Positions 1 to 64,000 of a stretch of 64,000 nt of DNA are shown here, one piece after another. The position numbers were made by a program, and so were the translations under genes. Location: positions 64,001 to 128,000 of the forward strand of contig CAVQJC010000017.1 in assembly GCA_963712745.1 (NCBI GenBank). Direction: 5' to 3'. Under the pieces are notes generated by a model. That model was given only the letters and a program-made list of their open reading frames with translations, had not been told where the DNA came from and made no database searches. Position 1 is the first letter of the stretch. Every line of letters begins with the position of its first letter. Origin of the DNA: an uncultured Chloroflexia bacterium (lineage in GTDB: Bacteria; Chloroflexota; Limnocylindria; Limnocylindrales; CSP1-4).

Positions 1-14
1 CGGAGGAGGCTCGA

Positions 15-788
15 ATGGCGACAGATACCAAGTCAAGGCCGGCGTGGGTCGAGCTGGCGACCGACGACCCGGGGGCAGCGCGCGAGTTCTACCGCCAGCT
101 GCTCGGCTGGGACGTCGTGGTCTCGGACGATCCGCAGTACGGCGGCTACGCCATGGCGCGCCTGTCCGACGGCGAGGGCGATGTGGCCGGTATCACCGCC
201 AAGATGATGCCCGAGGCGCCAACTGCGTGGACCCTCTATATCGGCACCGATGACGCCGCAGCATTAGGCGACGCAGTGCAGGCTGCCGGTGGCACGGTGA
301 TGGCGCCGGCCTTCGATGTGGGCGACATGGGACGGATGGCGGTCTTCGCGGACCCCACCGGTGCGCTGTTCTCGGCCTGGCAGGCAGCCGGGCCGCGCAG
401 CTTCCGTACCGGCGACGTCGGCGCCATGGGCTGGGCCGAACTCAGCTCGCGCGACATCGACAAGGCGAAGGGCTTCTACGGCCAGGTCTTCGGCTGGGCC
501 GCGGAGACCTCCCCGATGGGCGAGGGGCAGCCCGACTACACCACCTTCATGGTCGGGGACGAGGGCATCCTTGGCGGCATGGAGATGATGCCGACGGTGC
601 CCGCCGAGGTGCCGAGCTACTGGATGGTGTATTTCAACGTCCCCGACGTTGACGCCGCGTTCACGAAGGCCATCGAGTTGGGCGCCACTGAAACGGTGGC
701 TCCATCACCCATGCCGGGTGGTCGCTTCGCGATCGTGAACGATCCGCAGGGCGCCATGTTCGGGCTGCTGAAGACCGACCAGGGCTGA
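15..788 (+). CDS. VOC/glyoxalase family protein (tandem domains, CFP32-like)
   Basis: Two VOC repeats: WVELATDD..AREFY..LLGW and WAELSSRD..KGFY..VFGW, DPTGA/DPQGA; GGAGG RBS upstream. Confidence 0.9.
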   Translation: MATDTKSRPAWVELATDDPGAAREFYRQLLGWDVVVSDDPQYGGYAMARLSDGEGDVAGITAKMMPEAPTAWTLYIGTDDAAALGDAVQAAGGTVMAPAFDVGDMGRMAVFADPTGALFSAWQAAGPRSFRTGDVGAMGWAELSSRDIDKAKGFYGQVFGWAAETSPMGEGQPDYTTFMVGDEGILGGMEMMPTVPAEVPSYWMVYFNVPDVDAAFTKAIELGATETVAPSPMPGGRFAIVNDPQGAMFGLLKTDQG

Positions 789-1241
789 CGAGGGCGGTTT
801 CGCCGGTCCGAGGGGACATGACGGCCGTGACACCGCTGCCTCTACTGGATCTCCGGGCCGCCGTAGGAAGTGGAAGCTCCCCCCGGGCTTGCAGCAACGT
901 GGAAGAAGAAGGTCTTCGGCGGAGCGTCCCCCGGGACGACTTGACCCGGGGGACGAGCTACAAGGCTTGACCTTCCCCTGCATCTCGGTGAAGACCTCGT
1001 TCATGCGTGCTTGGCTTCGGCGTCGTGGCGGAGGTGTTCGCCCGCCAGCTGGGCCTCGACCCCGGTCGACGTCGAGCTGGCTTCGGGAGCGGCTGGCTAG
1101 GAGGATGGTGTGAAATAGCCCGTCCACGCGCTTGCGCTACCGGCTGCAAGCGTCGAGTACCCCCGCGCAAGGCCCGTAGCTGCGTGGTCACCCTCGAAGT
1201 GGTCCGTGGCGCCCATCTCAACGCCCTGTGATGCCCCCGCC

Positions 1242-1485
1242 TCAGCGCCGCCGCTGGCTCAACCCCTTGCGCGCGTTGCAGCTCGGGCCGAGCACGCCGG
1301 GCTGGGTGGGCAGCGGCTCACCACCGAGGACGAGCGGCACCGGATGGTCGGCCGCGAGCTCGCCGGGCCGCACCGGATGGGGCGGGTGGTGCCGCCCGGG
1401 GACGTCCAGCCGTGGACCGCGACGTGCGCCTCGACCGTCCGCTTCGCAGGACGTCGCCAGGCGGACGTCCGTCGCACGGCACCAT
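1242..1485 (-). pseudogene. HNH endonuclease, copy A (frameshifted; first Cys of CxxC changed to Gly)
   Basis: Reads ..ELAADHPVPLVLGGEPLPTQPGVLGPSCNARKGLSQRRR*; WRRPAKRTVEAHVAVHGWT lies in another frame; near-identical to copies at 5220, 8862 and 9976. Confidence 0.8.
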
Positions 1486-1489
1486 CACC

Positions 1490-1760
1490 GGCTGCACCGT
1501 GGCTGCGCCCGGCACCACCACCCCCTGGGGTGACGGCCAGCAGATCCGCGACCGGGTCGAGGAGTGCACCTTCGTGGAGGGCCCGGAGTCGGGCTGGGCC
1601 TTCGGTGACCCGCGACTCGCGGGGACGAGCACGAACCGCATCGACATCGACATCACCTCCGGTATGGAGGGGATGTTCGATCTGCTCCATGCGCCCTGGG
1701 CCGTGCGCTGGGGGACCATGGAGATCGCAGGGCCGGATGGGGCCTGGGTCGGTCCATGGG
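1490..1760 (+). pseudogene. Orphan fragment resembling the extracytoplasmic domain of the anti-sigma-like proteins
   Basis: GDPRLAG...WGTMEIAGPDGAWVGPW resembles SDDRLDG/ENDEGAW (4234 ORF) and NDPRMGG/ANDGGTW (57416 ORF); no start codon or N-terminus. Confidence 0.5.
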
Positions 1761-1761
1761 T

Positions 1762-2201
1762 CGCGCCGGTTCTTCCAAGACAGCGACGGGGTGCGCGAGA
1801 TCATCGCCGCCAACGAGGGTGCCGTCGGCCCGGAGTTCCAGTTCATCCCTGCCGACTACACGGACCCCTTGCCGCTCGAAGCCGAGAGTTACGATCTGCT
1901 GCTGTCACTCTACGCCGGCCCGGTGTCGCGGTAGTGCACGGGTTATCTCCGCATCGGGGGGATGCTGCTGGCGAACCCCAGCCATGGCGACGTGGCCCTC
2001 GCGTCGGTCGATCCTCACTACGAGCTCACCGGCGTCATCAGTTACCTGCATGGTGGATACCGCTATACGAGCGGTGAGCTCGAGACCTACCTGGTCCCGA
2101 GGATGCTGGTCGAGGACATCGCCGAGCTGGTCGAACGCACGGGCCGTGGCATCGCGTACACGAGGTCCCCGTTCGCCTACCTCTTCCGTCGCGTGCGCTG
2201 A
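1762..2201 (+). pseudogene. Class I SAM-methyltransferase-like protein, 5'-truncated with internal TAG at 1932
   Basis: ADYTDPLPLEAESYDLLLSLYAGPVSR*CTGYLRIGGMLLANPSHGD continues in frame across the stop. Confidence 0.65.
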
Positions 2202-2367
2202 CCGAGCCACCCCGATGGACATCGCGCCACGCCGGCGCCCCGTCGCGCCCGTGCGCGAGGTGGGCATGTTGCGGTGCCAGCGACCTTCGGAGCAGCCCAG
2301 CCGCAAGGATCGACGCCCGGTGCCCCTCGGCGCGAAAGGGGCTCCAGCGCTCTGTGGCGGCCCTGTC

Positions 2368-3408
2368 TCAGGGGCCGGTCTCGCCAGGCACTGCCAGCTG
2401 GGCCAGGGTCCCGATGAGCCGGGCCGTGACGAAGGGGCTGCCACGCCGCGTGCTGCGCCGCTCGAATGCCGGCATATCAGGCGGGGGGAAGGACGCGCGC
2501 AGCGGCCACGACCCATCGGGTGATTGGGTCCTCGCGAGGCGCTCGATGGCCGGCTGCACGCGCTCGTCCGCGAGGCCCGGCATAGCCACCAGGTCGAGGA
2601 CCTCAAGGAGGTCCGTGTGCCAGTCGAGCGGGAAGGCGGGCTCGAGCCACCGTTCCGCCTGGGCACGTGTGCCGCCGAGGGACATGACCGTCCCGTCGCG
2701 GCGATACAGCAGTCGACGCTCGAGGAACACCTCGCGGACCGCGTCGAGCATCTCGGTGGCTCGCTGGTCGGCTGACCGCTCGAGCCAGCGGCGGAGAGCG
2801 TGGCCGACCTTGACCAGGCCGATGAGGCAGGTGGTACCGGCCATGCACCCGCCGTAGCGGGTACGCAGCCGCTCGTCCCACAGCACCGTCGCCTCATGCC
2901 GCCGTGACCGGCCTCCGGCCCGCACCTCCTGGTGGCGCAGGATCCACTCGACCTGGGGCTCGGCGAGGTCGGCACGTCCCCCGCGCAGGTACGTCTCCCC
3001 CGCGATGCCCACGTAGCAGCTGAGCACGCCGCCATCGCTGCCATCGACCGAGAAGACCCCCGCGCCGGTATGAGCTCGATCGGCAAGGAAGCCGGCACCG
3101 GCGCGCCAGCCATCATCGCCGTCGTCGATCCCGAGCTCAGCCAGCAACTTGACCACCCAGAGCGTCGGGAGGATGCGCGACCGGGCCTCGGGAGGCTGGC
3201 CCCAGCTGCCATCGGGACGCTGGCGTGCGAACGCTTCCTCGACGGTGGCCGAACCGACGACGCGCGCCCACGCGCTGGCGATGTCCTCGGGTCCGCCACC
3301 GTCGAGTCGCGCGACGAGGAGCGCGGTGCGTGGGTCGGGGTGCTCGCGCAGCCACGTGCGTGCGGCTTCGAGCCGTGGCCAGGTCATGCCTCCCATGTCC
3401 GGCATCAT
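2368..3408 (-). CDS. Prenyltransferase/squalene-oxidase repeat protein
   Basis: QW-like repeats RQRPDGSW and TQSPDGSW; FPLDWHTDLLEVL; start codon uncertain (3408 or 3387). Confidence 0.7.
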   Translation of the reverse strand: MMPDMGGMTWPRLEAARTWLREHPDPRTALLVARLDGGGPEDIASAWARVVGSATVEEAFARQRPDGSWGQPPEARSRILPTLWVVKLLAELGIDDGDDGWRAGAGFLADRAHTGAGVFSVDGSDGGVLSCYVGIAGETYLRGGRADLAEPQVEWILRHQEVRAGGRSRRHEATVLWDERLRTRYGGCMAGTTCLIGLVKVGHALRRWLERSADQRATEMLDAVREVFLERRLLYRRDGTVMSLGGTRAQAERWLEPAFPLDWHTDLLEVLDLVAMPGLADERVQPAIERLARTQSPDGSWPLRASFPPPDMPAFERRSTRRGSPFVTARLIGTLAQLAVPGETGP

Positions 3409-3467
3409 CGGTCCCCCCTGCAGCTCGCGTGACCGAGTTTCGCCGATATTGACCAGAATCGGGAATT

Positions 3468-3531
3468 CTCGGCCGCGTGCGTAACACGCTACGGGGTCCC
3501 CGGGCGCCCACGTCAGCGCCATGTGGGTACC
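3468..3531. repeat. Dispersed ~65-bp cos-like element, copy 1
   Basis: The 34 bp ccccgggcgcccacgtcagcgccatgtgggtacc (3498-3531) are identical to 22970-23003, with a similar ctcggccgcg..cacgct.cggggt flank; the cos-like reading is inference. Confidence 0.75.
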
Positions 3532-3676
3532 CTGGGTCAGCGCCCATTGCGAAGCCCAGGCCAGCGCCCGCGTCAGCGCCAGCCGGGTTGTCGACGAAAT
3601 CGGAAGGAACGGCTGGGCACTCTGCACCGTAGTGTATGAAGGCGCCCACCAAGGCGGCGCCACCAGCGGAGTCAGA

Positions 3677-4237
3677 GTGGACACCGACCTCGTCCGCAGT
3701 GCGATGCGGGGGGACGAGCGGGCCTTCACCGAGATCGTGAACAGCGTGGCCGACCGCTTCCTCGGCGTGGCCCACCGCATCCTGCGGGACGTCGCGCTGG
3801 CCGAAGACGCGGTCCAGCAGACCCTGCTCAGCGCATGGCGAGACCTGCCTGACCTTCGCGATCCGGCGAGCTTCGACGGCTGGGCCTACCGCATCCTGGT
3901 CCACGCCTGCTACATGGAGGCACGCAAGCGCAAGCGCTGGCATCCAGCGACGATCGTCCGGTCGATCGCGGAGCCGGCCGCCCCGGACCTCATCGGCGGC
4001 ATCATCGAACGGGAGCGATTGGAGCGGGCCTTCGAGCGTCTGTCGGTCGATCACCGCGCGGTGCTGGTCCTCACCTACTACCTGGACCTGCCATCCGAGC
4101 AGGTCGCCCAAGCCCTCGACGTCCCGGTCGGGACGGTCCACTCCCGGCTCCACCGAGCCCAGCAGGCGCTCCGTGGTGCCCTCGAGGCGGACGGGCGTGT
4201 GCTACCGGCAACACCCACGACACAGGCGATCGAATGA
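3677..4237 (+). CDS. ECF-family RNA polymerase sigma factor
   Basis: GDERAF, AEDAVQQT..AWRDL, FDGWAYRI, region 4 VPVGTVHSRLHRA; GGAG before GTG. Confidence 0.92.
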   Translation: MDTDLVRSAMRGDERAFTEIVNSVADRFLGVAHRILRDVALAEDAVQQTLLSAWRDLPDLRDPASFDGWAYRILVHACYMEARKRKRWHPATIVRSIAEPAAPDLIGGIIERERLERAFERLSVDHRAVLVLTYYLDLPSEQVAQALDVPVGTVHSRLHRAQQALRGALEADGRVLPATPTTQAIE

Positions 4238-5067
4238 ATGACCAGCACATGACCGACAAGGAGATGGACGCGGTGCTGCGGACGTGGACGCCTGACGCGC
4301 CCACCGGGCATCCCGACCGCAGCCGCGTCGTCGGCAACGTCGTTCGCCAGCTTCACTCGACACGCCGACGCCGACGCCGCTGGTGGCTGACCGTGGCGTT
4401 CCGAGGAATGGCCGGCGCCCCCAAGGACGCCGAGAGGCATCACGACCCAGCCAGTCCCGTCCCGGCCACGGGCGGCCACACCCCCACCGTCATCGGGAGG
4501 ACCCAGTCCATGCTCAGCCCAGTCAAGGCCATCACCGCTGGTGCTCTCGTCTTCGCCATCGGAGGCGTGATGCTCATCGCCCAGCCATTCGACCGACCGT
4601 CGGTCGTCCCCGGCGCTGCTACTGACGACTCGCCCGCCGCTCCGGTGGCCGTGACCGCCACCAGCTACGCGGGGGGCTGCCCGGGCGTCGAGACGACCGA
4701 GACCATCGGCATCATCGAGCGCACCACCGGTGGCTACTGCAACCCCACGTGGGACTGGAGCGATGACCGGCTCGACGGCAAGGTGACCTGGGCGTCGAAC
4801 AGCGACGTCTACACCGACGGAAGCGGCCTGACCATCGAGATGCTCGCCCTGAGCTTCGAGAACGACGAGGGTGCCTGGCGCATGCGCCCGCTGCCATTCC
4901 TCGGGTTTCCGGATGCCCTGGAGACCGGCCCCGACGTCTGGATCCTGGACGGTGAGAGCGCCTACGAGGGGCTCACCGCCGTCCTCGTGGTCGACGGCTA
5001 CACTCCCCACGGCTTCATCATCGACAGCGATCTGCCGCCCGTGCCGGATAACGCCTCTACGAAGTAG
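4234..5067 (+). CDS. Putative membrane-anchored anti-sigma factor
   Basis: ATGA overlap with the ECF gene; short cytoplasmic N-terminus, RRRRWW, one TM (AITAGALVFAIGGVMLIA) and an acidic extracellular domain; paralog at 57416. Confidence 0.7.
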   Translation: MNDQHMTDKEMDAVLRTWTPDAPTGHPDRSRVVGNVVRQLHSTRRRRRRWWLTVAFRGMAGAPKDAERHHDPASPVPATGGHTPTVIGRTQSMLSPVKAITAGALVFAIGGVMLIAQPFDRPSVVPGAATDDSPAAPVAVTATSYAGGCPGVETTETIGIIERTTGGYCNPTWDWSDDRLDGKVTWASNSDVYTDGSGLTIEMLALSFENDEGAWRMRPLPFLGFPDALETGPDVWILDGESAYEGLTAVLVVDGYTPHGFIIDSDLPPVPDNASTK

Positions 5068-5111
5068 CGCCTGATCGACCTTCGGGCCCCGCCCTGCCAC
5101 GGTCGACTGCG

Positions 5112-5137
5112 AGGCCCGTCCCGCGAGGGGCGGGCCT
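5112..5137 (+). terminator. Repeated GC hairpin AGGCCCGTCCC-N4-GGGGCGGGCCT, copy 1
   Basis: 11-bp stem with a G-U wobble and GCGA loop, 45 nt after a stop codon, followed by CTT. Confidence 0.65.
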
Positions 5138-5219
5138 CTTCCCTGCCTGACGTGATTCCGAGGAGGCTCGGCGCTCCACCGGGGCTCCACCGTAGACGAG
5201 CCACATGAGTTCCTTCGCC

Positions 5220-5501
5220 TCAGCGCCGCCGCTGGCTCAACCCCTTCCGCGCGTTGCAGCTCGAGCAGAGCACGCCCGGCCGAGCCGGCAGCGGCTCGCC
5301 ACCGAGGACGAGCGGCAGCGGATGGTCGGCCGTGGGCTCGCCGGGTCGCACCGGATGGGGCTCCCGATGCCAGCCAGGACAGGTCCAGCCCTCGCGCGCG
5401 ACATGAGCCTCGACCGTCCGCTTCGCCAGACGACGCCAAGCTCTCGTGCGTCGGATCGGATGGTCGGGTGTCCGCCGGAAGCGGTTGGCGAAGCCCGGCA
5501 C
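5220..5501 (-). CDS. Small HNH endonuclease, copy B (apparently intact, 93 aa)
   Basis: GTG start with GGAG 5 nt upstream; WRRLAKR..WTCPGW..ADHPLPLVLGG..LCSSCNARKG. Confidence 0.75.
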   Translation of the reverse strand: MPGFANRFRRTPDHPIRRTRAWRRLAKRTVEAHVAREGWTCPGWHREPHPVRPGEPTADHPLPLVLGGEPLPARPGVLCSSCNARKGLSQRRR

Positions 5502-5948
5502 CCGGACTCCGCCACGGGGGTACCGCCGGTTTCGCAGCCTCGAACTCGGCGCAGGCATCAACATGGCCGTGGCCCCGACGTGGCCCGTCAGGCTGCGGTC
5601 ACACGCGGCGCAGACGAGCAGCGTCGAGAGGGCGAACATGCGCCTCGACACCGGCCTCGATGCCGGCGCCAGCACTTGGCCCGGACGGCCGCCAACGTGT
5701 CCCAGAGCGATGCGACACCGCTGGCTCTGGAGGAGTAGCTCGCGGGCCCGCGGCATGGACGCCATCGTCGGCATCGGCGACAGACGCGGTCCACGGAGGC
5801 CGTACTTCTGCCGGCAGGACATGGCCCACTGGTTCGATGGTGGTCGGTGTGGGGTGGTTGGGTAGGCTGCGCTCCAGCCCGCCGAAGATGCGGGTGCGTA
5901 GGCCCCAGCCTGCGCCAGGACACACATCGTTTCGCATGGGGTAGCTCG

Positions 5949-8111
5949 ATGACCGGCACTGCGGCCGCGCAGGAGGCGCAAGAGGGGCTGTTCGAGCGTC
6001 GTGGCCGCGAAGTCGTGTTCGTGCCGCTTAACGGCAACCAAGTGCGGCTGCTGATTACGAGCGCGGCCATCCTCTTCGTCGAGCTGTTGCTCATCCGCTG
6101 GATCACGGCCAACGTCGTCTTCGTCGGCTTCTTCAGCAACTTCCTGCTGATGGCCAGCTTCCTGGGCATCGGGTTGGGCATCCTGCGCGGCCGCAACGGG
6201 CGTCGCGTCCCCATCCTCCCGTTCGCCATCCTCTTGCTCATCGTGGTCCAGCTGGTCTACGGCGCGCAGCTGAATGTCCAGATCCGCTCCAGCGACGAGA
6301 TCTTCTTCGGCCTCGCGGAGAACGACTCCGCCGACGTGAACTTCCTGACCCTGCCGATGCTGGTGGTGCTGGTGACTCTCCTGCTGGCGGCGCTCGCCCT
6401 GCCCTTGGGGCCGCTCCTCCGGTCGATGCCGCCACTGCAGGCCTACGCCACCGACATCGCTGGATCGCTCATCGGTATCGCGCTGTTCGTCCTCCTCAGC
6501 GCCTCGGGGACCGATCCGCTCATCTGGTTCGGCGTGGCCGTCGTGCTCGTCGTGCTCATGGAGCTGGGAAGTGGCTTCAACATCTGGAGTGCTCCGAGCG
6601 TCGTCGCCCTTGGCTTGGTGCTCTTCTTCGTGAACGGGTACCTCGGCCCGGTCGATGCGCGCCACGACACCTACTCGCCGTACTACCGAGTCACCAGCGT
6701 CGTTACTCCGGACGGCACGCGCCATCTCCTGGTGAACGGCGTCCCACACCAGGCGCTGCATGCCGTCGATGGCACGACCAGGGAGCCGTTCTACGAACAG
6801 GTCTATGACTGGTTCCCCGAGCGGACGTATGACGATGTGCTGGTCATCGGTGCGGGCAGCGGTTCCGATGTGGCCCTGGCGCTGGACCGGGGTGCCCAGG
6901 CGGTCGACGCGGTGGAGATCGACCCGGTCATCCAGGCCATCGGCGTGGATGACCATCCGGACCGGCCATATGACGACCCCCGGGTCACGCGCATCGTGGC
7001 GGACGGCCGGGCGCACCTGGCCAACACCGATCGCACGTACGACCTCATCGTCTTTGCCCTGCCGGACTCGCTGACGCTGGTGAGCACCCAGGCCAACGTG
7101 CGACTCGAGTCCTTCCTCTTCACCATGCAGGCCTTCGCGGCTGCGCGCGACCACCTCTCCGATGACGGCCTGTTCGTGCTCTACAACTACTACCGCGAGC
7201 CGTGGCTGATCGAGAAGCTGGCAAACATGCTGGAGGAGTCCTTCGGCCACGAGCCCGTCGTTCGGCTCTACGAAGACACGGCCGCCGCCTTGGCGGCCGG
7301 CCCTGCCGTGGCCGCCCTCGCGGGAGGCCCGCCGCCCGGCGATGGTGTGGATGCCATCCCGGTGATAGCCGGCGCGACACCCACCCTTGCCACCGATGAC
7401 TGGCCCTTTCTGTACCTCCGTTCGCCCACGATCGCGCCCTACTACCTGGTGGCGCTGGCCATCGTCCTCGGCTTCGCCGCGCTGACCGTGACCGCTGCCG
7501 CCAAGCTCTCCGACACGTCGATCAGGCGCTTCAGCCCGCACTTCTTCGTGCTGGGCGTGGCCTTCCTCCTGCTCGAGACCCGCTCGCTGGTGAGCTTCAG
7601 CCTGCTCTTCGGCACGACCTGGCTGGTCAACGCGCTGGCGTTCTTCGGAATCCTCAGCAGCGTCCTGCTGGCCATCCTCATCAACTACCGCTTCCCCATC
7701 CGCCGGTCCTGGCCGTACTACGCGGGGCTCTTCGCTTCGCTCGCGCTGGCCTATCTCGTCCCGCCCGAGTCGCTGCTGCTGGAGCAGGCCTGGCTGCGCT
7801 ACACGCTGGCCGCGGCCCTGGCCTTTGCACCGGTATTCTTCGCCAACCTCGTGTTCACCTACTCGTTCCGTGACACGCGGTCCGCGGACATGGCCTTCGC
7901 CAGCAACCTGCTGGGCGCCATGGTCGGCGGCGCGCTGGAGTATCTGGCCCTTATCAGCGGCTACCAATCGTTGCTGCTGCTGGTAGCCGTGCTCTACGGC
8001 CTGGCCTACCTGCTCTCGAGTCGCTGGCGCACACTGGCGGACAAGGAGCTGGAAGACGAGCGCGCGTCCGATGCGCGCGCAGTGGGGGAGGTCGCCGTCG
8101 CGACCGGGTAG
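5949..8111 (+). CDS. Membrane-fused spermidine synthase-like SAM-dependent transferase
   Basis: N- and C-terminal TM bundles; VLVIGAGSGSD, AVEIDP, VADGR, YDLIVFALPDS, TDDWPF. Confidence 0.85.
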   Translation: MTGTAAAQEAQEGLFERRGREVVFVPLNGNQVRLLITSAAILFVELLLIRWITANVVFVGFFSNFLLMASFLGIGLGILRGRNGRRVPILPFAILLLIVVQLVYGAQLNVQIRSSDEIFFGLAENDSADVNFLTLPMLVVLVTLLLAALALPLGPLLRSMPPLQAYATDIAGSLIGIALFVLLSASGTDPLIWFGVAVVLVVLMELGSGFNIWSAPSVVALGLVLFFVNGYLGPVDARHDTYSPYYRVTSVVTPDGTRHLLVNGVPHQALHAVDGTTREPFYEQVYDWFPERTYDDVLVIGAGSGSDVALALDRGAQAVDAVEIDPVIQAIGVDDHPDRPYDDPRVTRIVADGRAHLANTDRTYDLIVFALPDSLTLVSTQANVRLESFLFTMQAFAAARDHLSDDGLFVLYNYYREPWLIEKLANMLEESFGHEPVVRLYEDTAAALAAGPAVAALAGGPPPGDGVDAIPVIAGATPTLATDDWPFLYLRSPTIAPYYLVALAIVLGFAALTVTAAAKLSDTSIRRFSPHFFVLGVAFLLLETRSLVSFSLLFGTTWLVNALAFFGILSSVLLAILINYRFPIRRSWPYYAGLFASLALAYLVPPESLLLEQAWLRYTLAAALAFAPVFFANLVFTYSFRDTRSADMAFASNLLGAMVGGALEYLALISGYQSLLLLVAVLYGLAYLLSSRWRTLADKELEDERASDARAVGEVAVATG

Positions 8112-8329
8112 CGCGCGGCCGGCGCGTTTCCCTAGTAGGGCAACTCGTCGACCGCCTGCTGGTGCTGCTCGACCGACCGGCCCGCATCAAATATGGCAGC
8201 CAGATGGACTTCGCGCGAGCGTACCCGGAGGGTGTCGGCTACTCGCTTGGTGTTGACGAGGCGCCCTGATGCTTACCATGCGTTGTCGGCAACGAACGAC
8301 CTCCCCATCGGGATCGTCCCGGAGCTCGA

Positions 8330-8490
8330 ATGGATGACGGCGTCGAGTTCCTCATCCGCGGATCGCTCATCGGCCTGGCCGGTGCGGCCCTCATGGATAT
8401 CTGTGGCCTCCTGCTCCGACGCGGCTTCGGCGCGCCGACCCTCGACTACGCGCTGCTGGGGCGCTGGGTCGGACACTTCCCCAAGGTCGT
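8330..8490 (+). pseudogene. DUF2938-like membrane protein, N-terminal fragment
   Basis: LIGLAGAALMDI..LLRRGFG..TLDYALLGRWVGH, then an abrupt break. Confidence 0.65.
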
Positions 8491-8499
8491 TTCTTCCAT

Positions 8500-8742
8500 G
8501 ACCGCGGGAACGACATCCATGACAACAGCATCGGCGTGACCGTCAGCGGAGCGTCGCCCATCCTTGAGGGCAACACCAGCGGGTCGAACCAGGTGGGCCT
8601 TGAGGTCTCGGGTGCCACCTCGGACCTGGCGCTCTCCGGCAACGTCATCTGCGACAACGAGACCAACGTGAACCTCGTCTGCGGCGCCGAGCTGTCCGAC
8701 ACGACCGGCAACGAGATCTGCGAGGACACACCCGCTGAGTAG
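8500..8742 (+). pseudogene. Right-handed beta-helix (NosD-like) C-terminal fragment
   Basis: GNDIHDNSIGVTVSGASPILEGN..LSGNVICDN..GNEICEDTPAE*; no N-terminus. Confidence 0.6.
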
Positions 8743-8861
8743 TCCTCCGCCGATGGCAGGCCTTGGGGCCGTGACGATCCGGAACCGGCTCGCCCGGGTC
8801 GACCTCGTGTCGGCTCGGGCATTGCCGCTCGAGCGTGTGGAGGCACGAGGCCATCACGTCA

Positions 8862-9203
8862 TCATCGCCGCGTTTGACTCGGCCCCTTGCGGGCGTTGCA
8901 GCTCGCGCAGGGCACGCCGGGTCTCGCCGACAGCGGCTCGCCACCGAGGGCCAGCGGCACCGGATGGTCGGCGGCCAGCTCGCCCTGTCGCACCGCGTGG
9001 GACTCGCGATGCCAGCCCGGACACGTCCAGCCGTGGACTGCGACATGCGCTTCGACCGTCCGCCTCGCCAGCCGGCGCCAGACGCTGGTGCGTCGCACCG
9101 GATGGTCGGGCGTCCGCCGGAAGCGGTTGGCCAAGCCGGGTCGACCGCAGCGCCGTGGCCCCACAGGCTCGGCGTTGACCTGGCCCGGCCGCAGGTCCAA
9201 CAT
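8862..9203 (-). CDS. Small HNH endonuclease, copy C (open frame)
   Basis: ANRFRRTPDHPVRRTSVWRRLARR..WTCPGW..ADHPVPLALGG..CASCNARKG; start codon uncertain. Confidence 0.7.
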   Translation of the reverse strand: MLDLRPGQVNAEPVGPRRCGRPGLANRFRRTPDHPVRRTSVWRRLARRTVEAHVAVHGWTCPGWHRESHAVRQGELAADHPVPLALGGEPLSARPGVPCASCNARKGPSQTRR

Positions 9204-9250
9204 GGCCCGATTCCACTGTCAGGATCGCTTTGGAGGAGCGCCCGAGATCG

Positions 9251-9934
9251 ATGGACCGGAACGATCCCGCCTACGGCGGCCAGCGCGAGTACAGCCCGCT
9301 CTTCCTCAAGATCTATGACCCGGTGATCCTGGGCTTCTTCACGCGGGTCATGTGGCGCTGCCCGGCCAGCCGACTGGTCGAGCGATACCAGCGATATGCC
9401 CGCCCTCCGCACCTCGACGTGGGGCCGGGCACTGGCTACTTCCTCGAACGAGCGGGTCTGCCGGAGGGCAGCCCGGTCACGATCCTCGACCCGAACCGAA
9501 ACGTCCTCGACCACGCATCCCGGCGGCTGCGGCGACTGGACCTCACGGCCGTGGAGGCCGATGTCCTGAAGCCGCTGCCACTCGACGGGCCGTTCGACTC
9601 CGCCGCCTTGAACGGCGTGATCCATTGCCTGCCAGGACCGCTCTCTCGGAAGGCCGATGCCGTGGCCAACGTGGCGGCCGTACTGGCACCGACTGGTGTC
9701 CTCTTCGGGGCATCGATCCTCGGCACCTCGGGGCAGCACACCTGGTTGTCCCGCAGCGCCCTCAAGTCCAACAACCGGCGAGGCGTCTTCGACAACCTCG
9801 ACGACACCGAAGAGGGGTTGGCCGAGGTCCTCGGGCAGTCGTTCGGACACGTGGAGCTGGAGATCATCGGCGCGATGGCGGTCTTCGCGGCGACGGATCC
9901 GAGCGGCCACTCGACGAGAGTCGCGACACCATAG
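9251..9934 (+). CDS. Class I SAM-dependent methyltransferase
   Basis: HLDVGPGTG motif I, ILDPN, FDSAALN..HCLPG. Confidence 0.88.
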   Translation: MDRNDPAYGGQREYSPLFLKIYDPVILGFFTRVMWRCPASRLVERYQRYARPPHLDVGPGTGYFLERAGLPEGSPVTILDPNRNVLDHASRRLRRLDLTAVEADVLKPLPLDGPFDSAALNGVIHCLPGPLSRKADAVANVAAVLAPTGVLFGASILGTSGQHTWLSRSALKSNNRRGVFDNLDDTEEGLAEVLGQSFGHVELEIIGAMAVFAATDPSGHSTRVATP

Positions 9935-9975
9935 CGACGCCCGATCCGCTCGCCGTCATTGCGTTCGCCTTCGCC

Positions 9976-10128
9976 TCACCGTCGCCGCTGACTCAGGCCC
10001 TTGCGCGTGTTGCAGCTCGGGCAGAGCACTCCGGGCCGTGCGGACAACGGCTCACCACCGAGGACGAGCGGCACCGGATGGTCGGGCATGCACCGGAAGC
10101 GGTTGGCGAAGCCGGGTCGACCGCAGCG
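9976..10128 (-). pseudogene. HNH endonuclease, copy D, with an in-frame internal deletion
   Basis: PGFANRFRCMPDHPVPLVLGG..LCPSCNTRKGLSQRRR*; the segment between the two DHP-coding repeats is missing. Confidence 0.8.
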
Positions 10129-10194
10129 GTCGCAGCGACGCTCGTTCGTCGTGGGCCAGCCGCACGTGCATCGTCCGGTGGTCGCGGGCCTGCC

Positions 10195-10620
10195 TCAGGC
10201 CTGCCTCCGCTCGGCCACCTCGACCAATCTGCCGGTCTCCTTCTCGAGCCAGCGTCGGTAGATGGGCTTCAGCGTCAGACCCGTGAAACCGGCTGCCGTG
10301 CCCGACACCTCGATCTCGTGCCTGATGCGTACGCCTGAGTCCGTGGGCTCCACCTCGAAGCGCTGGACGACGATGAGCCCAGGCGGGCGGACCTCGGTCT
10401 CGATGAAACGACCGGGATCCAGTCGACGCACCAACACGTCCCACGTCCGGCGATACCCTGCCTGGACGCGAACGATGGAGCCCTCGGCGAGTGGTCCATC
10501 CGCATCGGCGTTGCGCGTGTTGTGGCCCCACGAGCTCCACGTCGATGGGTCCATGTAGAGACTGAAGACATCAGCAGGTGTCAGCCCGGCTTCGCGGACG
10601 CTCTCGATCGACCAGGTCAT
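10195..10620 (-). CDS. SRPBCC (polyketide cyclase) family protein
   Basis: PADVFSLYMDPSTWSSW, DGPLAEG, C-terminal helix; GGAG RBS. Confidence 0.8.
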   Translation of the reverse strand: MTWSIESVREAGLTPADVFSLYMDPSTWSSWGHNTRNADADGPLAEGSIVRVQAGYRRTWDVLVRRLDPGRFIETEVRPPGLIVVQRFEVEPTDSGVRIRHEIEVSGTAAGFTGLTLKPIYRRWLEKETGRLVEVAERRQA

Positions 10621-11188
10621 CGCTCCCTCGCTCTCTCCGCACTCGCCCCCTGGTTGCCCGGCCTGGTACTCCGGTCGCCCCATTGTCGGTTCGAAAGTCA
10701 ACAGGAAAGTGCTGCTGGGTCCCGAACCACACGATGATCGAGGCCTGCACCGGTTCGGCCATCGCGCTCGAGGACCCGGGGCCTACCCCGCCAGCCCCTC
10801 ATGGGCTCCCAAAGCATGTGCACTAGCGCTGCGCTACACCCCGACGATTGCGTGCGTCACTAGGGCACACAGCGCACTTCGATCGCGACACCGCGGGGCC
10901 TACAGCGCTGGTTGGTGCACATGATCGCCCCCGAGCAGCGCGCTCACGAACGCTGCCGCGATGTCCTATGCCACGGCCCGCAGAATACGTTCGCGTCATG
11001 CCGGCCATCCGGGAATGCGACGAGTAGCTCGTCCTTGAGCATTCGAGCGCACGCTCCCCGCTGCTGAATGCGGTCTGCATATCGTTGATCCCGATCGTTC
11101 GCAGCAGCGGGCATCCAAGCCTTCGGCGGATTCGAGGGGCAAGTGGTCGTTTCGGACGTCGCGCAGAACCGTGCCCAATGCCGAGTCA

Positions 11189-11650
11189 CTACGACTGATC
11201 CGTAGCGGCCGATGTCGCTGCGTCCAGGTTGGACTTGAGCCGTTCGATGTCGCCGTTCGACTGGCGCCTCAGCATCACAGCCGCGAGTGGGGTGAACATG
11301 CGCCACACCCCCGAGAACTCGCCGCCGGACTCGATGGTGACGATCGCCCCGTCGCCGTCGGGTTCCACGCGGCAACGGGTCGTGACGTCAGCCGCTCCCG
11401 CAGTCGTCGACCAGCTGACGTGGTGCGGCGGGTCCCAGTCGACGACCTCGGCGATCACGGTGTAGCGGCGACCCATGACCTTCGAGGTCCGCTCGTCGCG
11501 GCGGCCTGGCTTGGTCGGCCCAGGATCGAGCCAGCGCGTCTCGATCACCGCCGTTCGCCACTGCGGGTCGTTCTCCGCATCGGCGATGAAGGCGAAGACC
11601 TCATCCGCCGGCCGATCCACCCGGGTGGTCATGCTGCCACTCGCCTTCAT
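11189..11650 (-). CDS. SRPBCC family protein
   Basis: VDRPADEVFAFIADAENDPQW...DIERLK. Confidence 0.85.
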   Translation of the reverse strand: MKASGSMTTRVDRPADEVFAFIADAENDPQWRTAVIETRWLDPGPTKPGRRDERTSKVMGRRYTVIAEVVDWDPPHHVSWSTTAGAADVTTRCRVEPDGDGAIVTIESGGEFSGVWRMFTPLAAVMLRRQSNGDIERLKSNLDAATSAATDQS

Positions 11651-11669
11651 CACTCGCTCCCTCTCGCCG

Positions 11670-12284
11670 TCAGGAGGTCGGACCGTGCGCCACACGTTCG
11701 TGGGGTGGGTGCCCAGCCTGGGGCTCCGGAACGTCGGCAGCGACCACGATAAGCTCCTTCACCATCCCGGCTGCCGCATGGGTGGGGTGCTCGAAGATGG
11801 CATGTAGCTCGGGTGGCCATTCGGATGGATCCATGTCTTCGGTGACCCCGAGTCGTGCGACCAGGTCGGCTTCCAGCCCTTGCGGCAGGTCGCAGATGAG
11901 CACATAGCGACCCTCGCGGTCAAGCACGATCGTATCGGCGGAAACCGCCCCGGGCTCGACGAACACGTCGTCCGAGACCAGCTCGACCAATCCGGACTCC
12001 ACCGCATCCTCGCCGAGCACGAGCAGCTCCTCAAGCGTCTCGGTCGTCTCATCGGCGACCCGCGCGACCATCATCTCGTGGAACTCGGCGCCGTCGTTGC
12101 GGAGCACCAGGGTGGTCCCGACCGGTACTTCATCCGGAAGGCTCGTGAACGCGTACTCCGAAGCCACCACCTCGACCACCGTGGGCTGCTGACCCGACAC
12201 AGTCTGTACGCTGAGACCGACGATGCCGATGACCACCAGACCGATGCTCGTGACGATGCCTGAGTTACTGACCCGCTGTTCCAC
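11670..12284 (-). CDS. Secreted cupredoxin-like (type-1 Cu) protein
   Basis: Signal peptide; EYAF, NDGAEFHEM, GRYVLIC..H...GM; GGAGG RBS; paralog at 23187. Confidence 0.7.
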   Translation of the reverse strand: MEQRVSNSGIVTSIGLVVIGIVGLSVQTVSGQQPTVVEVVASEYAFTSLPDEVPVGTTLVLRNDGAEFHEMMVARVADETTETLEELLVLGEDAVESGLVELVSDDVFVEPGAVSADTIVLDREGRYVLICDLPQGLEADLVARLGVTEDMDPSEWPPELHAIFEHPTHAAAGMVKELIVVAADVPEPQAGHPPHERVAHGPTS

Positions 12285-12516
12285 GATCGCCTCCTTGTCC
12301 ACTGACTGAGGAGCCATCAGGCGATGGCCCGATTCGCGGTCCGGACGATGCTGGTCGTTCGCGACCGCCGAGGGCAGTCTGGGACCGGTGACCGGGCCGA
12401 GCGACAGTGCTGGCCCTTCAAGTCAGCGAGCGGATTCGAGGGTTAGCCCCCTGGCGAACATCAACGGCTGGTGGGAGCATCGTGGCCATGCAAGCGAGCG
12501 AATCGGGCCGGCCTGC

Positions 12517-14292
12517 GTGAGCGATGCCGGCGCGATCAGGGAACAGGCGCGGGCCCACCCGGGCCTCGCGATCCAACTGCCGCTGTGGGTGAGCGTACTG
12601 GTGGTGGTTGCAGCCATCCTGGTTGCACTCGCAAGTGCCTGGCTCCTGATCACGACTCCCTGGGGAGAGTTCGACCGCACCCAGTGGTGGTTCGGACTCG
12701 CGAGCCACTTGTTCACCATCGGCGTCGGCCTCATCGCCTGGAACGCTCGGCCGGGAAACCGCGTCGGTCCACTGCTGATCCTCATCGGTCTCGGGGGATT
12801 CGTCTCCTGGCTGCAGCACAGCGGAGATCCGCTGCTCTGGACGCTCGGCGACATGTGGCTGCTACTCGGGCTCGTCGTAACCGGGCACCTGTACCTCGTC
12901 TTCCCCGAGGGTCGCGCACGCGGTTGGTCCCTCGCGCTTGCGGTCTCGCTCTACGTCTGGTTCTTCGCCGCCAGCGTGGCCAACAGAGTGTTGAGCGAGT
13001 ACCCGCCTGCCTGGCCGTGGCAGAACCCGTTGCTCATCTGGCCGAACGCCGAGATGGCGACAGCGACGGGGACCATCGGTGATCTCGGCGGCCTCGTCTT
13101 GCTGATCCTCGTAGTCGCGACGGTAGTGCGGAGATGGCGGCGGGGATCGCCGGTCACACGCCGCGCGATGGTTCCGGTGATGGTAGTGAGCCCATTCACC
13201 CTCCTCTTCGTCGGCACCTGGTTCCTTGGAAGGATCACCGGCATCGAAGGGCTCGTCGTCTTCTCGAACGGGACAGTCTCAGCGGTCTTCGGCTTCCTGT
13301 TCCCGATCGCGTTCCTGGCCGGGTTGCTGCGCACGAGCATCGAGCGAGGCTCGATCGCAGGCCTCGTTCGTGAGCTCGACGGCGTGACCACGAACGCCCT
13401 GGAACCTGCGCTCGCGCGGGCGGTGCACGATCCCTCGCTGCGGATCGCGTTCCCGACAGGCGATGGCGCAGGATATGTCGACGGCGCCGGTCAGGCGGTG
13501 GCGCTGCCGCAGGACGGATCGGGGCTGTCGATGACTCGTGTCGGCTCGCCTGACCACACCCTCGCCGTCCTCGTTCACGACGCTTCGGTCGACGACGAGC
13601 TCGTCGAGAGTGCCGCGGCCGCGTCGAGGCTGGCGCTCGAGAACGCACGGCTCACCGCCGAGCTCCGCGCACAGCTCGAGGCGGTCCGCGCATCCCGGTT
13701 GCGGATCGTGCAGGCCGCCGACGAGGAGCGCCGGCGCCTGGAGCGTGACCTCCACGACGGCGCTCAGCAGCGCCTGGTCGCGCTTGGCTTCGCGCTCCGG
13801 GACGCCACCCGGCGCGCACACGAGGACCCCGAGCTGAGGAGCATCCTCGAGGGTGCCCAGGTCGAGCTCGAGTCCGGGCTCAAGGAGCTCCGGACCATCG
13901 CACGCGGCCTCCATCCGACCGCACTGGACGATGGTCTGGCTCCGGCCATCCGGGAGCTGGCCGACCGCTCCCCCATGCCGGTCGAGGTCAAGCTCACGGA
14001 GGTCGCGCTACCGAGCTCTGTCGAGACCACGGCCTACTTCATCGCGGCGGAGGCGCTGACGAACGCCCTGCGACACGCACGGGCGAGCAGCATCATCGTC
14101 ACCGGGGCAGCCCAAGACGGGCGCTACCGGCTCGCGGTGAGTGACGACGGACGCGGCGGTGCCGAGGGAACGATGGACGGCTCCGGGATGCGCGGACTCC
14201 GCGACCGCGCCCAGGCGCTGGGTGGAACGCTCCGGGTGGAGAGCCCGGTGGGTGGGGGCACGACGGTAGTGGCGGAGCTTCCACTCCGATGA
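12517..14292 (+). CDS. HisKA_3-type membrane sensor histidine kinase
   Basis: Multi-TM N-terminus; ERRRLERDLHDGAQQ H-box, EALTNALRHA, DDGRGG, GSGMRG; start codon uncertain. Confidence 0.9.
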   Translation: MSDAGAIREQARAHPGLAIQLPLWVSVLVVVAAILVALASAWLLITTPWGEFDRTQWWFGLASHLFTIGVGLIAWNARPGNRVGPLLILIGLGGFVSWLQHSGDPLLWTLGDMWLLLGLVVTGHLYLVFPEGRARGWSLALAVSLYVWFFAASVANRVLSEYPPAWPWQNPLLIWPNAEMATATGTIGDLGGLVLLILVVATVVRRWRRGSPVTRRAMVPVMVVSPFTLLFVGTWFLGRITGIEGLVVFSNGTVSAVFGFLFPIAFLAGLLRTSIERGSIAGLVRELDGVTTNALEPALARAVHDPSLRIAFPTGDGAGYVDGAGQAVALPQDGSGLSMTRVGSPDHTLAVLVHDASVDDELVESAAAASRLALENARLTAELRAQLEAVRASRLRIVQAADEERRRLERDLHDGAQQRLVALGFALRDATRRAHEDPELRSILEGAQVELESGLKELRTIARGLHPTALDDGLAPAIRELADRSPMPVEVKLTEVALPSSVETTAYFIAAEALTNALRHARASSIIVTGAAQDGRYRLAVSDDGRGGAEGTMDGSGMRGLRDRAQALGGTLRVESPVGGGTTVVAELPLR

Positions 14293-14972
14293 GTGATCCC
14301 CGACTGCGGGTCGTGGTGATCGACGACTCCATCCTGTTCCGCTCGGGCATGGTCCACCTGCTCGCCGACGAGGGCTTCGAGGTCGCAGGAGAGGCGGGCG
14401 ACCCCGACACCGCCGTCGCGCTCGTCGACCGCGAGCAGCCTGACGTCGTCGTGCTCGACATCCGCATGCCGCCGAACCACCGGACCGAGGGCCTCGATGC
14501 CGCGTTCATCATTCGCGAACGACACCCATCGATCGCGATCCTGCTGCTCTCGGCCCATGTCGAGGCGCGACATGCGATGCGTCTGCTACAGGATGGACAG
14601 GCGGGTGTCGGGTACCTGCTGAAGGACCGCGTCATGCGCGAGACGGAGCTGAGCGACGCCATCAGGCGGGTCGCAGCCGGAGGGTCGGTCATCGACCCCG
14701 AGCTCGTCGGCGAGCTTCTCGGTCGGTCGCGGTCTCGCAACCCGGTCGACGAACTCACCCCGCGCGAGCGCGAGGTCCTCGAGCTCATGGCGGAGGGCCG
14801 ATCGAACCAGTCGATCGCGGACCGGCTGGTGCTGGAACCCAAGACCATCGAAGGACATATCCGAACGGTGTTCTCCAAGCTCGGGCTCGAGCCCGAGCCC
14901 TCCAGCCATCGGCGCGTGCTCGCGGTGCTCACCTACCTGCGAGACCGATCGACAGCGGTGAACGGAACGTGA
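14289..14972 (+). CDS. NarL/LuxR family response regulator
   Basis: VIDD, LDIRMPP, YLLKD, LTPREREVLELMAEGRSN. Confidence 0.93.
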   Translation: MSDPRLRVVVIDDSILFRSGMVHLLADEGFEVAGEAGDPDTAVALVDREQPDVVVLDIRMPPNHRTEGLDAAFIIRERHPSIAILLLSAHVEARHAMRLLQDGQAGVGYLLKDRVMRETELSDAIRRVAAGGSVIDPELVGELLGRSRSRNPVDELTPREREVLELMAEGRSNQSIADRLVLEPKTIEGHIRTVFSKLGLEPEPSSHRRVLAVLTYLRDRSTAVNGT

Positions 14973-14994
14973 GATCGATGCCCTGCTCACTGTA

Positions 14995-15020
14995 TCCTTA
15001 CCTTGACCGCACAGTAAGGA
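14995..15020. promoter_or_regulatory. Inverted repeat, likely vapBC autoregulatory operator
   Basis: tccttac-N12-gtaagga immediately upstream of the antitoxin start. Confidence 0.55.
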
Positions 15021-15026
15021 GAACGG

Positions 15027-15278
15027 ATGATGGAAGTCACCGCACGGCTCAGCTCCAAAGGCCAGGTCACGGTCCCCCGCGCGGTCCGCGACGCGCTCTC
15101 CCTGGAGGAAGGGGACCGCCTCGTGTTCCGGGTGGAAGGCGACCATGCCGTCCTGGCCCGGACGCCGGACCTCTTGGCGCTCGCAGGATCGGTGAGCGTG
15201 CCGGCCGCGAAGCGGGGCACGCCCTGGGATGAGGTGCTGCGGCAGACGCGCCGAGCTCGCGCAGCCGGGCGACGGTGA
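15027..15278 (+). CDS. AbrB/MazE/SpoVT family antitoxin
   Basis: RLSSKGQVTVPRAVRDALSLEEGDRL. Confidence 0.88.
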   Translation: MMEVTARLSSKGQVTVPRAVRDALSLEEGDRLVFRVEGDHAVLARTPDLLALAGSVSVPAAKRGTPWDEVLRQTRRARAAGRR

Positions 15279-15670
15279 CCGCCTTCGTCGATGCCAACAT
15301 CCTCATCCGCCACCTGACCGGGGACCCACCCGAGCAGGCTGCGCGCGCGACGCGCTACCTGCGTGCCGCCGACGAGCTGCTGCTGCCCGATCTCATCCTC
15401 GCCGAGGTCGCCTACGTCCTGGAGTCGTTCTACGAGACGCCGCGGGCGCAGGTGGCAGCCACGCTCCGAGCGGTGCTGGCGTTCCCGGCCATCCGGGTCA
15501 TCGATCGGGATCTCCTGCAGCGTGCCATCGAGGTCTATGACCTCCTCCGACTCGACTTCGCGGATGCCTATCTCGTCGCGAGCGCCGAACGGACGGGGAT
15601 CGGAGTCGTCGCCTCGTTCGATCGTGGCATCGATCGCGCCGTCACCGTCCGCCGCGAGGAGCCCGGCTGA
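15275..15670 (+). CDS. vapC: PIN-domain (VapC) toxin
   Basis: FVDANIL, E..YVL, DFADA, SFDR; GTGA overlap with the antitoxin. Confidence 0.88.
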   Translation: MTAFVDANILIRHLTGDPPEQAARATRYLRAADELLLPDLILAEVAYVLESFYETPRAQVAATLRAVLAFPAIRVIDRDLLQRAIEVYDLLRLDFADAYLVASAERTGIGVVASFDRGIDRAVTVRREEPG

Positions 15671-15689
15671 ATGGCCTGGGGTCGAGTTC

Positions 15690-15730
15690 GAGCCAGAGCC
15701 CGCCAAGGGATCGAGCACCGCCTCACCCGG
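15690..15730 (-). pseudogene. DNA methyltransferase motif-I remnant, copy 1
   Basis: PGEAVLDPLAGSGS; 23 bp (15708-15730) identical to 24941-24963. Confidence 0.55.
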
Positions 15731-15769
15731 CAGGGTCGCGCTTCGACTCGACGGCACCGCCGACGACCG

Positions 15770-16253
15770 GCACTTGGCCTCCGTGCGCCAGACACACCCG
15801 CTGTGGGCAGAGACCGTCGCGACACGGCTCGACGGACTCGACCAGCTCGGCGGTCAGATGTGGACCTTCCGAGCTCTCGTTCTCTCACCGGCCACGTCCA
15901 AGGGCTGGCCGGGATCGACCTGTCTCGTCCAGACGGTGGAGCTACCCCAGGTCCGTACGCTCGACCAGCTGAGGCCCGCGGTGCTCGACGGCATCAGCAT
16001 CACACCAGGGTTGACCGAGGGTCCTCACGTCAGCGCGCTTACGCTCCCGTCCGGAGACAGCCGGAGGATCGACTACATGGCCCGGGGAGAATCGGGTCGC
16101 GACATGTTCAATTCGCTCTTCCTGGTCGACACGCAGACGACCCTGGCCTCTGCTGCACCCGGGATCCAGCTCTGCTGTCACTCGTTCGAGGGGTACGTAG
16201 ACGACTGGCTCACCATCGCCGAGACCTTCGAGTTCCTGCCCGCCGAGGAGTAG
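15770..16253 (+). pseudogene. Orphan C-terminal extracytoplasmic domain fragment
   Basis: Coding-like frame ending ..LTLPSG..RIDY..DDWLTIAETFEFLPAEE* with no clear start. Confidence 0.45.
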
Positions 16254-16349
16254 GTCGCGGCTGCCGTCGAAGGCCATACACTCCGCGTTGGCGGAGAAGG
16301 TGGACATGTGAAGTGGACATGTCCACCAGCGGGTCCCCACGACCCGGGC

Positions 16350-16760
16350 AGCGCCGCGGTCATCTTGGCCGTGAGCGCCATCTACGCGGTCCTCGACGCG
16401 CATCACCACGACGCCCGCGGGGCACTGCGCCACGCACTCGAACGTGGTGAACGCCTGGCGCTGCCAGCCTCGGCCTAGGCGCAAGCCATGGTCGGTCCCC
16501 AGCGCAGCGATCGGGACGCGGCCACCACCATCAATGCCTTCATCGATGCGCTGCCCGCCGCCGCGGAGCCCGCCACGCGCGACATCGCCCGCGCGGCCGC
16601 GGCTCTACGAGCGCGCAATGGCCGATTCCTCCGCTTGCCTGACGCCCTCATGCTTGCGACCGCGGAAGTCCTTGGGGCCGACCGCGCCTCACTACCGACG
16701 CCGGCTGGCCGTATACCGCGGTGGACGTCCACATCGTCGGGCCGAACCACGCCAGGCGGT
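16350..16760 (+). pseudogene. Degraded PIN-domain protein
   Basis: AVLDAHHHDA..LPASA*AQAMVGP..ARAAAALRA..LRLPDALMLATA; internal TAG and a 3' frameshift. Confidence 0.7.
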
Positions 16761-16809
16761 AGGTCGACCTCCGGATCGCAGCATCGTCGGATGACCGGGA
16801 AGCGGCAGG

Positions 16810-17057
16810 GGCTCGAGGCCGTTGAGCCGCGGGTCCTCGGTCCGAACCATCAAGGATTCCTAGACGGTTGCCTCCTCCGTGAGCGCCCCTTCCTCGAAGA
16901 CGTTCCGGACGCGCAGGTTCACGTTCGCGACCGTCGTCTCGAACAGGTCCGCCATCTGGCGTTGCGTCAGCCACACGGTCTCGTCCTGCACGACGACCTC
17001 GACCCGAGGCCCTCTGTCCGGGGCTTCGTACACGACCACCCCGCCCTGGGTGGTCAT
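16810..17057 (-). pseudogene. RhuM-family N-terminal fragment
   Basis: VVVYEAPD..VEVVVQDETVWLTQRQMADLFETT..NV..EGALTEEATV*ESLMVRTE. Confidence 0.75.
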
Positions 17058-17149
17058 CCTGCCTCCTTGTCGCTCATGACTCGAGTCTCGGCGATTGGCT
17101 CTGCCTACACAACCGGCAGGACCGTCGAGCATGGCGGGCCCCGACCCAC

Positions 17150-17386
17150 GCGCCCGAGCCGCTCTTCGTCCTCGGAGAGGTCGACGTACAGGACGGGGAC
17201 CAATGGTTCGCCGCGGCTGATCGCGAGGGCCACCCTGAGGTGGCCGTCGACGACGTGCCCGGTGCGCTGGTTGACGAGCACGTTCTGGACCCAGCCGACC
17301 TGGTCAAGGACCCCGGCCAGTGCCTCCTGCTGGGCCTTCGGATGGACGCGGCAGTTGGCCGGGCTGGCGAGCAGCCGGTCGGGCAA
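17150..17386 (-). pseudogene. ParB-like N-terminal domain remnant (phage ParB-methylase type)
   Basis: PDRLLASPAN.RVHPKAQQEAL..GWVQNVLVNQRTGHVVDGHLRV..VPVLYVDLSEDEE. Confidence 0.75.
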
Positions 17387-17558
17387 GACCCTCTACTCTC
17401 GTTCTATCGCGTACAGGGCGAGCTGGGCCTGAGCTGGTGGCTGGCCACCTTCGCTCGAGTTGGCGCCCGGTGCGACTTGCCATCCTGCTCTGTTGGCATC
17501 ATATTGGAGTGTGACGGTAGGGCTTTAGCTCGCCCATGGACTGAGGAGGATTCGACGG

Positions 17559-17951
17559 ATGGCTTCGGACATCATGGGGCAACTGAAGGGCCTGCTCGAC
17601 GACCCGCAAGTCGTAGAGCAACTCAAGGGTCTGCTGCCGGAGGGCACCGACATCGGCGAGCTGCTCCAGGATCCGGGCAAGCTCCTGGATGCCCTCAAGG
17701 ACAGCCCTGACTTGCTCAACAAGGTCCAGGAGCTCGTACCGGATGTGGACATCCAGGGCGCGCTGTCCTCGCTGACCGGTGCGGCCGGGGATGCCGCCGG
17801 CGCTGCCGCCGGTGCTGCCGGAGCCGCCGGAGCCGCTGCCGCGGGCGCTGCCGGGGATGCCGCTGGCGCTGCCGGCGACGCCGCGGATGCCGCGACCGAC
17901 ACTGCCGGCGGGATCATCGACAGCGTCAAGGGGCTGTTCGGCAAGAGCTGA
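17559..17951 (+). CDS. Small hypothetical protein with Ala/Gly-rich low-complexity tail
   Basis: GAGGAGG RBS; GC3-biased codons; AAGDAAG repeats; ends VKGLFGKS. Confidence 0.7.
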   Translation: MASDIMGQLKGLLDDPQVVEQLKGLLPEGTDIGELLQDPGKLLDALKDSPDLLNKVQELVPDVDIQGALSSLTGAAGDAAGAAAGAAGAAGAAAAGAAGDAAGAAGDAADAATDTAGGIIDSVKGLFGKS

Positions 17952-18111
17952 TCGCCCGCAGACGATCGCGCTCGGCGCGTCGACGCGACGGACGCCATGG
18001 CCTAGCGCTCACGCGTTCGTGACCATTCCGTCGTGGCTCCGGACACCGCAACGGTGCCGAAGCCACGACTGTCTCCGGGGCGATGCGAACATCCGTGATG
18101 TCGCCTGACGT

Positions 18112-19500
18112 TCAAGCCTCGTCCTCCAGGCCCATGGCCTCGTCGGTGATGACCGCCGGGTCCAGGTCGGGATCGAGATCGTTGGCCTTCGCGGCCGCCA
18201 GCGCACCCTCGCCGCCCAGCTCGGCGATGCGGGCCTCCACCTTCCGGATGACGAACGAGAGGTGCGTACGCAGCTGGTAGAGCGTGCCCATCTTGCCCGC
18301 CGGCATACGCCGCTGCCGGGCCAGCTGACCGTCGAGGCCGACGAGGAAGTCCTGCTGTTCCATCAGCTCCTCGAGGCTGGACTCCCCCAGGTTGCGCTCG
18401 ATGGCATTGATGCGCGGATACCACGAGTTGACGCGGCTGTTGTTGAACCACTCCCAGCCGGCCTTGGCCAGGGTGTAGACCGGGAACGCGAGCACGAGCA
18501 ACGGCAGCAGGATGAGGTAGACCCGCGACAGGGGCGAGGCGATCTCGAAGGGCAGGAACGACTCCAGCGGTGTCGGCCCCTCCTCGAGGTACTTCCTGGC
18601 GTCCTCGTCGACCGGGAACTGCGTCTGGCTCAGCGAGGGGAAGGCGTCGAGATCGCCGACGTAGGGGACCGGCAGGACCCCCGGTAGCTCACGCACGATG
18701 AGCCGGGCCAGGTCGGGGTTCAGGCCGTCGCGACCCATGAGCGTGGCTCGGGCGGCCAGCATGGCCATGTCCTGGGGTGGCACCGGGGACGCGCCCGGAT
18801 CGTAGACGCCGCGGAAGAGCGTCACCGGCGAGAGGAACGGCAGCCGGCGCGAAAGCCCTTCCGTGTTCGGGACGGGCAGGAGCTCGAGATCGGGGATGGC
18901 CGCAAGCTCCGCTACGAGCGGCGCATTGGCGGCCACCACGAAGAAGGCGGCGTCGATGGTCCCCTCCGCCAGGCCCGCGATGGCCTCGTCGGTGGTCCAC
19001 TCCAGGGCGATGGCCGTCGAGTCGGTCTGGTCGATGAGGGCCCGGGCGGTCGCGTTCGTGCCGCTGCCGGCGGGACCGATGGCCAGGCGTTTGCCGGCCA
19101 GGATGGGGATGCCATCCACGACCTCGATGGCACCCTCCCGCGCGAAGATCCAGAAGGGTTCGTAGAACACCTCTGACAGCGCGGTCGAGCCGCCGATGTC
19201 GGTCAGGAACTCGGTGCCGCTCTGGATGAGTCCGACGTCCGCGTCGCCCGTGCGCAGCAGCTCGGCGTTCTCGATGGAGCCGGCGGTCTCGAGGACCTCG
19301 ACCGTGATGCCCTCGGTCGCCAGGACCTCCTGCAGCGAGGCGGCGAAGGCTGCGTACATGCCGCCCGGCTGACCCGCCGCGAGCGTGAACGTCTTGGGCG
19401 GGCGCCCGAGCAGCACGACCGCCACCATGGCCGCGAGCAGCGCCACGATGACCCCGAGCACGAGGGATACCACCACTTTGCGGCCGAGACCGTCTCTCAT
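18112..19500 (-). CDS. TAXI-family TRAP solute-binding protein, membrane-anchored form
   Basis: LAAGQPGGMY, ETAGSIEN, DVGLIQSG, FYEP, IGPAGSGT; N- and C-terminal TM segments. Confidence 0.85.
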   Translation of the reverse strand: MRDGLGRKVVVSLVLGVIVALLAAMVAVVLLGRPPKTFTLAAGQPGGMYAAFAASLQEVLATEGITVEVLETAGSIENAELLRTGDADVGLIQSGTEFLTDIGGSTALSEVFYEPFWIFAREGAIEVVDGIPILAGKRLAIGPAGSGTNATARALIDQTDSTAIALEWTTDEAIAGLAEGTIDAAFFVVAANAPLVAELAAIPDLELLPVPNTEGLSRRLPFLSPVTLFRGVYDPGASPVPPQDMAMLAARATLMGRDGLNPDLARLIVRELPGVLPVPYVGDLDAFPSLSQTQFPVDEDARKYLEEGPTPLESFLPFEIASPLSRVYLILLPLLVLAFPVYTLAKAGWEWFNNSRVNSWYPRINAIERNLGESSLEELMEQQDFLVGLDGQLARQRRMPAGKMGTLYQLRTHLSFVIRKVEARIAELGGEGALAAAKANDLDPDLDPAVITDEAMGLEDEA

Positions 19501-19849
19501 CTTGCGCCTCCGACCAGTGATAGAAACCGGCGACAAGCCCGCCGGCCTCCCGATCATGCGCCGGACCGTGAGTCCCGGCGCTGCCGCCGGGCCCGCGGGC
19601 ATCGCAACCACCCTATGGCGCCGCCATAGTACGCGCGGTGCGGTCGGCCCCACACCACGTTACAGCCGGATGTCTCCGTATCGCTGGAAGAGGACGGGAT
19701 CCGACACGGTCAAGCAGACGCAGCCGGCGGAATACCTGGCGGTCCGGGGCGAACGGCCACGACCTACGAGCCTCGGCAATAGCCGGGCGCCGCGCGGTGT
19801 GGCCAAGGGGATCGCGGACAGGTCGGCTGGAGCCTGCGGCGCTGCCGTC

Positions 19850-20480
19850 CCGCCGTGGCAGGGTTTCACCTTCTGGCCGCTGCCGCACGGTCAGAGGTCA
19901 TTGCGCCCGGCCGACGCGACGGCCAGGCCGAGGTCCGCGTCGAACTGCGCCAGCATGAGCATCACCTCGGAGGCCTGGCGGCCGGCCTTGAGCAGCCCCA
20001 CGATGGCCTTCGCGGGGCGCTCGATGTGGCGGAGGAATGCCATGCAGCCCGCGCACAGGTAGTTGAGGCCGGGCTCGCCGTCTCGGGTCACCAGGAAGCG
20101 GTTCTTCGGGCATTCGCCGTGGCAGGCGAAGCCGACATCGTACTCGCGGCACATGCGGGGCAAGGTGTCGCGCTTGGCCGCCCCGAACGACTGTTGCTGA
20201 TCCGAGCCGACCAGGTCGAGCATCGGCAGCTCCCGGATGTTGCCCAGCCGATGCTCGGGCTCGACGAGGTGATCGCAGGAGTACAGGTCGCCGATGTGCT
20301 CGAGGCAGGCCCGCGCCACAGGTGGCGTCGAAGACGCAGAGTCCCGAGCCGGGGGCCCCGTAGAAGTTGCGCAGCGTGGCCTCGAACGTCTGGACGAAGA
20401 CCCGGCCGACGTCGTTGCGGACCCAGTCGACGAAGATGGTGCTGAGGAAGCGCATGAAGCGCGAGAAGTAGGGCACGACG
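19850..20480 (-). pseudogene. Anaerobic sulfatase maturase C-terminal fragment (SPASM + SEC-C)
   Basis: FLSTIFVDWVRNDVGRVFVQTFE, GDLYSCDH, ACHGECPKNRF, NYLCAG, GRNDL*PCGSGQKVKPCHG; frameshifted and lacking the radical SAM core. Confidence 0.8.
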
Positions 20481-20980
20481 AGGACATCGCAGTCCTTGCC
20501 GGCTCGTTCGAGCAGGTCGCTGAAGTGCCGAGGCCAGGCAGCAGCCGAGGCGGACGTCAAACGACGACCTCTCGCCCACGGACGAACCGAGAGCAGCAGA
20601 TGCCGACGGCGTCGTCGCTGACCGTGACCAGTTGGAGCGGGGACTCCGGCGCTTGTCGATGCCTGGGCGCGTGGCGGCGCCTTCCGCGTGGCGGCGCCTT
20701 CCGCGTGGCCTTGGTCTCGGGGCAGGTCTTCGATGGGCGACTGGACCCCTGACGGCTTGGGCTAGTGCTCCTGATCAGAGACCTCGGACGGCGTCGCGAC
20801 CGTGAACGACGTGCGATCCCGATGGCCTCCTACCGGGCGAGCGTGAAGCGATGCGGTCTGGCTCGCCCGGGAACGACGGCCATGGCTGCTGCGACACAGG
20901 ACGAGAGCCGGGATCGCTCCCGGCTCTCGACTTCTCTGCCCATTCTTGGCGTGCCGAGGGCAGCCGGGTGACGGCGGTGG

Positions 20981-21745
20981 CTAGGCGATCTCGTACTGGA
21001 TGAAGACGCTGACCGAGAGCTCGACCTCACCCGGCAGGACCGGGGTCTTGGCCATCGTATCCATGGCCGCGCCCAGCGCCATCTCACCATCCATGTAGAG
21101 CGGCTGCGGTTGCTGACCCCCGGACTCGCTGATGGTGACGATGCCGATGATCTCGACACCGGCGTCGGCGGCCAGCTGGTCAGCCTTGGCCCTGGCATCG
21201 GCGACGGCAGCGCTGCGCGCGGTCGCCTCAGCCTCGGTCGGATCCTCGACGCGGAAGCTGATGCCGTTGATGTTGTTGGCACCCGCGGCAGTCGCCGTAT
21301 CGACCACGGTACCGACCGACTCGATGTCGCGGATGGTCACGTTGACCATGTTGTTGGCTTCCCAGCCGGTGATCTTGGGGGGCTCGGTCTCCCAGTCGTA
21401 CACCGGGTTCAGGCTCAGGTTGGTGGTCTGGATGTCCGCCTCGGCGATGCCTATCCCCAGCAGAGCCGTGACCACCGCATCCATGGCCTCCGCGGCCTGT
21501 TGCGAGGCTCCACCCGCTTCCTTGTCCTGGAAATTGACCCCGAGGCTGATGTCGGCCACATCGGGAGCCGCCTTGACGCGGCCGACGCCGGAGACGTTGA
21601 GGGAGCGCACGGTCTCGTCGCTGTCCGTCGAGGACTGGGCGCTCACCGCGGCCGTGCCCATGAACGAGGCCGCAAGCAGACCCGCGGCAAGACCGGCAGC
21701 CAGCCAGTGCCGACGGCTGCGAGAGAGGGGGAGTGTGGTATCCAC
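20981..21745 (-). CDS. SIMPL (DUF541) domain protein
   Basis: Signal peptide; VSGVGRVKAAPDVA, IQTTNLSLNPVY, AGANNINGISF, AVADARAKA. Confidence 0.92.
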   Translation of the reverse strand: MDTTLPLSRSRRHWLAAGLAAGLLAASFMGTAAVSAQSSTDSDETVRSLNVSGVGRVKAAPDVADISLGVNFQDKEAGGASQQAAEAMDAVVTALLGIGIAEADIQTTNLSLNPVYDWETEPPKITGWEANNMVNVTIRDIESVGTVVDTATAAGANNINGISFRVEDPTEAEATARSAAVADARAKADQLAADAGVEIIGIVTISESGGQQPQPLYMDGEMALGAAMDTMAKTPVLPGEVELSVSVFIQYEIA

Positions 21746-21966
21746 GGGTGATCGTTCCTCCGATGGTGATGGGTCACTGGACGGGACCGAGCGGCGGTGC
21801 TCGTCGTCGGCCCGCAGTAGCTAGACGTCAGGCTGACCAGTGTGGTTCCGGGTCGGTCGATGGACGCCTCGCCCGAGCAGCGGATGTCGCCGGAGGCAGC
21901 CGCCCGCCGGGGATGTAGCATCGACGCCCAGAGGCGGGCCGCTCGCTGCCCAGGCGAGCTCGTCGG

Positions 21967-22540
21967 ATGACAGGGGGAGTGTCTTCGATGACTCGACATC
22001 GGGTGGGTGCTCCGTCGAAGCACCATGCTGGCCGCCTGGCCACCGTCATGGTCTTCGTGGCCGCGATCGTGGCGAGCCCTGGAGCGCTGGCTCAGTCACC
22101 CTCGCCATCCCTCGCGCCTGCGGCGAGCGCCTCCCCGGCCACGACATTCGACGTCTTCGCCGGCAGCCCCACCACGACCGTCTCGCTCGGGCTCTACTCC
22201 GGCTTGCCCGACCCGTCCTGGGAGCTGTCCGACGAGGAAGCGTCGGCCCTCACCGCGCTCCTCGAGTCGCTGCCCCGCGTGGACGGCCCAGCGCCATCGG
22301 GTGGTCTCGGCTATCACGGCTTCACGATCGAGCGGCTGACGCCCGAGGGCATGCCGCGCCTGCTGCTGGCGTTCGAGGGTACGGTCTCCGACCCGCTCTC
22401 GAGCCATCTCTCCTACCTCGATGATCCCGGACGGTCGGTCGAGCGTTTCCTCCTCGACAGCGGGCGCGACTGGCTGTCGGCCGTCGAGATCGATGGCGCC
22501 CGGACTCGATCCCGGGCCGACGTCGTCTGCGGGTTCGTAG
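21967..22540 (+). CDS. Secreted hypothetical protein (probable +1 frameshift near 22492)
   Basis: Signal peptide ..ALAQSPSP; LYSGLPDPSWEL, GLGYHGF; removing one base gives EIMAPGLDPGPTSSAGS*. Confidence 0.6.
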
Positions 22541-22579
22541 CCGGCGGCGAGGCAGCGCTGACTCGCTGGGTCGCCCGGA

Positions 22580-22889
22580 ACCGCGGGAGACCTGGGCCGG
22601 ACCGCGCCCGCCAGCGTCTCGTCCGCGAGCGGCAGCGCTCGCCGCACACGATGGCCTGCCGACGCCGGCCGTCGAGCGGGACGCCGCAGCCCGGGCAGAC
22701 GCGTCCGGCGGGCCGGCGGCCGATGGCGCTGCGGTGGGCCTCGCACCAGACCCGGGGGCGGCCACGGCCGGGTCGGGCCTCGAGCTCGGCACCGCACGCG
22801 CGGCAACGGCGCCGTGGCGTGACCAGTGCCCGCAGCTGCGCCGTGCCCATCCGGGCCAGGGCCTCGAGCTCATCCATCACGATCATCAT
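22580..22889 (-). pseudogene. Phage-type Zn-finger protein (3' end uncertain)
   Basis: CRACG..GRGRPRVWCEAH..CPGCG..AIVCGERCR, directly downstream (minus strand) of cos-like copy 2. Confidence 0.6.
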
Positions 22890-22938
22890 CCCATCGGGCG
22901 ACCGGGTGTCCGCATCAATACGGCGTAATCAGGCGAAA

Positions 22939-23003
22939 CTCGGCCGCGCGTGCACCACGCTCCGGGGTCCCCCGGGCGCCCACGTCAGCGCCATGTGGGT
23001 ACC
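22939..23003. repeat. Dispersed cos-like element, copy 2
   Basis: 34 bp identical to 3498-3531, same orientation. Confidence 0.75.
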
Positions 23004-23186
23004 GGTGGTCCACCGCCCGGCCCAACGCCACGCCCAACGCCCCGTCCTGGCCTGCCTGGGGAGCGCGCAACGGGGCTTCGTTGTAGTAGTCTCCCGCTCT
23101 GTCTAGACCGACCCAGCAGGGTCGTCGCGCAGCTCGACGGCGCCGCATCCCGTTGGCGCCGCAGGACGGGGGGATAGGAGGAAGCG

Positions 23187-23837
23187 TTGTCCCGTTCCCG
23201 CACCCTGGCCCTCGTCGGCGCAGCCGCCCTGCTGCTCGTGTCCGCCGCGCCCATCGTGGCCCAGGACGAGGCCACCACCGATGACAGCATGGACATGGAG
23301 GGCCTGACCCTCGATGTCGGCGGCGTCGAGTACGCCTTCACGAACCTACCGACGAGCGTGCCCGCGGGCACGTCCCTGACCTTCACCAACAACGGTGCCG
23401 AGGTCCACGAGATGGTCGTCGTGCGCATCGCTGACGGCGTCACCGAGAGCCTCGAGGAGATCCTGGCCATGGAGGCCGAGGGTCGTGACCCGATGGCCGA
23501 GGGCCTGGTCGAGATCGTGGGGGACATGCCGCTCTTCGCGGCACCGGGGACCACCGCCGAGGGCACCCGGACGCTCGAGAGCGAGGGACGCTACGTCGTC
23601 CTCTGCTTCATCCCCCAGGGCCTCACGGACATGTCGGTCCTCGAGCAGCTCGGTCCAGACGCGAACCCCGAGGATATGCCGCCCGAGGTCCAGGCGATCA
23701 TGGCCAACCCGCCGCACCTGGCGCTGGGCATGATCCAGGAGTTCACCGTCACCCCGGCGGGGACCGAGGTCGGCCCGCTGCCGGAGGCTGCTTCCGACGG
23801 GATGGCACCCGAGGACGAGGAGGCGGCGTCGAAGTAG
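23187..23837 (+). CDS. Secreted cupredoxin-like protein
   Basis: AGGAGG RBS with TTG start; signal peptide; EYAF, NNGAEVHEM, GRYVVLCFIP..PPHLALGM. Confidence 0.75.
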   Translation: MSRSRTLALVGAAALLLVSAAPIVAQDEATTDDSMDMEGLTLDVGGVEYAFTNLPTSVPAGTSLTFTNNGAEVHEMVVVRIADGVTESLEEILAMEAEGRDPMAEGLVEIVGDMPLFAAPGTTAEGTRTLESEGRYVVLCFIPQGLTDMSVLEQLGPDANPEDMPPEVQAIMANPPHLALGMIQEFTVTPAGTEVGPLPEAASDGMAPEDEEAASK

Positions 23838-23840
23838 TCG

Positions 23841-24040
23841 CCGATCACCACGGATACGCTGGAGCGCTCGCTGGAGAAAGTCCGCAGACGGACCAAGGTC
23901 ATCGGCCAGTTCCCCGGTGAGAGCAGTCGCCTGACGATGGCCTGGGCCGTCATGGACCTCGTCATCGCCGGCGCCAAGGGACTCGGGCTGACCATGCCGG
24001 AGCGCCATGCCATCGCTGTCATCGTCGCTGACCGGGCAGC
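23841..24040 (+). mobile_element. IS256-family transposase C-terminal fragment
   Basis: TTDTLERSLEKVRRRTKVIGQFPGESSRLTMAWAV matches the IS256 TNxLERxxxEIRRRT..FP motif. Confidence 0.75.
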
Positions 24041-24093
24041 CCCGAGCGTCGGTCTTCCCTGATGTGGACACACTGGCGTGCTATTGTGTGCAC

Positions 24094-24354
24094 ATGGCTG
24101 AGGTCGGGATCCGCGAACTGAAGCAGCGTCTGTCCGAGTACCTGGACCGAGCAGAGCGAGGTGAAGTCGTGCAGGTCACCCACCGTGGCCGCCCAAAGGC
24201 GATGCTCGGTCCGGTGCCTGGCCGCGCGCGCGTCGAGGAGGGTATCCGCAGTGGATGGATCACCCCGGGTACCGGCTCGCCGCTTGGTCCTGTGCATCGA
24301 GCGAAGGCGTCCAGGCGCGTGCTCGACGTGCTGGCCGGGGATCGCGGTGAGTGA
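24094..24354 (+). CDS. Phd/YefM family antitoxin
   Basis: VGIRELKQRLSEYLDRAERGEVVQVTHRGRP; operator-like tgtggacac/tgtgtgcaca sequences just upstream. Confidence 0.88.
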   Translation: MAEVGIRELKQRLSEYLDRAERGEVVQVTHRGRPKAMLGPVPGRARVEEGIRSGWITPGTGSPLGPVHRAKASRRVLDVLAGDRGE

Positions 24355-24755
24355 GTACCTACGTCGATTCGAGCGCCTTGCTCAAGCGCTACGTGGACGA
24401 GGCCGACTCGGCCGACGCTGATGCCCTGCTGCAGGCCGACGGTGCGCTCCTGACGGCCCGACACACGATCGTGGAGGTGCGCCGCAACCTCGCTCGCCTG
24501 CTCTCCGGGCGCGATCTCGTCGCCGCGCGAGCCGCATTCGCGGACGACCTGCGCTCCATCTCGATCATCGAGCTCGACGAGGCGACCTGCGATTCGGCTG
24601 CGTTGATCGCGGAGTCCACCGGCGCGCGCACGCTCGATGCGCTCCATCTCGCGGCCGCACAACGGGTCTCCGCGCCAGGGGTCGGCTTCCTGACGTTCGA
24701 CCTTCGCCAGGCACAGGCAGCCCGCGCGATCGGTCTCACCGTCGTGACCGCCTGA
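24351..24755 (+). CDS. vapC: PIN-domain (VapC) toxin
   Basis: YVDSSALLKRY..E, RTLDALHLAAA, TFDLRQ. Confidence 0.9.
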   Translation: MSTYVDSSALLKRYVDEADSADADALLQADGALLTARHTIVEVRRNLARLLSGRDLVAARAAFADDLRSISIIELDEATCDSAALIAESTGARTLDALHLAAAQRVSAPGVGFLTFDLRQAQAARAIGLTVVTA

Positions 24756-24924
24756 TCGGACACGCAGGTGGCGTGATCGGGTCGGGACCCGCAGGCACCG
24801 TGGGCCAACGATGGCGGGGCAGGGGCTCGAGACCGTCGAGGTGGCTCGGGCGGGTCTCGTCGCGACACAGCTTCGCGGCGTCGGGCGCACGGGCCGTCCC
24901 CGCCGATCCGCGCGGCGCTTCCCG

Positions 24925-24964
24925 CCCCGAGCCTGCGAAAGGATCGAGCACCGCCTCACCCGGG
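24925..24964 (-). pseudogene. DNA methyltransferase motif-I remnant, copy 2
   Basis: PGEAVLDPFAGSG. Confidence 0.6.
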
Positions 24965-25189
24965 AGCGAGCTGTAGCCTCGGACCAGCCGGGGGCATCGG
25001 CTTCCGGCGTCGGGTGGATGGTCACCGGCTTCACTCGCGGCAGCTCGACCTTCTCGATCAGCGCCTCCGATGTCGCCCCAAGGGCGGACCCAGACGAAAC
25101 GCCTGCGCCCACATCTCTAGCGACCGCTACTCTCGGCGAGTCAGGCTCGCACCCGCACCGGGCGAGCCGGCCACCAGCCAACCTAGCCC

Positions 25190-25996
25190 ATGAGGACCCT
25201 CGCTTTGCAGGACTCACTCGACTCCCTCCCCATCGGCGGCGTGTTTCTCACCTTCGCAATCGTGGCCCTGATCTTGTACGAGATCGGCTTCCGTTTCGGG
25301 CGCTGGTGGCAGCGGCGTACACCTGAGGAGGTGGAGGGCCCGACCGGCATGCTCGTGGGCTCGCTCCTGGCGCTCATGGCCTTCCTGCTCGCGATCACCA
25401 TGGGCATGGCCTCCGATCGCTTCGACACGCGTCGCGGACTCATCCTGACTGAGGCCAACTCGATCGGTACCACGTACCTGCGGGCGGGCTACTTGCCGGA
25501 GCCGGTCGCGAGTCAGAGCCAGGAGCTGTTACGCGAGTACGTGCCACTGCGCCTCGTGAAGAATGACCTCGAAGCGGTCAGGGCGCAGCTCGTCCGCTCG
25601 GCCGAGATCCAGAACGAGCTCTGGTCGATGGCCGAGGATCTGGCCCGCGCCACGCCCGACTCGGACGTCCTGGCCCTCTACATCGACTCGCTCAACGAGA
25701 CCATCGACCTGAACGAGTCACGGATCATCTCCGGCCTCTATGCGCGGGTGCCCGAGACGATCTTGTTCCTCCTGATCGTAGGCTCTGCGCTGACCCTGGG
25801 CATGGTCGGCTACGGCGCGGGCCTGACCGGGAGGCGCAGCCCGCTCACGGCCATCGCCATGATCGTCGTCCTGGGTGCGGTCATCACCCTCGTGGTCGAT
25901 CTCGATAGGCCGCGAGATGGCTTCCTCGAGGTGAACGACCAGCCGCTCATGGACCTCCAGCAGCAGGTCGGACCACCGTCAACAACGATCGAGTAG
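25190..25996 (+). CDS. DUF4239/bestrophin-like membrane protein
   Basis: LLALMAFLLAIT, EANSIGTTYLRA, DLDRPRDG. Confidence 0.75.
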   Translation: MRTLALQDSLDSLPIGGVFLTFAIVALILYEIGFRFGRWWQRRTPEEVEGPTGMLVGSLLALMAFLLAITMGMASDRFDTRRGLILTEANSIGTTYLRAGYLPEPVASQSQELLREYVPLRLVKNDLEAVRAQLVRSAEIQNELWSMAEDLARATPDSDVLALYIDSLNETIDLNESRIISGLYARVPETILFLLIVGSALTLGMVGYGAGLTGRRSPLTAIAMIVVLGAVITLVVDLDRPRDGFLEVNDQPLMDLQQQVGPPSTTIE

Positions 25997-26019
25997 CGGA
26001 CTCGCCCCACAAGCATCGA

Positions 26020-26045
26020 AGGCCCGTCCCGTGAGGGGCGGGCCT
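26020..26045 (+). terminator. Repeated GC hairpin, copy 2
   Basis: aggcccgtccc-gtga-ggggcgggcct, 24 nt after a stop codon. Confidence 0.65.
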
Positions 26046-26354
26046 GCACTCGCGTCGGTTGATGGGTAGCGGCATGCGGGAGATGGCGGTGCCACGTTCG
26101 TGACCTCCGACTCTTGAGCCACTGGCGGACCCGACGCGCGCATGGGAAGGGGGACGATCCATGCGCAAGCGATGGGCCGCTGCTGCCGCCCTCGTGACGT
26201 GCCTGGCGCTCGGCAGGATGCCGGCGGTCGGGCAGGAAGCGTCACTGGCATCACGGAGCATGGATCACGTCCACGCCGGCAGCGCATGAGCCCCGCCAGC
26301 GATTCCGCCTTCGGCCTGGCCGCGAGTGGCGCACTTGCCGGCACTCGGATGGCC

Positions 26355-26804
26355 CTACTCGACGTGCGGAGCCGCTTCCAGGATGTGCCTGAGCCGTTCC
26401 AGATCTCGGCGGACCATTCGGCGGAGGTGCCACTGCAGAAATGGCGCGAGAAGCGCCACGGGACCGTGGAGCTCGACCTCAGCGGCGTAGGTGAAGAGCG
26501 CGCCATGGGCGTCGGGTTCGATGAGGCGGTGGCCGGTCGCCGCGAGCGGCCCACCGATGGTCTTGAAGGCCGTCTTCCGGCCCGGCTCGAACTCCACGAT
26601 CTCGGCAACGTTGATCATGCGCATGCCAGCGAACGTCAGCCGTTCGTGCGTCTTTGCGCCCAGGTGGATCTCACCGGGTGGGTCGTGGCGCATCTCGGAC
26701 ACACCGGTCCGCCACGTCGGGTCCCGTGCATAGTCCGAGACGTACGCGAACACCTCGGCAGCGGTTCGACGTATCAGGATGCTGCTGTCGACGGAGAGGG
26801 TCAT
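26355..26804 (-). CDS. SRPBCC family protein
   Basis: IRRTAAEVFAYVSD..DPTW..DLERLR; AGGAG RBS. Confidence 0.85.
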   Translation of the reverse strand: MTLSVDSSILIRRTAAEVFAYVSDYARDPTWRTGVSEMRHDPPGEIHLGAKTHERLTFAGMRMINVAEIVEFEPGRKTAFKTIGGPLAATGHRLIEPDAHGALFTYAAEVELHGPVALLAPFLQWHLRRMVRRDLERLRHILEAAPHVE

Positions 26805-26897
26805 CTCCTGGCGGACGATAGCTGTCGTGGGCCAACCCATCCACTAGTCCGCTCGACGGCATCAGGGACGCGGTGAACGCACGGACAAGGCGGGACC

Positions 26898-27500
26898 CTA
26901 CGTCGATCCGGGAGCATCACCGGCGACGCTTGGCGTCTTGTCGCCGGCGAGCGCATCGACCAGCGCGTCCACCCCGTAGCGATAGGACCGATCGACGTCA
27001 CCACCGAGCCGGAAGGCACCGGCGAGCTCCATCGCGATGAAGCCGTTGGCGAAGGCCGTGATGAGTCGAGCAGCCTCCAGTGCCTGCTCCCGACCGACGA
27101 GCCGCTCGGCCAGGGTCAGGACCGGGGCGGTGGCCCGCGCCGTGTCTTCGACCGATGGCCGCCAGTCGGGCGGCAGGTTCATGGACAGCAGCTCGAAGGC
27201 GCGCGGATTGGCCCAGGCGAAGGTTCGATAGGCCAGGGCCAGCTCGCGGAGCCCGGCTGCCGCGTCGGGTTCGTGACTCAGTGGTAGGAGCTGCTCGCCG
27301 AGTTCCTCCAGTGTCGCGGTCGCGATCGCGGCGATCAGCGCGCCGCGGCTCGGGAACCGCTTGTAGAGCGAGGGCGCCCGAACGCCGACCCGTGCCGCGA
27401 CCGCCTGCATCGTGACCGCGCCGAGGCCACCAGCCTCGAGCAGCTCTCGGCCGGCGACGACGATCTCGGCGTTGGATGTGCGAGCGGGTGCGGGGCTCAC
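26898..27500 (-). CDS. TetR family regulator (WHG-type C-terminus)
   Basis: VTMQAVAARVGVRAPSLYKRF HTH; LAYRTFA..NP. Confidence 0.9.
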   Translation of the reverse strand: MSPAPARTSNAEIVVAGRELLEAGGLGAVTMQAVAARVGVRAPSLYKRFPSRGALIAAIATATLEELGEQLLPLSHEPDAAAGLRELALAYRTFAWANPRAFELLSMNLPPDWRPSVEDTARATAPVLTLAERLVGREQALEAARLITAFANGFIAMELAGAFRLGGDVDRSYRYGVDALVDALAGDKTPSVAGDAPGST

Positions 27501-27937
27501 GCCACTCTCTTGCCGACGTGGCCAAGATGGGTGTCGCCGAACGCGGTCGGCAGCTTGAGGCCGTAGCCGAGGGCTCGATCCATGCCGACGTGGGCGATGA
27601 GCAGCCCGGCCACGAGCAGGACGGCCGGGGAGTCCAGCCACATCCCGACAAGGAGCGCGCCGAAGCCGAGCGCCCAGCTGTGGACGAGGTTGTACGCAGC
27701 CGCACCGACGCGTGGCCCGACCAGGTAGCCGAGCATCGAGAGGTCCGGCAGGAGCAGCAGCGGCACGAAGAAGAGCCAGTTCCCGCCGCTGAGCCAGAAC
27801 AGGACGAGCCCTGCACCGAACGCGGCGAGACCCTCCAGGCGGAGCCACGAGCGGACCTGGCCCTCCACCATCCCCCTCTTGATGGCCTGGCCGGCCTCAA
27901 CGGTGACCTGGTCGAACGGAGCGTGGATGGCGGTCAT
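27497..27937 (-). CDS. DUF4260 family membrane protein
   Basis: LRLEG, LLPDLSMLGY..GPRVGA..YNLVH, AHVGMDRALGYGLK, DTHLG. Confidence 0.9.
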   Translation of the reverse strand: MTAIHAPFDQVTVEAGQAIKRGMVEGQVRSWLRLEGLAAFGAGLVLFWLSGGNWLFFVPLLLLPDLSMLGYLVGPRVGAAAYNLVHSWALGFGALLVGMWLDSPAVLLVAGLLIAHVGMDRALGYGLKLPTAFGDTHLGHVGKRVA

Positions 27938-27971
27938 GGTGTCTCTCCTGCGGCTGCTGGTATCCTCCGAT

Positions 27972-28010
27972 GGCTACACTATATAGCCTTCATGGGTAAT
28001 GTAAATAGCC
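27972..28010. promoter_or_regulatory. Two imperfect palindromes, putative TetR operators
   Basis: ggcta-cactata-tagcc and gggta-atgtaaa-tagcc in an AT-rich patch upstream of the DUF4260-tetR operon. Confidence 0.6.
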
Positions 28011-28501
28011 TTCTTGCGTTCGTCGCATCACGTTGGCATCGGCACGCGCAGCGCGGTTGTCGGAGATGGTTCGCGGCTCCTCGCCAACCGGACCACCACC
28101 CCACCACCAGCCGATCACCCTCCACGCTCAGGGCCGCGAGCCTGACTACTCATCCGGGGTCGGGCTTCTGAGACCAGACCAGTGGCGCTTGTCAGCTTTC
28201 AAGAACGCCAGTGTGTTGGATGTCGGACCAGGGCCTGGTCCAATACTCGACCTCGACCCGAATGTGCGTGACGTCGCGACAGGCGAGGTGCGTGCGTACC
28301 CGACCACCCATCCCGTGCCCTGCGTGGCCTTCCAGTTGCACTCCCCGTGGTCGCTGGCCCCGTGCGAGACGGACCTCGCTACCCGGAGGTATGCGTGACA
28401 TCCATAACCTCGCCGCTGTACATTCCGCTCTCACGGTCGCGCCGAGGAGCGGTATCCGCTTCAACACCGCGTGGCCGCTCGGGGGGATGGGAGAGTGCTT
28501 C

Positions 28502-29041
28502 GTGAGGAAGCGATCTATCACTAACGTCATCGGCCGTGGGCGGCCTCGTGATGCCGGGTCCGGGCCGAGTCGGAGCCGAGCCCTGTTCGCTGGGCTCCTG
28601 ATGACGGCGCTGCTGGCGGTGACCGCCGGCTCCGTCGGAGCCCAGGAGACGTCACCGGACGACATCGTGGGGACCTGGCTCGTCGACGTCGCAGAGACGG
28701 AGAACGGGACCGCGCCATTCCAGTCGCTGATCACGTTCCACGAGGGCGGCACCATCAGCGAGGTCAGCAATGAGCTTGGGCTGGGTCTCCAGGGTCCTGC
28801 CCACGGCGCCTGGGCCGAGACCGACGATGGATACGTCGCGACCATGCAGACCTGGGTCTTCAACGCGGAGACGGGAGCCGTTGACGGACGCGTGCAGATC
28901 CGCATGACCATCGAGATGGATGGCCCCGACCGCATGACCGCTCTCACCGGCATCGACTTCATCGATCCGGCGGGCGGCATGGCAGCGGACATCGACGCCG
29001 GTCCGTTCGAGGGGACCCGCATCGAGGTCGCCGGCGTCTAG
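28502..29041 (+). CDS. Secreted hypothetical beta-barrel (lipocalin-like) protein
   Basis: Signal peptide ..VGAQE; IVGTW, ITFHEGG, HGAW, FEGTRI; start codon uncertain. Confidence 0.65.
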   Translation: MRKRSITNVIGRGRPRDAGSGPSRSRALFAGLLMTALLAVTAGSVGAQETSPDDIVGTWLVDVAETENGTAPFQSLITFHEGGTISEVSNELGLGLQGPAHGAWAETDDGYVATMQTWVFNAETGAVDGRVQIRMTIEMDGPDRMTALTGIDFIDPAGGMAADIDAGPFEGTRIEVAGV

Positions 29042-29066
29042 GAACACGGACGCCGCAAGAGAACGG

Positions 29067-29092
29067 AGGCCCGTCCCAGCAGGGGCGGGCCT
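29067..29092 (+). terminator. Repeated GC hairpin, copy 3
   Basis: aggcccgtccc-agca-ggggcgggcct, 26 nt after a stop codon. Confidence 0.65.
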
Positions 29093-29410
29093 CACAACGA
29101 CGGTAGGCCTTGATGTCGGCGTGCGATCGCCCTGAGTCAGTAGGCCGAGACGAGGCTGCTTCGGCCGAACCCCGTAAGGTCTGCCGCACCAGGTCGACGA
29201 CATCACGGGTGACGATGCCGCCTTCCTCCAACGGATCGCCTGGGAGACGCTGCAGCAGTGGCAGCAACGCGCGGCACCGGCCACCGTCTAGGGTCGCCGC
29301 CCCGGATCACACGGGCTGCCTCGATGATCGCCCGCAGGACGAAGCGCTGATCAGCGACTTGCGTGGAAGGCATAGGCTAGGTAGAAACCGTTGCCTGGAG
29401 GCACCACGAG

Positions 29411-29830
29411 ATGCGCTTCGACGAACTGCAGGGCTTGACCAGTCTGCCCGCCGAGCATGTCAGGCACCGGTTCCGCAACGAGGAGGTCATCACGGTGTTG
29501 CCCGTGCGGGGCACCGCGGGGCGGCAGTCGCTCCTGGTGGCCACCCCCTTGAAAGCCGCGGTCGTGGTCGGCGACGCTCCCGCGAGCGAGCACTGGATGA
29601 CCTACTGGGCGCCCTGGGACACGGTCCAGATCATCAACGATCAGGCGACCGAGGACGGGTGGTACACGCTGACGCTCCTCATCGGCAGGTTGGCGTTCGA
29701 GGCCCGACTGCCCGGAAGCGAGGGTCGTCGAGCCTTGCGCCAGTTCGTCTTGGCCGTGCGGTCGGGCCAGTCGGCTCTGGCCCCGTTTGACAGGCCTGGT
29801 GATCCGGCTCGGCCCGTTTCGCCTGCCTGA
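29411..29830 (+). CDS. Hypothetical protein
   Basis: GGAGG RBS; globular composition and coding-like codon bias. Confidence 0.6.
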   Translation: MRFDELQGLTSLPAEHVRHRFRNEEVITVLPVRGTAGRQSLLVATPLKAAVVVGDAPASEHWMTYWAPWDTVQIINDQATEDGWYTLTLLIGRLAFEARLPGSEGRRALRQFVLAVRSGQSALAPFDRPGDPARPVSPA

Positions 29831-29908
29831 CACGCGCCAGCGTGCCCGAGACACCGGGCTACTCTGGCTCCAGCCGTGGCGAACGGCACCATAGTGGAGA
29901 GACATGCC

Positions 29909-30571
29909 ATGTCCGACGATGTCGTCTACGTCGATACCTCGCGCGGCGCCGAGCTGTTCGATGAAGCCACGGTGAAGGGCCACTTCTGGACCATCTGCCG
30001 CTACTTCATCAGCGAGAAGTTCCTGACCTACTGCGGCGTCGCAGCCAGTGTCACCGTGCTCAACTCGCTGGCCATCCCTGCCCCCGACGAGCCCCAGATC
30101 TACCCCTACAAGATGTTCACGCAGGACAACATCTTCACCGACGAGGTCCTGCACCTTCGAAGGCCCCTGGACGTCGAGAAGGGCGGCAACACGCTCGAGC
30201 AGCTCGCTAGCGTCCTCGGCGCGCTGCACGTGGGGGTGGACACGTACTTCGGCAGTGACCTGGACGTTGACACCTGCCGTCGGCTCCTGGTCGACACCCT
30301 GATGTCGCCGAACCGGCGCGTCATCGTGGACTTCAACCGCAAGACGCTGGGCCAGAAGGGCAGCGGGCACTTCTCACCGCTGGCTGCCTACCACGAGGGC
30401 GAGGACCGCTTCCTGCTGATGGACGTGGCCCGCTACAAGGCACCGCCCTGCTGGGTCAGTGCGCCGATGCTTCACGCGGCCCTGCAAGGCATCGACACCA
30501 CCTCCGGCAAGAGTCGAGGTTTCCTCGTCGTCACCCGACCGAACCCACCGGGGAGCGCCGTCGAGGCCTAG
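29909..30571 (+). CDS. Phytochelatin synthase family protein (prokaryotic type)
   Basis: YCGVAASVTVLNSL (Cys), GHFSPLAAYH (His), LLMDVARYK (Asp), SRGF. Confidence 0.9.
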   Translation: MSDDVVYVDTSRGAELFDEATVKGHFWTICRYFISEKFLTYCGVAASVTVLNSLAIPAPDEPQIYPYKMFTQDNIFTDEVLHLRRPLDVEKGGNTLEQLASVLGALHVGVDTYFGSDLDVDTCRRLLVDTLMSPNRRVIVDFNRKTLGQKGSGHFSPLAAYHEGEDRFLLMDVARYKAPPCWVSAPMLHAALQGIDTTSGKSRGFLVVTRPNPPGSAVEA

Positions 30572-30779
30572 CACCGAGACACCATGCTGTCCAGGAGGCT
30601 CGACCGCAGCTCGCCCAGACCGGGTGAACGCATCACGCTCTCGTTCGAGCGGGGCAGATGACATCGCCCCCGCCGCCCCTTCATCCGTAAGGGTCTTTCG
30701 ACGGCAGATCCGCTCCAACTGGCCGGACCTCGTCACGGCTCGCTGCGATACAGGTAAGACCACTCGCTAAGGTGGTGCC

Positions 30780-32153
30780 GTGAGCATGCCCGAAGTCGCC
30801 GTCATCCCGACCCCGGGCCTCGGCAACAGCACGTACCTGGTCGCTGTCGGCGACAGCGCCGTGGCCATCGACGTTCCCCGCGACGCCTGGCGCATCGGCG
30901 AGGCTGCAGCCCGGCGCGGCTGGCGCATCACGCACGCGCTCGAGACGCACGTCCACAACGACTACCTCTCTGGCGCACGCGAGCTTGCCTCCACGCACGA
31001 CGCGCGAATCGTGGCCCCCGGCCGGGGCGGCTATGGCTTCTCGTACCAGGCCGCCGATGACGGCTACGAGGTCGACCTCGTCGGTGCGGGCCTGGTCGCC
31101 CGCGCCACGCCCGGACATACGCCCGAGCACATCAGCTGGGAGCTCCAGGATGGTGACGGCACCCCCACGGCGCTGTTCTCGGGTGGCTCGCTGCTCATCG
31201 GTGGGGTGGGCCGGACGGACCTGCTGGGACGTGCGCGTACGGCTGAGATGACCGAGGCCCAGTTCCGCACGATGCGCCGGCTCGCGGAGCTGCCCGACGA
31301 TGTCGTGGTGCACCCGACCCACGGTGCCGGTTCGTTCTGCGTGGCGGGCGACGTGGACATCGGCGGCCTGGCCACGATCGGCGCGCTCCGGCGCTGGAAC
31401 CCGGCTTTCGCGGCCGAGGACCTGGCCTCATTCGACCGCGAGTTGGCCGCCGGCCGCACCCTCTACCCCACCTACTACCGGCGCATGGCTCCGCTCAACC
31501 GTCGTGGCCCACGACTCCTCGAGCGCCCTCCGGCCCCACGCGCGATGACGACGCAGCAGTTCGCCGAGGTTCGTGCAGCCGGTGCCTGGATCGTCGATGC
31601 CCGCGATCGCTGGGCCTTCGCCGAACTCCACGTCAAAGGCGCCTGGAACATCGAGGCCGGCGATTCGTTCGCCGCCTACGCCGGCTGGCTCCTGCCCTTC
31701 GACGCGCCGATCTGTCTCATCGTGGACGACCCGGCACAGGAGGTCGAGGTCCGCGAGGAGTTGCTGCGGATCGGCTTCGACCATGTCATCGGCCATCTCG
31801 GTGGAGGGATGGACGCGTGGGTGGCGGTGGGCGGCGAGACCAGTCGGTACGCCACCGCGAGCTGGGAGGATCTTCGCACCGCGGACGGGGAGAGGATCCT
31901 GGACGTGCGCCAGCCGTACGAGTGGGCGGAAGGCGCGATCCCCGGCAGCGAACTGGTGTTCGTGGCCGACCTGCCGGGCGCCATCCCCCGCCTTGACGAC
32001 GGGTCGCGCTACCTTGTCGCCTGCCGCACGGGGGTCAGGGCGGCCATCGCCGCGAGCCTGCTGGATGCGGCCGGCATCGCTGTTCGCCCTGTCGTGGACG
32101 GCGGCGTCCCCGCACTTCCGGCGACCGAGCTGGAGCCGATGCGCGGGTCGTGA
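30780..32153 (+). CDS. MBL-fold persulfide dioxygenase-rhodanese fusion (CstB-like)
   Basis: ETHVHNDY, TPGHTPEH, PTHGAGSFC, two rhodanese domains with ACRTGVRA. Confidence 0.88.
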   Translation: MSMPEVAVIPTPGLGNSTYLVAVGDSAVAIDVPRDAWRIGEAAARRGWRITHALETHVHNDYLSGARELASTHDARIVAPGRGGYGFSYQAADDGYEVDLVGAGLVARATPGHTPEHISWELQDGDGTPTALFSGGSLLIGGVGRTDLLGRARTAEMTEAQFRTMRRLAELPDDVVVHPTHGAGSFCVAGDVDIGGLATIGALRRWNPAFAAEDLASFDRELAAGRTLYPTYYRRMAPLNRRGPRLLERPPAPRAMTTQQFAEVRAAGAWIVDARDRWAFAELHVKGAWNIEAGDSFAAYAGWLLPFDAPICLIVDDPAQEVEVREELLRIGFDHVIGHLGGGMDAWVAVGGETSRYATASWEDLRTADGERILDVRQPYEWAEGAIPGSELVFVADLPGAIPRLDDGSRYLVACRTGVRAAIAASLLDAAGIAVRPVVDGGVPALPATELEPMRGS

Positions 32154-32187
32154 CCCACCGGTAGCGCCCTGGTCCGGGCAGGATCAG

Positions 32188-32535
32188 TCAGCGATAGCGG
32201 CCGAACTCACTGATGTCGAGCCTATAGCCGGCTCCGTCGGTGATGATCAGACGGCCCTGGCCTGAGTGATAGGTCAGGCTGTCGAGGTCTACCTCGGGTG
32301 GCGCGATGAGCAGGACTTCGTTGCCGGTAGCCAGCGAGAAGAGGCGAGTTCGCGAGTCCGGCCGCTGCTCGAAGTTCCCGATCGCGTTGGCGACCCAGGC
32401 GTGGCCCTCCACCCGTATCAGCGAGTCGTTGACCGCGGTGACCCTGCCGATGAAGTGCCGGCGCTCATCCTCGGCGAACGCACGCCGCGTGATGACTATG
32501 ACGCCCTCTCCGATCGAGATGGTGGCGGGGGTCAT
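32188..32535 (-). CDS. Conserved hypothetical protein
   Basis: AGGAGG RBS; ITRRAF..RRHFIGRV..LDISEFG. Confidence 0.7.
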   Translation of the reverse strand: MTPATISIGEGVIVITRRAFAEDERRHFIGRVTAVNDSLIRVEGHAWVANAIGNFEQRPDSRTRLFSLATGNEVLLIAPPEVDLDSLTYHSGQGRLIITDGAGYRLDISEFGRYR

Positions 32536-32809
32536 GTCTTGAGCCCTCCTTGTCGGTCACCGGCGTCGCGGGTGATGCCACTCCTGGAACGTGCCCTCGC
32601 GACCGAGCTTGGCGCCAGTATCGACGACTGCGACGCAGGCCACATCGCCCGTTCAGCCACCTTCACCGGGCCACCGACGGCGCTATCTCTCGCGCCAGCG
32701 GCGGATGCGCTGGGGCCGGCACCGGGAACGCGCTCGATCTCACATCGGGGCCTCGAGGGCGACCTTGGTGCAGTAGCAGCGGTTCGCAGTGCGGTAGTCA
32801 TCGACTCGT

Positions 32810-32836
32810 TACAAACAATGTACAAACTATGGACAT
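32810..32836. promoter_or_regulatory. 11-bp direct repeats upstream of htrA
   Basis: tacaaacaatg / tacaaactatg / gacat in an AT-rich patch. Confidence 0.5.
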
Positions 32837-32873
32837 TAATCCCGAACCCTGCAACAGGAAGGTCATACCTACC

Positions 32874-34158
32874 ATGCCTCGCTCCACGTCGCTCATCGCT
32901 ACGGCCTCGGTCACAGTGGCGATCGCGGTCGCCGTCGGCCGGCCTCGGCCCGGCCGTCATCGCCCAGCAAGCCCCCCGCTTCGACGAATCAGGTGCGCTG
33001 CTGGCCAACGAACTCAACACCATCGAGGTCGTCGACCGCTTCGGCGACAGCGTGGTCGCCGTCAGTGTCTCGATCAGCGGCGAGGCCAGTTCGCCCTTCG
33101 CCGGGCTGCCCGACAGCCAGGTCCCCGACGACTACCGCCGTTTCCGCGAGTTCTTCGGCGAGGACGCGCCGGTCCAGCAGTCCTCCGGCAGCGGCTTCCT
33201 CATCGCCTTCGAGGACGACCCGTACCTGGTCACCAACTTCCACGTCGTGGAGGCCGCACTGGAACCGCAGACCTCCGACTTCCGTGACGGTGCAGGGATC
33301 AGCGTCACCTTCCCGGCCGACGTCGACGAGCCGGTGGACGTCGACGTGGTCGGCGTGAACCCGTCGTTCGACTTGGCTCTTCTGCGGCTGAGCGACGACT
33401 CCGAGCTGCCCGCCGCCCAACCGCTGACGATCGCTGATTCCGACGGGGTCGAGGTGGGCCAGAAGGCCATCGCCATCGGCAATCCCTTCGGCCTTGAGTC
33501 GACCGTGACCAGCGGCATCGTCAGCGCTCTTGGGCGCTTCGTGCCCACCATCGGTGACGTGCCGGTGCCTATGATCCAGACCGACGCCGCCATCAACCCC
33601 GGCAACTCGGGTGGCCCGCTGCTCGACTCCCGCGGCCAGCTCATCGGCATCAACACCGCGCTCATCAACCCCCAGGGCCGCTCGTTCGCGGGTCTCGGCT
33701 TCGCGGTTCCGAGCAACCTGCTCGTCGAGTCACTGGGCAACCTGGAGCTCGGCGGTGTGACCGACATCGCCAGCACCCGGCCGCGCCTGGGTATCGCCGC
33801 GCAGGCGCTGGACCTGGTGCCCTTCGCGGTGCGTGAGCGGCTCGATCTGCCCGAGGCGGGCGTCGCCGTCATCGAGGTCCAGCCGGGAAGCGTCGCCGAT
33901 CAGGCCGGACTCCGCGGCAGCGACGAGACCATCACCCTCGAGGACGGGCTCGAGATCCCGGCTCCGGGCGACATCATCGTGGCTATCGACGGTGAGCCGG
34001 TGGACTCGGTCGAGGACATCACCCAGAAGGTGACCTACGGCTCCGAGGCCGGTGACGAGCTTCGCTTCAACCTCGTGCGCGATGGGCGTGAGGTCGATCT
34101 CGATATCCTGCTGGAGGTGTCACCGAGCAACGCGGTGGTCCCGGCCGACGTGGGCTAG
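32874..34158 (+). CDS. htrA: HtrA/DegP-family serine protease with PDZ domain (+1 frameshift near 32938 in the signal peptide, probably an error)
   Basis: SGSGF, TNFHVV, DLALL, IGNPFG, QTDAAINPGNSGGPL, PDZ GDIIVAIDG; ATG 32874 with a signal peptide is out of frame by one base. Confidence 0.88.
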
Positions 34159-34248
34159 CAGCATCGGCGGCGCCGTCGGCACCGGTGTCGCCGCGGGCGT
34201 GCGGGCGTCACCGCAGGGGCGTGTGTGTCGCCGCAGGTGGGCGTCCGC

Positions 34249-35877
34249 TCAGGGCATCCGGGCTGTGGCAGCGGTCCCGCCCGGAGGCAACCCGCAGCCG
34301 AGGTCCGTCTCCGGCTCGACACCATCGATGAGGAACGCCTCGATCGCGGCCGCCGCGCACCCGTCGACGAGATAGGCCGGACCGTCCGCGGTCGTCCCAT
34401 CGAAGCCCACGGCCACGCGAGAGCCCAGACGATCCGCAAGCGCCAGCGTCCATGGATTGCTATCGGTGCCCGGTTCGGCGCTGCCGATGACCATGGTGGC
34501 CGGACGAACCGGCGCCGGCGTGTCGTCCCCCGCTGCCGGACCCATCTCTTGGAGTGCCAGCGGCAGTCGTTCGTCCATCGGCGCATCGAGGACCATGGCA
34601 CCCACGTGCTCGGGGAAGAGCGTGGCGTACAGCGCGCCCACGGTCGCGCCGAAGGCCGTGCCGTAGTAGTCGATGACGTCGGCCTCGAGCACGCGGCGCA
34701 CGATGTCCAGGTCTCGCGCGAGGTCCGCGTAGGCGGCAGCCTCGCTCCTCTTCGCCCGACGCGGGTCGAAGGCCACCAGGTCGTAGTGCGCGAGCAGACG
34801 CTCGCTGGCGGCGGTCGCCACGCGTCCCATGAGTTCGCTCGCGGGACGGCCGAGTCCGTCGGGGCCGATGACGAGCGTGCCCTCGCGTTCGCCGCTGGCG
34901 CGGATGCGGTAGAGGCGGACGGCCTCCTTCCCGCTCGCCGGCGCGTCATGGTCGGGCGGCACCCGGATGGTGGCGCACTCGAGACCATCACACGAGGTCC
35001 ACTCGGGTGTCTGTTCCAGGAACCGGGCAAGCGGGTCGACCGGGTCCTTGCGCTTCGGTGCGGCCACCTCGGCTCGTCCGCCTGTGAGGCGCGGGGGTTT
35101 GGCCTTCTTGCCGTAGCCGGGCAGGCGCGGTGGCGGGCACTCCACCTTTGCCTCCGTGCCGCGCTTGCCGGCAAGGAGGCCCTCGAGCGTGGCGAAGCGG
35201 TATCCATCGCACGCGTAGCGGGCGATGACGATGGGCAGGATGCGTGGCGTCACGGCCGGGCCGCAGTGCATCAGGATGATCGAGCCCGGGCGGCCGGACA
35301 GGGCGCGCGCGGCGATGCCGCGGTCGGTGGCGCGCGGCGAAGTGTCGGCGGCTGATACGTCCCAGTTGACCACGCGGTAGCCCAGCTGCTCCGCGACCCG
35401 CAGCACGCGTTCGTCGTAGGCCCCGAAGGTCGGGCGCAGGATGCGCGTCATGGGCACGCCGGTGACGCCCTCGATCTTCCGCTGGTTGGTCAGCAGCTCC
35501 TTCCGGATCTGCCGGGCGGACATGCCCACCAGCGACGGGTGGTGCATGGTGTGGTTGGCGATGGGGAAGCGCTTGCCGATGCTGCGCCAGACCTCGGGAG
35601 CGTTGACCACGTAGACGCCGTTGGGGAACCAGGTCGCGGGCACCCCATACGAGGTCAGGATGTCGGCGATCTCGAGGCAGCGCTGGGCGGCGTAGCCGTC
35701 GTCGAAGGTGAGCGCCACCGTCCGATGCTCGTCAGGGCCGCGGTCGATGACCCCGCTTGCCGCATCGGCTTTCGGTGCGCCCAACGCCCCGAGCAGCAGC
35801 GCGGTGACCAGGCCGACCAGCAGCGGTGCCAGGGCCAGGGGTCGAGCCGCAGGGGAGAACTCGCGTTTCATGCCCAT
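34249..35877 (-). CDS. Secreted NodB-type polysaccharide deacetylase fused to a degenerate TAP-like alpha/beta hydrolase
   Basis: ALTFDDG, NHTMHH, RPTFG, IILMH; then ECATIRVP.D, YDLVAFDPR, ARDLD, YATLFP..VGAMVLD. Confidence 0.8.
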   Translation of the reverse strand: MGMKREFSPAARPLALAPLLVGLVTALLLGALGAPKADAASGVIDRGPDEHRTVALTFDDGYAAQRCLEIADILTSYGVPATWFPNGVYVVNAPEVWRSIGKRFPIANHTMHHPSLVGMSARQIRKELLTNQRKIEGVTGVPMTRILRPTFGAYDERVLRVAEQLGYRVVNWDVSAADTSPRATDRGIAARALSGRPGSIILMHCGPAVTPRILPIVIARYACDGYRFATLEGLLAGKRGTEAKVECPPPRLPGYGKKAKPPRLTGGRAEVAAPKRKDPVDPLARFLEQTPEWTSCDGLECATIRVPPDHDAPASGKEAVRLYRIRASGEREGTLVIGPDGLGRPASELMGRVATAASERLLAHYDLVAFDPRRAKRSEAAAYADLARDLDIVRRVLEADVIDYYGTAFGATVGALYATLFPEHVGAMVLDAPMDERLPLALQEMGPAAGDDTPAPVRPATMVIGSAEPGTDSNPWTLALADRLGSRVAVGFDGTTADGPAYLVDGCAAAAIEAFLIDGVEPETDLGCGLPPGGTAATARMP

Positions 35878-36154
35878 CGAGCGACCGGTTCCGTTCTCTC
35901 GGTTCAAGATACGGCTCGACCATAGCACCGGCCGGCACACCGGGCCGCGAGTCAGGCGAACGTAGCGTCAGCGGCCGACGACCGAGCCCACGTTCAGTCT
36001 GTCTCGCGAGGTGCGACGCGTGCGCCAGGTGCAACAGTCCGACCGGTCCGACGGGACGGAAGTCGTGGTTCGCTTGATTTCGTGCGCGCGATGCATGGGG
36101 GCGTCGCTGTCGTGCGCAGGATGCAAAGCGTCGGCAGCGTCGATTCTCCGAACG

Positions 36155-36276
36155 TCGCGCTCATGCATGACATGCACGAACCCCCGATTCGCGCTCATGC
36201 ATGACATGCACGAACCCCCGATTCGCGCTCATGCATGACATGCACGAAGCCCCGATACGTGCACGAAGCCCCGATT
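36155..36276. repeat. 34-bp tandem repeat x3 plus a partial copy
   Basis: tcgcgctcatgcatgacatgcacgaacccccgat at 36155, 36189 and 36223; contains the palindrome tcatgcatga; no spacers. Confidence 0.9.
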
Positions 36277-36325
36277 GGGTTGCTCGCTTGCTCCCATAGC
36301 CACCGATGGCACCACCTCCTGGGCC

Positions 36326-36928
36326 TCAGACCCCGGAACGGACGTCTGCCAGCGCCTCCGGGACGAACGAGATGTCGCGGAAGGTAGCCTCACAGCCTTC
36401 GCCGGTGGGCGACTGGGCCAGGAAGCCGACCTCCACGGGCCCGATCTCGCCCAGGCCGAAGTAGCGGACCATGTCCCAGCCATGGCCATCGGCCGAGTAG
36501 TGGAAGGCGAAAGCCCGCCCCAGCCGCGAGACGCGGAGCCAGACCGAGTCGCCCACGATGGGCACGGAGTTGCAGTCATCCGACTCACCCCGTGTCACCA
36601 CCGAGACGACCATCACTCGGCCGTCCGGCGCCAGCTCCAGGCACAGCTTGGCCCACGTCCGCTCATCGGCATGGACTACCAGCACGGCTGCGTCGAACGT
36701 CGCCGCGTGCGCCGCCGACACCCGGGCGCGCAGCATCCACGGGTCCTCGACCGGCATCACCAGTGCGGGCGCGTTGCCGACCACGGTCTCACCGGCGGGA
36801 TCGATGAACCAGTCGGTCTTCTCGCCCGCCGTCAGCGAGAGAGCATCTTCGCTGACCGTCCAGCTCTCGGCCGCGTTGATCGCCCGAAGCAGCGCCGGCA
36901 GCGCCGGCACCTCGACGAGGGCGCTCAT
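36326..36928 (-). CDS. DUF1349 domain protein
   Basis: KTDWFIDP, TFDA, WAKLCLE, VSVVTRGESDDCNS, FLAQSPTGEG. Confidence 0.88.
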   Translation of the reverse strand: MSALVEVPALPALLRAINAAESWTVSEDALSLTAGEKTDWFIDPAGETVVGNAPALVMPVEDPWMLRARVSAAHAATFDAAVLVVHADERTWAKLCLELAPDGRVMVVSVVTRGESDDCNSVPIVGDSVWLRVSRLGRAFAFHYSADGHGWDMVRYFGLGEIGPVEVGFLAQSPTGEGCEATFRDISFVPEALADVRSGV

Positions 36929-37686
36929 GCCTCGCGGATGTTGTTGGCCAGCCGACCCGTGTTGGCGAGCTCTGCGAGGAAGTGGTTGTCGTGGATCTGC
37001 TGCCACTCCGGCAGAAGCCCAGCCTTGCCGACCTCGGTCGGTTCGTGGCTGTAGCCGGAGTTCTCGCGGATGACCAGCGGGGTGCGGGCATCGCGCGGGC
37101 AGCCGAAGCCGTGCAGGTGCTTGCGCGGCATGAGGAACTTGGGGTCGCCCTTCTTCAGGCGTTGATAGGACGTCAGCAGCTCCCAACTGCCCTCTCGGCC
37201 CTTCGGCAAGACGATGTCGGCGGGCCACGCATCACCCTTCGGCATCGATGTGCGCTGCACGGTCTGCTCGGCCACGATGCCGAGGTCGGGGAAGTCGATG
37301 ACCTCCGGTGCGTAGAAGACGTCCATCTCCCCCAGCACGACCTCGTAGTACTCGGTCTTGCGCCAGTGGAAGTGCGCCGAACAGAACTTCCCGGGGTGAA
37401 CGATCATCAGCTTGTCGCAGAGTCCGCCGAACTCGGCCCAGCCCATCGCGTCCTTGGGCAGGCCATCGACTGCAGGCTCGTTCATCGACTCGAAGATGGC
37501 GAAGACCTCGTATGGCTCACGTGACCACATGCCGTTGACGAAGGCCTGGTACTGGTCGTCGCCAAGGATCAGGCCCGTGCTGTCGTTGATCATCGAATCC
37601 TGCACTGGGTAGCCGCAGGCGATGGCCAGCGAGGCGGCCTCGTAGATCCAGTCGTCGTATTCCCGACGTGTGACGTAGTCGCGCAT
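36925..37686 (-). CDS. D-lyxose/D-mannose isomerase-like cupin
   Basis: LCDKLMIVHPGKFCSAHFHWRKTE..HLHGF..E.S..DNHF. Confidence 0.65.
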   Translation of the reverse strand: MRDYVTRREYDDWIYEAASLAIACGYPVQDSMINDSTGLILGDDQYQAFVNGMWSREPYEVFAIFESMNEPAVDGLPKDAMGWAEFGGLCDKLMIVHPGKFCSAHFHWRKTEYYEVVLGEMDVFYAPEVIDFPDLGIVAEQTVQRTSMPKGDAWPADIVLPKGREGSWELLTSYQRLKKGDPKFLMPRKHLHGFGCPRDARTPLVIRENSGYSHEPTEVGKAGLLPEWQQIHDNHFLAELANTGRLANNIREA

Positions 37687-37721
37687 GTCCCACTCCCTTC
37701 TGGCCCCTTCGCGGGCGCCGG

Positions 37722-38717
37722 CTAGGTCAAGAGGCCGCCCATGTAGCGGCGGCGCAGGGCGTCGAGGCCCAGCGCGATGACGATGATCGAACCGACGGCG
37801 ATGTACTGCCAGTACGCGCCGACGTTGTACATGTTCAGCGAGTTGCTGATGAGGGTGAAGAAGAGCGCGCCCGTGAACGTGCCCAGCAGCGTGCCCGAGC
37901 CACCGCGCAGGCTGGTGCCGCCGACCACGGCCGCGGCGATGACGCGCAGCTCGTAGCCCTGCGCCATGATCGCGTTGGCCGACGAGAGGTAGCCGGTGAG
38001 CACGATGGCGGCGATACCGATGCAGATGCCCAGCAGGGCGAAGGCGAAGATGCGGACGCGGTCGACGCGCAGGCCACCGATGCGGCCCGCAGTCTCGTTG
38101 CTGCCGACTGCGCGGATGTTGCGCCCGTAGGTCGTACGGCTCATGACCAGGTGCAGGCCCAGGTACGTCAGCACCATGAGGACGAAGGGGATGGGCAGCT
38201 CGAGGACGTCACCAGTGCCCAGCTGGCGGAAGCCCTTGTCACTGACGCCCACCACCTGGCCGCTGGTGATGATGAAGGCGATGGCCAGGTAGATGTTCAT
38301 CATGCCCAGCGTCGCGATGAAGGCAGGGATCTTGAGCTTGGTCACGACGATGCCGTTGATCACGCCCAGCAGTCCGCCGAGTGCGAGCGCCACCAGGATG
38401 ACGCCCAAGATGCCGATGTCCGGAAGCAGCATGGCGATGACCACGCCGCACAGGCCGAGCATGCCCGCGACGGAGAGGTCGAAGGCGCCGTTGATGATGA
38501 CGATGGTCATGCCCGCCGCACCGATGCCGATGAAGGAGGCCTGCAGCAGGACCGAGAGGATGTTGTTGACCGAGCGGGCGTTCTCGTTGGTGGCGAAGAC
38601 GACGATGACCGCGGCCAGCAGCAGGTACTGGATGGTGTAGCGCGCCAGGCTCCGCTTGAACCACTGCACAGCCGTGCCCGAACCGCCCTGGGTCACCGGA
38701 GGTGCGGCCGCGCTCAC
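37722..38717 (-). CDS. Sugar ABC transporter permease (RbsC-like)
   Basis: GAFDLSV, IPAFIATLG, YGRNIRAVGSN, GYELRVIAAAVVGG. Confidence 0.93.
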   Translation of the reverse strand: MSAAAPPVTQGGSGTAVQWFKRSLARYTIQYLLLAAVIVVFATNENARSVNNILSVLLQASFIGIGAAGMTIVIINGAFDLSVAGMLGLCGVVIAMLLPDIGILGVILVALALGGLLGVINGIVVTKLKIPAFIATLGMMNIYLAIAFIITSGQVVGVSDKGFRQLGTGDVLELPIPFVLMVLTYLGLHLVMSRTTYGRNIRAVGSNETAGRIGGLRVDRVRIFAFALLGICIGIAAIVLTGYLSSANAIMAQGYELRVIAAAVVGGTSLRGGSGTLLGTFTGALFFTLISNSLNMYNVGAYWQYIAVGSIIVIALGLDALRRRYMGGLLT

Positions 38718-39736
38718 AGCCGGCCCTCCGTCACGGCTCGCTTGATGAGCTCACGTCGCAGGGTGTCGAGCGCAAGGGCGCCGATGAGCAAGAGACCGAG
38801 GGCGAGGTACTGGTAGAAAGGCTCGACCTTCAGGATGTTCAGGGCGCTGTTGATGACGCTGATGAGCACCGCCGCGAGCATCGTGCCGAGCATGCTGGCG
38901 TTGCCGCCCATCAGGCTCGTCCCGCCCAGCACGACGATGGCGATGGCCTGCAGCTCCAGGCCGACGCCGAGCGTGCCGTCCACGATCATCAGCTGCGAGG
39001 TCAGCATCACGCCCGAGAGTGCCGCCGTCGCGCCGACGATGACGAAGACCAGGATCTTGACGCGGTCGATGTGCAGGCCGGTTGCCTCCGCCGCCTTCTC
39101 GTTTCCGCCGATGGCGCAGATGTGCTGGCCGAAGGGCGTGTGTCGCATGACCACCCACAGCACCCCGAACAGGCCGAGTGCGATGAGCACCGGGATGGGC
39201 ACGCCCAGGATCTCGCCGGAGTTGAGCTTGGCGAACTCGGGCTGGTCCATGAGCAGGATCGACTGCCCGTCGGTGATGAGCAGGGCTGCGCCGCGCAGGA
39301 CGCTCATGCCGCCGAGGGTGGCCACGAAGGCGGGCACGCCCAGGCGCGTGATGATGAGCCCGTTGGCAAGGCCTACGCCTGCGCCCAGCAGGATGGTGGC
39401 GCCGATGCTCAGGGGGATGCCGACCGTGCCCAGCAGGATGGCCACGGTACAGGCGGCCAGGGCCTGCAGCGAGCCGATGGAGAGGTCCAGCGCGCCCATG
39501 GCCAGGGCCAGCGTCATGCCCAGGGCCGGCACCGCGGCGATGGCCGCGGTGACCAGCAGGCTGGAGACGTTGTGCGGCGATAGGAAAGCGGGCGTGACCC
39601 AGGTGACCAGGGCTACCACAACCACGATCATCACCAGCACGCCCAGGTTCTCGAAGAGCTGGAAGAAGCGCAGCGCCGAGTTCAGGCCACGCCCGCCTTG
39701 CTCGGCGCCCGCAGCGCCGGAGGCGTTGGAGGTCAT
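38714..39736 (-). CDS. Sugar ABC transporter permease (RbsC-like)
   Basis: DLSIGS, VPAFVATLG, AIGGNEKAA, ELQAIAIVVLGG. Confidence 0.93.
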   Translation of the reverse strand: MTSNASGAAGAEQGGRGLNSALRFFQLFENLGVLVMIVVVVALVTWVTPAFLSPHNVSSLLVTAAIAAVPALGMTLALAMGALDLSIGSLQALAACTVAILLGTVGIPLSIGATILLGAGVGLANGLIITRLGVPAFVATLGGMSVLRGAALLITDGQSILLMDQPEFAKLNSGEILGVPIPVLIALGLFGVLWVVMRHTPFGQHICAIGGNEKAAEATGLHIDRVKILVFVIVGATAALSGVMLTSQLMIVDGTLGVGLELQAIAIVVLGGTSLMGGNASMLGTMLAAVLISVINSALNILKVEPFYQYLALGLLLIGALALDTLRRELIKRAVTEGRL

Positions 39737-39738
39737 CC

Positions 39739-41253
39739 TCAGATCCCCATCGTGGCGTGGGCCACGGCGCAGGCGAGGATGTTGTCCTCGTTGAGGCTGG
39801 AACCCTGGAGCATGCCCGTGATGTGGCCGGCGGAGAGCACCAGGCAGCGGTCGCTGACCTTGTCCAGCTCGGGCACGTCAGAGGAGCTGACGATGACCGC
39901 GTTGCCCTCCCGCGCGAGGTCGCGGATGAGCTCGTGGATCTCCACCTTGGTGCCCACGTCCACGCCGCGCGACGGCTCGTTCAGGAGCAGGATGCGCGCC
40001 TCGCTGACCAGAGCACGGCCGAGCATCACCTTCTGCTGGTTGCCGCCGCTGAGCGTGGAGATGAGCTGATCCGGCGAGTGAGCGCGTACCGCGAACAGCT
40101 CCTGCACGCGGGTCCAGGCGCTTCTCTCCGCGCGGTTATCGAGGATGGCTCGTCGGAGGGCCCTCTCGTCGGTGCGAGGCCTCGTGACGACCAGATTCTC
40201 CTGCACGTCGAGGTCGGGAAAGATGCCTTCGGTCTTGCGGTCCTCGGGCAGCATGAAGATGCCTTCGCCCAGGGCGGCCGTGGGGTTGTCGAGCGCGACC
40301 GGCTTGCCGTCGAGTTCGACCTCGCCTCCGCTGCGGCGAAGGATGCCGAAGAGCGTGCGCATCAGCTCCGAGCGGCCCGATCCCACGAGGCCGGCCACGC
40401 CCAGTACCTCGCCGTAGTGGACGTCGAAGGTCAGCGGCCCGAGGCCGCCGCGCGCGGTCAGATCCCTGACCGCCAGCGCCGGCCTTGTCTCCGACGCCAC
40501 CGACTTGTGGACCTCGTGATCCACGAGCTCGCGGCCCAGCATCATGGTGATGACGTCGCGCTCGGTCAGTTCGCCGATGGGCCGGGTGTCCACCCGGCGC
40601 CCGTCACGCAGGACGGTCACGCGGTCGGCGATGCGGAAGATCTCGCTGAGGCGGTGGGAGACGTAGAGGACGGCCACGCCGCGCTCGCGCAACTCCGCCA
40701 CGATCTCGAAGAGCCGGTCGACCTCGGCGCTGTTCAGTGCGGCCGTGGGCTCGTCCATGATCATCACGCGGAAGTCCTGCGAGAGGGCCTTGGCCACCTC
40801 TACCAGCTGCTTGTCGGCGACGCTGAGGTATTCGACACGCAGGTCGGGCTTGGTCTCGAGGCCGAGCTCGCTGAGCAGCTCCGTGGCGCGCCGCTTGACG
40901 AGCGGCCAGTCGATGAAGCCACCACGACGGCGCGGCTCACGGCCCAGGAAGATGTTGGTCGCGATCGACAGCTGGGGGATGAGGTTGAACTCCTGGTTGA
41001 TGACGCTGATGCCGGCCTGCTGCGACTGCAGGGGATCTGCGAAGGTGGCGGTCTCTCCCCGGACCTCGATCGTGCCCGAGGTCGGCTCGTGCTGACCGCC
41101 CAGCACCTTGATGAGCGTGGACTTGCCCGCCCCGTTCTCGCCCACCAGGGCGTGGACCTCGCCCGGCTGCAGCTCGAGGTCGACGTCGTCCAGCGCGAGC
41201 ACGCCCGGGAAGCGCTTGGTGATGTGCTGGGCGGAGAGGATGGGCTCGGTCAA
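39739..41253 (-). CDS. Sugar ABC transporter ATP-binding protein (CUT2, RbsA-like)
   Basis: GENGAGKST, MDEPT, PEDRK, LSGGNQQK. Confidence 0.95.
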   Translation of the reverse strand: MTEPILSAQHITKRFPGVLALDDVDLELQPGEVHALVGENGAGKSTLIKVLGGQHEPTSGTIEVRGETATFADPLQSQQAGISVINQEFNLIPQLSIATNIFLGREPRRRGGFIDWPLVKRRATELLSELGLETKPDLRVEYLSVADKQLVEVAKALSQDFRVMIMDEPTAALNSAEVDRLFEIVAELRERGVAVLYVSHRLSEIFRIADRVTVLRDGRRVDTRPIGELTERDVITMMLGRELVDHEVHKSVASETRPALAVRDLTARGGLGPLTFDVHYGEVLGVAGLVGSGRSELMRTLFGILRRSGGEVELDGKPVALDNPTAALGEGIFMLPEDRKTEGIFPDLDVQENLVVTRPRTDERALRRAILDNRAERSAWTRVQELFAVRAHSPDQLISTLSGGNQQKVMLGRALVSEARILLLNEPSRGVDVGTKVEIHELIRDLAREGNAVIVSSSDVPELDKVSDRCLVLSAGHITGMLQGSSLNEDNILACAVAHATMGI

Positions 41254-41384
41254 GGCACGTTCCCTGGCTGAGGGATGGGGGTGAGCCGGGCCAACGAAAC
41301 GCCGGAGGACCCGGGCGCGGAGGAGTGGACCCGGCTCACCAGGTGGCCGGTCTCAGCGACGCGGAGACCGGCCGATGGAGCCGC

Positions 41385-42369
41385 CTATTCGGCAGGCATG
41401 TACATGTCGACGTTCTCTGCGGTCACGACCTCGACCGGGAAGAAGATCGACTTGGTCTCCGGATCGGAGTACTCGACGGCCTCGCCGGCAAGCATCTGCA
41501 TGGCTGCCTCGACGGCGGCCTTGCCCTGGCCGTACGGATCCTGGCGGATCGTGGCGGCCATCTCGCCGGCGGCGATCAGCTCGAGCGCCGGGGCGTCGCC
41601 GTTGAAGCCGACCAGCAGGACGTCGGAGACGCCGCTCTTGCCGGCCTGCTTCAGGGCCTGGTTGGCACCGATGGCCTCGGGGTCGTTGGTGGCGTAGATG
41701 CCGACCAGGTTCGGGTTGGCCGCGAGCGTGTCGCGGGTGACCTCGAAGCCGCCTTCGACGGTGTCGTTGCCGTTGAGCTCGGCCACGATGGTGAAGTCAT
41801 CGTACTTGGCCATCTCGTCACTGAAGCCGGCGGCACGGACCTCGCCCACCGCGGAACCGGGGTGCAGCAGGATCGAGAGCACTTCCTTCTGGCCCTCGAT
41901 GTCGGCCAGCTGCTCGGCCATGTACTGGGCTGCCAGCACGCCGCCCTCGTAGTTGTCCGAGAGGACGAAGCCGTCGTAGTCGCCTTCGGCACCCACGTCG
42001 CCGATGAGGACGGGGATCATGGCCTCGTGGGCGGCGTCGATGGCCGCCGGCAGCGCGGCCGGCTGTACCGGCGAGATCGACGAGGGCGCTGATGCCCTGG
42101 TTGATGAGGTCGAGGCTGCCGCTGACCTGGGCTTCCTGGCTGCTCTTCTGGTCGGAGAGCAAGAACTCGGCGCCGGCGGCCTCCGCGGCCTCCTGCACGC
42201 CACGTGCGTATTCCTGCCAGTACGGCTGCTGCATGTCATAGACCGAGTAGCCGACCTTGAGCGGATCCTTGGCCTCGAAGGCCATGTCGTCCTGGGCCAC
42301 CACCGCGCCGGCGCTGAAGACAAGACAGGCGGCAGCGGCGATGCTGACTGAGCGGATAGCGGTTCGCAT
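41385..42369 (-). CDS. Sugar ABC solute-binding protein (one extra base near 42078)
   Basis: Signal peptide and PBP1 N-terminus in ORF 41818-42369 joins the C-terminus in ORF 41385-42323 as ALVISPVQP if one base is removed. Confidence 0.85.
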
Positions 42370-42445
42370 GGTTGATCATCCCCCTAGTGCACTGGCGACG
42401 TGTTTCATCCACGTCTGTGACCAGCTTGTGGTACACGAAGTCTCG

Positions 42446-43523
42446 TCATCGACTCGTCCTGCGCGACACCTCCTTCTGTGTTCTTGGGTCCTGGGTGGGT
42501 GGCGCGGCCGTCGACTGGCGGATCGATCAGCTCCGGCTCGAAGACGACCTGCGTCCGTTCGGGCAGGCGGCCCGCGACGAGGTCGAGCAGGATCCTGGTC
42601 GCCAACGTGGCCACATCGGAAAGGCTCTGGCGGACGGTGGTCAACGGTGGTGTCTGATACGGCGCCAGCTCGATGTTGTCGACGCCCACGACGGAGATGT
42701 CCTGGGGGATGCGCAACCCGGCTTCGCTGGCCGCGCGCATGGCGCCGATGGCCAGGCGGTCGTTGGAGGCGAAGACCGCGGTCGGCGCGGGGTCCCGCGA
42801 GAGCAGCCCGCGCATCGAGTCGTACCCGGACTCACAGCTCCAGGCGGCGTCGCCGACGGCGTGGGGGAGGGGCTCCAGGCCGCGGGCGCGGATCGCCTCG
42901 TGGAAGGACTCGAGGCGTTCGATCGAGAGGCGCAGGTCGAGCGGGCCGCAGATGTGGGCCAGCCGCTGGTGCCCAAGGTCGAGCAGGTGCTCCGCCACCA
43001 TCGTGCCGGTGCGGGTGTTGTCCAGGATGACCGAGGGGCCGTCGTAGCCGTTGGGAATGCGGTCGATGGCCACCACCGGGATATCCGCGTCTTGCAGCTC
43101 GCGCAGGCCGTGCAGCGTGTCGGTGGTAGTCACGAAGAGCATGCCGTCGACCCAGCGCTGGGCGGCGATGTGGAGGTACGTGCGCTCGCGCTCGGGATCG
43201 CTGTGGGTGTTGTAGAGGATGACGTTGTAGCCGGCCGCATGAGCGTGATCCTCGACCGCATCAGCCATGCGTGAGAAGAAGGGGTTGGTGATGTCGGCCA
43301 CCATCAGGCCGATGGTGTTGGTGGTGCCGGTGCGCAGGCTGCGCGCCACCGCCTGGGGTCGGTAGCCGAGCTCATCGATGGCGGCCAGGATGCGGTCGCG
43401 TGTCTCGGCGGAGACCACGGCTTTGTCGTTGACCACGACCGAGACCGTCTGCACCGACACTCCGGCCAGACGCGCGACATCCTTCATCGTCGGGCGCTGC
43501 GTCTTGCGGATCCCGGGTGCCAC
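42446..43523 (-). CDS. LacI family regulator (extra base near 42524 alters the C-terminus)
   Basis: TMKDVARLAGVSVQTVS, YRPQAVARSL, NDRLAIG, PPLTTV; corrected end ELIIRQST; GTG start with GGGGAG. Confidence 0.92.
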
Positions 43524-43554
43524 GTGTCTCCCCCTGCACGCTGATGGCGCCCAG

Positions 43555-43611
43555 TCTGAACGTTCCTGTGAACGTTCATCTGAACGTTCAGATTGTCTCA
43601 CTGCCTGTCAA
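43555..43611 (-). promoter_or_regulatory. Triple LacI-type operator TGAACGTTCA with a TTGACA -35 box
   Basis: tgaacgttc at 43557, 43569 and 43581 (12-bp period); TTGACA on the minus strand at 43606-43611. Confidence 0.8.
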
Positions 43612-43802
43612 GTCGGGATACGCGCGTGATCGCACGCTTGTGCTGCGTGGCGTATCGGGCCTGGTTCGTAGTTGAGGCTCATGGGCGTGCGGCTCATGCA
43701 CGAGTTCGACGCCGATGGCCGCGAGTCGGCCCCGGGTCAGCTCATGAGGCGCACCATCTTGTCCGCCCCGCTCGCCAGGTGCACGATGTTGGCAACGATC
43801 AT

Positions 43803-43917
43803 CACCGGGTGCACGGGTGGGTCCATGGCACCAGCGGGACGGTCACGCTCGTGCACCGGGTGCACGGGTGGGTCCATGGCACCAGCGGGACGGTCACGCT
43901 CGTGCACCGGGTGCACG
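43803..43917. repeat. 51-bp tandem repeat x2.25
   Basis: caccgggtgcacgggtgggtccatggcaccagcgggacggtcacgctcgtg at 43803 and 43854, partial at 43905. Confidence 0.9.
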
Positions 43918-44040
43918 CTGGTCCCGATCGAATGGACATGGACACGGCTGGACCCCGGACAGGTGCCGGGGTCCAGCCTGGAGATTGGCCGGCGCCTTGC
44001 GGACGTCCGGCCTCGCCCCCCTACGGGAGCTTGGTGGCCG

Positions 44041-45123
44041 CTATTCGGCAGCCGGGCAGGCGAAGGTGTTGCACACCTCCTGCGCGTTCTCCGGCGCGAC
44101 CGTGTCGAACGGCAGAACCAGCCACAGCGGCGGGTTCACGCCGTCGATGAGCAGCGAGCGGGCCCAGTCGATGGCCTGTTGGCCGCCGGTGGGATAGACG
44201 AAGGTGACGCCGAGCCGGCCGTCGAGGACGGACATGATGCCGCCGTCAGGCGTGGGCAGAGCGTCGATGCCGATGAAGAGGACCTTGGAGGCATCGATGC
44301 CCGCGTCCTGGGCGGCGATGTAGGCGCCCTCGGCCATGGGGTCGTTGTGCCCGTAGAGGACATCGATATCGGGATGTGCCTGGAAGGCAGCCGCCGCGGA
44401 TGGGACAGCCTTCTCGCGGAGCCAGTCGGCGTTCTGCGAGAAGACGATGTTCTCCTCGGAGAGGCCGCCCTCGACCAGACCCATGCGGAAACCGTCACCG
44501 CGGTCCTTGGCCGGGGGAGCGCCCTCGAGGCCACGGATCTCGGCGATCTTGCAGGCCTCGCGGCCATTGTCTGCACACCACTGCGCAGCGTAGGCGCCGG
44601 CGCCGGCACCGATGGCTACGTTGTCGGCACCGATGAACATGGAGTAGTTGGGGTCGACCAGGTTGCGGTCAAGCACGATGACCGGGACGCAGGCTTCCCA
44701 GGCTTCCTTGACGATGTCGTTCAGGGGAGCAGCTTCGTTGGGGGAGATGACCAGCAGGTCGATGCCCTGGATGAGCAGGTTCTCGACATCACTCACCTGG
44801 TCGGCGTTATCCTGAGCGGCGTCCTGGAAGACGACCTCGATCTCAGGATAGGCATCGGCCGCAGCGGCAAGCTGGCTGTCCATGGCCTCGCGCCAGGGCT
44901 CAGCACGGTTGGCCTGCGACATGCCGATCACGTACTTGTCCTTGGCTTCCGGCATGGGGCAGTCTGCCGGCAGCGGTCCGTCCGCGCGCGCATCTTCCTT
45001 GACCGTGCCGCCACCGAGTTGGTCGTCGGTGTAGGGAGCCCAACCATCTGCGGCCAGGGCCGCTGATACGGAGCCCACTGTCAGCGCTGCTGTCAGCGCG
45101 CCGACGAGGATCTTCTTGGTCAT
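44041..45123 (-). CDS. Sugar ABC solute-binding protein
   Basis: Signal peptide MTKKILVG..; SQANRAEPWR, ISPNEA, IGADN, HNDPMA, GIDAL, YPTGG. Confidence 0.9.
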   Translation of the reverse strand: MTKKILVGALTAALTVGSVSAALAADGWAPYTDDQLGGGTVKEDARADGPLPADCPMPEAKDKYVIGMSQANRAEPWREAMDSQLAAAADAYPEIEVVFQDAAQDNADQVSDVENLLIQGIDLLVISPNEAAPLNDIVKEAWEACVPVIVLDRNLVDPNYSMFIGADNVAIGAGAGAYAAQWCADNGREACKIAEIRGLEGAPPAKDRGDGFRMGLVEGGLSEENIVFSQNADWLREKAVPSAAAAFQAHPDIDVLYGHNDPMAEGAYIAAQDAGIDASKVLFIGIDALPTPDGGIMSVLDGRLGVTFVYPTGGQQAIDWARSLLIDGVNPPLWLVLPFDTVAPENAQEVCNTFACPAAE

Positions 45124-45297
45124 TCGATGAGTCCTTTCAGAGTACGTGATGACTGGACCTTGGCTTGGGCTTCCTTTCGCCAGACACCCACCTCCTCCTG
45201 CGACTTGCCCGAGTGCCATGCTCGAGTGGTCACTGCACCCGGGGCGTTCGCTCGTCTGATGACCGCAGACCGTCGATGACGTCCTCTTGTGTTCCTC

Positions 45298-46848
45298 CTA
45301 GTCCTCCGAGATGCGCGGGCGCATCTGGTTCAGCGCCACGGCGCCGATCACGATCAATCCCTTGATCACCAGCTGCGCGTTGCTGTTGACGTTGTTGAGG
45401 CTGAGCATGTTGTCGAGGATGCCCAGGATGAACGCTCCTGCGACGGCCCCGGCGATGGTGCCTCTGCCACCCATGAGGCTGGCGCCTCCGATGACGACTG
45501 CCGCGATGGCGTTGAGCTCGTAGCCCATGGCCTCGTTGGGGCTGCCCTGGTCGAGCTGGGCCGCGTGCACGATACCGGCCATGGCCGCGAAGAAGGAACA
45601 GAGCATGAAGGCCGTGATCTTGATGCGCGAGACGGCCAGGCCGGAGAGTCGTGCGGCCACCTGGTTACCGCCGATGGCATAGAGATACCGTCCCCACGCC
45701 GAGTAGCGCAGGACCAGGGCCATGATGATGGCCACCGAGAACATGATGATCGCCGGCACCGGGAAGACCCCTTCGATGCGCTGGCCGATGACCTCGAACA
45801 TGGGGTCTGCGCCGCCCTCTCCATAGGAGATGGGCACGGCTATGTCGTTGGACCAGATGTGCGCGATGCCGCGCGCGATGCTCAGCATGGCCAGCGTGGT
45901 GATGAAGGACGGGACCCGGAAGCGCTCCGAGGTCCAGCCGTTGAACCAGCCGATGGCCAGGCCCAGGGCCAGGATGATCGTGACCGCCGCATACGAGGGC
46001 ACCAGGTCGCGCATGAGCAGGTAGGCCACCCCGGTCGCGGTGAGGGCCACGACCGAGCCGACCGACAGGTCGATGCCGCCGATGATGATGACCAGCAGCA
46101 TGCCCACCGCGAGGATGCCCGTCTCCGACACGTCGCGGGCGACGTTGCTCAGGTTGCGCTGGTTGAGGAACAGGATGCTGTCATCCCGTGTTGGCGAGAA
46201 GACGATAGCCAGCACGATGACGATGAAGAGCCCGAAGAATGGCTGGAAGCGGAAGATGGTCGAGACAGCCCGGGCCACGCGCGGGTTGTCGAGCCACCGA
46301 CCGACCGTATCGCGCAGGCGGGCGATGAGGCCCTTCTCGGTCGACGCTGCCGGCATGGATGCGGTGGACTGCATGGCCAAGTACTGCAACACCAGGACGG
46401 CCGAGGCGAAGCAGGCCAGCCAGAAGCCGATCGCGGTGAACTGGAGCAGCTGCACGGGCGAATCGCTGTCGTCGAGGAAGTAGAGCACGAAGTAGGCGAA
46501 GGTGATGAGCCCGCCCAGGGGCACCAGGGCGGACTGCCAGCGCCACTGCCAGCGCTCACTGGTCTTCAGGAAGAACCCGATACCGGCCACGAAGGCCCCG
46601 AGCGGGACGAGCAGCAAGCGCCAGCGCGTGTCCCCGAAGTACGCGCTCAGCTCCCCGGAGAGCGGGGGCGAGCCCGAGACGAGCAGGTTGATGGCGGTCG
46701 TGTCGACGCCCTCTTCGCTCATCCATGGCAGTGCGAAGAACCCGATCAGCACGGCGATGATGCCGCCGAGGCAGATGACGTCGACGGGCGTCAGGCGACT
46801 CCAGCTCCAGCCCTCTGCCGGTGTCGCGTCCCTGGCCGCTCCGCTCAT
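45298..46848 (-). CDS. Sugar ABC permease with an extra N-terminal membrane domain
   Basis: C-terminal GGIDLSVGS, VPSFITTL, GRYLYAIGGN, YELNAIAAVVIGG; about 190 extra residues containing TM segments. Confidence 0.88.
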   Translation of the reverse strand: MSGAARDATPAEGWSWSRLTPVDVICLGGIIAVLIGFFALPWMSEEGVDTTAINLLVSGSPPLSGELSAYFGDTRWRLLLVPLGAFVAGIGFFLKTSERWQWRWQSALVPLGGLITFAYFVLYFLDDSDSPVQLLQFTAIGFWLACFASAVLVLQYLAMQSTASMPAASTEKGLIARLRDTVGRWLDNPRVARAVSTIFRFQPFFGLFIVIVLAIVFSPTRDDSILFLNQRNLSNVARDVSETGILAVGMLLVIIIGGIDLSVGSVVALTATGVAYLLMRDLVPSYAAVTIILALGLAIGWFNGWTSERFRVPSFITTLAMLSIARGIAHIWSNDIAVPISYGEGGADPMFEVIGQRIEGVFPVPAIIMFSVAIIMALVLRYSAWGRYLYAIGGNQVAARLSGLAVSRIKITAFMLCSFFAAMAGIVHAAQLDQGSPNEAMGYELNAIAAVVIGGASLMGGRGTIAGAVAGAFILGILDNMLSLNNVNSNAQLVIKGLIVIGAVALNQMRPRISED

Positions 46849-48467
46849 GGGTTCGAACCCTGCGGCTGAGCCCTGGCCGTGAGGCTGTCGCTGCGTTTGT
46901 CGCTGAAACGGGTCGCCGCCTCCATGATGGCCTCCTGGTCGAACGAGTCCCGCTGGAACTCACCGGTCAGTCTTCCGTTGCACAGTACGTAGATGCGGTC
47001 GCAAACGGCCAACAGCTCGGGCATCTCGCTCGACACGAGCAGGAAGGCAGCACCGTTCTGGGCGAGCTCGCCGACCAGGTGGTATATCTCGGCCTTGGCT
47101 CCGACGTCGATGCCGCGGGTAGGCTCGTCCAGCAGGAACAGCACGATCTCGGACAGCAGGAACTTGCCGATGACCACCTTCTGCTGGTTCCCACCGCTGA
47201 GGCTGGCCACCATCGTGTCGATGGTGGGGGTCTTGATGTTCAGGTCATCGACGATGCGGCTGACGGCGCGTTTCTCAGACCGTTCGCTGATGATGCGGAA
47301 CCGGTTCGTGAACTGGCGCAATGAGGCCAGCGTGGCGTTCTCGGTGACCGACCGCTCCAGGACCAGGCTTTGCAGCTTGCGGTCCTCGGCCACGAGGCCC
47401 ACGCTATGGCGGATGGCGTCCTGGGGCGAAGCGAAGACGACCCTCTGTCCGTTGAGTGAGATGGTCCCTTTCAGGCTGTCCGGGGAATAGACGCCGAAGA
47501 TGGCTTCCAGCAGCTGCGTGCGTCCCGCGCCCATCAACCCGGCGACCCCGACGATCTCCCCCTCGCATGCCGTCACCGACACATCGTCCAGTACGTGCGT
47601 GCGGCCCTGCATGTAGGTCAGGCCCTCGACCCGCAGGACCTCGCGGCCCAGCTCCACCGGCACCTTGGGATAGAGGACGTCCAGGTCGCGTCCGACCATC
47701 ATGCTGATGAGTCGCTTGCGAGGCACCTCTCGCGGACTCGCGGTCCCGATGGTGTGTCCATCTCGAAGCACGGTCACGACATCAGCGACGGCGTAGACCT
47801 CGTCAAGCCGATGTGAGATGTAGACGACGGCGACGCCATGCTCGCGCAGACCGCGGATGACGCCGAAGAGGTACTCGACCTCGCTGTCGCTGAGGGCCGA
47901 TGTGGGCTCATCCATGACGATGATGCGCGTGTCGAGACTGAGGGCTTTGGCGATCTCGACGAGCTGCTGTTGGGAGACTCTCAGGCGGTCGATCGTCTTG
48001 TTGGTGTCGATCTCGAGACCCAGTTGCGCCATCAGTTCCTCGGCCGAGTGGCGCATGGCGCGCCGGTCGACCGTGCCCAGTCGGGTCTTGATCTCTCGGC
48101 CCAGGAAGATGTTCTCGAACACCGAGAGCTCAGGGACCAGGTTCAGTTCCTGGTGGATCATGGCCACTCCGCTGTCGATGGCCTCGCGTGTGTTGCGGAA
48201 TGCGACAGGCTCCCCGTCCAGCAGCATGTCACCGTCGTACTCGGTGTAGATCCCGCTCATGATCTTCATGAGGGTGGACTTGCCGGCTCCGTTCTCGCCG
48301 ACCAGGCCGTGGACCTGTTCGATATGGATGTCGAACGAGACATCCTCGAGCGCGACCACGCCGGGGAAGCGCTTGGTGATGTGTCGCATCCGCAGGAGCG
48401 CGGGTCGCTCCTCGGCATCTGTCGGATCGCGGCCTTGATGACTGCTGGTAGGCGTGGCTCCAGCCAT
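46845..48467 (-). CDS. Sugar ABC transporter ATP-binding protein (CUT2)
   Basis: GENGAGKST, MDEPTSAL, AEDRK, LSGGNQQK, LDEPTRGIDVG. Confidence 0.95.
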   Translation of the reverse strand: MAGATPTSSHQGRDPTDAEERPALLRMRHITKRFPGVVALEDVSFDIHIEQVHGLVGENGAGKSTLMKIMSGIYTEYDGDMLLDGEPVAFRNTREAIDSGVAMIHQELNLVPELSVFENIFLGREIKTRLGTVDRRAMRHSAEELMAQLGLEIDTNKTIDRLRVSQQQLVEIAKALSLDTRIIVMDEPTSALSDSEVEYLFGVIRGLREHGVAVVYISHRLDEVYAVADVVTVLRDGHTIGTASPREVPRKRLISMMVGRDLDVLYPKVPVELGREVLRVEGLTYMQGRTHVLDDVSVTACEGEIVGVAGLMGAGRTQLLEAIFGVYSPDSLKGTISLNGQRVVFASPQDAIRHSVGLVAEDRKLQSLVLERSVTENATLASLRQFTNRFRIISERSEKRAVSRIVDDLNIKTPTIDTMVASLSGGNQQKVVIGKFLLSEIVLFLLDEPTRGIDVGAKAEIYHLVGELAQNGAAFLLVSSEMPELLAVCDRIYVLCNGRLTGEFQRDSFDQEAIMEAATRFSDKRSDSLTARAQPQGSNP

Positions 48468-48855
48468 CAGCGAGACGACGGGCCGTCGGCCTGCACAGTC
48501 GACCGGCCTGACGTGGGACTCGCCAGCCGGCCGGGTGCACCGACGGCCTCTGCGGCGACGATGCCCATGCCCCGATACTACTCCTCGCCAGACCTCGCTC
48601 GCACGTCTCCGCCGATGTCGTCCTGCGCCACCGGCTTGCCTACCGGAGGCGTCGATCGCCCCGCCCCCGGCCGGGCCAGGGGCGGGGATGCTGGTGTACG
48701 CGTGGCTGGCCGTCCGCGACATCCTGCTGGCGCCGGAGGTGGAGCCGCTGACCTGCGAAGCCCCGGCATGATCGACCAGCGCGCCGGTCCCCCGACTTGG
48801 GGCCGTCTGGACCTAGCGACTGCGCTCGTCGCCCTTGAGCCTGACGCTCGGGGCC

Positions 48856-51800
48856 ATGGTCGAAAGCATCCACGTCAACCTGCACACGCACACCTCGCAC
48901 AGCGACGGTGCGCTCACGCCCGGCGCGCTGGCCCAGCGTCTGGCCGATGCCGGCGTGCGCTACGCCTCGCTCTGCGACCACGACACGGTCGCGGGCTGGC
49001 CTGCGTTCCGGGACGCGTTGGATGCACACGACATCCCCGCCCTCCCCGGCATCGAGCTGACGACCGTCCACGGCGGACGGCTGCTCCACCTCGTGGCCTA
49101 CGGGTTCGACCCCGACCATCCCGAGCTCCGCTCGACGCTGGGCTCGATGCGCGAGCGCCGGAGCGCCCATGCGCACGGCCTCGAGGCATCGCTCCGCGCT
49201 GCCCACGATTACGCCGCGGCTGACCAGGCCGTCCTCAGTGCCGCTCCCGATGGCCAGCTCGAGGTCGGGGCTGCCATCGCCCTGCTCCATCGTGCCGGCG
49301 GCCACGCGTTTCTGGCACATCCACTGGTCTACGAGCGCGAGATCAGCCTGCTCGAGCCGCTGGTGCTGGAGCTCAAGGGACTGGGCCTCGACGGCATCGA
49401 GGCGGTGTACGACGAGTTCAGCCCGGACGAGCAGACGGCGCTGCGAGAGCTTGCCCACGAGCACGACCTGCTGGTCAGCGCCGGGACCGACTACCACGGG
49501 ATCAAGGGCCTGGGCAGCTCGGCGCTCGGCATCGACATGCCCGGCGAGGACTGGGATCGGTTCCGCGCGGCCATGTTCGATGGCCACGCCCTGACTTCGG
49601 GCCGGCACGCCTCGGCGTCGGCCTCCGCTACCGGCACCCCGGCGTCATCCCCCGCCGAGAGCGGCGCCGGTCCGGGGCACGTGAGCCGGCGGCCGTTCGT
49701 CCTGCGCGTGGTCCTGCCGGCGCTCGCCGCGCTGGCCCTCTTCCTGGTCGCGGTCTGGGGACTGCTGCTGCCGTCCTTCGAGCAGACGCTCGTCGATCGC
49801 AAGCGCGAGCTGATCCGCGAGCTCACCAACTCGGCCTGGAGCGTGCTGGCGGCCTACCACGCCGACGAACAGGCTGGGACGCTGACGCGCGAGGAGGCAC
49901 AGGCTGCGGCCGCCAGCGTGGTGTCCGAGCTGCGCTACGGCGAGGCAGGGCTCGACTACTTCTGGATCCAGGACACCACGCCCACGATGGTCCGCCATCC
50001 CTATCGATCCGACCTCGACGGTGAGGACCTCAGCGGCTTCAAGGACCCGCGCGGCGTGCCTATCTTCGTCGAGTTCGCCGAGCTGGTCGAAGCCGAGGAC
50101 GAGGGCTACGTCGACTACGTCTGGCAGTGGTTCGACGACCCCGAACGCCTCGAACCCAAGCAGTCGTACGTCAAGGGCTTCGAGCCCTGGGGCTGGATCA
50201 TCGGCACCGGGCTGTACGTGGACGATGTGCAGGCGGAGATCGATCGCATCGAACGCGACGTCATCTTCGCGGCCTTGGGCATCTCCGGGCTCATCGCGCT
50301 GCTGCTGCTGTTCGTGCTGCAGCAGAGCCTGCGCATCGAGCGTCGTCGCGAGGAGGGCGTGGAGCGGCTGCGCGCTTCGAACGCCCGCTACCAGGCCCTG
50401 GCTGAAGCCACCTCCGAGGGCACGCTGCTGGTCATCGACGGCCGACTCCGCTATGCCAACCCCACCCTCCTCGAGATGCTCGGCTACACCGCGCGGCAGC
50501 TGGAGTTCCTCGAGCTCGACGACGTCATGCCTCGTGGGCAGGGCAACGACGAGCTGTGGACGGTACTGGACACGGGTGGGCTCGAGTCGGAGCTCATGGG
50601 GGCGGCGCGCGAGGGCGTGCTCACGCGTTCCGACGGGGATCCAGTGGAATGCCTGCTGACGCTGGAGCCGGTCGAGTTCGGTGGCCGGGCCGGGAACATC
50701 CTGCTCGCTCGCGACATCACGGCCTCGGGGGGCGCTCCGCGTGAGATCACAGTGCTTGGTACGGCGGTCGGCGTGTTCCGGTCAGCGGTCGCCCGGCGCG
50801 CCGTGTTCGTCGAGCTCAGTCCGGCCGGACGCGAGCTGCTGGCCCTGGTCACGGCCGGGGAGGGAGGACAGCTGGCCCTGGCCGACTGTTTCGCCGACCC
50901 CGCCGAGTTCGGCCAGGTGTACCGCCGGCTGGTCGAGCTCGGAGAGGTGCGAGATCACGTCCTGACCGTCGACACCGCACGTGGAGCTCGCTCGGTCTTG
51001 CTATCGGCCGCGCTCCTGCGCGACGACGAGGGGGAACCTGCCTGGATCGACGGACTGCTCGTCGATGTCACCGCGGCGCGCGGGGAAGCGGCCGACCGCG
51101 AGGTCCAGCAGCTCCGCGCCTCGCTGCTGTTCCTGCACGAGACCATCGAGGACTTGGGACAGGAGCCGCTGGTGGTACCGATGGGCTCGAGCCTCGATGC
51201 CATGGCCGCCAGCATGACCGAGCGCGGGGCTACGGCCGCGCTGGTGGCGAGCGAGTCGGGCCCGGCCATCGGCATCGTCACCGACGCGGACATCCGTGCG
51301 CGCGTGGTGGCGGAGGGAGCCGACCCGCGGGCGCGCGTGGAGACCGTCATGACCGCGCCGCTCATCCGCGTGCCTTCCAGTGCGCCCGTGTACGACGCCC
51401 TGTCGCGCATGGAGCTGGCCGGTGTTCGTCACCTCGTGGTGGAGGATGCGACCGGGGCCATCGTGCGCGTCGTCGACAAGGACGCGCTCATCCGCTCGCC
51501 GCGGTACGCGCCGCTCGTGCTGCTCCGAGACATCGCCCGTGCCAGGGATGTCGAGGAGGTCGCCCGTCGCTGCGAGCGCACGGTCTCGGCCGCGGCCAGC
51601 CTCTCCCAAAGCAGCGCTCGGCCACGCCACGTGAACAGCATGCTGACCTCGGTCTTCGACGCGGCCACCGTGCGCCTGGTCGAGCTGGCCATCGACGCGC
51701 TCGGGCCCGCACCCGCGCCATTCGCCTTCGTCGCCTTCGGCAGCCAGGGCCGGGGAGAAGTGCACCTCTCCTCCGACCAGGACCACGGGCTCATCTACGG

Positions 51801-52542
51801 ACCCGCTGACGGAGACGACGAGGCTCAGGCCGGATACTTCCTGGGTCTTGGCGAGCGAGTGTCGGCCGGCCTGGCCGCGGCCGGCTACCCCTACTGTCGC
51901 GGAAGGGTCATGGCCTCTGAGGCGGCCTGGTGCCGGTCGTTGCCCGGCTGGATCGAGACCTACGACGCGTGGCTCCGTCAGGCCCAGCCCCAGGACATCA
52001 CCGACCTCTCGGTATTCCTCGACTTCCGCCTGGTGGTGGGCGATGCGGGGCTGGCGGGGGAGCTGCGCCGCCACGTGCATTCGACGCTGCCCGAACAGCG
52101 CGGAGTGCAGTACCTGCTGGCCCGCAACGCGCTCACCTTCCGTCCGCCGCTGCGCCTGCCGGGCAACATCTACCTCGGCGGTGCCTCCGAGTCGAGCGGA
52201 CGCTTCGAGCTCAAGGACGCGCTGCAACCGATCGTCGCCTTCGCGCGGGTCGCTGCCGAACGCCACCAGGTGGTCGCCACGCATACGCTCGAGCGCATCG
52301 CGGCCCTGGCCGAACGCGACCTGCTGCAGTCCGGCAGCCGGGAGGAGGTCACCGATGCGTACGACTTCCTCATGGGTCTCCGCCTGGAAGCACAGCTGGC
52401 CGATGTGCGCGCCGGGCGAGAGCCTGCGAGCGTGGTCGAGCTCGCCGGGCTGACCTCCATCCAGCGCGAGCTGTTGCGCCAGGCGTTCGGCGCCATCGGC
52501 GAGGTCCAGAAGACCGCCGAGCGAGAGTTCCCCGAGGCCTGA
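48856..52542 (+). CDS. PHP-TM-sCache-TM-PAS-PAS-CBS-DUF294 nucleotidyltransferase multidomain protein
   Basis: PHP: LHTHTSHSDG, DHD, GIE, AHP, GTDYHG; Cache: DYFWI..HP..KDP.G..YVKGFEPWGWIIGTG; CBS pair; NT: GSQGRGE..SSDQDHG, GRVMAS. Confidence 0.85.
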   Translation: MVESIHVNLHTHTSHSDGALTPGALAQRLADAGVRYASLCDHDTVAGWPAFRDALDAHDIPALPGIELTTVHGGRLLHLVAYGFDPDHPELRSTLGSMRERRSAHAHGLEASLRAAHDYAAADQAVLSAAPDGQLEVGAAIALLHRAGGHAFLAHPLVYEREISLLEPLVLELKGLGLDGIEAVYDEFSPDEQTALRELAHEHDLLVSAGTDYHGIKGLGSSALGIDMPGEDWDRFRAAMFDGHALTSGRHASASASATGTPASSPAESGAGPGHVSRRPFVLRVVLPALAALALFLVAVWGLLLPSFEQTLVDRKRELIRELTNSAWSVLAAYHADEQAGTLTREEAQAAAASVVSELRYGEAGLDYFWIQDTTPTMVRHPYRSDLDGEDLSGFKDPRGVPIFVEFAELVEAEDEGYVDYVWQWFDDPERLEPKQSYVKGFEPWGWIIGTGLYVDDVQAEIDRIERDVIFAALGISGLIALLLLFVLQQSLRIERRREEGVERLRASNARYQALAEATSEGTLLVIDGRLRYANPTLLEMLGYTARQLEFLELDDVMPRGQGNDELWTVLDTGGLESELMGAAREGVLTRSDGDPVECLLTLEPVEFGGRAGNILLARDITASGGAPREITVLGTAVGVFRSAVARRAVFVELSPAGRELLALVTAGEGGQLALADCFADPAEFGQVYRRLVELGEVRDHVLTVDTARGARSVLLSAALLRDDEGEPAWIDGLLVDVTAARGEAADREVQQLRASLLFLHETIEDLGQEPLVVPMGSSLDAMAASMTERGATAALVASESGPAIGIVTDADIRARVVAEGADPRARVETVMTAPLIRVPSSAPVYDALSRMELAGVRHLVVEDATGAIVRVVDKDALIRSPRYAPLVLLRDIARARDVEEVARRCERTVSAAASLSQSSARPRHVNSMLTSVFDAATVRLVELAIDALGPAPAPFAFVAFGSQGRGEVHLSSDQDHGLIYGPADGDDEAQAGYFLGLGERVSAGLAAAGYPYCRGRVMASEAAWCRSLPGWIETYDAWLRQAQPQDITDLSVFLDFRLVVGDAGLAGELRRHVHSTLPEQRGVQYLLARNALTFRPPLRLPGNIYLGGASESSGRFELKDALQPIVAFARVAAERHQVVATHTLERIAALAERDLLQSGSREEVTDAYDFLMGLRLEAQLADVRAGREPASVVELAGLTSIQRELLRQAFGAIGEVQKTAEREFPEA

Positions 52543-52769
52543 GGGGCCCGCCGGTCCTACGCTGGCTCGCGAGCGGCTCGCGGACGCTGGCGCCCAGGAC
52601 CGGCAAGTCAGACGAGCTGCGGATGGGCTCCTCGACCGGCCGCGACCGTGGCCTCAGCTCGGCATGGGCTAGAGTCAGGGAGTAGACGTGCTAGATCGGT
52701 GCCCCGCAGACGACCGACGCCAAGTCTGCGAGACGGAGTACGGCCGATCCCCCACAACACACGTCCCCG

Positions 52770-54026
52770 ATGACAGCTGTCGCTGTCGCCACGCTGCCCT
52801 GGCGCCAGTTCGCCGGCTGGCGCATCGCCGCCCTGGCGACCATCACCGCGGCCCTGACCGGTCCCGGCCAGACCGTCGGTGTCTCGGTCTTCGTGGACCC
52901 CATGATCGGGGCGCTCGACCTCACGCGCTCCGAGCTGTCCACGGCCTACCTCATCGGCACGCTCATCGGTGCGTTCGCGCTGATGCCCGTGGGCCGCTGG
53001 ATCGACCAGGTCGGGACCCGACGTGCGATGACGCTCATCGGCCTGGCCTTTGGTGGCGGCCTGCTGGTCATGAGCGGCGTGCAGGGATTCGTGACGCTGG
53101 CCCTGGGCTTCACGCTCATCCGCTGGCTGGGACAGGGGTCGCTGCAGCTGGTGAGCACGCTCGCCATCACGCCCTGGTTCGAACGCCGGCGCGGCTTCGC
53201 CTTCGGGCTGTCCACGACGGCCACGGCGATGCTCATGTCGTTCACGCCCATCCTGCTCGGCATCGCCATCGGTCTCTTCGATTGGCGCATCGCGTGGGTC
53301 CTCGCGGCCTTCGCAGTCTGGCTCGTCGTCGTGCCCATCGCGCGCTTCGGCCTCATCGACCGACCATCCGACGTGGGCCAGTATGCCGACGGTGATCCTG
53401 CGCCCCATCCATCGGCGGAACCGCGACCGGTCGCCATCGCGCACACCAGGCGCGAGGCGCTTCGCCAGCCCCGGTTCTGGCTGCTGAGCTTCGTCATCGC
53501 CACCACGGCCATGCTCGGCACGGCTCTCAACTTCCACCAGATCTCGATCCTCGGCGACCAGGGCCTGACGGTCACCGAGGCTGCGGCCATGTTCCTGCCG
53601 CAGATCCTGGGCATGCTCGTGGCCGGACTGATCGTGGGGGCACTGGCCGACCGGGTCGCGGCCCGGTTCCTGCTGCTCGCGTCGATGGCGCTACTGGCGC
53701 TGAGCCTGGTGCTGGCCGCGTTCCTGTCGCCCGGTCCGATGATCCTGGTGTACGCCATCCTGCTCGGCGCCGCCGGTGGATCCAGCCGTCCGCTGATGGC
53801 CACGCTGCTGCCGCGCTGGTATGGGCTAGCGCATATCGGCTCCATCCAGGGCGTGGCCGCGCTGGTCGTGGTCGGGGCATCGTCGGCTGGGCCGGTGGTG
53901 CTCTCGCTGGCCAGCGACTCCATCGACGGCTACGGACCCGCCGCCCTCCTGCTGGTGGCCATGCCCGTGGTCATCGGCCTGGCTGCGCTGACCATCTCCG
54001 AGCCGGAGTTCAGGCCTCAACCGTAG
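52770..54026 (+). CDS. MFS transporter
   Basis: GPGQT, GRWIDQVGTR, WFERRRG, GALADR; about 12 TM segments. Confidence 0.9.
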   Translation: MTAVAVATLPWRQFAGWRIAALATITAALTGPGQTVGVSVFVDPMIGALDLTRSELSTAYLIGTLIGAFALMPVGRWIDQVGTRRAMTLIGLAFGGGLLVMSGVQGFVTLALGFTLIRWLGQGSLQLVSTLAITPWFERRRGFAFGLSTTATAMLMSFTPILLGIAIGLFDWRIAWVLAAFAVWLVVVPIARFGLIDRPSDVGQYADGDPAPHPSAEPRPVAIAHTRREALRQPRFWLLSFVIATTAMLGTALNFHQISILGDQGLTVTEAAAMFLPQILGMLVAGLIVGALADRVAARFLLLASMALLALSLVLAAFLSPGPMILVYAILLGAAGGSSRPLMATLLPRWYGLAHIGSIQGVAALVVVGASSAGPVVLSLASDSIDGYGPAALLLVAMPVVIGLAALTISEPEFRPQP

Positions 54027-54074
54027 TCCGGCAGCCATGGCCCCGGCGCCTCGATCTCCTTCCGCGCGAACCGC

Positions 54075-54132
54075 TTGACAAGCCCCTGCGCATCGCTATA
54101 CTTCGACAAAGACTCTACAAAGTCTATACAGC
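54075..54132 (+). promoter_or_regulatory. Sigma70-like promoter with downstream operator-like repeats
   Basis: TTGACA (54075)-16 nt-TATACT (54097); then gacaaagactc/tacaaagtcta/tacag. Confidence 0.7.
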
Positions 54133-54168
54133 TAGGAACGAAGCAAGAGCGGAACAGGGAGACATCAC

Positions 54169-56700
54169 GTGTTCGAATGGATCGCGAGCGGGTTCGCTCG
54201 CTTCACGACGCGGCGTCCGTGGCTCGCGATCATCGCGGTCCTCGCCGTCGCCATCGGCCTCAGTGCCATGGGTCGCCCGGAGATGTCCAACGACAGCTCC
54301 GAGTTCGCCCCCGACGACCCCGCCATCGCCGCGTCGGAGCGCATCGAGACGCTGTTCGGTGAGGATTCGACGGTCACGCCCCTGCAGATCGTGCTGGTCT
54401 CGGAGTCGGGAGACATCGTCACCACCGACGGTCTCGCGGCTGCGACCGGTGTGGCCGAGGCCATCGAGTCCGTCGAGATCGACGGCGTCCGCCTGGCCGA
54501 CAGGCTCGTCGAGCAGCCCGGCGTGGGCGCCATCACCTCATTCATGACGCCGGTGGACGCGGCTGTCGCCAGCGGCGCACCCATGCCCACCACCGACGCC
54601 GAGGTCAAGGCCATGGTCGAAGCCGGCCTGGAGCGTGCTCCGGCCGCTCAGGCCGAGCTGCTCTCGAGTCTCTTCGAGGGTGGACTCGAGTCGGGCAGCA
54701 CCGCCGCCAGCGGCCTGATGCTGGCGTTCGTGGAGAGCCCCGTCAACGCCGAGGAGTCGGCCCTGCTGGTCGAGCTCCAGGGTCAGCTCGATGCTGCTCT
54801 CCAGTCGGCCAGCTTCGCTGACGTCTCCACCCTCCCGTTCTCCATCCAGCTCATCCAGAAGGCCGGCGAGGACTCTGCCATCGAGATCCCTCTGCTGCTC
54901 TTCGCTGCCATCGGCATCATCGGCCTGGCGATGCTCTTCGTGTTCTGGACCAGTGCTCCCATGCGCCGCTTCCAGCGGGTTCGCCGCACGGCCGCCGACA
55001 CGCTCCTGGCCCTGCTCGTGGTCATCTTCGCCATCACCACCACCGACGGCGCGGCTGTCCTGCTCGGCCCAGGCGGGCTGGGCCTCATCGGCAACGTCTC
55101 CGGCCCCAGCTCGATCGTCTCCATCCTCCTGGTCGGCCTGGGCGTCGACTACGCCATCCATCTCAACTCTGCCTACCGCAAGGGTCTGGGCACCGGAGCG
55201 TCGGTCCAGACCGCGATGTCACGCAGCGTGCGCATCGTGGGCGGCGCCCTGGTCCTCTCTGCCCTTACCACGTCTTTCGGCTTCCTGACCAACGTCTTCG
55301 CGGGCTCGACCGCGCTGCTGACCTTCGGCGTCCTGGCCACCGTCGGCATCGTCGCTGCCTTCGTCTACGCCACCCTGCTCTTCCCTGCGGCCCGCGTCCT
55401 GCTCGACCGACGAGCGGCCTCGGCCGACAAGCTGCCGGCCGAGGCTTTCGCCACGTCCGAGGCCAGCTGGATCGACCGACTGACCGGTGCCACGGCGGTC
55501 ATCCCGCGGCGCGCGCCCTGGGCCGCCGTCGGCATCGCAGCGGTGCTGCTGATGGCCGGCATCTTCACCGCCACCAATCTCCGGTCGGGCTTCAGCTTCC
55601 TCGACTTCGTGCCTGAGGGCGCAGCCGTCCGAGCTGCGGCGGCTGAACTCGAAGACCGCTTCGACGGCGGCCTCGGCGAGACCACCAGCGTCATCGTCGA
55701 CGGCGACATCACCGAGCCTGCGGCCTGGAACGCCACGCTCGCCGCGACTGCCGCTGCCGGGTCGTTCGCGGACATCGTCGACATCGACGGCCAGCCGCTC
55801 GTCCAGTCACCGCAGGAACTCGTCGCTTCACTGACCACGGCCGGGTCGCCCGCGTTCGACCCGGCGGTCACGGCAGCGGTCGCGGCTGCGGGGCTCGACG
55901 CCTCGCTGGAGGCTTCTGCCGACGCGGACCTCGCTTCGGTGCTCGAGGCCGTGCGGTCGGTCGCGCCTGCCGAGCTCGCCGCGGTGTACACCTCTGAAGC
56001 GTCGCTCTACACCTTCACCAGCCAGGCCGGGACCGATGGCGCGCTCCAGCTCGCTGCCGATCTCGAGGCGGCGTTCGGCGCCGCATCCGTCGCGACCTCG
56101 CAGGAGATCATCGACGCCGCGGTGGTCGAAAGCACCTCGGTCACGCAGGTGCAGAGCCTCATCCTCGCGCTGCTCGGCGCCGGGGCACTGCTGATGCTGA
56201 ACTACTTCGTCTCTGACCGACGCCCGATGCTGGGCCTGCTCACCATCGTCCCGGTCGGTGGCGTGGTCATCCTGCTCTACGCCTTCATGGTCCTGGTGGG
56301 CATCGAGTTCGGTCCGGTCACGGCCACGCTGGCCGCGGTGGTCATCGGCGTCGGCGTCGACTACACCATCCACGTCACGCATCGGTTCCAGGAGTTCCGG
56401 CGCGAGGGCCTCGGCGTGGACCGGGCCATCACCGAGACGCTCGGCACCACCGGGTCGGCACTGCTGGCCTCGGCCGTCACGACCAGCCTTGGCTTCGCCA
56501 TCCTGACGCAGTCGTCGCTGATCCCCTTCCAGCAGCTGGGCTGGCTGACCCTCGTGGCCATCGCCGGTTCTGCCCTGGTCTCGGTGCTGGTGCTGCCCTC
56601 GATGCTGACCATCTACGCCCGCCGCTCCGAGCGCTCCTCCCAGGAGCCCGAGGGCGAGGCCATCCCGGTGCTCAGCGGCACCAGCCAGTCCCAGGCCTGA
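54169..56700 (+). CDS. MMPL/RND family transporter
   Basis: Two RND repeats: GLGVDYAIH and GVGVDYTIH, SALTTSFGF, SAVTTSLGF. Confidence 0.9.
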   Translation: MFEWIASGFARFTTRRPWLAIIAVLAVAIGLSAMGRPEMSNDSSEFAPDDPAIAASERIETLFGEDSTVTPLQIVLVSESGDIVTTDGLAAATGVAEAIESVEIDGVRLADRLVEQPGVGAITSFMTPVDAAVASGAPMPTTDAEVKAMVEAGLERAPAAQAELLSSLFEGGLESGSTAASGLMLAFVESPVNAEESALLVELQGQLDAALQSASFADVSTLPFSIQLIQKAGEDSAIEIPLLLFAAIGIIGLAMLFVFWTSAPMRRFQRVRRTAADTLLALLVVIFAITTTDGAAVLLGPGGLGLIGNVSGPSSIVSILLVGLGVDYAIHLNSAYRKGLGTGASVQTAMSRSVRIVGGALVLSALTTSFGFLTNVFAGSTALLTFGVLATVGIVAAFVYATLLFPAARVLLDRRAASADKLPAEAFATSEASWIDRLTGATAVIPRRAPWAAVGIAAVLLMAGIFTATNLRSGFSFLDFVPEGAAVRAAAAELEDRFDGGLGETTSVIVDGDITEPAAWNATLAATAAAGSFADIVDIDGQPLVQSPQELVASLTTAGSPAFDPAVTAAVAAAGLDASLEASADADLASVLEAVRSVAPAELAAVYTSEASLYTFTSQAGTDGALQLAADLEAAFGAASVATSQEIIDAAVVESTSVTQVQSLILALLGAGALLMLNYFVSDRRPMLGLLTIVPVGGVVILLYAFMVLVGIEFGPVTATLAAVVIGVGVDYTIHVTHRFQEFRREGLGVDRAITETLGTTGSALLASAVTTSLGFAILTQSSLIPFQQLGWLTLVAIAGSALVSVLVLPSMLTIYARRSERSSQEPEGEAIPVLSGTSQSQA

Positions 56701-56728
56701 TCCGCTTATCCCTCCACGGTATCCACCG

Positions 56729-56759
56729 GGCCCAGCCCTACCTCTCCGGGGCTGGGCCT
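56729..56759 (+). terminator. GC-rich hairpin after the MMPL gene
   Basis: ggcccagccc..gggctgggcc. Confidence 0.5.
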
Positions 56760-56855
56760 CGGTGATTCTCGCGCGAAGTTGGGGAATATCGACTAGAGCG
56801 CTTCCCCTTTAGGTGCAGAGCCGGGACAATCCCGGTTCAGACACGAGGGAGCGAC

Positions 56856-57419
56856 GTGGACGAGCAGCTCGTTCGCCTGGCGCAGGGTGGGGACCAGGAG
56901 GCCTTTCGGTCGCTGGTCGTCGCTAACCATGCGCGCCTGCTTCGTGTGGCCCAGGGCGTACTGCGCGACCCGCATGTCGCCGAGGACGCGGTGCAGCAGG
57001 CCTTCCTCGATATCTGGCGGGACCTCCGCCGCCTGCGCGACGCCGGCAAGTTCGAAGGGTGGAGCTACAAGCTCCTGCTTCGGGTCTGCTATGCCGAGGC
57101 CAGGCGCATGCCGCGGTGGGTGCCCGACAGTCAGATCCCGGCAGCCGCCCGGCCGCGTGTCGGCGACGTCTTGGGCGTCGTCGTCGACCGTGACCAGCTC
57201 TCCCGGGGCTTCCAGCAACTCTCGACCGACCATCGGGCGGTCATCGTCCTGCGCTACCTCATGGACCTGTCTCCGGAGCAGGTCGCGGACGCGCTCGACA
57301 TCCCGCGTAAGACCGTTTACTCCCGCCTCGGCCGAGCCATGGACGCGCTTCGTGCCGCGCTCGAAGCCGAAGACCGATCCGCGATGCCCGTGCCGGTCAG
57401 CCAGGAGCCCGCCTCATGA
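56856..57419 (+). CDS. ECF sigma factor (paralog of 3677)
   Basis: GDQEAF, AEDAVQQAF..WRDL, FEGWSY, DHRAVIVL.Y, KTVYSRL. Confidence 0.92.
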   Translation: MDEQLVRLAQGGDQEAFRSLVVANHARLLRVAQGVLRDPHVAEDAVQQAFLDIWRDLRRLRDAGKFEGWSYKLLLRVCYAEARRMPRWVPDSQIPAAARPRVGDVLGVVVDRDQLSRGFQQLSTDHRAVIVLRYLMDLSPEQVADALDIPRKTVYSRLGRAMDALRAALEAEDRSAMPVPVSQEPAS

Positions 57420-58210
57420 ACGACGAGCGCTTCCTCAAGGACTGGCTGCGGGACACCACCGATGAGCGTTCCGATGCTCACGCAGCCGCCGAACACATCG
57501 TCGCGCGGCTGCCCCGGACGCGGCAACGAAGCCGTTGGTGGCCGCTGCTGCCGAGGCGACGTCGCAGCCCCAGCGAAGACAGGACAACGAACCTCGAAGG
57601 GAGGACCCGACTCATGCTCAGCCCCACCAAGGCCATCGCCGCCGGCGCGCTGGTGTTCCTGACCGGTGGCCTGCTCCTGGTGGCAGCGCCCATCGGGACC
57701 GAACCCGCCGGAGTCCCGGGCGCCCAAGTTTCCGCGGACACGCCGCCTTCGCTGTTCCACGGCCGGGTGTTGCCCGCCTGGACCGAGGTGACACTCGAGT
57801 CGGCGGTCGCCGGCACGCGTGACGACGGCTCGACCTTCGAGTATGGGTCCGGGTGGGTGGGAAGCAGCCTGACGACCAACGACCCACGCATGGGCGGCCG
57901 GCTCGACTGGATGTGGAACGGTGACGAACCACCGGTAGCAGATCCGCCGGCCGAGCTGACGGGCGGCATCGGGACCGTCCTGGTGCGCGTCGCGAACGAC
58001 GGCGGAACGTGGACCGGTAGCACCACCTGGATGAGCCTGGATGACCCCGACTGGGAATCGCTCAGCGGGTGGCTTACCGGAGCCGGTGGCTACGAAGGCC
58101 TGATGGCCTACGTGGCGATGGACGCCAACGACTACGAGGTGATGGGGTACATCACGCCCTATGGCCCGCCACCGGTCCCGGAGGGCTTCCCTCGCGACAG
58201 CGAGACCTAG
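57416..58210 (+). CDS. Putative anti-sigma factor (paralog of 4234)
   Basis: ATGA overlap; RQRSRWW, GRTRLMLSPTKAIAAGALVF, DPRMGG, GYEGL. Confidence 0.72.
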   Translation: MNDERFLKDWLRDTTDERSDAHAAAEHIVARLPRTRQRSRWWPLLPRRRRSPSEDRTTNLEGRTRLMLSPTKAIAAGALVFLTGGLLLVAAPIGTEPAGVPGAQVSADTPPSLFHGRVLPAWTEVTLESAVAGTRDDGSTFEYGSGWVGSSLTTNDPRMGGRLDWMWNGDEPPVADPPAELTGGIGTVLVRVANDGGTWTGSTTWMSLDDPDWESLSGWLTGAGGYEGLMAYVAMDANDYEVMGYITPYGPPPVPEGFPRDSET

Positions 58211-58269
58211 ACGAACGGCCGGGCCCAGCACTCGACGGTGTCGTGGTGCCGGGCCCATGCCGCCCAGAT

Positions 58270-58375
58270 GCCCCGCACGGTGCGCCAGTCGTCCTCACCG
58301 ACGAGCGCGGCATTGCCACGCTTGCCGGTCATGCGGATGGGCTCATGTGACTGCTGCACCTCGTACGCAATGCCG
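58270..58375 (-). pseudogene. YefM-like antitoxin fragment
   Basis: EVQQSHEPIRMTGKRGNAALVGEDDWR. Confidence 0.65.
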
Positions 58376-58397
58376 TCCGCTCGACCACTTGACGGCG

Positions 58398-59219
58398 TCA
58401 GGCCGGCTCGTCGACGAGGCGAGGCATGGCGCCGCGGATCGTGCCGCGGTGGAAGAGGACACGGCCGGAGGCGAGGGACGCGGTCAACCCGGCGGGCTCG
58501 GACCGCAGCAGCTCTCCGCCGGCCTCGAGCACACAGCTGCCGGCCTCGTCGGGCGGCAGCACCGCGATCACCTCGCGTGCCGCGTCGAGCATCCGGTGCC
58601 ACCTGCGCCCCAGGTCGGCAGCATCGGGAGGGTCGCCCTCGAACGTCAGCTGTGCGACTTCCTCGGCGGAGTATCGCCCGCTGCGCGCGGCACCTTCGAT
58701 GATGGCGGCAGGCCCGAAGCCGGGATCCTTGCCCGACGCAGCCCAGGCCAGGTACCCGAGGGGCTGGACCCGCTCGTCACTGGCGACGATATCCACCCAG
58801 TCCCGGACCTCGAGCCGGCCGACCAACGCCAGCACCTTGTTGGTCGCGAGGTCGAAGGGATGCAGCGTGAGCCCGAGCTCGTCGTGCTCCTGGAGCGGGA
58901 AGAAGCGGAACGCGCTGTCACGAGCCCACTCCAGCCGGGCCCGGTCGGAACCGTCGTCGACCTCGACCTCGACCAGCCCGACGCGCTCGCGCAGCACGCG
59001 CACGTCGAGTCCGTCTCGCTCGAGGAGCTTGCGGTCCGCGAGCCAGCTCGACTCGAGCGCTTCGTTCGTGTCGTGGAAGAGGTCGACATCGCGCGAGACC
59101 CGCGACGCCCCGATGAGTTCGTTGAGCGCGACGCCCCCGGCAACGTAGCTCTCGCCCGAAGCGATGCGACTCTCGGCTAGGAGCCGACAGACGCGTCGCT
59201 GGAGTCCTGTGAGAGCCAT
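58398..59219 (-). CDS. AbiEii-like nucleotidyltransferase
   Basis: YVAGGVAL..RVSRDVDLF, DLATNK.LAL.GR.EVRDWVD. Confidence 0.75.
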   Translation of the reverse strand: MALTGLQRRVCRLLAESRIASGESYVAGGVALNELIGASRVSRDVDLFHDTNEALESSWLADRKLLERDGLDVRVLRERVGLVEVEVDDGSDRARLEWARDSAFRFFPLQEHDELGLTLHPFDLATNKVLALVGRLEVRDWVDIVASDERVQPLGYLAWAASGKDPGFGPAAIIEGAARSGRYSAEEVAQLTFEGDPPDAADLGRRWHRMLDAAREVIAVLPPDEAGSCVLEAGGELLRSEPAGLTASLASGRVLFHRGTIRGAMPRLVDEPA

Positions 59220-59473
59220 CGTCTCAGCGTAGCCGCTTGACGAAACGCCTGGAGGTCGCCATGACGTTCGATCGTCCCCAGGACGCGCACGCGCTCCTCG
59301 TTCGTCGCCGGGTAGTAGTCGGGTCGCAGGAACCAGAGACAGGCGATCCGCTGCTCGTCGACCAAGCGGTCCACGGCGGTCGCGAGCATGGCGTCGTCAG
59401 GCCTCGTCGTGTCCGCGCCTTCGGCTTTGGCGGAGCGAGGTCCATCGGTCGGAGGCCCGGTCGTAGGCGGCAT
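59177..59473 (-). CDS. Small partner (putative antitoxin) of the AbiEii-like gene
   Basis: CLWFLRPDY.P..IERHGD..F; overlaps the start of the downstream gene by 43 bp; start codon uncertain. Confidence 0.6.
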   Translation of the reverse strand: MPPTTGPPTDGPRSAKAEGADTTRPDDAMLATAVDRLVDEQRIACLWFLRPDYYPATNEERVRVLGTIERHGDLQAFRQAATLRRWLSQDSSDASVGS

Positions 59474-59746
59474 ACCCCCACTGTACGAGGCTCGCGGGCC
59501 GGCGCCAACCTCTTTCCTGGGTCTCGAGCACGCTCGACGACGATGGCCAGCTGCGAGACCCACCGCAGGAGCCCCGCACTCCGCTGCTCGAGCAGGTCAA
59601 GGTGGCGACCGATCCGCGTGTCATCGCCCCCGAGGTCTCGCAGAAACGCTTCCACACCGGGGCGCCAGTCCGAGTCTCCCGGCACCATCACCACGGCGTC
59701 CTTGGTCCGGCCCGGGAACGCAAGCGGCACGCCGGCGCCTCGTCTG

Positions 59747-61150
<1,404 letters not shown>

Positions 61151-61250
61151 CGATACCTCCCTCAGGGCTCCTGAGGGTATCGCGAACTGCCGCGCCAGTT
61201 CAGGACGACCGGCCCTTGAGTGCGTGCTGCGCCAGCGCGAGGATCCACGT

Positions 61251-61976
61251 GTGGCTGACACGGGGGACATCGGTCTCGAAACCGTGCCGCCCGGCGCCGT
61301 GACGGAACCGCCCCGGCTCAGCGGCGCGGTCAAGGTGCTGTCCGACGCCAGTCACGCGGCCTTCGGCATCGCCAACCGATGGGTCATGGTGCCGTCGCAC
61401 CAGGCCGGCCTTGCCTCCTGGCTGGGCAACCCTGCGACCGGCTGGCAGTGCCTGCTCACGACGACGGGCAGGCGCTCACGACTACGAAGACCGGCGCCCC
61501 TGGGCTACATCATCATGGATGGGGCGGCCTGGGTCATGGCCGGCTACGGCCCCAGGACAGCTTGGTACCGCAATATCCTGTCTGACCCCCACGTCGAGTT
61601 CCGGTTGCCGGGACGGGCCCCATTCGCGGCGGTAGCCGAGGAGGTCCGCGACCCGGTACGCCGCGCGCGTATCATCCCGCCCCTCTGCCGCTCGATGGCG
61701 CTGCCGGGCTCCATGATCGGTTGCTTCCCACCGACCGCCACCGACGAGCGCATCCTTGATCGCGTCTCATGGGTGCCACTCGTGCGCATCTCACCCGCGG
61801 ACGGACGGCCGCTCGAACCTGGCCCGGATGATCCCGGCGGGCGCGGCTGGATGTGGCGGCAGGCGGCTGTCGCGGGGCTGATCATCGGGCTATCGCTCGT
61901 GGCTCTCGCTGCGCGGACACGCCGACCGGACGTTGACCAGCGCCGTCGCACGCGCACGGCGCCGCGCCCCGCGTGA
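61251..61976 (+). CDS. Deazaflavin (F420)-dependent nitroreductase family protein
   Basis: [23 protein letters not shown]; C-terminal TM segment. Confidence 0.8.
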
Positions 61977-62083
61977 CGGCCAGGTCACAGGACCTTTATC
62001 GAGGCGTCACAGGCCACGTCCATCCTGCCGACTCGATGGCCGCAACCCCCGCGGCCACGTGGCAGGAATAGGAGACGGTCCCC

Positions 62084-62725
62084 ATGCGAAGAATGACGAC
62101 GATCGGTGCTGCCGCGGTGCTGGCCCTGGCCTTGGCCCCCGCGAGCGCACTGGCGCAGGACGACATGTCGGACGAGATGTCCGACGACGACATGATGATG
62201 GGGACCATGGTGCCCCACCCCTCGCACATCCACGCAGGTGATTGCTCGATGCCGGGCGACCCGGTCGTGGCGCTCAACGATGTGGGCGTGGTCGGCAACG
62301 ATGCCCAGGGCGCGGCGTCGCACATCCACGTGGACATCGGCCTGTCCACGGTCGAGCTTCCGCTCGAGGCCATCCTCGCCGAGGACCACTCCATCATGGT
62401 CCACGAGAGCGCCGGTGAGGGCATGGGCACGATCCTGGTCTGTGGCGCCATCGGCGGCCACGACGTGAACGGCTCGTTCCTGGTCGGCCTTGGCCCTGTG
62501 GGCGACTCGGGCTACTCGGGTATCGCCTGGCTGACCGACAAGGGCGACGGGACCACCGATGTCCAGGTCACCATCTCGCACTCGGGCGCCACCGAGTCGA
62601 TGGGCATGGACGACGACATGTCCGACGACATGGACGACTCCGACGACATGTCCGACGACATGGACGACTCCGACGACATGTCCGACGACATGGACGACGA
62701 CATGGACGAGGGCGACGACTCCTAG
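62084..62725 (+). CDS. Secreted CHRD-like protein with Met/Asp-rich repeats
   Basis: AGGAG RBS; signal peptide; HPSHIHAGDC, IMVHES, LVCGAI; DDMSDDM repeats at both ends. Confidence 0.7.
   Translation: MRRMTTIGAAAVLALALAPASALAQDDMSDEMSDDDMMMGTMVPHPSHIHAGDCSMPGDPVVALNDVGVVGNDAQGAASHIHVDIGLSTVELPLEAILAEDHSIMVHESAGEGMGTILVCGAIGGHDVNGSFLVGLGPVGDSGYSGIAWLTDKGDGTTDVQVTISHSGATESMGMDDDMSDDMDDSDDMSDDMDDSDDMSDDMDDDMDEGDDS
62611..62709 (+). repeat. 30-bp coding tandem repeat x3 (DDMSDDMDDS)
   Basis: cgacgacatgtccgacgacatggacgactc at 62611, 62641 and 62671. Confidence 0.9.
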
Positions 62726-62747
62726 TCCAGCGAATCCGGCCGAGGAC

Positions 62748-63263
62748 TCAGTCCGGGTCTTCGGCCGCCCACCCCTGCTGCGACTTGCGCAGGTGCTTGA
62801 GTGCCCAGTCGTAGTGGCTCGTGGTGGCTGAGACCGCGTAGCTGCCGACCGAGGTCGAGCCGGTCCAGCGGTGCCGCTTCTTCTCGAAGAGCTCGTCGTC
62901 GGAGTACGACTCGATGACCACACGGACCTTGCTGTGAGACTCGCGCAGGCGCTCGACCACCTCCTCCCACGGGTCATCCAGGTGCCCCGCGTGGATCTCC
63001 ATGTTCAGCGCCGGGGTGGTTCTCCAGGAGTAGCCCGGGGCCGGCATCTCGGCCACTTCGCCGGTACGTCCGACCCGCTCCCACTGGAGGAACATGCGAT
63101 GCCAGGCATCGAGGTGCGCGAGCATGTCCTTGACCGACCCTCGCGGATAGTCAGACGGGCCCAGCCTGCGCTCGGGCGGGACCGCGCCCACGGCGTCCAT
63201 GAGCTGATCAAAGTCGCCGGTCGTGCGCGCCAGCAGCTCCGTGCGCGATGCTGGCCTGCTCAT
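62748..63263 (-). CDS. ClbS/DfsB (DUF1706) family four-helix bundle protein
   Basis: RP.SRTELL, KDMLAHL..W, PAPGYSWR..PALN, WTGSTS..SATTSHYDWA. Confidence 0.88.
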   Translation of the reverse strand: MSRPASRTELLARTTGDFDQLMDAVGAVPPERRLGPSDYPRGSVKDMLAHLDAWHRMFLQWERVGRTGEVAEMPAPGYSWRTTPALNMEIHAGHLDDPWEEVVERLRESHSKVRVVIESYSDDELFEKKRHRWTGSTSVGSYAVSATTSHYDWALKHLRKSQQGWAAEDPD

Positions 63264-63309
63264 GACCGACAGCATGCGCGGTGACGCTGCCTCGTCACAG
63301 GGCCGGAGG

Positions 63310-64000
63310 TCATCGCAGCAGGTGGTCCGTTTCGTCTTCGACGGCTTCGACCACCGGCTCCAGTCCCGGGTCGACCCCTGCCGCGGCGATGTTGGAGCCG
63401 GCGGTCCCGACCGCCAGCGGCTGCACGCCCGGGCCTTCGATCAGCCGCTTGCCGAGGTCCAGCCGGCGTAGCTGTGGCGCCAGCGCGCCCACCAGTCCGA
63501 CCACCACGAGGGTCACCACGCCGCCCAGGACGACGCTGGGGACGACTCCGAAGATGGTCGCGGCCACACCGCTCTCGAAGGCGCCCAGCTCGTTGGAGGC
63601 GCCGATGAAGACGTGGTTGACCGAGGCGATCCGCCCGCGCAGCGCCTCGGGCGATTCGACACGCAGGATGACCAGGCGGATGACCATGCTCACGCCGTCC
63701 ACCAGGCCGGCGGCGAAGAGGGCTACCAGCGAGACCACGAAGCTGGTCGAGAGGCCGAACACGATCATCGACACCCCGAAGAACCCGACGCACACGAGCA
63801 GGATGCGGCCGGCGTTTCGTTTGGGTGGGCAACGGGTGGCGATGAGCATGGCTATCAAGGCACCGGCCGAGGGCATCGTTCGCAGCAGGCCCAGCCCGAC
63901 GGGGCCGACATGCAGGATGTCGGTCGCGAAGACCGGAAGCATGGCCATCGCTCCCCCGAAGAAGACCGCGAACAGGTCGAGCGCCATCGAGGAGAGCAAC
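63310..64000 (-). CDS. MFS transporter (EntS-like), 5' end outside the window
   Basis: LDLFAVFFGG, LRGRIASVN..FIGASNELGAFESG. Confidence 0.9.
   Translation of the reverse strand, partial: LLSSMALDLFAVFFGGAMAMLPVFATDILHVGPVGLGLLRTMPSAGALIAMLIATRCPPKRNAGRILLVCVGFFGVSMIVFGLSTSFVVSLVALFAAGLVDGVSMVIRLVILRVESPEALRGRIASVNHVFIGASNELGAFESGVAATIFGVVPSVVLGGVVTLVVVGLVGALAPQLRRLDLGKRLIEGPGVQPLAVGTAGSNIAAAGVDPGLEPVVEAVEDETDHLLR

Follow-up and report, generated by a model that had tools for sequence, protein, structure and literature searches.

Co-oriented, truncated copies of one phage-packaging-like module form a chromosomal array in an uncultured Chloroflexota genome

Variable genomic islands are known to expand as mobile elements arrive and decay time after time, as a rule at tRNA genes, and integrase debris is usually left behind. 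HK97 gp74 represents the packaging-associated type of HNH endonuclease of cos phages, and satellites are recognized by a set of hallmark genes, namely an integrase, HTH_17, DUF3987, and a packaging module. An HNH gene beside the packaging genes is described for Skunavirus (PMC12967558), and redirection of helper packaging is described for cos-type SaPIs and E. coli PICIs (PMC5052747, PMC6739421). In the Prochlorococcus tycheposon islands, accretion is described at one site where newer elements displace older ones inward; partial-tRNA scars (pieces from the 3' side of the target gene) and decayed element genes lie between cargo, and some members are satellite-like (PICI-like) and carry terS (bioRxiv 10.1101/2020.12.28.424599).

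The array described here belongs to an uncultured, Limnocylindrales-like member of Chloroflexota represented by a 4.2-Mb metagenome-assembled genome (MAG). The stretch of DNA analyzed, hereafter the window, comprises 64,000 nucleotides of contig C17, and positions without a prefix refer to it. The original prediction placed a gene array punctuated by remnants of a packaging-like module at 1090–25000. These bounds are too small. The array covers at least C17:1.7–89 kb, with window 1–25 kb as its right end, and one further locus with module pieces is found on contig C20. The region is a plasticity zone that occupies at least 90 kb of the chromosome. All module pieces of window 1–25 kb lie on the minus strand (Table 1), and across the genome the remnants are limited to the two loci and co-oriented rather than randomly scattered. 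The repeats are real, with chance excluded. The source MAG comprises 20 contigs, with 84.6% completeness and 5% contamination, and repeats assemble poorly; mis-assembly may have mixed strains or phage contigs into the chromosome bin. However, this explanation is highly improbable, as the array continues into ordinary genes of the chromosome on a contig of 452 kb, and similar co-oriented arrays occur in same-genus genomes, some of them on long contigs. Moreover, metagenome contigs from four runs of four studies match pieces of the window, and some HNH/cargo junctions (e.g., 9050–9611 and 9613–10077) are spanned by independent metagenome contigs with 0 mismatches.

Table 1. Module pieces and cargo genes in window 1–25 kb.
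Feature	Position	Strand	Remarks
HNH copy 1	1242–1477	-	3' part; residues ~74–126 in frame, frameshift upstream
HNH copy 2	5220–5498	-	5'-truncated, residues ~33–126
HNH copy 3	8862–9152	-	5'-truncated, residues ~30–126
HNH copy 4	9975–10164	-	Internal deletion: residues ~16–49 fused to ~91–126
Weak IGR similarity beside HNH copy 1 tail	1188–1253	-	Profile E = 0.053
IGR copy	3464–3565	-	Profile E = 1.5e-22; degenerate HNH-tail remnant on HNH-proximal side
IGR copy	22933–23037	-	Profile E = 2e-21
Zn-ribbon ORF	22413–22889	-	First ~95 residues conserved; start ~50 nt after IGR
Small reverse ORF region, 65-nt fragment	2189–2253	-	80% identity to reference module, E = 9e-9
ParB-N fragment of ParB/DNA-methyltransferase fusion	17156–17383	-	Residues ~34–111 of ~430
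Weak DNA-MTase C-terminal (motif I) fragment	15614–15739	-	E = 0.009; 88% over 41 nt with 24926–24966
Junction fragment	24781–24975	-	MTase C-terminus 24925–24975, then TerS N-terminus 24781–24909
ECF sigma factor (3521/3632–4237) and overlapping 277-aa ORF, putative anti-sigma	3521–5067	+	Cargo
754-aa protein with spermine-synthase-like domain	5847–8111	+	Cargo
Class I SAM methyltransferase, no DNA MTase family match	9230–9934	+	Cargo
MazE-like antitoxin and PIN toxin pair	15027–15670	+	Cargo
216-aa ORF, no known family	23187–23837	+	Cargo
Phd/YefM antitoxin and PIN toxin pair	24088–24755	+	Cargo

The module comprises, in order, a lysin-like gene, HNH, an intergenic repeat of ~110 nt (IGR), a Zn-ribbon ORF, a small reverse ORF, a ParB-N/DNA methylase gene (ParB/MTase), TerS, and TerL. 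It is contiguous in G056, a same-genus genome, and each remnant in the MAG aligns collinearly and in a single orientation with the G056 module. Contigs from IMG/VR and metagenomes also group HNH, ParB/MTase, TerS, and TerL, and phage-like as well as satellite-like contigs hold the module whole. The array consists of co-oriented copies of this one module, truncated to varying degrees; the predicted derivation from a single packaging-like module is borne out, and unrelated elements were not the source.

All four HNH remnants noted in the original prediction are co-oriented direct repeats (1238–1477, 5216–5498, 8858–9140, and 9972–10134; 72–87% identity) whose minus-strand translations have a common HNH C-terminus. 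The 4.2-Mb genome has eight HNH copies of at least 100 nt, seven on C17:2.7–74 kb (one strand) and one on C20; these are mostly 5'-truncated, with a fixed 3' end and variable 5' ends. By its sequence, the gene belongs to the HNH endonuclease superfamily (Pfam HNH / HNH_5). Of 16 aligned full-length relatives, 15 match HNH_5 (best E = 2.8e-6) and four match HNH (best E = 9.9e-9). Taken singly, two of the four window frames match HNH or HNH_5 with E values of 7e-4 to 7e-3, which are under the curated cut-offs, and the full-length HNH of the MAG alone scores 16.7 bits against a curated cut-off of 27.5 bits. The HNH alignment profile matches the solved endonucleases 4h9d (E = 2.8e-4) and, over nearly the full length, PDB 5h0m (E = 0.014), the HNH of Geobacillus phage GVE2. 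The metal-finger motif residues D92, H93, N116, C112, and C115 are invariant across 16 HNH sequences. A PHROGs search with the HNH gene gave no match.

For the remaining module parts, the Zn-finger ORF noted at 22889 is a module ORF conserved in 14 of 49 genus genomes, although some copies carry an in-frame stop. The ParB-N domain noted at 17386 was confirmed by a match to phrog_498 (E = 1.2e-13), with 64% identity to an IMG/VR ParB/MTase and 93% identity to the G056 copy. Two MTase motif I fragments had been proposed, of which the one at 24925–24975 (minus strand) holds (E = 1.2e-4), whereas the other gave a weak match only; these two short fragments and the ParB-N part are separate and do not form one gene. 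The statement that no terminase, capsid, or integrase is visible is correct for TerL, capsid, and integrase, but a TerS N-terminal fragment is present at 24781–24909 (minus strand; E = 5.7e-10; 62–63% identity to related-contig proteins). TerS, MTase, and most Zn-ribbon ORFs are broken in the MAG. The two repeats described as cos-like are both genuine IGR copies, whereas a looser candidate at 1110–1165 has no match and only the weak neighbor listed in Table 1. An IGR profile built from 29 copies gives only eight strong matches in the whole genome, seven on C17:1.7–87 kb (one strand) and one on C20, and the IGR is present in 19 of 49 genus genomes. At the G009 and G024 loci orthologous to the surroundings of HNH copy 1, IGR or HNH-tail pieces adjoin the same glyoxalase gene as in the window.

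Among the HNH fragments of the MAG (28 pairs), dN/dS is 0.10–0.48 at dS of 0.28–0.79, and this dS range is approximately the same as that between full-length copies of seven genomes (21 pairs; dN/dS 0.06–0.19, dS 0.34–0.84). The predominance of synonymous differences shows that the fragments diverged as working genes under purifying selection before truncation, and the low dN/dS favors repeated acquisition of diverged members over local duplication alone. The HNH copies most likely arrived separately. Alternatively, one ancient prophage or satellite remnant may have been duplicated in place by unequal crossing-over or segmental duplication, followed by divergence of the copies and shuffling of cargo. 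Tandem duplication accounts for both clustering and co-orientation, and recent in situ duplicates exist: the 216-aa ORF and an IGR form a 908-nt, 98%-identical duplicate (C17:1699–2594 and C17:86921–87827), and in G056 a 2.9-kb MTase-TerS-TerL(1–211) block is duplicated at 99.2%. In addition, the TerL matches of G001, of G009, and of both G056 copies all stop near residue 211, as if they descended from an already truncated ancestor. However, dead duplicates are expected to have dN/dS near 1, and the C20 HNH is nearer to copies of other species (92–94% amino acid identity) than to the truncated copies of its own genome (81–90%, over shorter spans). Local amplification is thus an unlikely source of the array.

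The explanation that we favor, with a probability of roughly 0.58, is that the zone accreted many co-oriented, independently acquired cos-proximal packaging segments of one temperate phage and/or satellite family, with some copies possibly contributed by local segmental duplication. Each arrival would have entered directionally, either through a since-lost site-specific integrase or through Campbell-type homologous recombination of a circular genome with a resident remnant; both routes would force co-orientation and duplicate exactly the shared segment. Later deletions may have eliminated the rest, which was harmful, so that truncated pieces of the module stayed behind, while accessory genes (ECF sigma pairs, toxin-antitoxin pairs, SRPBCC proteins, and methyltransferases) would occupy slots, mainly from the HNH stop codon to the IGR. 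The original prediction of one element family integrated repeatedly in tandem and then decayed agrees with the single module, the co-orientation, and the low dN/dS, but tandem integration is something we infer, and searches within and next to the array recovered neither an integrase nor an att repeat or tRNA. A Pfam search of C17:1–128 kb found no integrase or other recombinase. When 27 proteins from related contigs served as tblastn queries, TerL, portal, major capsid protein, and tail proteins were without a match in the MAG, which in integrase, att, and structural genes differs from an intact prophage. If whole prophages had decayed at random, debris of tail, capsid, or replication genes would also be expected; given the lack of TerL, portal, major capsid, and tail matches, the unit that recurs seems to be narrower than a prophage. 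The wider window has no match to a known RNA or structured family.

The array also gives a first view of the phages and possible satellites of this lineage. HNH is present as co-oriented clusters in 12 of 41 relatives searched, whereas none of 16 sister-family genomes has it. TerL matches in the genus are mostly N-terminal fragments, several on contigs with HNH or IGR arrays. On the IMG/VR contig L025, tail genes and an HNH homolog (62% identity) are accompanied by two small reverse ORFs, by ParB/MTase, TerS, and TerL, and by portal and major capsid protein genes. The metagenome contig L087 contains HNH, a weak IGR-profile match (E = 5e-4) directly after the HNH stop, one small reverse ORF, ParB/MTase, and TerS together with a full-length TerL. 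The metagenome contig L088, with integrase, HTH_17, DUF3987, HNH, ParB/MTase, TerS, and TerL, has the make-up of a PICI-like satellite; a tblastn search for portal gave no match, and its genes downstream of TerL lie on the opposite strand. In these three contigs as well as in L026 and L027, the HNH homolog is located about 0.1–3.3 kb upstream of the terminase genes. The MAG, in comparison, has no TerL and retains only TerS, MTase, HNH, and IGR fragments.

The position of the IGR raises the question of whether these repeats are working packaging signals, i.e., functional cos sites that, alone or with TerS and HNH, let a helper phage package the chromosomal cargo between them, as a satellite-like or transduction platform maintained by selection. 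In G056, the IGR lies between HNH and ParB/MTase-TerS, as cos does in HNH-type cos phages; a short motif directly repeated three times and a G/C palindrome are visible in its alignment, and the sites are co-oriented, which cos packaging requires. The same packaging genes in the satellite-like L088 and the purifying selection on full-length HNH also fit. However, a search of IMG/VR for the IGR pattern gave no exact match, blastn against related viral contigs gave only chance-level matches (13–17 nt, E = 0.26), the 6–20 kb spacing of neighboring IGRs looks short for a whole phage genome, and TerS, MTase, and most Zn-ribbon ORFs of the MAG are broken. Functional packaging of the cargo is quite improbable.

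The cargo genes occupy both strands of the array. Some are shared with relatives at 84–93% identity, but order, content, and context differ, and the order is not fixed among relatives. Where cargo lies between a full HNH and an IGR, it is bounded by the HNH 3' end and a 19–70-nt copy of the HNH tail; such copies are found at G056 module positions 3647–3716 and at C17:17890, 24719, and 61417. These flanks, together with an HNH stop-to-IGR distance that varies between about 9 nt and 5.6 kb across metagenome contigs, and the fixed 3' and variable 5' ends of HNH (like the partial-tRNA scars described for tycheposons), are consistent with a recombinase-less or trans-acting cassette platform, integron- or tycheposon-like, in which the HNH 3' end and IGR act as the recombination site and each insertion leaves an HNH-tail copy. 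However, C17:1–128 kb has no integrase or other recombinase, the duplicated tail lacks a fixed core, cargo is distributed over the two strands, and fragments of HNH and IGR make up the spacers. Integrases of related contigs sit several kb from HNH, and no second copy of the HNH region was found elsewhere on contig L061. A cassette platform, including the integron-like array considered in the original prediction, is therefore rather unlikely.

A related proposal concerns the junction itself. Homology ends 4–5 nt beyond the HNH stop codon in all copies of the MAG and exactly at the HNH ORF boundaries in some relatives, which hints at a specific junction-forming process. In addition, strong purifying selection acts on full-length HNH even where no complete phage was seen nearby in the genome, and a gene still in use fits this better than plain debris. 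HNH, alone or with a helper terminase, might nick or cut the repeat, and repair could recruit foreign DNA and copy the HNH tail, making the junction of HNH stop codon and IGR an active gene-capture slot in a recombinase-less, integron-like array whose cargo a helper phage could move between cells. We regard this proposal as doubtful. An active junction would amount to a new route of gene capture linked with phage packaging; if it is inactive, the array is still a useful marker of plasticity zones in this lineage. Cargo is found at a recurrent junction beside a nuclease gene still under selection, and the array shows how gene-rich variable regions can build up.

Compared with the packaging HNH genes of cos phages, the likeness lies in a small stand-alone HNH just upstream of the terminase genes and presumed cos in related phage contigs. 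The MAG differs in having eight mostly 5'-truncated chromosomal copies with no TerL or structural genes, and the gene here has an extra N-terminal Cys-rich region, no PHROGs match, and weak Pfam matches. Among PICIs and other satellites, which exploit the cos of a helper or encode a TerS of their own, L088 is alike in its integrase, HTH_17, DUF3987 protein, packaging module, and lack of a portal match, whereas the array is without integrase, regulator, or primase, retains broken TerS and MTase only, and consists of many copies rather than one island. Integrons and superintegrons resemble the array in having many small cargo units with a recurring co-oriented sequence between them, but the MAG has no IntI or other recombinase, its cargo lies on both strands, and its spacers are phage gene fragments. 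Variable islands that usually form at tRNA genes reach the same outcome as this zone, which in an uncultured and little-studied Chloroflexota genus derives from just one narrow section of a phage or satellite genome, the packaging end, with no recombinase in sight. The tycheposon islands, as described, share with it successive arrivals, scattered 3' fragments, and degraded genes among cargo. The array of the MAG is without tRNA, integrase, or integrase fragment, and its scar, between 36 and about 385 nt long, instead combines 3' sequence of a phage HNH gene with a non-coding repeat.

The genome under study, a 4.2-Mb metagenome-assembled genome in 20 contigs, has a completeness of 84.6% and a contamination of 5%. 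Its asparaginyl-tRNA synthetase is 87–91% identical to the nearest named relatives, from Chloroflexota and Candidatus Limnocylindrales, which makes the host an uncultured lineage of Chloroflexota. Because of the high GC content (64–73% in the window), many of the 190 open reading frames (ORFs) of at least 60 aa found in 27 kb are spurious; gene calling relied on a codon-usage model, for which long ORFs served as the training set. The four HNH fragments of the original prediction are direct repeats with a unit of 163–279 nt and 72–87% identity, and their minus-strand translations share one HNH-type C-terminus. Pfam searches of window 1–27000 (244 stop-to-stop frames, each 70 aa or longer) gave only borderline HNH matches, in two of the four HNH frames. 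Among 16 full-length relatives, the alignment has invariant Asp-His, Asn, and Cys residues, and 15 match HNH_5 and four match HNH in Pfam. A profile of the same 16 proteins also matches solved HNH endonucleases (4h9d, E 2.8e-4; 5h0m, E 0.014, near full length). Judged from these sequence comparisons, the protein is a member of the HNH superfamily, and its gene position in related contigs points to a putative packaging-type HNH of cos phages.

HNH copies identified by blastn lie on a single strand of contig C17, whose positions 64001–128000 are the window, at 2721, 19343, 25843, 65238, 69216, 72862, and 73972. The whole-genome search also found an HNH tail of 36 nt at C17:17890 and a full-length gene at C20:36837–37214. 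A conserved intergenic repeat of about 110 nt likewise occurs on a single strand at C17:1711, 17795, 24700, 41387, 61433, 67464, and 86933, and also at C20:39361. Additional module pieces are present at C17:37790–38155 and 58656–59305 and at C20:42063–42900. Based on these positions, the array covers at least C17:1.7–89 kb, with the contig start inside it. The predicted extent of 1090–25000 in the window does contain copies, but the whole array is much larger. Genome-wide scatter in random orientation was not seen, as the copies are found at the C17 and C20 loci and on one strand of C17. One segment, C17:1699–2594, is duplicated in place at window 22921–23827 with 98% identity.

No integrase or phage structural gene was found by Pfam among the 94 called genes of C17:1–64 kb and C20:26–46 kb, or among the 31 genes of window 26.9–64 kb. 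These genes include ECF sigma factors, toxin-antitoxin pairs, SRPBCC proteins, hydrolases, and transporters. ARAGORN detected no tRNA in the window, C17:1–64 kb, C20:26–46 kb, or three related contigs; neither an integrase nor a tRNA, for which a look past the left window edge had been suggested, was accordingly found in C17:1–64 kb. A Mutator-family transposase has left a short C-terminal piece (Pfam E 1.3e-3) at window 23838–24059, between a 216-aa cargo gene and a Phd/PIN pair.

Module pieces located in the window
Feature	Position	Strand	Evidence or remark
HNH fragment	1238-1477	-	
HNH fragment	5216-5498	-	
HNH fragment	8858-9140	-	
HNH fragment	9972-10134	-	
Conserved repeat	3464-3565		strong profile match
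Conserved repeat	22933-23037		strong profile match
Weak MTase fragment	15614-15739	-	E 0.009
ParB-N fragment, 93-aa ORF	17108-17386	-	phrog_498, E 1.2e-13
Zn-ribbon ORF, conserved	22413-22889	-	start about 50 nt past repeat
TerS N-terminal fragment	24781-24909	-	E 5.7e-10; after MTase piece, in frame order
MTase C-terminus	24925-24975	-	E 1.2e-4

For the conserved repeat, a repeat search paired window 3493–3587 with 22965–23059, and a profile of 29 copies gave eight strong matches genome-wide, confirming as a repeat the two sites predicted to be cos-like. The looser candidate at 1110–1165 has no profile match, the nearest being a weak one at 1188–1253 (E 0.053). The repeat contains a short motif in three direct copies and a G/C palindrome. 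It occupies the position expected for cos and may be regarded as a candidate cos site. Its exact pattern has no match in IMG/VR, and related viral contigs gave only chance-level blastn matches of 13–17 nt (E 0.26). A known RNA or tRNA origin was rejected, as Rfam (E ≤ 1, window 1–27000) returned one sub-threshold, unrelated match and ARAGORN detected no tRNA in the regions named above.

The predicted Zn-finger ORF and ParB-N domain were both recovered. The nearest Protein Atlas clusters to the former are small, mostly viral hypothetical proteins (0.91–0.92), which is a lead only, and blastn found no match to it in related viral contigs. The two predicted MTase motifs are 41-nt repeats found by the repeat search of the window; the one in the MTase C-terminus stands, and the other lies in a weakly matching fragment. 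The prediction that the window lacks any terminase was incorrect, having overlooked the TerS fragment. None of the module pieces has a match in NCBIfam. The lysin-like protein of the module (382 aa) has a weak PHROG match to a holin-like C-terminus (E 1.4e-7), no IMG/VR relative by pattern scan, and no Pfam family.

Several other repeats and fragments were observed. A repeat of about 190 nt (window 10720–10909) recurs about 20 more times in the genome, mostly in a cluster at C5:73–110 kb with a spacing of 1.5–3 kb, and has many more copies in relatives; this bin has by far the greatest metagenome-contig depth, and a promoter/leader or a conserved gene start are candidates. Window 4447–4594, the conserved start of an ORF that follows an ECF sigma gene, is found again at C17:15179, 27185, and 31315, C20:651–660 kb, C8:19 kb, and in many relatives; it is probably a domain that a large family of anti-sigma paralogs has in common at the N-terminus. 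The region of an NMT1-like binding-protein gene (window 18116–19500) has 99.35% identity over 1385 nt to C8:87335–88719, indicating that it was duplicated very recently or that both sites carry the same mobile segment. Window 19894–20319 encodes the C-terminal SPASM part of a radical SAM enzyme resembling anaerobic sulfatase maturases (NCBIfam E 6e-35, far below the cut-off), apparently a truncated gene, and split sulfatase genes are present at C17:11428–13804. Intergenic perfect or near-perfect tandem repeats occur at 36155–36262 (34-nt unit, three copies) and 43803–43904 (51-nt unit, two copies), and the ORF at 62084–62725 has an extended acidic, Asp-rich repeat at its end, where the DNA repeats with a period of 12–18 nt.

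Homologs of the 126-aa full-length HNH protein with 60–63% identity are present in IMG/VR and JGI metagenome contigs. In the IMG/VR contig L025, tail genes are followed by another HNH gene, two ORFs, the module HNH gene, two small reverse ORFs, ParB-N/MTase (phrog_498), TerS, TerL, portal, and major head protein. The metagenome contig L087 has HNH, a small reverse ORF, ParB/MTase, TerS, and a full TerL, with a weak repeat-profile match immediately past the HNH stop. A second metagenome contig (L088, 875–15161) has an integrase, HTH_17, a DUF3987 protein, N6-MTase, HNH, ParB/MTase, TerS, and a full TerL; genes beyond TerL are on the opposite strand, and no portal match was found. We take this layout to be satellite-like based on satellite hallmark genes, and the contig may represent a phage satellite with its own terminase.

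The module is contiguous in a same-genus relative (G056, contig C5): a 69-aa ORF, the lysin-like gene, a full HNH gene (90% identical), a 0.7-kb cargo gene, a 70-nt HNH-tail copy, the repeat, a small reverse ORF, ParB/MTase, TerS, and TerL residues 1–211. A second, unrelated HNH gene on this contig (L036 locus, 5953–6216), which shares 52% identity with the other HNH of L025, lies between two separated pieces of the lysin-like gene, as if it had inserted there in the way of a homing-type endonuclease gene. All remnants of the studied genome align to the G056 module in a single orientation, and with HNH, ParB/MTase, TerS, and TerL also grouped in L025, L087, and L088, this bears out the predicted origin from one phage-packaging-like module; unrelated origins were not seen. 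When 27 proteins of related contigs were searched against the studied genome by tblastn, only HNH, small reverse ORF, ParB-N, and TerS N-terminal fragments were found, with no TerL, portal, capsid, or tail match.

HNH matches were found in 12 of the 41 genomes searched, including 11 of the 24 same-genus genomes besides the one studied and none of the 16 from the sister family (genomes of about 1 Mb). They form co-oriented clusters, such as those of 17, nine, and seven matches in G024, G021, and G022, respectively. A search for an intact parent beside the single HNH copies of G008 and G024 found only ordinary accessory genes and IS elements. Among 49 genomes of the genus, the repeat is present in 19 (on the same contigs as HNH and in matching orientation), the Zn ORF in 14 (some copies with an in-frame stop), ParB/MTase in 22, and TerL in 15. 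Most of the TerL matches are fragments of the N-terminus, several of which stop close to residue 211; open genes that are nearly complete were seen only in G007, and G008 retains TerL and portal with frameshifts. Some cargo is common to relatives at 84–93% identity with differing order and neighbors, such that a fixed cargo order was not seen. Examples include a glyoxalase gene (window 1–791; G001, G009, and G024), a MazE/PIN pair (G009), and bestrophin-like and phytochelatin-synthase genes (G001 and G022 arrays). The glyoxalase gene is directly adjacent to the repeat in G001, and to a repeat fragment with an HNH tail further on in G009; G024 and the studied genome have about 450 nt in common beside it, after which comes an HNH tail. 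Mis-assembly as the source of the array can hardly be credited, given this recurrence in same-genus genomes and the independent metagenome contigs that cross some junctions with zero mismatches.

In all HNH copies of the studied genome, homology stops 4–5 nt past the stop codon, whereas the 5' ends are variable; in some relatives it is limited to the HNH ORF. Several repeat copies carry 19–70 nt of HNH tail on the HNH-proximal side, and in metagenome contigs about 9 nt to 5.6 kb separate the HNH stop from the repeat. These junctions indicate that the repeat ancestrally came right after HNH and that the space between the two is a recurrent slot for cargo. The duplicated HNH tail varies in length, and its surroundings hold no recombinase. 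Site-specific insertion, homologous exchange of module variants, and repair at a nuclease-made break are candidate processes. Capture of linear ends by end joining was rejected, as the HNH copies end outside the repeat and the repeats lack a common outer edge. An integrase aimed at the HNH 3' end was also rejected: the HNH region of the IMG/VR contig L061 has no second copy on that contig, and the integrase is about 6.5 kb away. Between the two, a 53-nt stretch (L061:6261–6313; no tRNA by ARAGORN) is 98% identical to one in C17:374098–376650, where a tyrosine integrase fragment about 2 kb from the stretch is 61% identical to the L061 integrase; this region may be a decayed integration site. 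Parts of window 1000–10500 are contained in 20 public runs, all as contigs, and apparent excision joints (e.g., 1471 to 10075) were instead other HNH copies mapping in two pieces.

Among full-length HNH genes of seven genomes (21 pairs), dN/dS is 0.06–0.19 and dS 0.34–0.84, suggesting that the protein is functional. For the truncated copies of the studied genome, compared mutually and with the C20 copy over shared codons (28 pairs), dN/dS is 0.10–0.48 and dS 0.28–0.79, indicating that most of their divergence built up under selection before truncation. Such a pattern speaks for already diverged members of the family having come in separately, and against a dead fragment having been copied. In line with this, the C20 protein has 92–94% identity to the G001, G009, and G024 copies and 81–90%, over shorter spans, to the truncated copies. 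Pure amplification in place is therefore unlikely to have built the array, although local duplication does occur, as seen in the 98% pair and in a 2.9-kb MTase-TerS-TerL(1–211) block duplicated in G056 (99.2% identity).

We favor, with a probability of about 0.58, an accretion array. One family of temperate phages and/or satellites would have entered a plasticity zone repeatedly and directionally, each arrival being cut down to the packaging-proximal segment. Accessory genes lie within these remnants or separate them, and some units would have been duplicated later where they stood. The shared orientation would follow from a site-specific integrase that has since been lost, or from incoming DNA inserting by Campbell-type homologous recombination into a remnant already there; the second route would also account for the recurrence of the shared segment alone. 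Against a simple prophage graveyard speak the absence of structural-gene debris, the sharp HNH boundaries, and the continuing selection on HNH. The same three features, the first from tblastn of the studied genome, leave some room for two other explanations: capture of cargo as cassettes, which is quite improbable, and a cos site or satellite still at work, which is very improbable.

The array is not an integron, an intact prophage, or, in this genome, a satellite. The portion of the literature surveyed yielded no description of co-oriented HNH, cos, or terminase remnant arrays, which does not prove their absence. In tycheposon islands, each new integration displaces the earlier elements inward, and parts of the target gene stay behind as scars (bioRxiv 10.1101/2020.12.28.424599). 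The present array, having neither tRNA nor integrase, is not of that kind, but it resembles tycheposon-type accretion in that the island would grow by successive arrivals.

Follow-up and report, generated by a model that had tools for sequence, protein, structure and literature searches.

Two ECF sigma factor gene pairs

Here we describe two loci in the window (the whole stretch of 64,000 nt that was analysed) at which an ECF sigma factor gene having sigma-2 and sigma-4 domains is immediately followed, in the same orientation, by an anti-sigma-like gene. A tblastn search of the 64,000-nt window found only these two copies of the anti-sigma-like gene; they are paralogs with 29% identity, and neither protein has a family match in Pfam or NCBIfam. 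ARAGORN found no tRNA genes in the window. The genes, and the motifs in front of them, are as follows.

3606..3631, + strand: ECF-type promoter-like motif upstream of sigma gene 1, GGAAC-N16-CCGTA (pattern match; putative promoter)
3677..4237, + strand: ECF sigma factor gene 1 (Pfam Sigma70_r2 and r4; NCBIfam sigma70-ECF superfamily above cutoff; probable GTG start)
4234..5067, + strand: anti-sigma-like gene 1, long form, 277 aa (start codon and sigma stop share ATGA)
56783..56810, + strand: ECF-type promoter-like motif upstream of sigma gene 2, GGAAT-N17-CCCCTTT (pattern match; putative promoter)
56856..57419, + strand: ECF sigma factor gene 2 (GTG start with GAGGGAG upstream; Sigma70_r2/r4 and sigma70-ECF superfamily)
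57416..58210, + strand: anti-sigma-like gene 2, long form, 264 aa (start codon and sigma stop share ATGA; a GGAG lies at 57404-57407)

The GTG at 3677 was selected as the start of sigma gene 1 by homology to the second copy and by a GGAG 5 nt upstream, the mechanical open reading frame beginning at 3521. Related loci were sought with a 17-sequence subset of a 29-sequence family alignment, and sigma gene 2 shares 83-88% identity with the sigma genes of loci L001-L005. The stop of the sigma gene and the start of the anti-sigma gene overlap as ATGA in both window copies and in L002-L007, and as TGATG in L001. An ECF-type promoter pattern, built from an alignment of nine upstream regions, has a match upstream of the sigma gene in five of six loci.

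Predicted architecture of the long form

Structural modelling of the long form distinguishes a short N-terminal part from a large C-terminal domain, given here for gene 2.

57422..57535, + strand: predicted sigma-binding part, residues 3-40 (helices 3-14 and 21-31, then RQRSRWWP; model and predicted complex)
57749..58156, + strand: predicted extracytoplasmic beta-barrel domain, residues 112-247 (model, pLDDT above 90)

In the AlphaFold2 model of the gene 2 protein a single helix (residues 70-89) precedes the barrel (112-247), and in the alignments the hydrophobic core is conserved and carries an Arg-rich segment on its N-terminal side. On this model, the anti-sigma-like protein would have one membrane-spanning helix and, beyond it, an extracytoplasmic domain. 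Prediction of a complex between the sigma factor and anti-sigma residues 1-66 gave a score of 0.70, the best of three controls scoring 0.00, with runs agreeing in at least 77% of contacts and a partner pLDDT of at least 60; of solved complexes 116 of 157 reach the mark applied to such scores, and of mismatched pairs 2 of 215 do, counts that apply only roughly here because our own alignments were used. The predicted contacts join anti-sigma residues 3-40 to sigma residues 10-59 and 111-166. Since ECF sigma/anti-sigma complexes have already been solved, this pass may reflect likeness to the solved pairs. The prediction that the first 40 residues bind the sigma factor, along with the ATGA overlap with the ECF sigma stop, supports the label "anti-sigma-like" that both genes had been given in the preliminary description.

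Residues 1-66 hold no conserved His or Cys (zinc motif HxxxCxxC, ZAS) in the 29-sequence alignment. A PDB fold search returned no matches at E ≤ 0.001, the hits being generic barrels with E-values of about 0.01-0.1. DUF3224 (2q03, 2ooj), the pyocyanin demethylase PodA (5k21), allene oxide cyclase and the Diels-Alderase AbyU have the same general 8-stranded barrel fold, with target TM-scores of 0.4-0.6 over ∼145-165 aligned columns, but at E-values of 0.01-0.1 and 9-18% identity a fold match of this kind does not establish homology or function.

An internal Shine-Dalgarno sequence and in-frame ATG

Both anti-sigma-like genes contain, upstream of the predicted helix, a Shine-Dalgarno (SD) hexamer and an ATG from which a second, shorter product could be translated.

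4495..4500, + strand: internal Shine-Dalgarno GGGAGG of gene 1, codons Gly88-Arg89 (sequence, comparison and anti-SD pairing)
4510..5067, + strand: predicted short form 1, 185 aa, from the internal ATG at 4510-4512 (putative translation)
4510..4581, + strand: signal-peptide-like or transmembrane segment MLSPVKAITAGALVFAIGGVMLIA, then QP (family consensus; model helix in the paralog)
57599..57604, + strand: internal Shine-Dalgarno GGGAGG of gene 2, codons Gly62-Arg63 (sequence, comparison and anti-SD pairing)
57614..58210, + strand: predicted short form 2, 198 aa, from the internal ATG at 57614-57616 (putative translation)
57614..57685, + strand: signal-peptide-like or transmembrane segment MLSPTKAIAAGALVFLTGGLLLVA, then AP (family consensus; model helix at residues 70-89)

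The gene 1 hexamer is followed by the spacer acccagtcc (4501-4509) and by the ATG of Met93, in frame with the open reading frame 4234..5067; in gene 2 the spacer is acccgactc (57605-57613) and the ATG that of Met67, in frame with 57416..58210. The preliminary description had placed GGGAGG, nine nucleotides and an in-frame ATG at 4495-4512 and 57599-57616, and these coordinates proved exact and the spacing identical. Both Met codons open the segment MLSPxKAIxAGALVF...A(Q/A)P, as had also been claimed.

Taken alone, the number of GGGAGG-N9-ATG occurrences in the window has no significance, being three against 0.91 expected, a count reached in 8 of 100 shuffles. The third occurrence, at 52340, lies inside a 1235-aa open reading frame (48835..52542) with its ATG out of frame, and was rejected as a like site. 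The window has fewer GGGAGG hexamers than expected (28 against 72.1 ± 7.9, with at least 28 in all 100 shuffles), and a 9-nt spacing after GGAGG is also found at three likely true gene starts: 17545, 29397, 32549 (minus strand). Pairing was computed with a generic anti-SD, the organism's own 16S 3′ end lying outside the window; the internal site reaches -10.0 kcal/mol in five of the six family genes compared, with ranks of 1, 7, 7, 13 and 14 among 1391 9-mers. Rank 1 belongs to gene 1, whose internal GGGAGG is the top anti-SD match of its operon, and the weaker SD of L003, GCGAGG, pairs at -6.2 kcal/mol (rank 83 of 1391). Other SD-like sites in these operons pair as strongly, so SD strength alone is not diagnostic. 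Opening the mRNA at -16 to +13 is cheaper than the gene background in all six genes (quantiles 0.18, 0.00, 0.33, 0.06, 0.03 and 0.09), at a cost resembling that of primary start regions. Between the 3′ end of the sigma gene and the internal ATG, none of the six genes has a copy of the ECF-type motif, and neither a sigma-70-like promoter nor an intrinsic terminator was found in positions 3400-5400; with no such promoters found in these regions, a separate short-form transcript from an internal promoter was rejected.

Codon choice and synonymous constraint

Six genes carrying the motif were read as DNA, namely the two in the window and those of loci L001-L004, together with the distant relatives L006 and L007, all from Chloroflexota MAGs or the window; for ∼130 further family proteins the codons were deduced from the residues. 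Counting codons from the internal ATG as 0, AGG at -4 and the ATG stand at the same spacing in all six genes. The codons at -5/-4 are GGG AGG in five of them and GCG AGG in L003. The distant relative L006, which keeps the Met, has AGG GGG at -4/-3, and L007, with Ala in place of Met, has no SD-like sequence. It had been remarked earlier that AGG looks uncommon in these genes, and this is borne out both in the window, where it makes up 11.6% of 976 Arg codons (44 open reading frames, heuristically chosen and some perhaps spurious), and in the remaining codons of the six family genes, where AGG accounts for 11 of 114 Arg codons and GGG for 21 of 123 Gly codons.

Where two sequences share a residue at positions -6 to +11 they also share its codon in 126 of 168 pairs (0.75, where codon usage predicts 0.43). 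Over the remainder of the gene codon sharing is 249 of 510 (0.49 against 0.49 expected), meaning that synonymous sites are saturated, and in the rest of the helix it is 56 of 115 (against 0.48 expected). All 12 top-scoring of 191 twelve-codon windows start between -15 and -2, making this the strongest synonymous signal in the gene. The minor codons at the site are A-ending: GAA, CAA or ACA at -6, CGA at -2 and CCA at +3. A comparison set beforehand, of whether the paralogs use ordinary GGC and CGC codons at the site, found that they do not, and the idea of an internal start survived it: AGG is used in 6/6, GGG for 5/5 Gly residues at -5, and the site is a local peak of synonymous constraint.

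Residue pattern across the family

A profile search found 2395 relatives. Comparison of the 134 family proteins with upstream residues revealed G 107 times at -5, R 19, W 6, V 1 and S 1, and the three residues G, R and W (132 of 134) are exactly the amino acids having NGG codons; at -4 there are 131 R, with K, S and G once each. On a tree of 145 sequences position -5 changes at least 21 times, with at most two changes leaving {G,R,W}, and the amino-acid substitutions at the site preserve the GGAGG core. The internal Met is near-invariant, being present throughout the 29-sequence alignment and in 157 of 157 motif matches; of four inspected among the 14 sequences missed by the Met-motif pattern, P0002 has the Met, P0135 has Thr in its place, and P0130 and P0162 have other architectures. 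Because AGG and GGG recur at the site, synonymous constraint peaks there and substitutions keep GGAGG, selection on the internal ribosome-binding site and start codon is well supported by these sequence comparisons. In the ESM Atlas only Chloroflexota clusters were found, with scores of 0.75-0.78, below the level of a quotable lead.

Gene callers took the internal Met as the start in 22 of the best 150 family representatives. These 22 database proteins show no more than that gene callers can take the site for a start, or that contigs are truncated. Some of the short-form calls lie on long contigs, for instance P0132 on one of 1.2 Mb. A stand-alone family of short genes behind such entries was rejected, as they are scattered among long forms: the nearest relative is a long form for 19 of the 21 true short forms compared, and on the tree of 145 the short label changes 23 times over 23 rows, of which P0063 and P0121 were mis-classed by the pattern while P0088 was missed. 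Two of ten examined clusters of Met-starting database proteins also contain a long member.

The predicted short form

Residues 1-8 of the short form carry a net charge of +1 in 134 of 157 sequences and of 0 in 23, and a conserved hydrophobic core of ∼17 residues spans about residues 7-23, so the positive n-region and hydrophobic h-region of a Sec-type signal peptide are both present. Ala at position 24, followed by Q/A-P, occurs in 131 of 157, with Leu or Val at -3, residues that the signal peptidase site rule allows although they are not typical. Cleavage is uncertain because of this residue and of the core length. Translation from the internal ATG would give a protein that lacks the sigma-binding N-terminus and keeps the signal-peptide-like helix and, on the model, the beta-barrel domain.

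Discussion

Based on the codon and residue patterns at the site, we consider it probable that a conserved in-frame internal translation start gives two isoforms, a long membrane anti-sigma and a short sensor-only protein. Each locus would be a two-gene operon, in which an ECF sigma factor is followed by a single-pass membrane anti-sigma whose start is coupled to the sigma stop via ATGA. The anti-sigma gene would hold a second initiation region, composed of (N)GGAGG, nine nucleotides and an in-frame ATG, placed where the cytoplasmic sigma-binding part and linker are predicted to meet the membrane helix. The first ATG would yield the long form, with its sigma-binding N-terminus, disordered Arg-rich linker, helix and extracytoplasmic beta-barrel. 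The internal ATG, which we infer to initiate in vivo, would yield the short form of 185 or 198 aa, comprising only the 24-residue signal-peptide-like helix and the barrel; carrying the barrel only, it would be unable to hold the sigma factor. The short form would be inserted with its N-terminus inside, and would then either be cleaved after ..LIA (before QP) and released, or stay anchored. It may modulate signalling by competing for the ligand, the protease or the long form, or it may be an effector whose production its own sigma factor induces; the preliminary description had suggested a decoy, ligand scavenger or partner.

A more far-reaching account, which we regard as unlikely, treats the operon as a self-contained sensor-effector. 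The long-form barrel would sense a small molecule, the freed sigma factor would drive its own operon, and the main output would be the exported short-form barrel, which would bind or destroy the inducer and thereby close a one-operon feedback loop with no other regulon. In a weaker version, the short form may compete with the long form for ligand, protease or partners and so determine where the switching threshold lies.

Quite improbable, in our estimation, is a programmed elongation pause without any short form, in which the SD-like hexamer or the minor codons (GGG-AGG-..-CGA-..-CCA) slow ribosomes just before the helix, giving time for the N-domain to bind the sigma factor or for targeting of the chain, and the Met is kept for protein reasons. 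The minor-codon cluster and the SD-like sequence do lie immediately before the helix, and, judging from the model, a ribosome at the site would have about residues 1-35 of the sigma-binding part already outside its exit tunnel. Li and colleagues in 2012 and Fluman and colleagues in 2014 are said to have proposed pausing at SD-like sequences and in mRNAs for membrane proteins; the former effect has since come into dispute. However, a pause leaves unexplained the invariant ATG at a fixed 9-nt spacing, the low mRNA structure at the ATG and the A-ending synonymous choices on both sides of it. A rare-codon pause would also tolerate AGA, CGA and CGT where only AGG is found, and its timing relative to the N-domain would not be fixed, since the linker before the internal site varies from 60 to 91 residues.

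We judge it very unlikely that the site serves not as a start but as a binding or processing site for a trans factor (a small RNA, an RNA-binding protein or an RNase) or as a regulatory RNA structure on the operon mRNA. The stretch under synonymous constraint, ∼50 nt from -18 to +30, exceeds what an SD and a start codon strictly require, but this length is also typical of initiation regions, and the substitutions specifically keep GGAGG and ATG. No Rfam family matched in the window. A conserved RNA structure at -60 to +50 was rejected for lack of covariation, the consensus fold having 8 pairs, -5.4 kcal/mol and no covarying pairs.

The preliminary description had itself offered, as an alternative, that the anti-sigma arose by fusion onto the gene of an exported protein. 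This has some support, as P0136, P0150 and P0156 have a different N-terminal module joined to the same W-R-[TI]-x-x-M or G-R-T-x-x-M junction; such an origin is compatible with two isoforms. As a full explanation it would make the site a seam at which N-terminal sigma-binding modules are recombined onto helix-plus-barrel, its similarity due to recent exchange or to the undecayed ribosome-binding site of a once-separate gene with no present function, and this we hold to be extremely unlikely. In favour of a seam, besides the junctions just named, the MNDER..RQRSRWWP module also sits on longer proteins of 449 and 495 aa (L006 and L007) that diverge downstream of the helix. An unselected relic would have decayed, given the saturation of synonymous sites elsewhere, whereas NGG was retained through at least 19 independent changes at -5, which argues for continuing selection. 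Finally, next to no probability attaches to the view that G-R-T-x-x-M-[LF]-S-P is a juxtamembrane recognition motif of the protein (e.g. for a protease or insertase) with incidental codons, for although R, M, S and P never vary in the 29-sequence alignment and conservation is unusually high along the entire helix, a protein-level motif alone is refuted by the codon tallies of the six family genes, leaving unexplained both the uniform AGG and GGG against usages of ∼10% and ∼17% and the replacement of G at -5 by R or W only, where Ala or Ser would be expected (Ser 1/134, Ala 0/134).

The internal start that we favour has a precedent in E. coli, where in-frame internal starts such as that of ArcB-C have a conserved SD and start codon and are under synonymous constraint, according to Meydan et al. 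(bioRxiv 10.1101/520783). As in the present genes, a domain boundary within a signalling gene carries an SD-like sequence and start codon that are conserved and show less synonymous variation, and the product is the C-terminal part, possibly with a separate role. In contrast, ArcB-C is a cytosolic phosphotransfer domain seen by western blot (bioRxiv 10.1101/520783), whereas the present product, predicted from sequence, would comprise the membrane-bound and extracytoplasmic portions of an anti-sigma. The term "anti-sigma" is absent from the paper of Meydan et al. (bioRxiv 10.1101/520783). Literature searches, as judged by titles and the beginnings of abstracts, returned nothing on internal initiation in anti-sigma genes. 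To our knowledge, a conserved internal start has been described for no anti-sigma gene. The proposed arrangement would combine two known things, ECF anti-sigma factors and in-frame internal initiation.

RseA, RsiW and RsiV are single-pass transmembrane ECF anti-sigma factors under regulated proteolysis, and for RsiV signal peptidase has been reported as the site-1 protease. The present genes resemble this type in lying directly after, and being coupled to, an ECF sigma gene, and their proteins in having a cytoplasmic N-terminal sigma-binding part (here predicted), one helix with a helix-breaking Gly-Gly and an extracytoplasmic sensor domain; a signal-peptidase-like site after the helix is shared with RsiV in particular. 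They differ in that they have no Pfam or NCBIfam anti-sigma domain, that the sigma-binding part is only ∼40 residues long with no His/Cys zinc motif, and that the sensor is predicted to be an 8- to 9-strand barrel with weak similarity in the PDB. CnrY is a short class II anti-sigma factor without a large extracytoplasmic domain of its own. The likeness to CnrY, drawn without a sequence relationship, is that of a very short cytoplasmic peptide, here predicted to touch both sigma-2 and sigma-4; unlike CnrY, the present proteins are predicted to carry a large extracytoplasmic domain.

On a practical level, gene callers sometimes choose the long start and sometimes the short start for this anti-sigma-like family, and internal starts of this kind are recognisable from protein alignments alone, the allowed residues G, R and W spelling a nucleotide motif. 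Few signalling devices are as common in bacteria as ECF sigma/anti-sigma pairs, in which the anti-sigma gene is taken to encode a single protein. If the reading favoured here is true, a family-wide selected internal start would give this gene two products that relate to the sigma factor in opposite ways, a holder and a sensor-only copy unable to hold it. Standard annotation would miss the layer of stoichiometric control so added, in which the short copy could be a decoy, a threshold setter or an induced effector.

A probable in-frame internal start site in two anti-sigma-like genes

The only two members of this family in the window, hereafter copy 1 and copy 2, each carry an internal Shine-Dalgarno (SD) sequence and ATG within the long open reading frame.

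4234..5067: copy 1 long ORF, 277 aa, site in frame
4495-4500: copy 1 internal SD, GGGAGG, read as Gly-Arg
4510-4512: copy 1 internal ATG (Met93), after the 9-nt spacer acccagtcc
57416..58210: copy 2 long ORF, 264 aa, site in frame
57599-57604: copy 2 internal SD, GGGAGG, read as Gly-Arg
57614-57616: copy 2 internal ATG (Met67), after the 9-nt spacer acccgactc

The coordinates, 9-nt spacing and frame reported in the preliminary description are exact for both genes. The first ATG of each long ORF shares bases with the TGA of the upstream gene (ATGA overlap), which encodes a sigma factor of ECF type, identified as such by Pfam matches to Sigma70_r2 and r4 and by an above-cutoff match to the NCBIfam sigma70-ECF superfamily. 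The two downstream proteins share 29% identity, and neither matched a family in Pfam or NCBIfam. Copy 1 also contains a second in-frame GGAGG-4 nt-ATG within the membrane helix (4562-4575; ATC GGA GGC GTG ATG), which looks incidental since the Gly-Gly pair is kept in the family but its codons and the Met are not.

GGGAGG-N9-ATG occurs three times in the window against 0.91 expected, a count of three or more being reached in 8 of 100 shuffles; by itself this is no more than chance. The third occurrence (52340) falls within a 1235-aa ORF whose frame its ATG does not share. GGGAGG is strongly depleted across both strands (28 observed against 72.1 +/- 7.9 expected from dinucleotide shuffles), a depletion that fits either an avoidance of SD-like hexamers or codon bias. 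AGG is indeed an uncommon Arg codon, as had been proposed: in a heuristic selection of 44 window ORFs it makes up 11.6% of 976 Arg codons.

Codon conservation at the site

A scan of genome contigs returned seven related loci (L001-L007), all in Chloroflexota MAGs, of which L005 was left out of the site comparison because its contig end cuts before the site.

Codons at the site in the window genes and related loci
Copy 1 (4234..5067): GGG AGG, 9 nt, ATG
Copy 2 (57416..58210): GGG AGG, 9 nt, ATG
L001: GGG AGG, 9 nt, ATG
L002: GGG AGG, 9 nt, ATG
L004: GGG AGG, 9 nt, ATG
L003: GCG AGG ACC CGA CTC ATG
L006 (distant, 495 aa): GCA AGG GGG TTC ACG ATG
L007 (distant, 449 aa): GCG TCG AGA TCC ACG GCG, with neither Met nor SD-like sequence

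Counting residues from the internal Met as 0, the family genes do not fall back on the ordinary GGC and CGC codons: AGG is used in 6/6 family genes (7/7 with L006 included) and GGG for all five Gly residues at -5, while outside the site the same six genes use AGG for 11 of 114 Arg codons and GGG for 21 of 123 Gly codons. Elsewhere in the gene, identical codons were found in 249 of 510 same-residue pairs (0.49, against 0.49 expected from codon usage), and in the rest of the helix in 56 of 115 (0.48 expected); judged from these codons, synonymous sites outside the site are saturated. The synonymous-site test proposed for Gly-Arg-Thr gave a local peak, with identical codons in 126 of 168 same-residue pairs from -6 to +11 (0.75 against 0.43 expected), and the top 12 of 191 twelve-codon windows all begin from -15 to -2. 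The corresponding excess at the primary start is smaller (0.75 observed, 0.64 expected). Minor codons chosen near the site end in A (GAA, CAA or ACA at -6, CGA at -2, CCA at +3), which is what an initiation region free of structure would be expected to show. These nucleotide comparisons cover six genes and two distant relatives, the codons of other family proteins being deduced from residues.

Two of the loci have irregular reading frames: the L003 ORF (2501-3121) is short at 207 aa, and the L002 homolog (2501-3228) is broken, its barrel continuing in other frames (tblastn pieces 3009-3128 and 3160-3228); this locus may be misassembled or a pseudogene.

Residue conservation among database relatives

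A word-indexed search found 28 relatives, giving a 29-sequence alignment in which the N-terminus MNDERFLKDWL...RQRSRWWP is conserved and the invariant columns include Arg63, Met67, Ser69 and Pro70. Searching 1.84 billion representatives with a profile extended this to 2395 proteins at E <= 0.001, 245 of them at E <= 1e-30, and residues were tallied in 134 proteins having sequence upstream of the Met.

Residues upstream of the internal Met (n=134)
Position -5: G 107, R 19, W 6, V 1, S 1
Position -4: R 131, K 1, S 1, G 1
Position -3: T 128, N 2, S 2, I 2

NGG codons exist for Gly, Arg and Trp and for no other amino acid. On a tree of 145 sequences, built solely from the region from the Met onward, position -5 underwent 21 or more changes, no more than two of which leave the set G, R and W; Ala, the usual replacement for Gly, never occurs among the 134 proteins, and Ser occurs once. 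Such a substitution pattern can be understood only if selection acts on the nucleotides N-GG-AGG.

Properties of the candidate start region and the operon

The predicted cost of opening the mRNA from -16 to +13 lies below the gene background in 6/6 genes (quantiles 0.18, 0.00, 0.33, 0.06, 0.03 and 0.09), comparable to primary starts, and no conserved RNA structure or covariation was found around the site. Using a generic anti-SD sequence, pairing reached -10.0 kcal/mol in five of six genes (ranks 1, 7, 7, 13 and 14 of 1391); L003 was weaker, at -6.2 kcal/mol. Three likely true starts of window genes also show GGAGG at 9-nt spacing. Similarly strong SD-like sites are present elsewhere in the same operons, so a start cannot be diagnosed from SD strength alone. 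Only AGG precedes the primary start of copy 1, which makes the internal SD the stronger of the two in that gene.

Both operons consist of two genes only, as read from ORF lists, and conserved ECF-type promoter-like motifs lie upstream of the sigma genes.

3606-3631: GGAAC-N16-CCGTA, copy 1 locus
56783-56810: GGAAT-N17-CCCCTTT, copy 2 locus
about 1868-1895: ECF-type promoter-like motif, L002-L004

These motifs suggest that the operons are autoregulated. None was found inside the anti-sigma gene in 6/6 genes, and thus a short form translated from the internal ATG would share the autoregulated mRNA with the long form. The sigma genes begin with GTG, preceded by a GAGGGAG SD. A small leader hairpin, CCGGGA-caa-TCCCGG, lies 3' of the promoter-like motif in copy 2 (56821-56835) and L001-L005. 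The C-terminal residues of the sigma factor (..RQEPA/..QEPAS) encode the SD CAGGAG[CG] of the coupled anti-sigma start (57404-57407, L001-L005), and since its codons carry this SD the sigma C-terminus may also be nucleotide-constrained.

Predicted long and short products

An AlphaFold2 model of copy 2 (mean pLDDT 79) has the following parts.

Residues 3-14 and 21-31: two short N-terminal helices
Residues 33-66: disordered Arg-rich linker
Residues 70-89: helix
Residues 112-247: confident beta-barrel

PDB neighbours of the barrel are weak (E about 0.01: DUF3224, PodA, allene oxide cyclase and AbyU). When the sigma factor was modelled together with residues 1-66, the predicted complex scored 0.70 and the best of three controls 0.00. 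Of 157 solved complexes 116 attain this mark, as do 2 of 215 mismatched pairs (rough counts, with our own alignments); contact agreement between runs was at least 77% and partner pLDDT at least 60. This score may reflect likeness to existing solved ECF/anti-sigma pairs. The predicted contacts are between residues 3-40 and sigma residues 10-59 and 111-166. It is therefore plausible that the long form is an anti-sigma factor; every part that touches sigma would be missing from the short form.

The short form begins M-[FL]-S-P-V-K-A-I-T-A-G-A-L-V-F-A-x-G-G-x-x-L-I-A-Q-P-F. Its N-terminus is signal-peptide-like, as first described, with a net charge of +1 over the first eight residues in 134 of 157 sequences and Ala24 followed by Q/A-P, a putative cleavage site, in 131 of 157; V-P-G-A is conserved about 10 residues further downstream.

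Possible fusion and modularity

Among the 150 best representatives, 22 begin exactly at the internal Met. A separate family of Met-starting proteins was rejected: 2 of 10 clusters examined also hold a long member, and for 19 of 21 true short forms (excluding P0063 and P0121, rows mis-classed as short) the nearest relative is a long form. The contigs that carry them are between 826 nt and 1.2 Mb long, and these entries show only that gene callers chose the site as a start, or that contigs were cut.

It had alternatively been proposed that the anti-sigma gene arose by fusion onto a gene for a secreted protein. A second, unrelated N-terminal module (MDDKxAFERQVAxxV..GP..PVD) occurs on the same helix-barrel module in four representatives (P0136, P0150, P0156 and P0130), joining just upstream of the common [GW]-R-[TI]-x-x-M junction, which indicates probable module shuffling among putative anti-sigma factors and implies that the SD-ATG travels with the helix-barrel module. 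The shared junction fits fusion as the origin; the saturation of synonymous sites elsewhere shows that the site is maintained at present. The MNDER module is also found on the longer proteins L007 (449 aa) and L006 (495 aa), which differ downstream of the helix. In L006 the 495-aa ORF ends near 3986; downstream of it, at 4242-4496, is a barrel-like segment resembling copy 2 residues 151-236, which may belong to a further gene or result from a frame problem.

Implications for the family

In-frame internal starts have been described in E. coli (Meydan et al., bioRxiv 10.1101/520783), including that of ArcB-C, which sits at a domain boundary with conserved SD and start codon, and synonymous-site tests were applied to such starts; 'anti-sigma' occurs nowhere in that text. 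Judged by titles and the beginnings of abstracts, none of the publications retrieved in literature searches concerned internal initiation in anti-sigma genes.

Of the proposal that each gene makes two isoforms, the selected internal SD and ATG are borne out by comparative sequence; we infer the production, export or cleavage, and role of the short form. It is likely, on balance, that this Chloroflexota ECF anti-sigma family possesses a conserved, selected in-frame internal initiation region, through which one gene would provide two products, an anti-sigma factor as the long form and a sensor-only protein as the short form.

Follow-up and report, generated by a model that had tools for sequence, protein, structure and literature searches.

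A membrane-anchored Chloroflexota protein joins a PHP phosphoesterase domain, a predicted carboxylate-type Cache sensor and a GlnD/GlnE-like DUF294 module

The gene at positions 48856–52542 of the window (the whole 64,000-nucleotide stretch of DNA analysed here) encodes a real membrane protein that is widely conserved in Chloroflexota. Judged from sequence, its PHP phosphoesterase domain and its DUF294 nucleotidyltransferase have intact catalytic residues, which are conserved across the 63 relatives used to compute residue conservation. Outside the cell the protein probably detects acids of the acetate kind, and its PHP domain appears to stand in for the exonuclease that classical DUF294 genes have as a separate neighbour.

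The ORF list placed the start at ATG 48856 and the stop codon at 52540–52542 of the plus strand. A TTG is also in frame at 48835; the consensus of the relatives' starts agrees with the ATG form. Every domain described in the initial annotation (PHP, Cache, PAS, CBS and DUF294) was found with Pfam and NCBIfam (Table 1). Among the matches listed, stored Pfam lists contained the Cache-PAS-CBS-DUF294 core in 120/120 homologues, with PHP also listed in 113 and DUF294_C in 119 of the 120 protein clusters. The fused gene was examined in 80 independently assembled Chloroflexota MAG loci with flanks of up to 10 kb. All 80 matched the query from residues 1–7 onward, i.e. from the PHP end, 67 held the complete full-length gene, and domain order and linker were constant throughout (80/80). 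The fused family forms a single clade. Four loci (L032, L033, L042 and L078) carry two ORFs instead of one gene, which is the one point in favour of a fusion created by assembly or gene calling. The single unbroken frame in the window and the match from the PHP end in 80/80 loci refute such an artefact for practical purposes; PHP in 113 of the 120 listed clusters and a high third-position GC along the whole ORF (0.88) also speak against it. We assign this explanation a negligible probability and regard the fusion, which might have proved absent from relatives, as genuine.

Table 1. Features of the fused gene and its downstream neighbours, in window coordinates
Feature	Residues	Position	Strand	Evidence
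PHP-TM-sCache_2-TM-PAS-PAS-CBS-CBS-DUF294-DUF294_C gene	1228 aa plus stop	48856..52542	+	ORF list, translation, Pfam, NCBIfam
PHP phosphoesterase domain, RNase AM/Cv1693 type	~6-245	48871..49590	+	PDB phmmer, AF2 model, Foldseek
Ser/Ala/Gly/Pro-rich linker	~250-279	49603..49692	+	Translation; pLDDT below 50
Transmembrane segment 1	~281-307	49696..49776	+	Kyte-Doolittle scan; RR...R on N-terminal flank
Extracytoplasmic sCache_2	314-467	49795..50256	+	Pfam 2.4e-34
Transmembrane segment 2	~469-491	50260..50328	+	Kyte-Doolittle scan; RIERRRE on C-terminal flank
PAS domain	~510-623	50383..50724	+	PAS_9 1e-9 (521-623), PAS_8, PAS_4, TIGR00229
Second, weaker PAS-like region	~640-745	50773..51090	+	PAS_4, two stretches; boundaries approximate
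CBS pair	~764-885	51145..51510	+	Pfam CBS, two stretches
DUF294 nucleotidyltransferase core	912-1046	51589..51993	+	Pfam 6.3e-39
DUF294_C helical domain (HEPN-like, KNTase_C clan)	1086-1225	52111..52530	+	Pfam 8.3e-32
MFS transporter, downstream		52770..54026	+	Pfam MFS_1; NCBIfam NF049980
MMPL/HAE3-type RND transporter		54169..56700	+	Pfam MMPL plus sterol-sensing domain; NCBIfam HAE3 1.4e-47

The Pfam PHP model covered residues 9–72 with 28 bits, barely over its cut-off, and NCBIfam and PDB searches grouped all of the first 250 aa with RNase AM (YciV/TrpH) and the pAp phosphatase Cv1693, a 3',5'-nucleoside bisphosphate phosphatase. These two enzymes were the best matches in both sequence (phmmer, 7ug9 at 1e-23 and 2yb1 at 1e-21) and fold (Foldseek, 7ug9 at 2.8e-17, with 2yb1, 9etk and 3o0f); the AF2 model had a pLDDT of 85.6, low at residues 100–130. 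The likeness extends to the PHP barrel and the trinuclear metal site. The eight metal ligands reported for RNase AM, H13, D20, H45, E72, H83, H198, D255 and H257 (PMC9410882), align to H10, D17, H42, E67, H78, H155, D212 and H214, and H12 of the HxH motif is likewise there, in agreement with the earlier claim of an intact site. Across the 63 relatives each of these ligands is either invariant or conserved to at least 90%, and the domain is retained with all of them family-wide, down to about 41% identity. However, the domain scored far below the NCBIfam RNase AM/Cv1693 equivalog cut-offs (116 vs 400 and 106 vs 375) and, unlike those enzymes, is fused to a membrane receptor. Its insertion subdomain (~107–136, low-confidence in the model) is about 40 residues shorter than that of RNase AM, which is described as burying the first, 5'-phosphorylated nucleotide (R107, R110, R141, F161; PMC9410882); R110 and R201 are replaced by H105 and V158.

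A Kyte-Doolittle scan detected exactly two hydrophobic segments, one on either side of the Cache domain, flanked by Arg-rich stretches where they face PHP and PAS. This pattern fits the predicted topology of the initial annotation, with PHP and PAS-CBS-DUF294 cytoplasmic and Cache outside. The best PDB matches of the sCache_2 domain were 5g4y (3.6e-32) and 4k08 (6.7e-32, with alignment). Its pocket residues, Y368, W370, H381, F404, Y421, W423 and K435, are invariant in the 63 relatives and identical to the PscD ligand contacts at 7/7 positions; acetate, glycolate, propionate and pyruvate are the PscD ligands given in the source of those contacts (PMC5062169). Single Cache domains had earlier been described as often binding small carboxylates, and the comparison places this one in the C2/C3-carboxylate type. 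Although PscD (5G4Y/5G4Z), Adeh_3718 (4K08) and McpP share this domain (E about 1e-32), the TM-Cache-TM layout and the seven contacts, the output here is PAS-CBS-nucleotidyltransferase, neither an MCP signalling domain nor a histidine kinase, and PHP occupies the other cytoplasmic end. Relatives gave PAS_4 or PAS_9 matches at the place equivalent to the second PAS-like region. The CBS pair matched 2ef7 and 2yzi in the PDB, and the AF2 model contains two CBS folds, with Foldseek CBS matches.

The DUF294 core was modelled with a pLDDT of 90.9. Its top Foldseek matches were the N and C domains of GlnE (1v4a at 5.8e-11, 3k7d) and DrrA (6yx5), all protein AMP-transferases. By hhalign it aligned over 233 columns with E. 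coli GlnD (E=2.8e-5) and over 218 columns with E. coli GlnE (2.6e-5), and poly(A) polymerase I and CCA enzyme reached a probability of 0.2%. By profile and model, then, the module resembles GlnE, GlnD and DrrA rather than poly(A) polymerase or CCA enzyme, as the earlier assignment to the GlnD/GlnE group had held. The motif G962-S-Q-G-R-G-E-V-H-L-S-S-D974-Q-D976 is invariant in the 63 relatives, as is the third carboxylate, D1056, slightly past the core; the motif had been recognized correctly as intact, except that the spacing from E to SDQD is one residue longer than first written. DUF294_C has been classified as HEPN-like, in the KNTase_C clan (PMC3710099), and gave a weak GlnD_UR_UTase match (PF08335, E=0.03). 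The window protein has in common with GlnD and GlnE a Pol-beta-type core, a similar helical domain behind it, the G-x-G-R-x-E...S-D-x-D motif, and significant profile and fold similarity. In these two enzymes, writer and eraser lie on one polypeptide under the control of small-molecule-sensing domains. The eraser is HD in GlnD (PII uridylyltransferase/uridylyl-removing enzyme) and a second nucleotidyltransferase domain in GlnE (glutamine synthetase adenylyltransferase), whereas the putative eraser here is PHP. The window protein also fails the GlnD/GlnE Pfam and NCBIfam models (GlnE equivalog, 16 bits where the cut-off is 625) and, unlike either enzyme, receives extracellular input via its Cache domain. 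A full-text literature search found no biochemical activity for any DUF294 protein.

The form described earlier as usual, cNMP-CBS-DUF294 beside a separate DEDDh exonuclease gene, was readily recovered: cNMP_binding was present in 52 of 62 sampled relatives of ~600 aa, and at 9/10 annotated classical loci (Alpha- and Gammaproteobacteria, Bacteroidota and Bacillota) an RNase_T gene lay within three genes. Six of the ten genes followed SSS symporters. These classical COG2905 pairs, e.g. P. alloputida PP_0354/PP_0353 and the P. aeruginosa DUF485-ActP-nucleotidyltransferase-exonuclease cluster, share with the window protein the CBS-DUF294-DUF294_C module at 25–35% identity, the same catalytic motif and an operon tie to monocarboxylate symporters (ActP plus DUF485, or VC_2705-type SSS plus DUF4212). 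In contrast, the window protein is membrane-bound, with TM-sCache_2-TM-PAS-PAS in place of the cNMP-binding domain and PHP fused at its N-terminus. A profile built on eight partner exonucleases, which recovered a non-seed partner at 3.8e-73, had no match at E≤10 in six frames across the 80 fused loci (1.42 Mb, flanks of up to 10 kb) or in the 64-kb window. Thus, within the tested loci the anticorrelation sought between PHP fusion and exonuclease neighbour held, and because 0/80 fused loci have an RNase_T neighbour, PHP appears to replace it. As the fused family is one clade, this exclusion counts as a single evolutionary event rather than 80. Domain scans covered 87 of the 150 best profile matches; leaving out three multi-CBS or CBS-less proteins, 84 DUF294 proteins remained, of which 12 carried PHP and none a fused RNase_T. 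PHP-less relatives include P0265, P0282 and P0304 (~970 aa, TM-sCache_2-TM-PAS-PAS-CBS-DUF294) and the Candidatus Raymondbacteria protein P0314 (858 aa, sCache_2-CBS-DUF294). P0282 is 35% identical to window residues 279–1225 and shares the Cache pocket motifs.

An ActP/MctC-like monocarboxylate symporter gene was found near the fused gene at 67/80 Chloroflexota loci and a DUF485 (YjcH-like) gene at 63/80. Of the 70 loci with a called gene and 2 kb or more of upstream sequence, 57 had the symporter on the same strand, no more than 400 bp upstream. Across the 64-kb window there was no ActP, DUF485 or acs gene. The MFS protein downstream, put forward earlier as a candidate target, best matched the L-lactate MFS transporter SfMCT model (NF049980, 1.2e-30; 106 bits, below the cut-off of 320). 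Its homologues adjoin the fused gene only in WIN, L007, L008 and L010, i.e. 4/10 window-clade members, and at none of the 70 loci outside that clade. The MMPL homologue is likewise a clade-specific neighbour (WIN, L004, L006, L008, L009, L010 and L014; 7/10). We conclude that the family's conserved partner is DUF485 plus an ActP/MctC-like symporter rather than MFS, and that the window's clade lost this pair and has a lactate-type MFS (4/10) and MMPL (7/10) instead. The candidate MFS target thus fails as a family-wide partner; adjacency to a monocarboxylate transporter survives as a theme because the MFS protein best matches a lactate transporter model.

Genetic data bear on the classical pair. 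In P. alloputida the operon of PP_0353 (exonuclease) and PP_0354 (nucleotidyltransferase) is reported to show the strongest MxtR/ErdR dependence; deletion of the exonuclease impaired growth on pyruvate, as did deletion of yjcH or actP-I, and deletion of the nucleotidyltransferase did not (bioRxiv 10.64898/2026.09.07.749794). Both deletions reduced growth on propionate (same source), a same-direction effect that would be expected of a plain antagonistic pair only under additional assumptions. An 'RNase T domain protein' was cofit with the adjoining DUF4212-SSS lactate/alanine transporter in Shewanella and P. stutzeri, and the authors of that study speculated that symporter expression depends on the neighbour (bioRxiv 10.1101/072470). 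Which gene is cofit is our own reading, since Price et al. mislabel it 'COG2905 (RNAse T domain protein)'. The pyruvate and cofitness results fit an eraser required for keeping the transporter active.

Our preferred reading, held tentatively at a little under an even chance, is a carboxylate-gated membrane NMP writer (DUF294) with a PHP eraser, acting on monocarboxylate uptake. The outward sCache_2 would bind a C2/C3 carboxylate (acetate, glycolate, propionate or pyruvate class) and signal through TM2 to the PAS domains, and the CBS pair would add an input from inside the cell, probably adenine nucleotides. The PAS and CBS inputs would jointly set the balance of two cytoplasmic activities: transfer of NMP to a target by the GlnD/GlnE-like DUF294 module, and hydrolysis of the resulting phosphodiester by PHP, the job of the RNase_T-type exonuclease in classical systems. 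A precedent for PHP standing in for a DEDDh enzyme is the reported ability of RNase AM to substitute for Orn in vivo (PMC11528712). The target would most likely belong to the monocarboxylate uptake system, being in most relatives the ActP/MctC-like symporter or DUF485 partner encoded directly upstream and in the window's clade perhaps the downstream lactate-type MFS transporter. The mark would probably be inhibitory and its removal activating. Here we infer the ligand, a protein rather than RNA as target, the nucleotidylated protein as the product from which PHP removes NMP, the eraser role of PHP and the direction of regulation. This writer/eraser reading is plausible and agrees with the Pseudomonas and Shewanella genetics.

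Known substrates of RNase AM and Cv1693 are pAp and short 5'-phosphorylated oligonucleotides, in which 3'-phosphoesters are cut, rather than protein-NMP bonds. Because the PHP domain is of this type, nearest to them in sequence and fold, RNA or an oligonucleotide as substrate is a live, though rather unlikely, rival: DUF294 would extend RNA 3' ends or make a short oligonucleotide, an RNase AM-type PHP (5'-3' exonuclease/nanoRNase) would remove the product, the part played by RNase_T in classical systems, and expression of the transporter operon would come under carboxylate-responsive, post-transcriptional control. Two nuclease families in the same position, the classical partner being Pfam RNase_T, could equally mean a nucleic-acid product; RNase AM is reported to substitute in vivo for the DEDDh enzyme Orn, the two being interchangeable as diribonucleases (PMC11528712). 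The genetics are compatible with RNA or protein targets alike, and the speculation on symporter expression (bioRxiv 10.1101/072470) suits RNA. However, DUF294 matches GlnD, GlnE and DrrA by profile and model, its C-terminal domain is of the GlnD/GlnE helical type, the PHP insertion is shortened with both arginine equivalents replaced, and membrane tethering of both enzymes favours a membrane-protein target over mRNA.

Writer and degrader on one sensor protein are the usual layout of second-messenger turnover proteins, which favours a further reading, the initial annotation's own alternative. By analogy with GGDEF-EAL proteins, DUF294 would respond to carboxylate by making a dinucleotide or oligonucleotide (linear or cyclic) or a nucleotidylated metabolite, which PHP would then break down. 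Degradation of dinucleotides such as pGpG is reported both for PHP enzymes of the RNase AM type and for DEDDh enzymes (PMC11528712). We consider this signalling reading improbable: the DUF294 fold matches listed include no cGAS/DncV-like or other signalling nucleotidyltransferase, a candidate receptor was not evident in the neighbourhoods examined, and the tight operon tie to a single type of transporter points to a target close by, not to a diffusible signal. Similarly small is the probability that PHP is a housekeeping pAp phosphatase/nanoRNase, or a regulatory or scaffolding domain, fused by chance, with Chloroflexota gene order explaining the missing RNase_T. Consistent with this, the exclusion rests on one clade and flanks of up to 10 kb, and Cache-DUF294 forms lacking PHP exist. 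However, family-wide retention of PHP and its ligands and the fixed order and linker argue against such a chance fusion, and the N-terminus of a membrane receptor is an odd site for a housekeeping enzyme.

New observations are the complete set of PscD contacts in the Cache pocket, the position of the fused gene behind DUF485 and ActP/MctC-like symporter genes in most relatives with loss of this pair in the window's clade, the lack of an RNase_T neighbour at the fused loci examined, and the likeness of the DUF294 module to GlnE, GlnD and DrrA. On our preferred reading, the window protein would be a single-polypeptide, membrane-anchored form of the widespread, uncharacterised COG2905 nucleotidyltransferase (CBS-DUF294) and exonuclease pair that accompanies monocarboxylate symporters in many bacteria.

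The sensor gene encodes a single protein of 1228 residues with the order PHP-TM-sCache_2-TM-PAS-PAS-CBS-CBS-DUF294-DUF294_C (table). Both DUF294 (PF03445) and DUF294_C (PF10335) exceeded the Pfam gathering scores, and a CBS pair was located directly N-terminal of DUF294 by Pfam and as two CBS folds in the structural model. A hydropathy scan identified exactly two hydrophobic segments, which bracket the Cache domain and have Arg-rich flanks towards PHP and towards PAS. This arrangement fits a predicted topology in which the Cache domain is extracytoplasmic, while PHP and the PAS-CBS-DUF294 region are in the cytoplasm. The domain layout and two-TM topology proposed in the initial annotation were borne out by the Pfam, NCBIfam and PDB searches and by the hydropathy scan. 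The transferase motif that it reported was also present, although with a spacing one residue short; the actual motif is G-S-Q-G-R-G-E-V-H-L-S-S-D-Q-D.

Coordinates of the features discussed in the text (L numbers are fetched genomic loci)
Feature	Location	Evidence or remark
Sensor ORF	window 48856-52542 (+)	ATG at 48856, stop at 52540-52542
PHP	sensor residues 9-72	Pfam, 28 bits
Hydrophobic segments	sensor residues about 281-307 and 469-491	hydropathy scan
sCache_2	sensor residues 314-467	Pfam, 2.4e-34
PAS	sensor residues 510-623	Pfam, 1e-9
Second PAS_4 stretch		Pfam
CBS	two stretches	Pfam, 2.3e-9
DUF294	sensor residues 912-1046	Pfam, 6.3e-39; 133.4 bits, cut-off 21
DUF294_C	sensor residues 1086-1225	Pfam, 8.3e-32; 110.4 bits, cut-off 22.5
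Sensor gene as two ORFs	L032 10001-13665; L033 2419-6124; L042 10001-13703; L078 6230-9929	
Symporter with insertion	L019 3410-5305	insertion at residues ~184-356, between two conserved halves
DUF485 protein	L013 7777-8100	conserved N-terminal tail
Hypothetical protein after the classical DUF294 gene	L001 7385-7882; L084 7404-7985; L085 7372-7890; L086 7416-7946; L090 8400-8888	no Pfam match in L001, L084, L085
Exonuclease-less classical locus (Skermanella sp. TT6 plasmid)	L084 3358-10201	DUF4212, SSS symporter, DUF294, hypothetical, then HAMP-MCP chemoreceptor
ORFs of high third-position GC (many)	window 1-34158, e.g. 2368-3780, 4234-5067, 15363-17432, 21967-23837	without Pfam family
SRPBCC/polyketide-cyclase-like genes (three)	window 10195-11695, 26355-26840	
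HisKA_3 kinase and LuxR-type regulator	window 12388-14972	
Phytochelatin-synthase-like gene	window 29876-30571	
Sugar-type ABC transporter gene sets (two)	window 36925-48722 (-)	divergent and upstream of the sensor gene
ECF-type sigma factor	window 56856-57419	downstream of the MMPL gene
264-aa ORF	window 57416-58210	without Pfam match; may encode an anti-sigma factor
AbiEii-like nucleotidyltransferase	window 58398-59219 (-)	weak match

Among 5.8 billion proteins searched by word index, 459 matched the sensor protein. Among the 120 matches listed (51-100% identity), the Cache-PAS-CBS-DUF294 core was present in all 120, PHP in 113 and DUF294_C in 119; most were 1214-1277 aa long, four rows were shorter or truncated, and the source names, where given, were Chloroflexota. 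A genome scan with one genome per GTDB species gave 581 pattern matches, with a relative encoded in 538. The best 80 of these 538 loci were all from Chloroflexota MAGs, and in each the match started within the first seven residues of the query. An assembly artefact, for which the initial annotation had suggested an architecture search among relatives as a check, was rejected because the fusion recurs in the listed homologues and in 80/80 of the best loci. In 63 full-length members, the PHP ligands H10, H12, D17, H42, E67, H78, H155, D212 and H214 and the NTase residues G962, S963, G965, R966, E968, D974, Q975, D976 and D1056 were invariant or at least 90% conserved. The sensor gene was present as two ORFs in four of the 80 loci, one encoding PHP-Cache-PAS (~610-780 aa) and the other CBS-DUF294-DUF294_C (~515-630 aa); L033 and L042 share an N-terminal ORF size of 687 aa, their C-terminal ORFs measuring 629 and 632 aa. 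The two-ORF state could reflect either MAG sequencing frameshifts or a form that is truly split.

The nearest solved relatives of the Cache domain were PscD (5G4Y, 3.6e-32) and Adeh_3718 (4K08, 6.7e-32). PscD binds glycolate, acetate, propionate and pyruvate, and its propionate contacts, Y90, W92, H103, F126, Y143, W145 and K156, are reported to be identical in other C2/C3-carboxylate sensors (PMC5062169). These residues aligned to Y368, W370, H381, F404, Y421, W423 and K435 of the sensor protein with seven of seven identical, and all seven were invariant in the family (63 relatives aligned). Thus, the protein shares with PscD-type sensors both an sCache_2 domain between two TM helices and the full seven-residue pocket. 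Because the PscD contacts are identical and invariant, we infer that the ligand is probably a C2/C3 carboxylate.

The AF2 model of residues 760-1228 had a pLDDT of 90.9, and its best Foldseek matches in the PDB were the N-terminal domain of GlnE (1v4a, 5.8e-11), the C-terminal domain of GlnE (3k7d, 5e-10) and DrrA (6yx5_B, 9.6e-9), at a TM score of about 0.5, with CBS proteins next in the ranking. In hhalign comparisons the module profile matched E. coli GlnD (E=2.8e-5, 233 columns) and E. coli GlnE (E=2.6e-5, 218 columns), whereas poly(A) polymerase I and CCA enzyme each reached a probability of only 0.2%. The Pol-beta NTase motif, G-x-G-(R)-x-E followed by D-x-D and a third acidic residue, was present with G962, S963, G965, R966, E968, D974, D976 and D1056 invariant, and aligned with the motifs of GlnD and GlnE. 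DUF294_C has been grouped with the C-terminal helical domains of GlnD and GlnE (PMC3710099). The kinship of DUF294 to GlnD/GlnE given in the initial annotation was therefore upheld by Foldseek and hhalign. The module resembles GlnD, GlnE and DrrA in its NTase motif and NTase-helical fold but misses the curated GlnD/GlnE cut-offs (PF08335, E=0.03, 14.8 bits against 21; GlnE equivalog NF010707, 16 bits against 625). Taken together, the fold, the profiles and the DUF294_C grouping suggest that the transferase sides with the protein nucleotidyltransferases, NMP transfer to a protein side chain being its putative activity.

The first ~250 residues of the sensor protein were identified as a PHP barrel of the RNase AM/Cv1693 type by NCBIfam and PDB sequence searches (NF041577, 1.9e-33; NF047791, 1.9e-30; 7ug9, 1e-23; 2yb1, 1e-21), with scores below the equivalog cut-offs (115.8 bits against 400 for NF041577 and 106.1 bits against 375 for NF047791). 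Foldseek searches with the PHP model (pLDDT 85.6) ranked RNase AM first (7ug9, 2.8e-17), followed by Cv1693, V. cholerae RNase AM, BAD_1165 and then the PHP domains of Pol III alpha. Each of the eight metal ligands listed for RNase AM (PMC9410882) had its own counterpart among the conserved PHP residues, and the trinuclear-metal ligand set is complete. In RNase AM an insertion subdomain buries the 5'-phosphorylated first nucleotide via R107, R110, R141 and F161, and R201 is at the scissile phosphate (PMC9410882). In the sensor protein the corresponding insertion lacks about 40 residues and was modelled at low pLDDT, query residues 122-136 lying opposite RNase AM residues 127-179; R107 is kept as R102, but R110 and R201 are replaced by H105 and V158, respectively. 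The shortened insertion and these two replacements point to a substrate pocket that has probably changed relative to RNase AM. A complex prediction for PHP (residues 1-250) and the CBS-DUF294 module (residues 760-1228), with alignments supplied, gave a score of 0.00, which speaks neither for nor against contact.

The classical form is a soluble cNMP-CBS-DUF294 nucleotidyltransferase (COG2905) with a separate RNase_T (DEDDh) exonuclease gene nearby. A DUF294-module profile search of 1.84 billion representatives (50% identity clusters) gave 5349 matches at E<=1e-30; counts at weak E-values may be inflated by tandem-CBS proteins. The Pfam architectures of 87 of the best 150 matches comprised 62 proteins of 567-654 aa, all with CBS, DUF294 and DUF294_C; 12 of the PHP-Cache-PAS-CBS-DUF294 form; four PHP-less Cache forms (P0265, P0282, P0304 and P0314); three rows truncated within the Cache domain or just ahead of it (P0210, P0262 and P0345); three PAS-CBS-DUF294 forms; one CBS-DUF294 form of 677 aa; and two multi-CBS proteins without DUF294. 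No fused RNase_T was found among the 87. P0282 aligned to residues 279-1225 of the sensor protein with 35% identity. P0210 was rejected as a PHP-less form: a 1238-aa protein falls into its 90% cluster, so P0210 is probably a truncated call. P0216 (2354 aa) and P0333 (1855 aa) were rejected as DUF294 proteins, being false positives that scored only via 13-18 tandem CBS domains; they also contain a PB1 domain. The very long P0252 (3237 aa) also scored high against the profile.

A tblastn search of plasmid records with the CBS-DUF294 module gave 63 records, of which 10 from nine genera were examined (two Vibrio species, Paracoccus, Hymenobacter, Skermanella, Tateyamaria, Shinella, P. aeruginosa, Cytobacillus and Aestuarium). 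An RNase_T-type 3'-5' exonuclease was encoded within three genes in all but the Skermanella locus, and an SSS symporter with DUF4212 or DUF485 was directly upstream in six of the 10; acs was also present in the Paracoccus and Aestuarium loci. The annotated P. aeruginosa record has the order DUF485, ActP, cNMP/CBS protein, 3'-5' exonuclease. The form considered usual in the initial annotation, cNMP-CBS-DUF294 beside an exonuclease, was thus recovered, with cNMP_binding in 52 of the 62 sampled proteins and an RNase_T neighbour in 9/10 loci. Classical operons of alphaproteobacteria also contain a conserved hypothetical protein of 162-193 aa right after the DUF294 gene, and the exonucleases of these operons are long proteins of 469-695 aa whose N-terminal extension is unannotated; the Paracoccus operon additionally has a response regulator in between.

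As phmmer searches with three single partner exonucleases were insensitive, the seeds barely matching each other, we used a profile of eight exonucleases, which recovered the non-seed ninth (Aestuarium) at 3.8e-73. Six-frame searches with this profile gave no match at E<=10 in the 80 fused loci (1.42 Mb) or in the 64-kb window. At least 3 kb was available on both sides in 49 of the 80 loci, and the comparison of 0/49 with 9/10 gives p=8e-10 when taken naively; because the fused family is one clade, the exclusion amounts to one replacement event. The proposed anticorrelation of PHP fusion and exonuclease was therefore observed (0/80 fused against 9/10 classical loci) for one clade and for flanks only; absence is established for the flanks of the fused loci and the window, and a partner may lie elsewhere in these genomes. 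In vivo, RNase AM can take over from the DEDDh enzyme Orn (PMC11528712), so that a PHP enzyme standing in for a DEDDh exonuclease has precedent. In contrast to the classical protein, the sensor protein has no N-terminal cNMP-binding domain (no PF00027 match), and the window lacks both an adjacent RNase_T/DEDDh gene and a monocarboxylate SSS symporter with its small subunit.

When ORFs were called in the 80 fused loci and clustered, two upstream genes were found to be conserved. One encodes a sodium:solute symporter of ~632 aa whose best NCBIfam models were the monocarboxylate transporters MctC (9.4e-133) and ActP (6.8e-116), both under equivalog cut-offs. Compared with P. aeruginosa ActP, to which it is 39-46% identical, it has an insertion of ~140 aa, seen in 67 symporter loci, for which no Pfam domain was reported. 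The other encodes a membrane protein of ~100 aa assigned to DUF485 (YjcH family) on the basis of PF04341 matches in 43/43 members (E<=0.01, best 1.4e-8, near the gathering score); BLASTP against P. aeruginosa DUF485 was not significant. The N-terminal tail before the first TM helix of these proteins was strongly conserved in the 43-locus alignment (consensus MLHEPATPAGKDPAGPYK; H5, P7, D14 and K20 invariant, Y19 near-invariant), and that it might be a regulatory site is pure speculation. An antisense ORF was called in L017, so that ORF-based gene counts are one too low at this locus; six-frame searches, which are independent of the ORF calls, found the symporter in 67/80 and DUF485 in 63/80 loci. 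Of the 13 loci without a symporter, three extend no more than 200 bp upstream of the gene, one is L082 and nine belong to the window's clade. In a FastTree analysis of 67 full-length proteins this clade (10 rows, support 100) was nested among symporter-linked clades, a position indicating that the symporter linkage is ancestral and was lost in the lineage of the window.

No ActP-like, DUF485 or acs gene was found within the 64-kb window, and only one weak AMP-binding-enzyme match was found in the 80 loci as evidence of acs near fused genes. An MFS transporter adjoins the sensor gene in four of the 10 members of the window's clade, its best NCBIfam model being the L-lactate transporter SfMCT (1.2e-30, below cut-off), and an MMPL/HAE3 transporter is a neighbour in seven. 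At 4/81 loci, counting the window, the MFS gene was rejected as a family-wide conserved partner; its proposed role as a target stands as a candidate within this clade only. For the sensor in the window itself, the lactate-type MFS is a candidate local partner. The divergent sugar-type ABC sets in the window, consisting of periplasmic binding proteins, BPD_transp_2 permeases, double ABC ATPases and a LacI-family regulator, are not conserved beside the sensor gene in relatives. The ECF-type sigma factor gene overlaps the 264-aa ORF.

These results are most economically read as a switch that controls monocarboxylate uptake by carboxylate-gated nucleotidylation. The external acid would be sensed by Cache, with internal inputs added by PAS and CBS, and DUF294 would write an NMP mark, probably inhibitory, on a component of the transporter system. 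This mark would be removed by PHP or, in classical systems, by RNase_T; both are candidate erasers because reversal of an R-O-NMP linkage calls for the chemistry of both families, cleavage of a phosphodiester with release of 5'-NMP. We regard this protein writer/eraser model as tentative, although it may well be correct. Published genetics bear on it. The P. aeruginosa genes PA3232-PA3235, including actP, are induced ~16-fold on propionate under MxtR/ErdR control (bioRxiv 10.1101/2022.08.25.505149). In P. alloputida the operon of PP_0353 (RNase T-like) and PP_0354 (cNMP, two CBS, NTase) was the most strongly MxtR/ErdR-dependent, and deletion of either gene led to poorer growth on propionate; growth on pyruvate was impaired by deletion of the exonuclease, yjcH or actP-I but not by deletion of the NTase (bioRxiv 10.64898/2026.09.07.749794). 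Those authors called the function of the pair unclear and suggested protein modification (bioRxiv 10.64898/2026.09.07.749794). Price et al. found that DUF4212 and its SSS partner are required on D,L-lactate or D-alanine and that they are cofit with a gene next to them, labelled 'COG2905 (RNAse T domain protein)' (bioRxiv 10.1101/072470); we take this gene to be the exonuclease gene, the published label being ambiguous.

Loss of the exonuclease thus resembles loss of the transporter while loss of the NTase does not, which fits a writer/eraser switch. The same deletion pattern also fits RNA tailing and trimming, i.e. an RNA or oligonucleotide substrate for the enzyme pair, but the fold and profile data of the DUF294 module argue against this and we consider it unlikely. 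That the pair makes and destroys a small nucleotide signal is quite improbable, and we find it highly doubtful that PHP is functionally unrelated to the transferase. A broader form of the writer/eraser model would make the sensor the prototype of a new class of signalling output, in which a transmembrane receptor senses an acetate-type carboxylate outside the cell and itself attaches a nucleotidyl mark to a transporter and removes it again, without kinase, second messenger or transcription factor, PHP being the de-nucleotidylase and the DEDDh 'exonuclease' acting likewise in classical soluble systems. This generalization is doubtful at present.

Neither the PHP-Cache-PAS-CBS-DUF294 architecture nor a biochemical function of DUF294 was found in the full-text literature searched, which leaves out most subscription journals. 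We rate the architecture as new and its kind as known but uncharacterised. DUF294/COG2905 proteins are very common and occur in acetate, propionate, pyruvate and lactate uptake operons of Pseudomonas, Vibrio, Shewanella, Paracoccus and others. The Chloroflexota fusion offers handles absent from the classical form: a sensor domain whose ligand class is readable from its pocket, a transferase hard-wired to a second hydrolase fold, which would set the partner's bond type as a phosphodiester releasing 5'-NMP, and membrane tethering next to a transporter gene. With these three handles, a family of unknown function becomes open to a small number of direct biochemical tests. Should the prototype reading be true, the DUF294/COG2905 family, with its 5349 representative clusters, would gain its first function, and the known enzymes that reverse AMPylation or UMPylation of proteins would be extended by two folds new to this role. 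The writer/eraser model, if correct, would amount to a new post-translational mode of nutrient-uptake control in bacteria.
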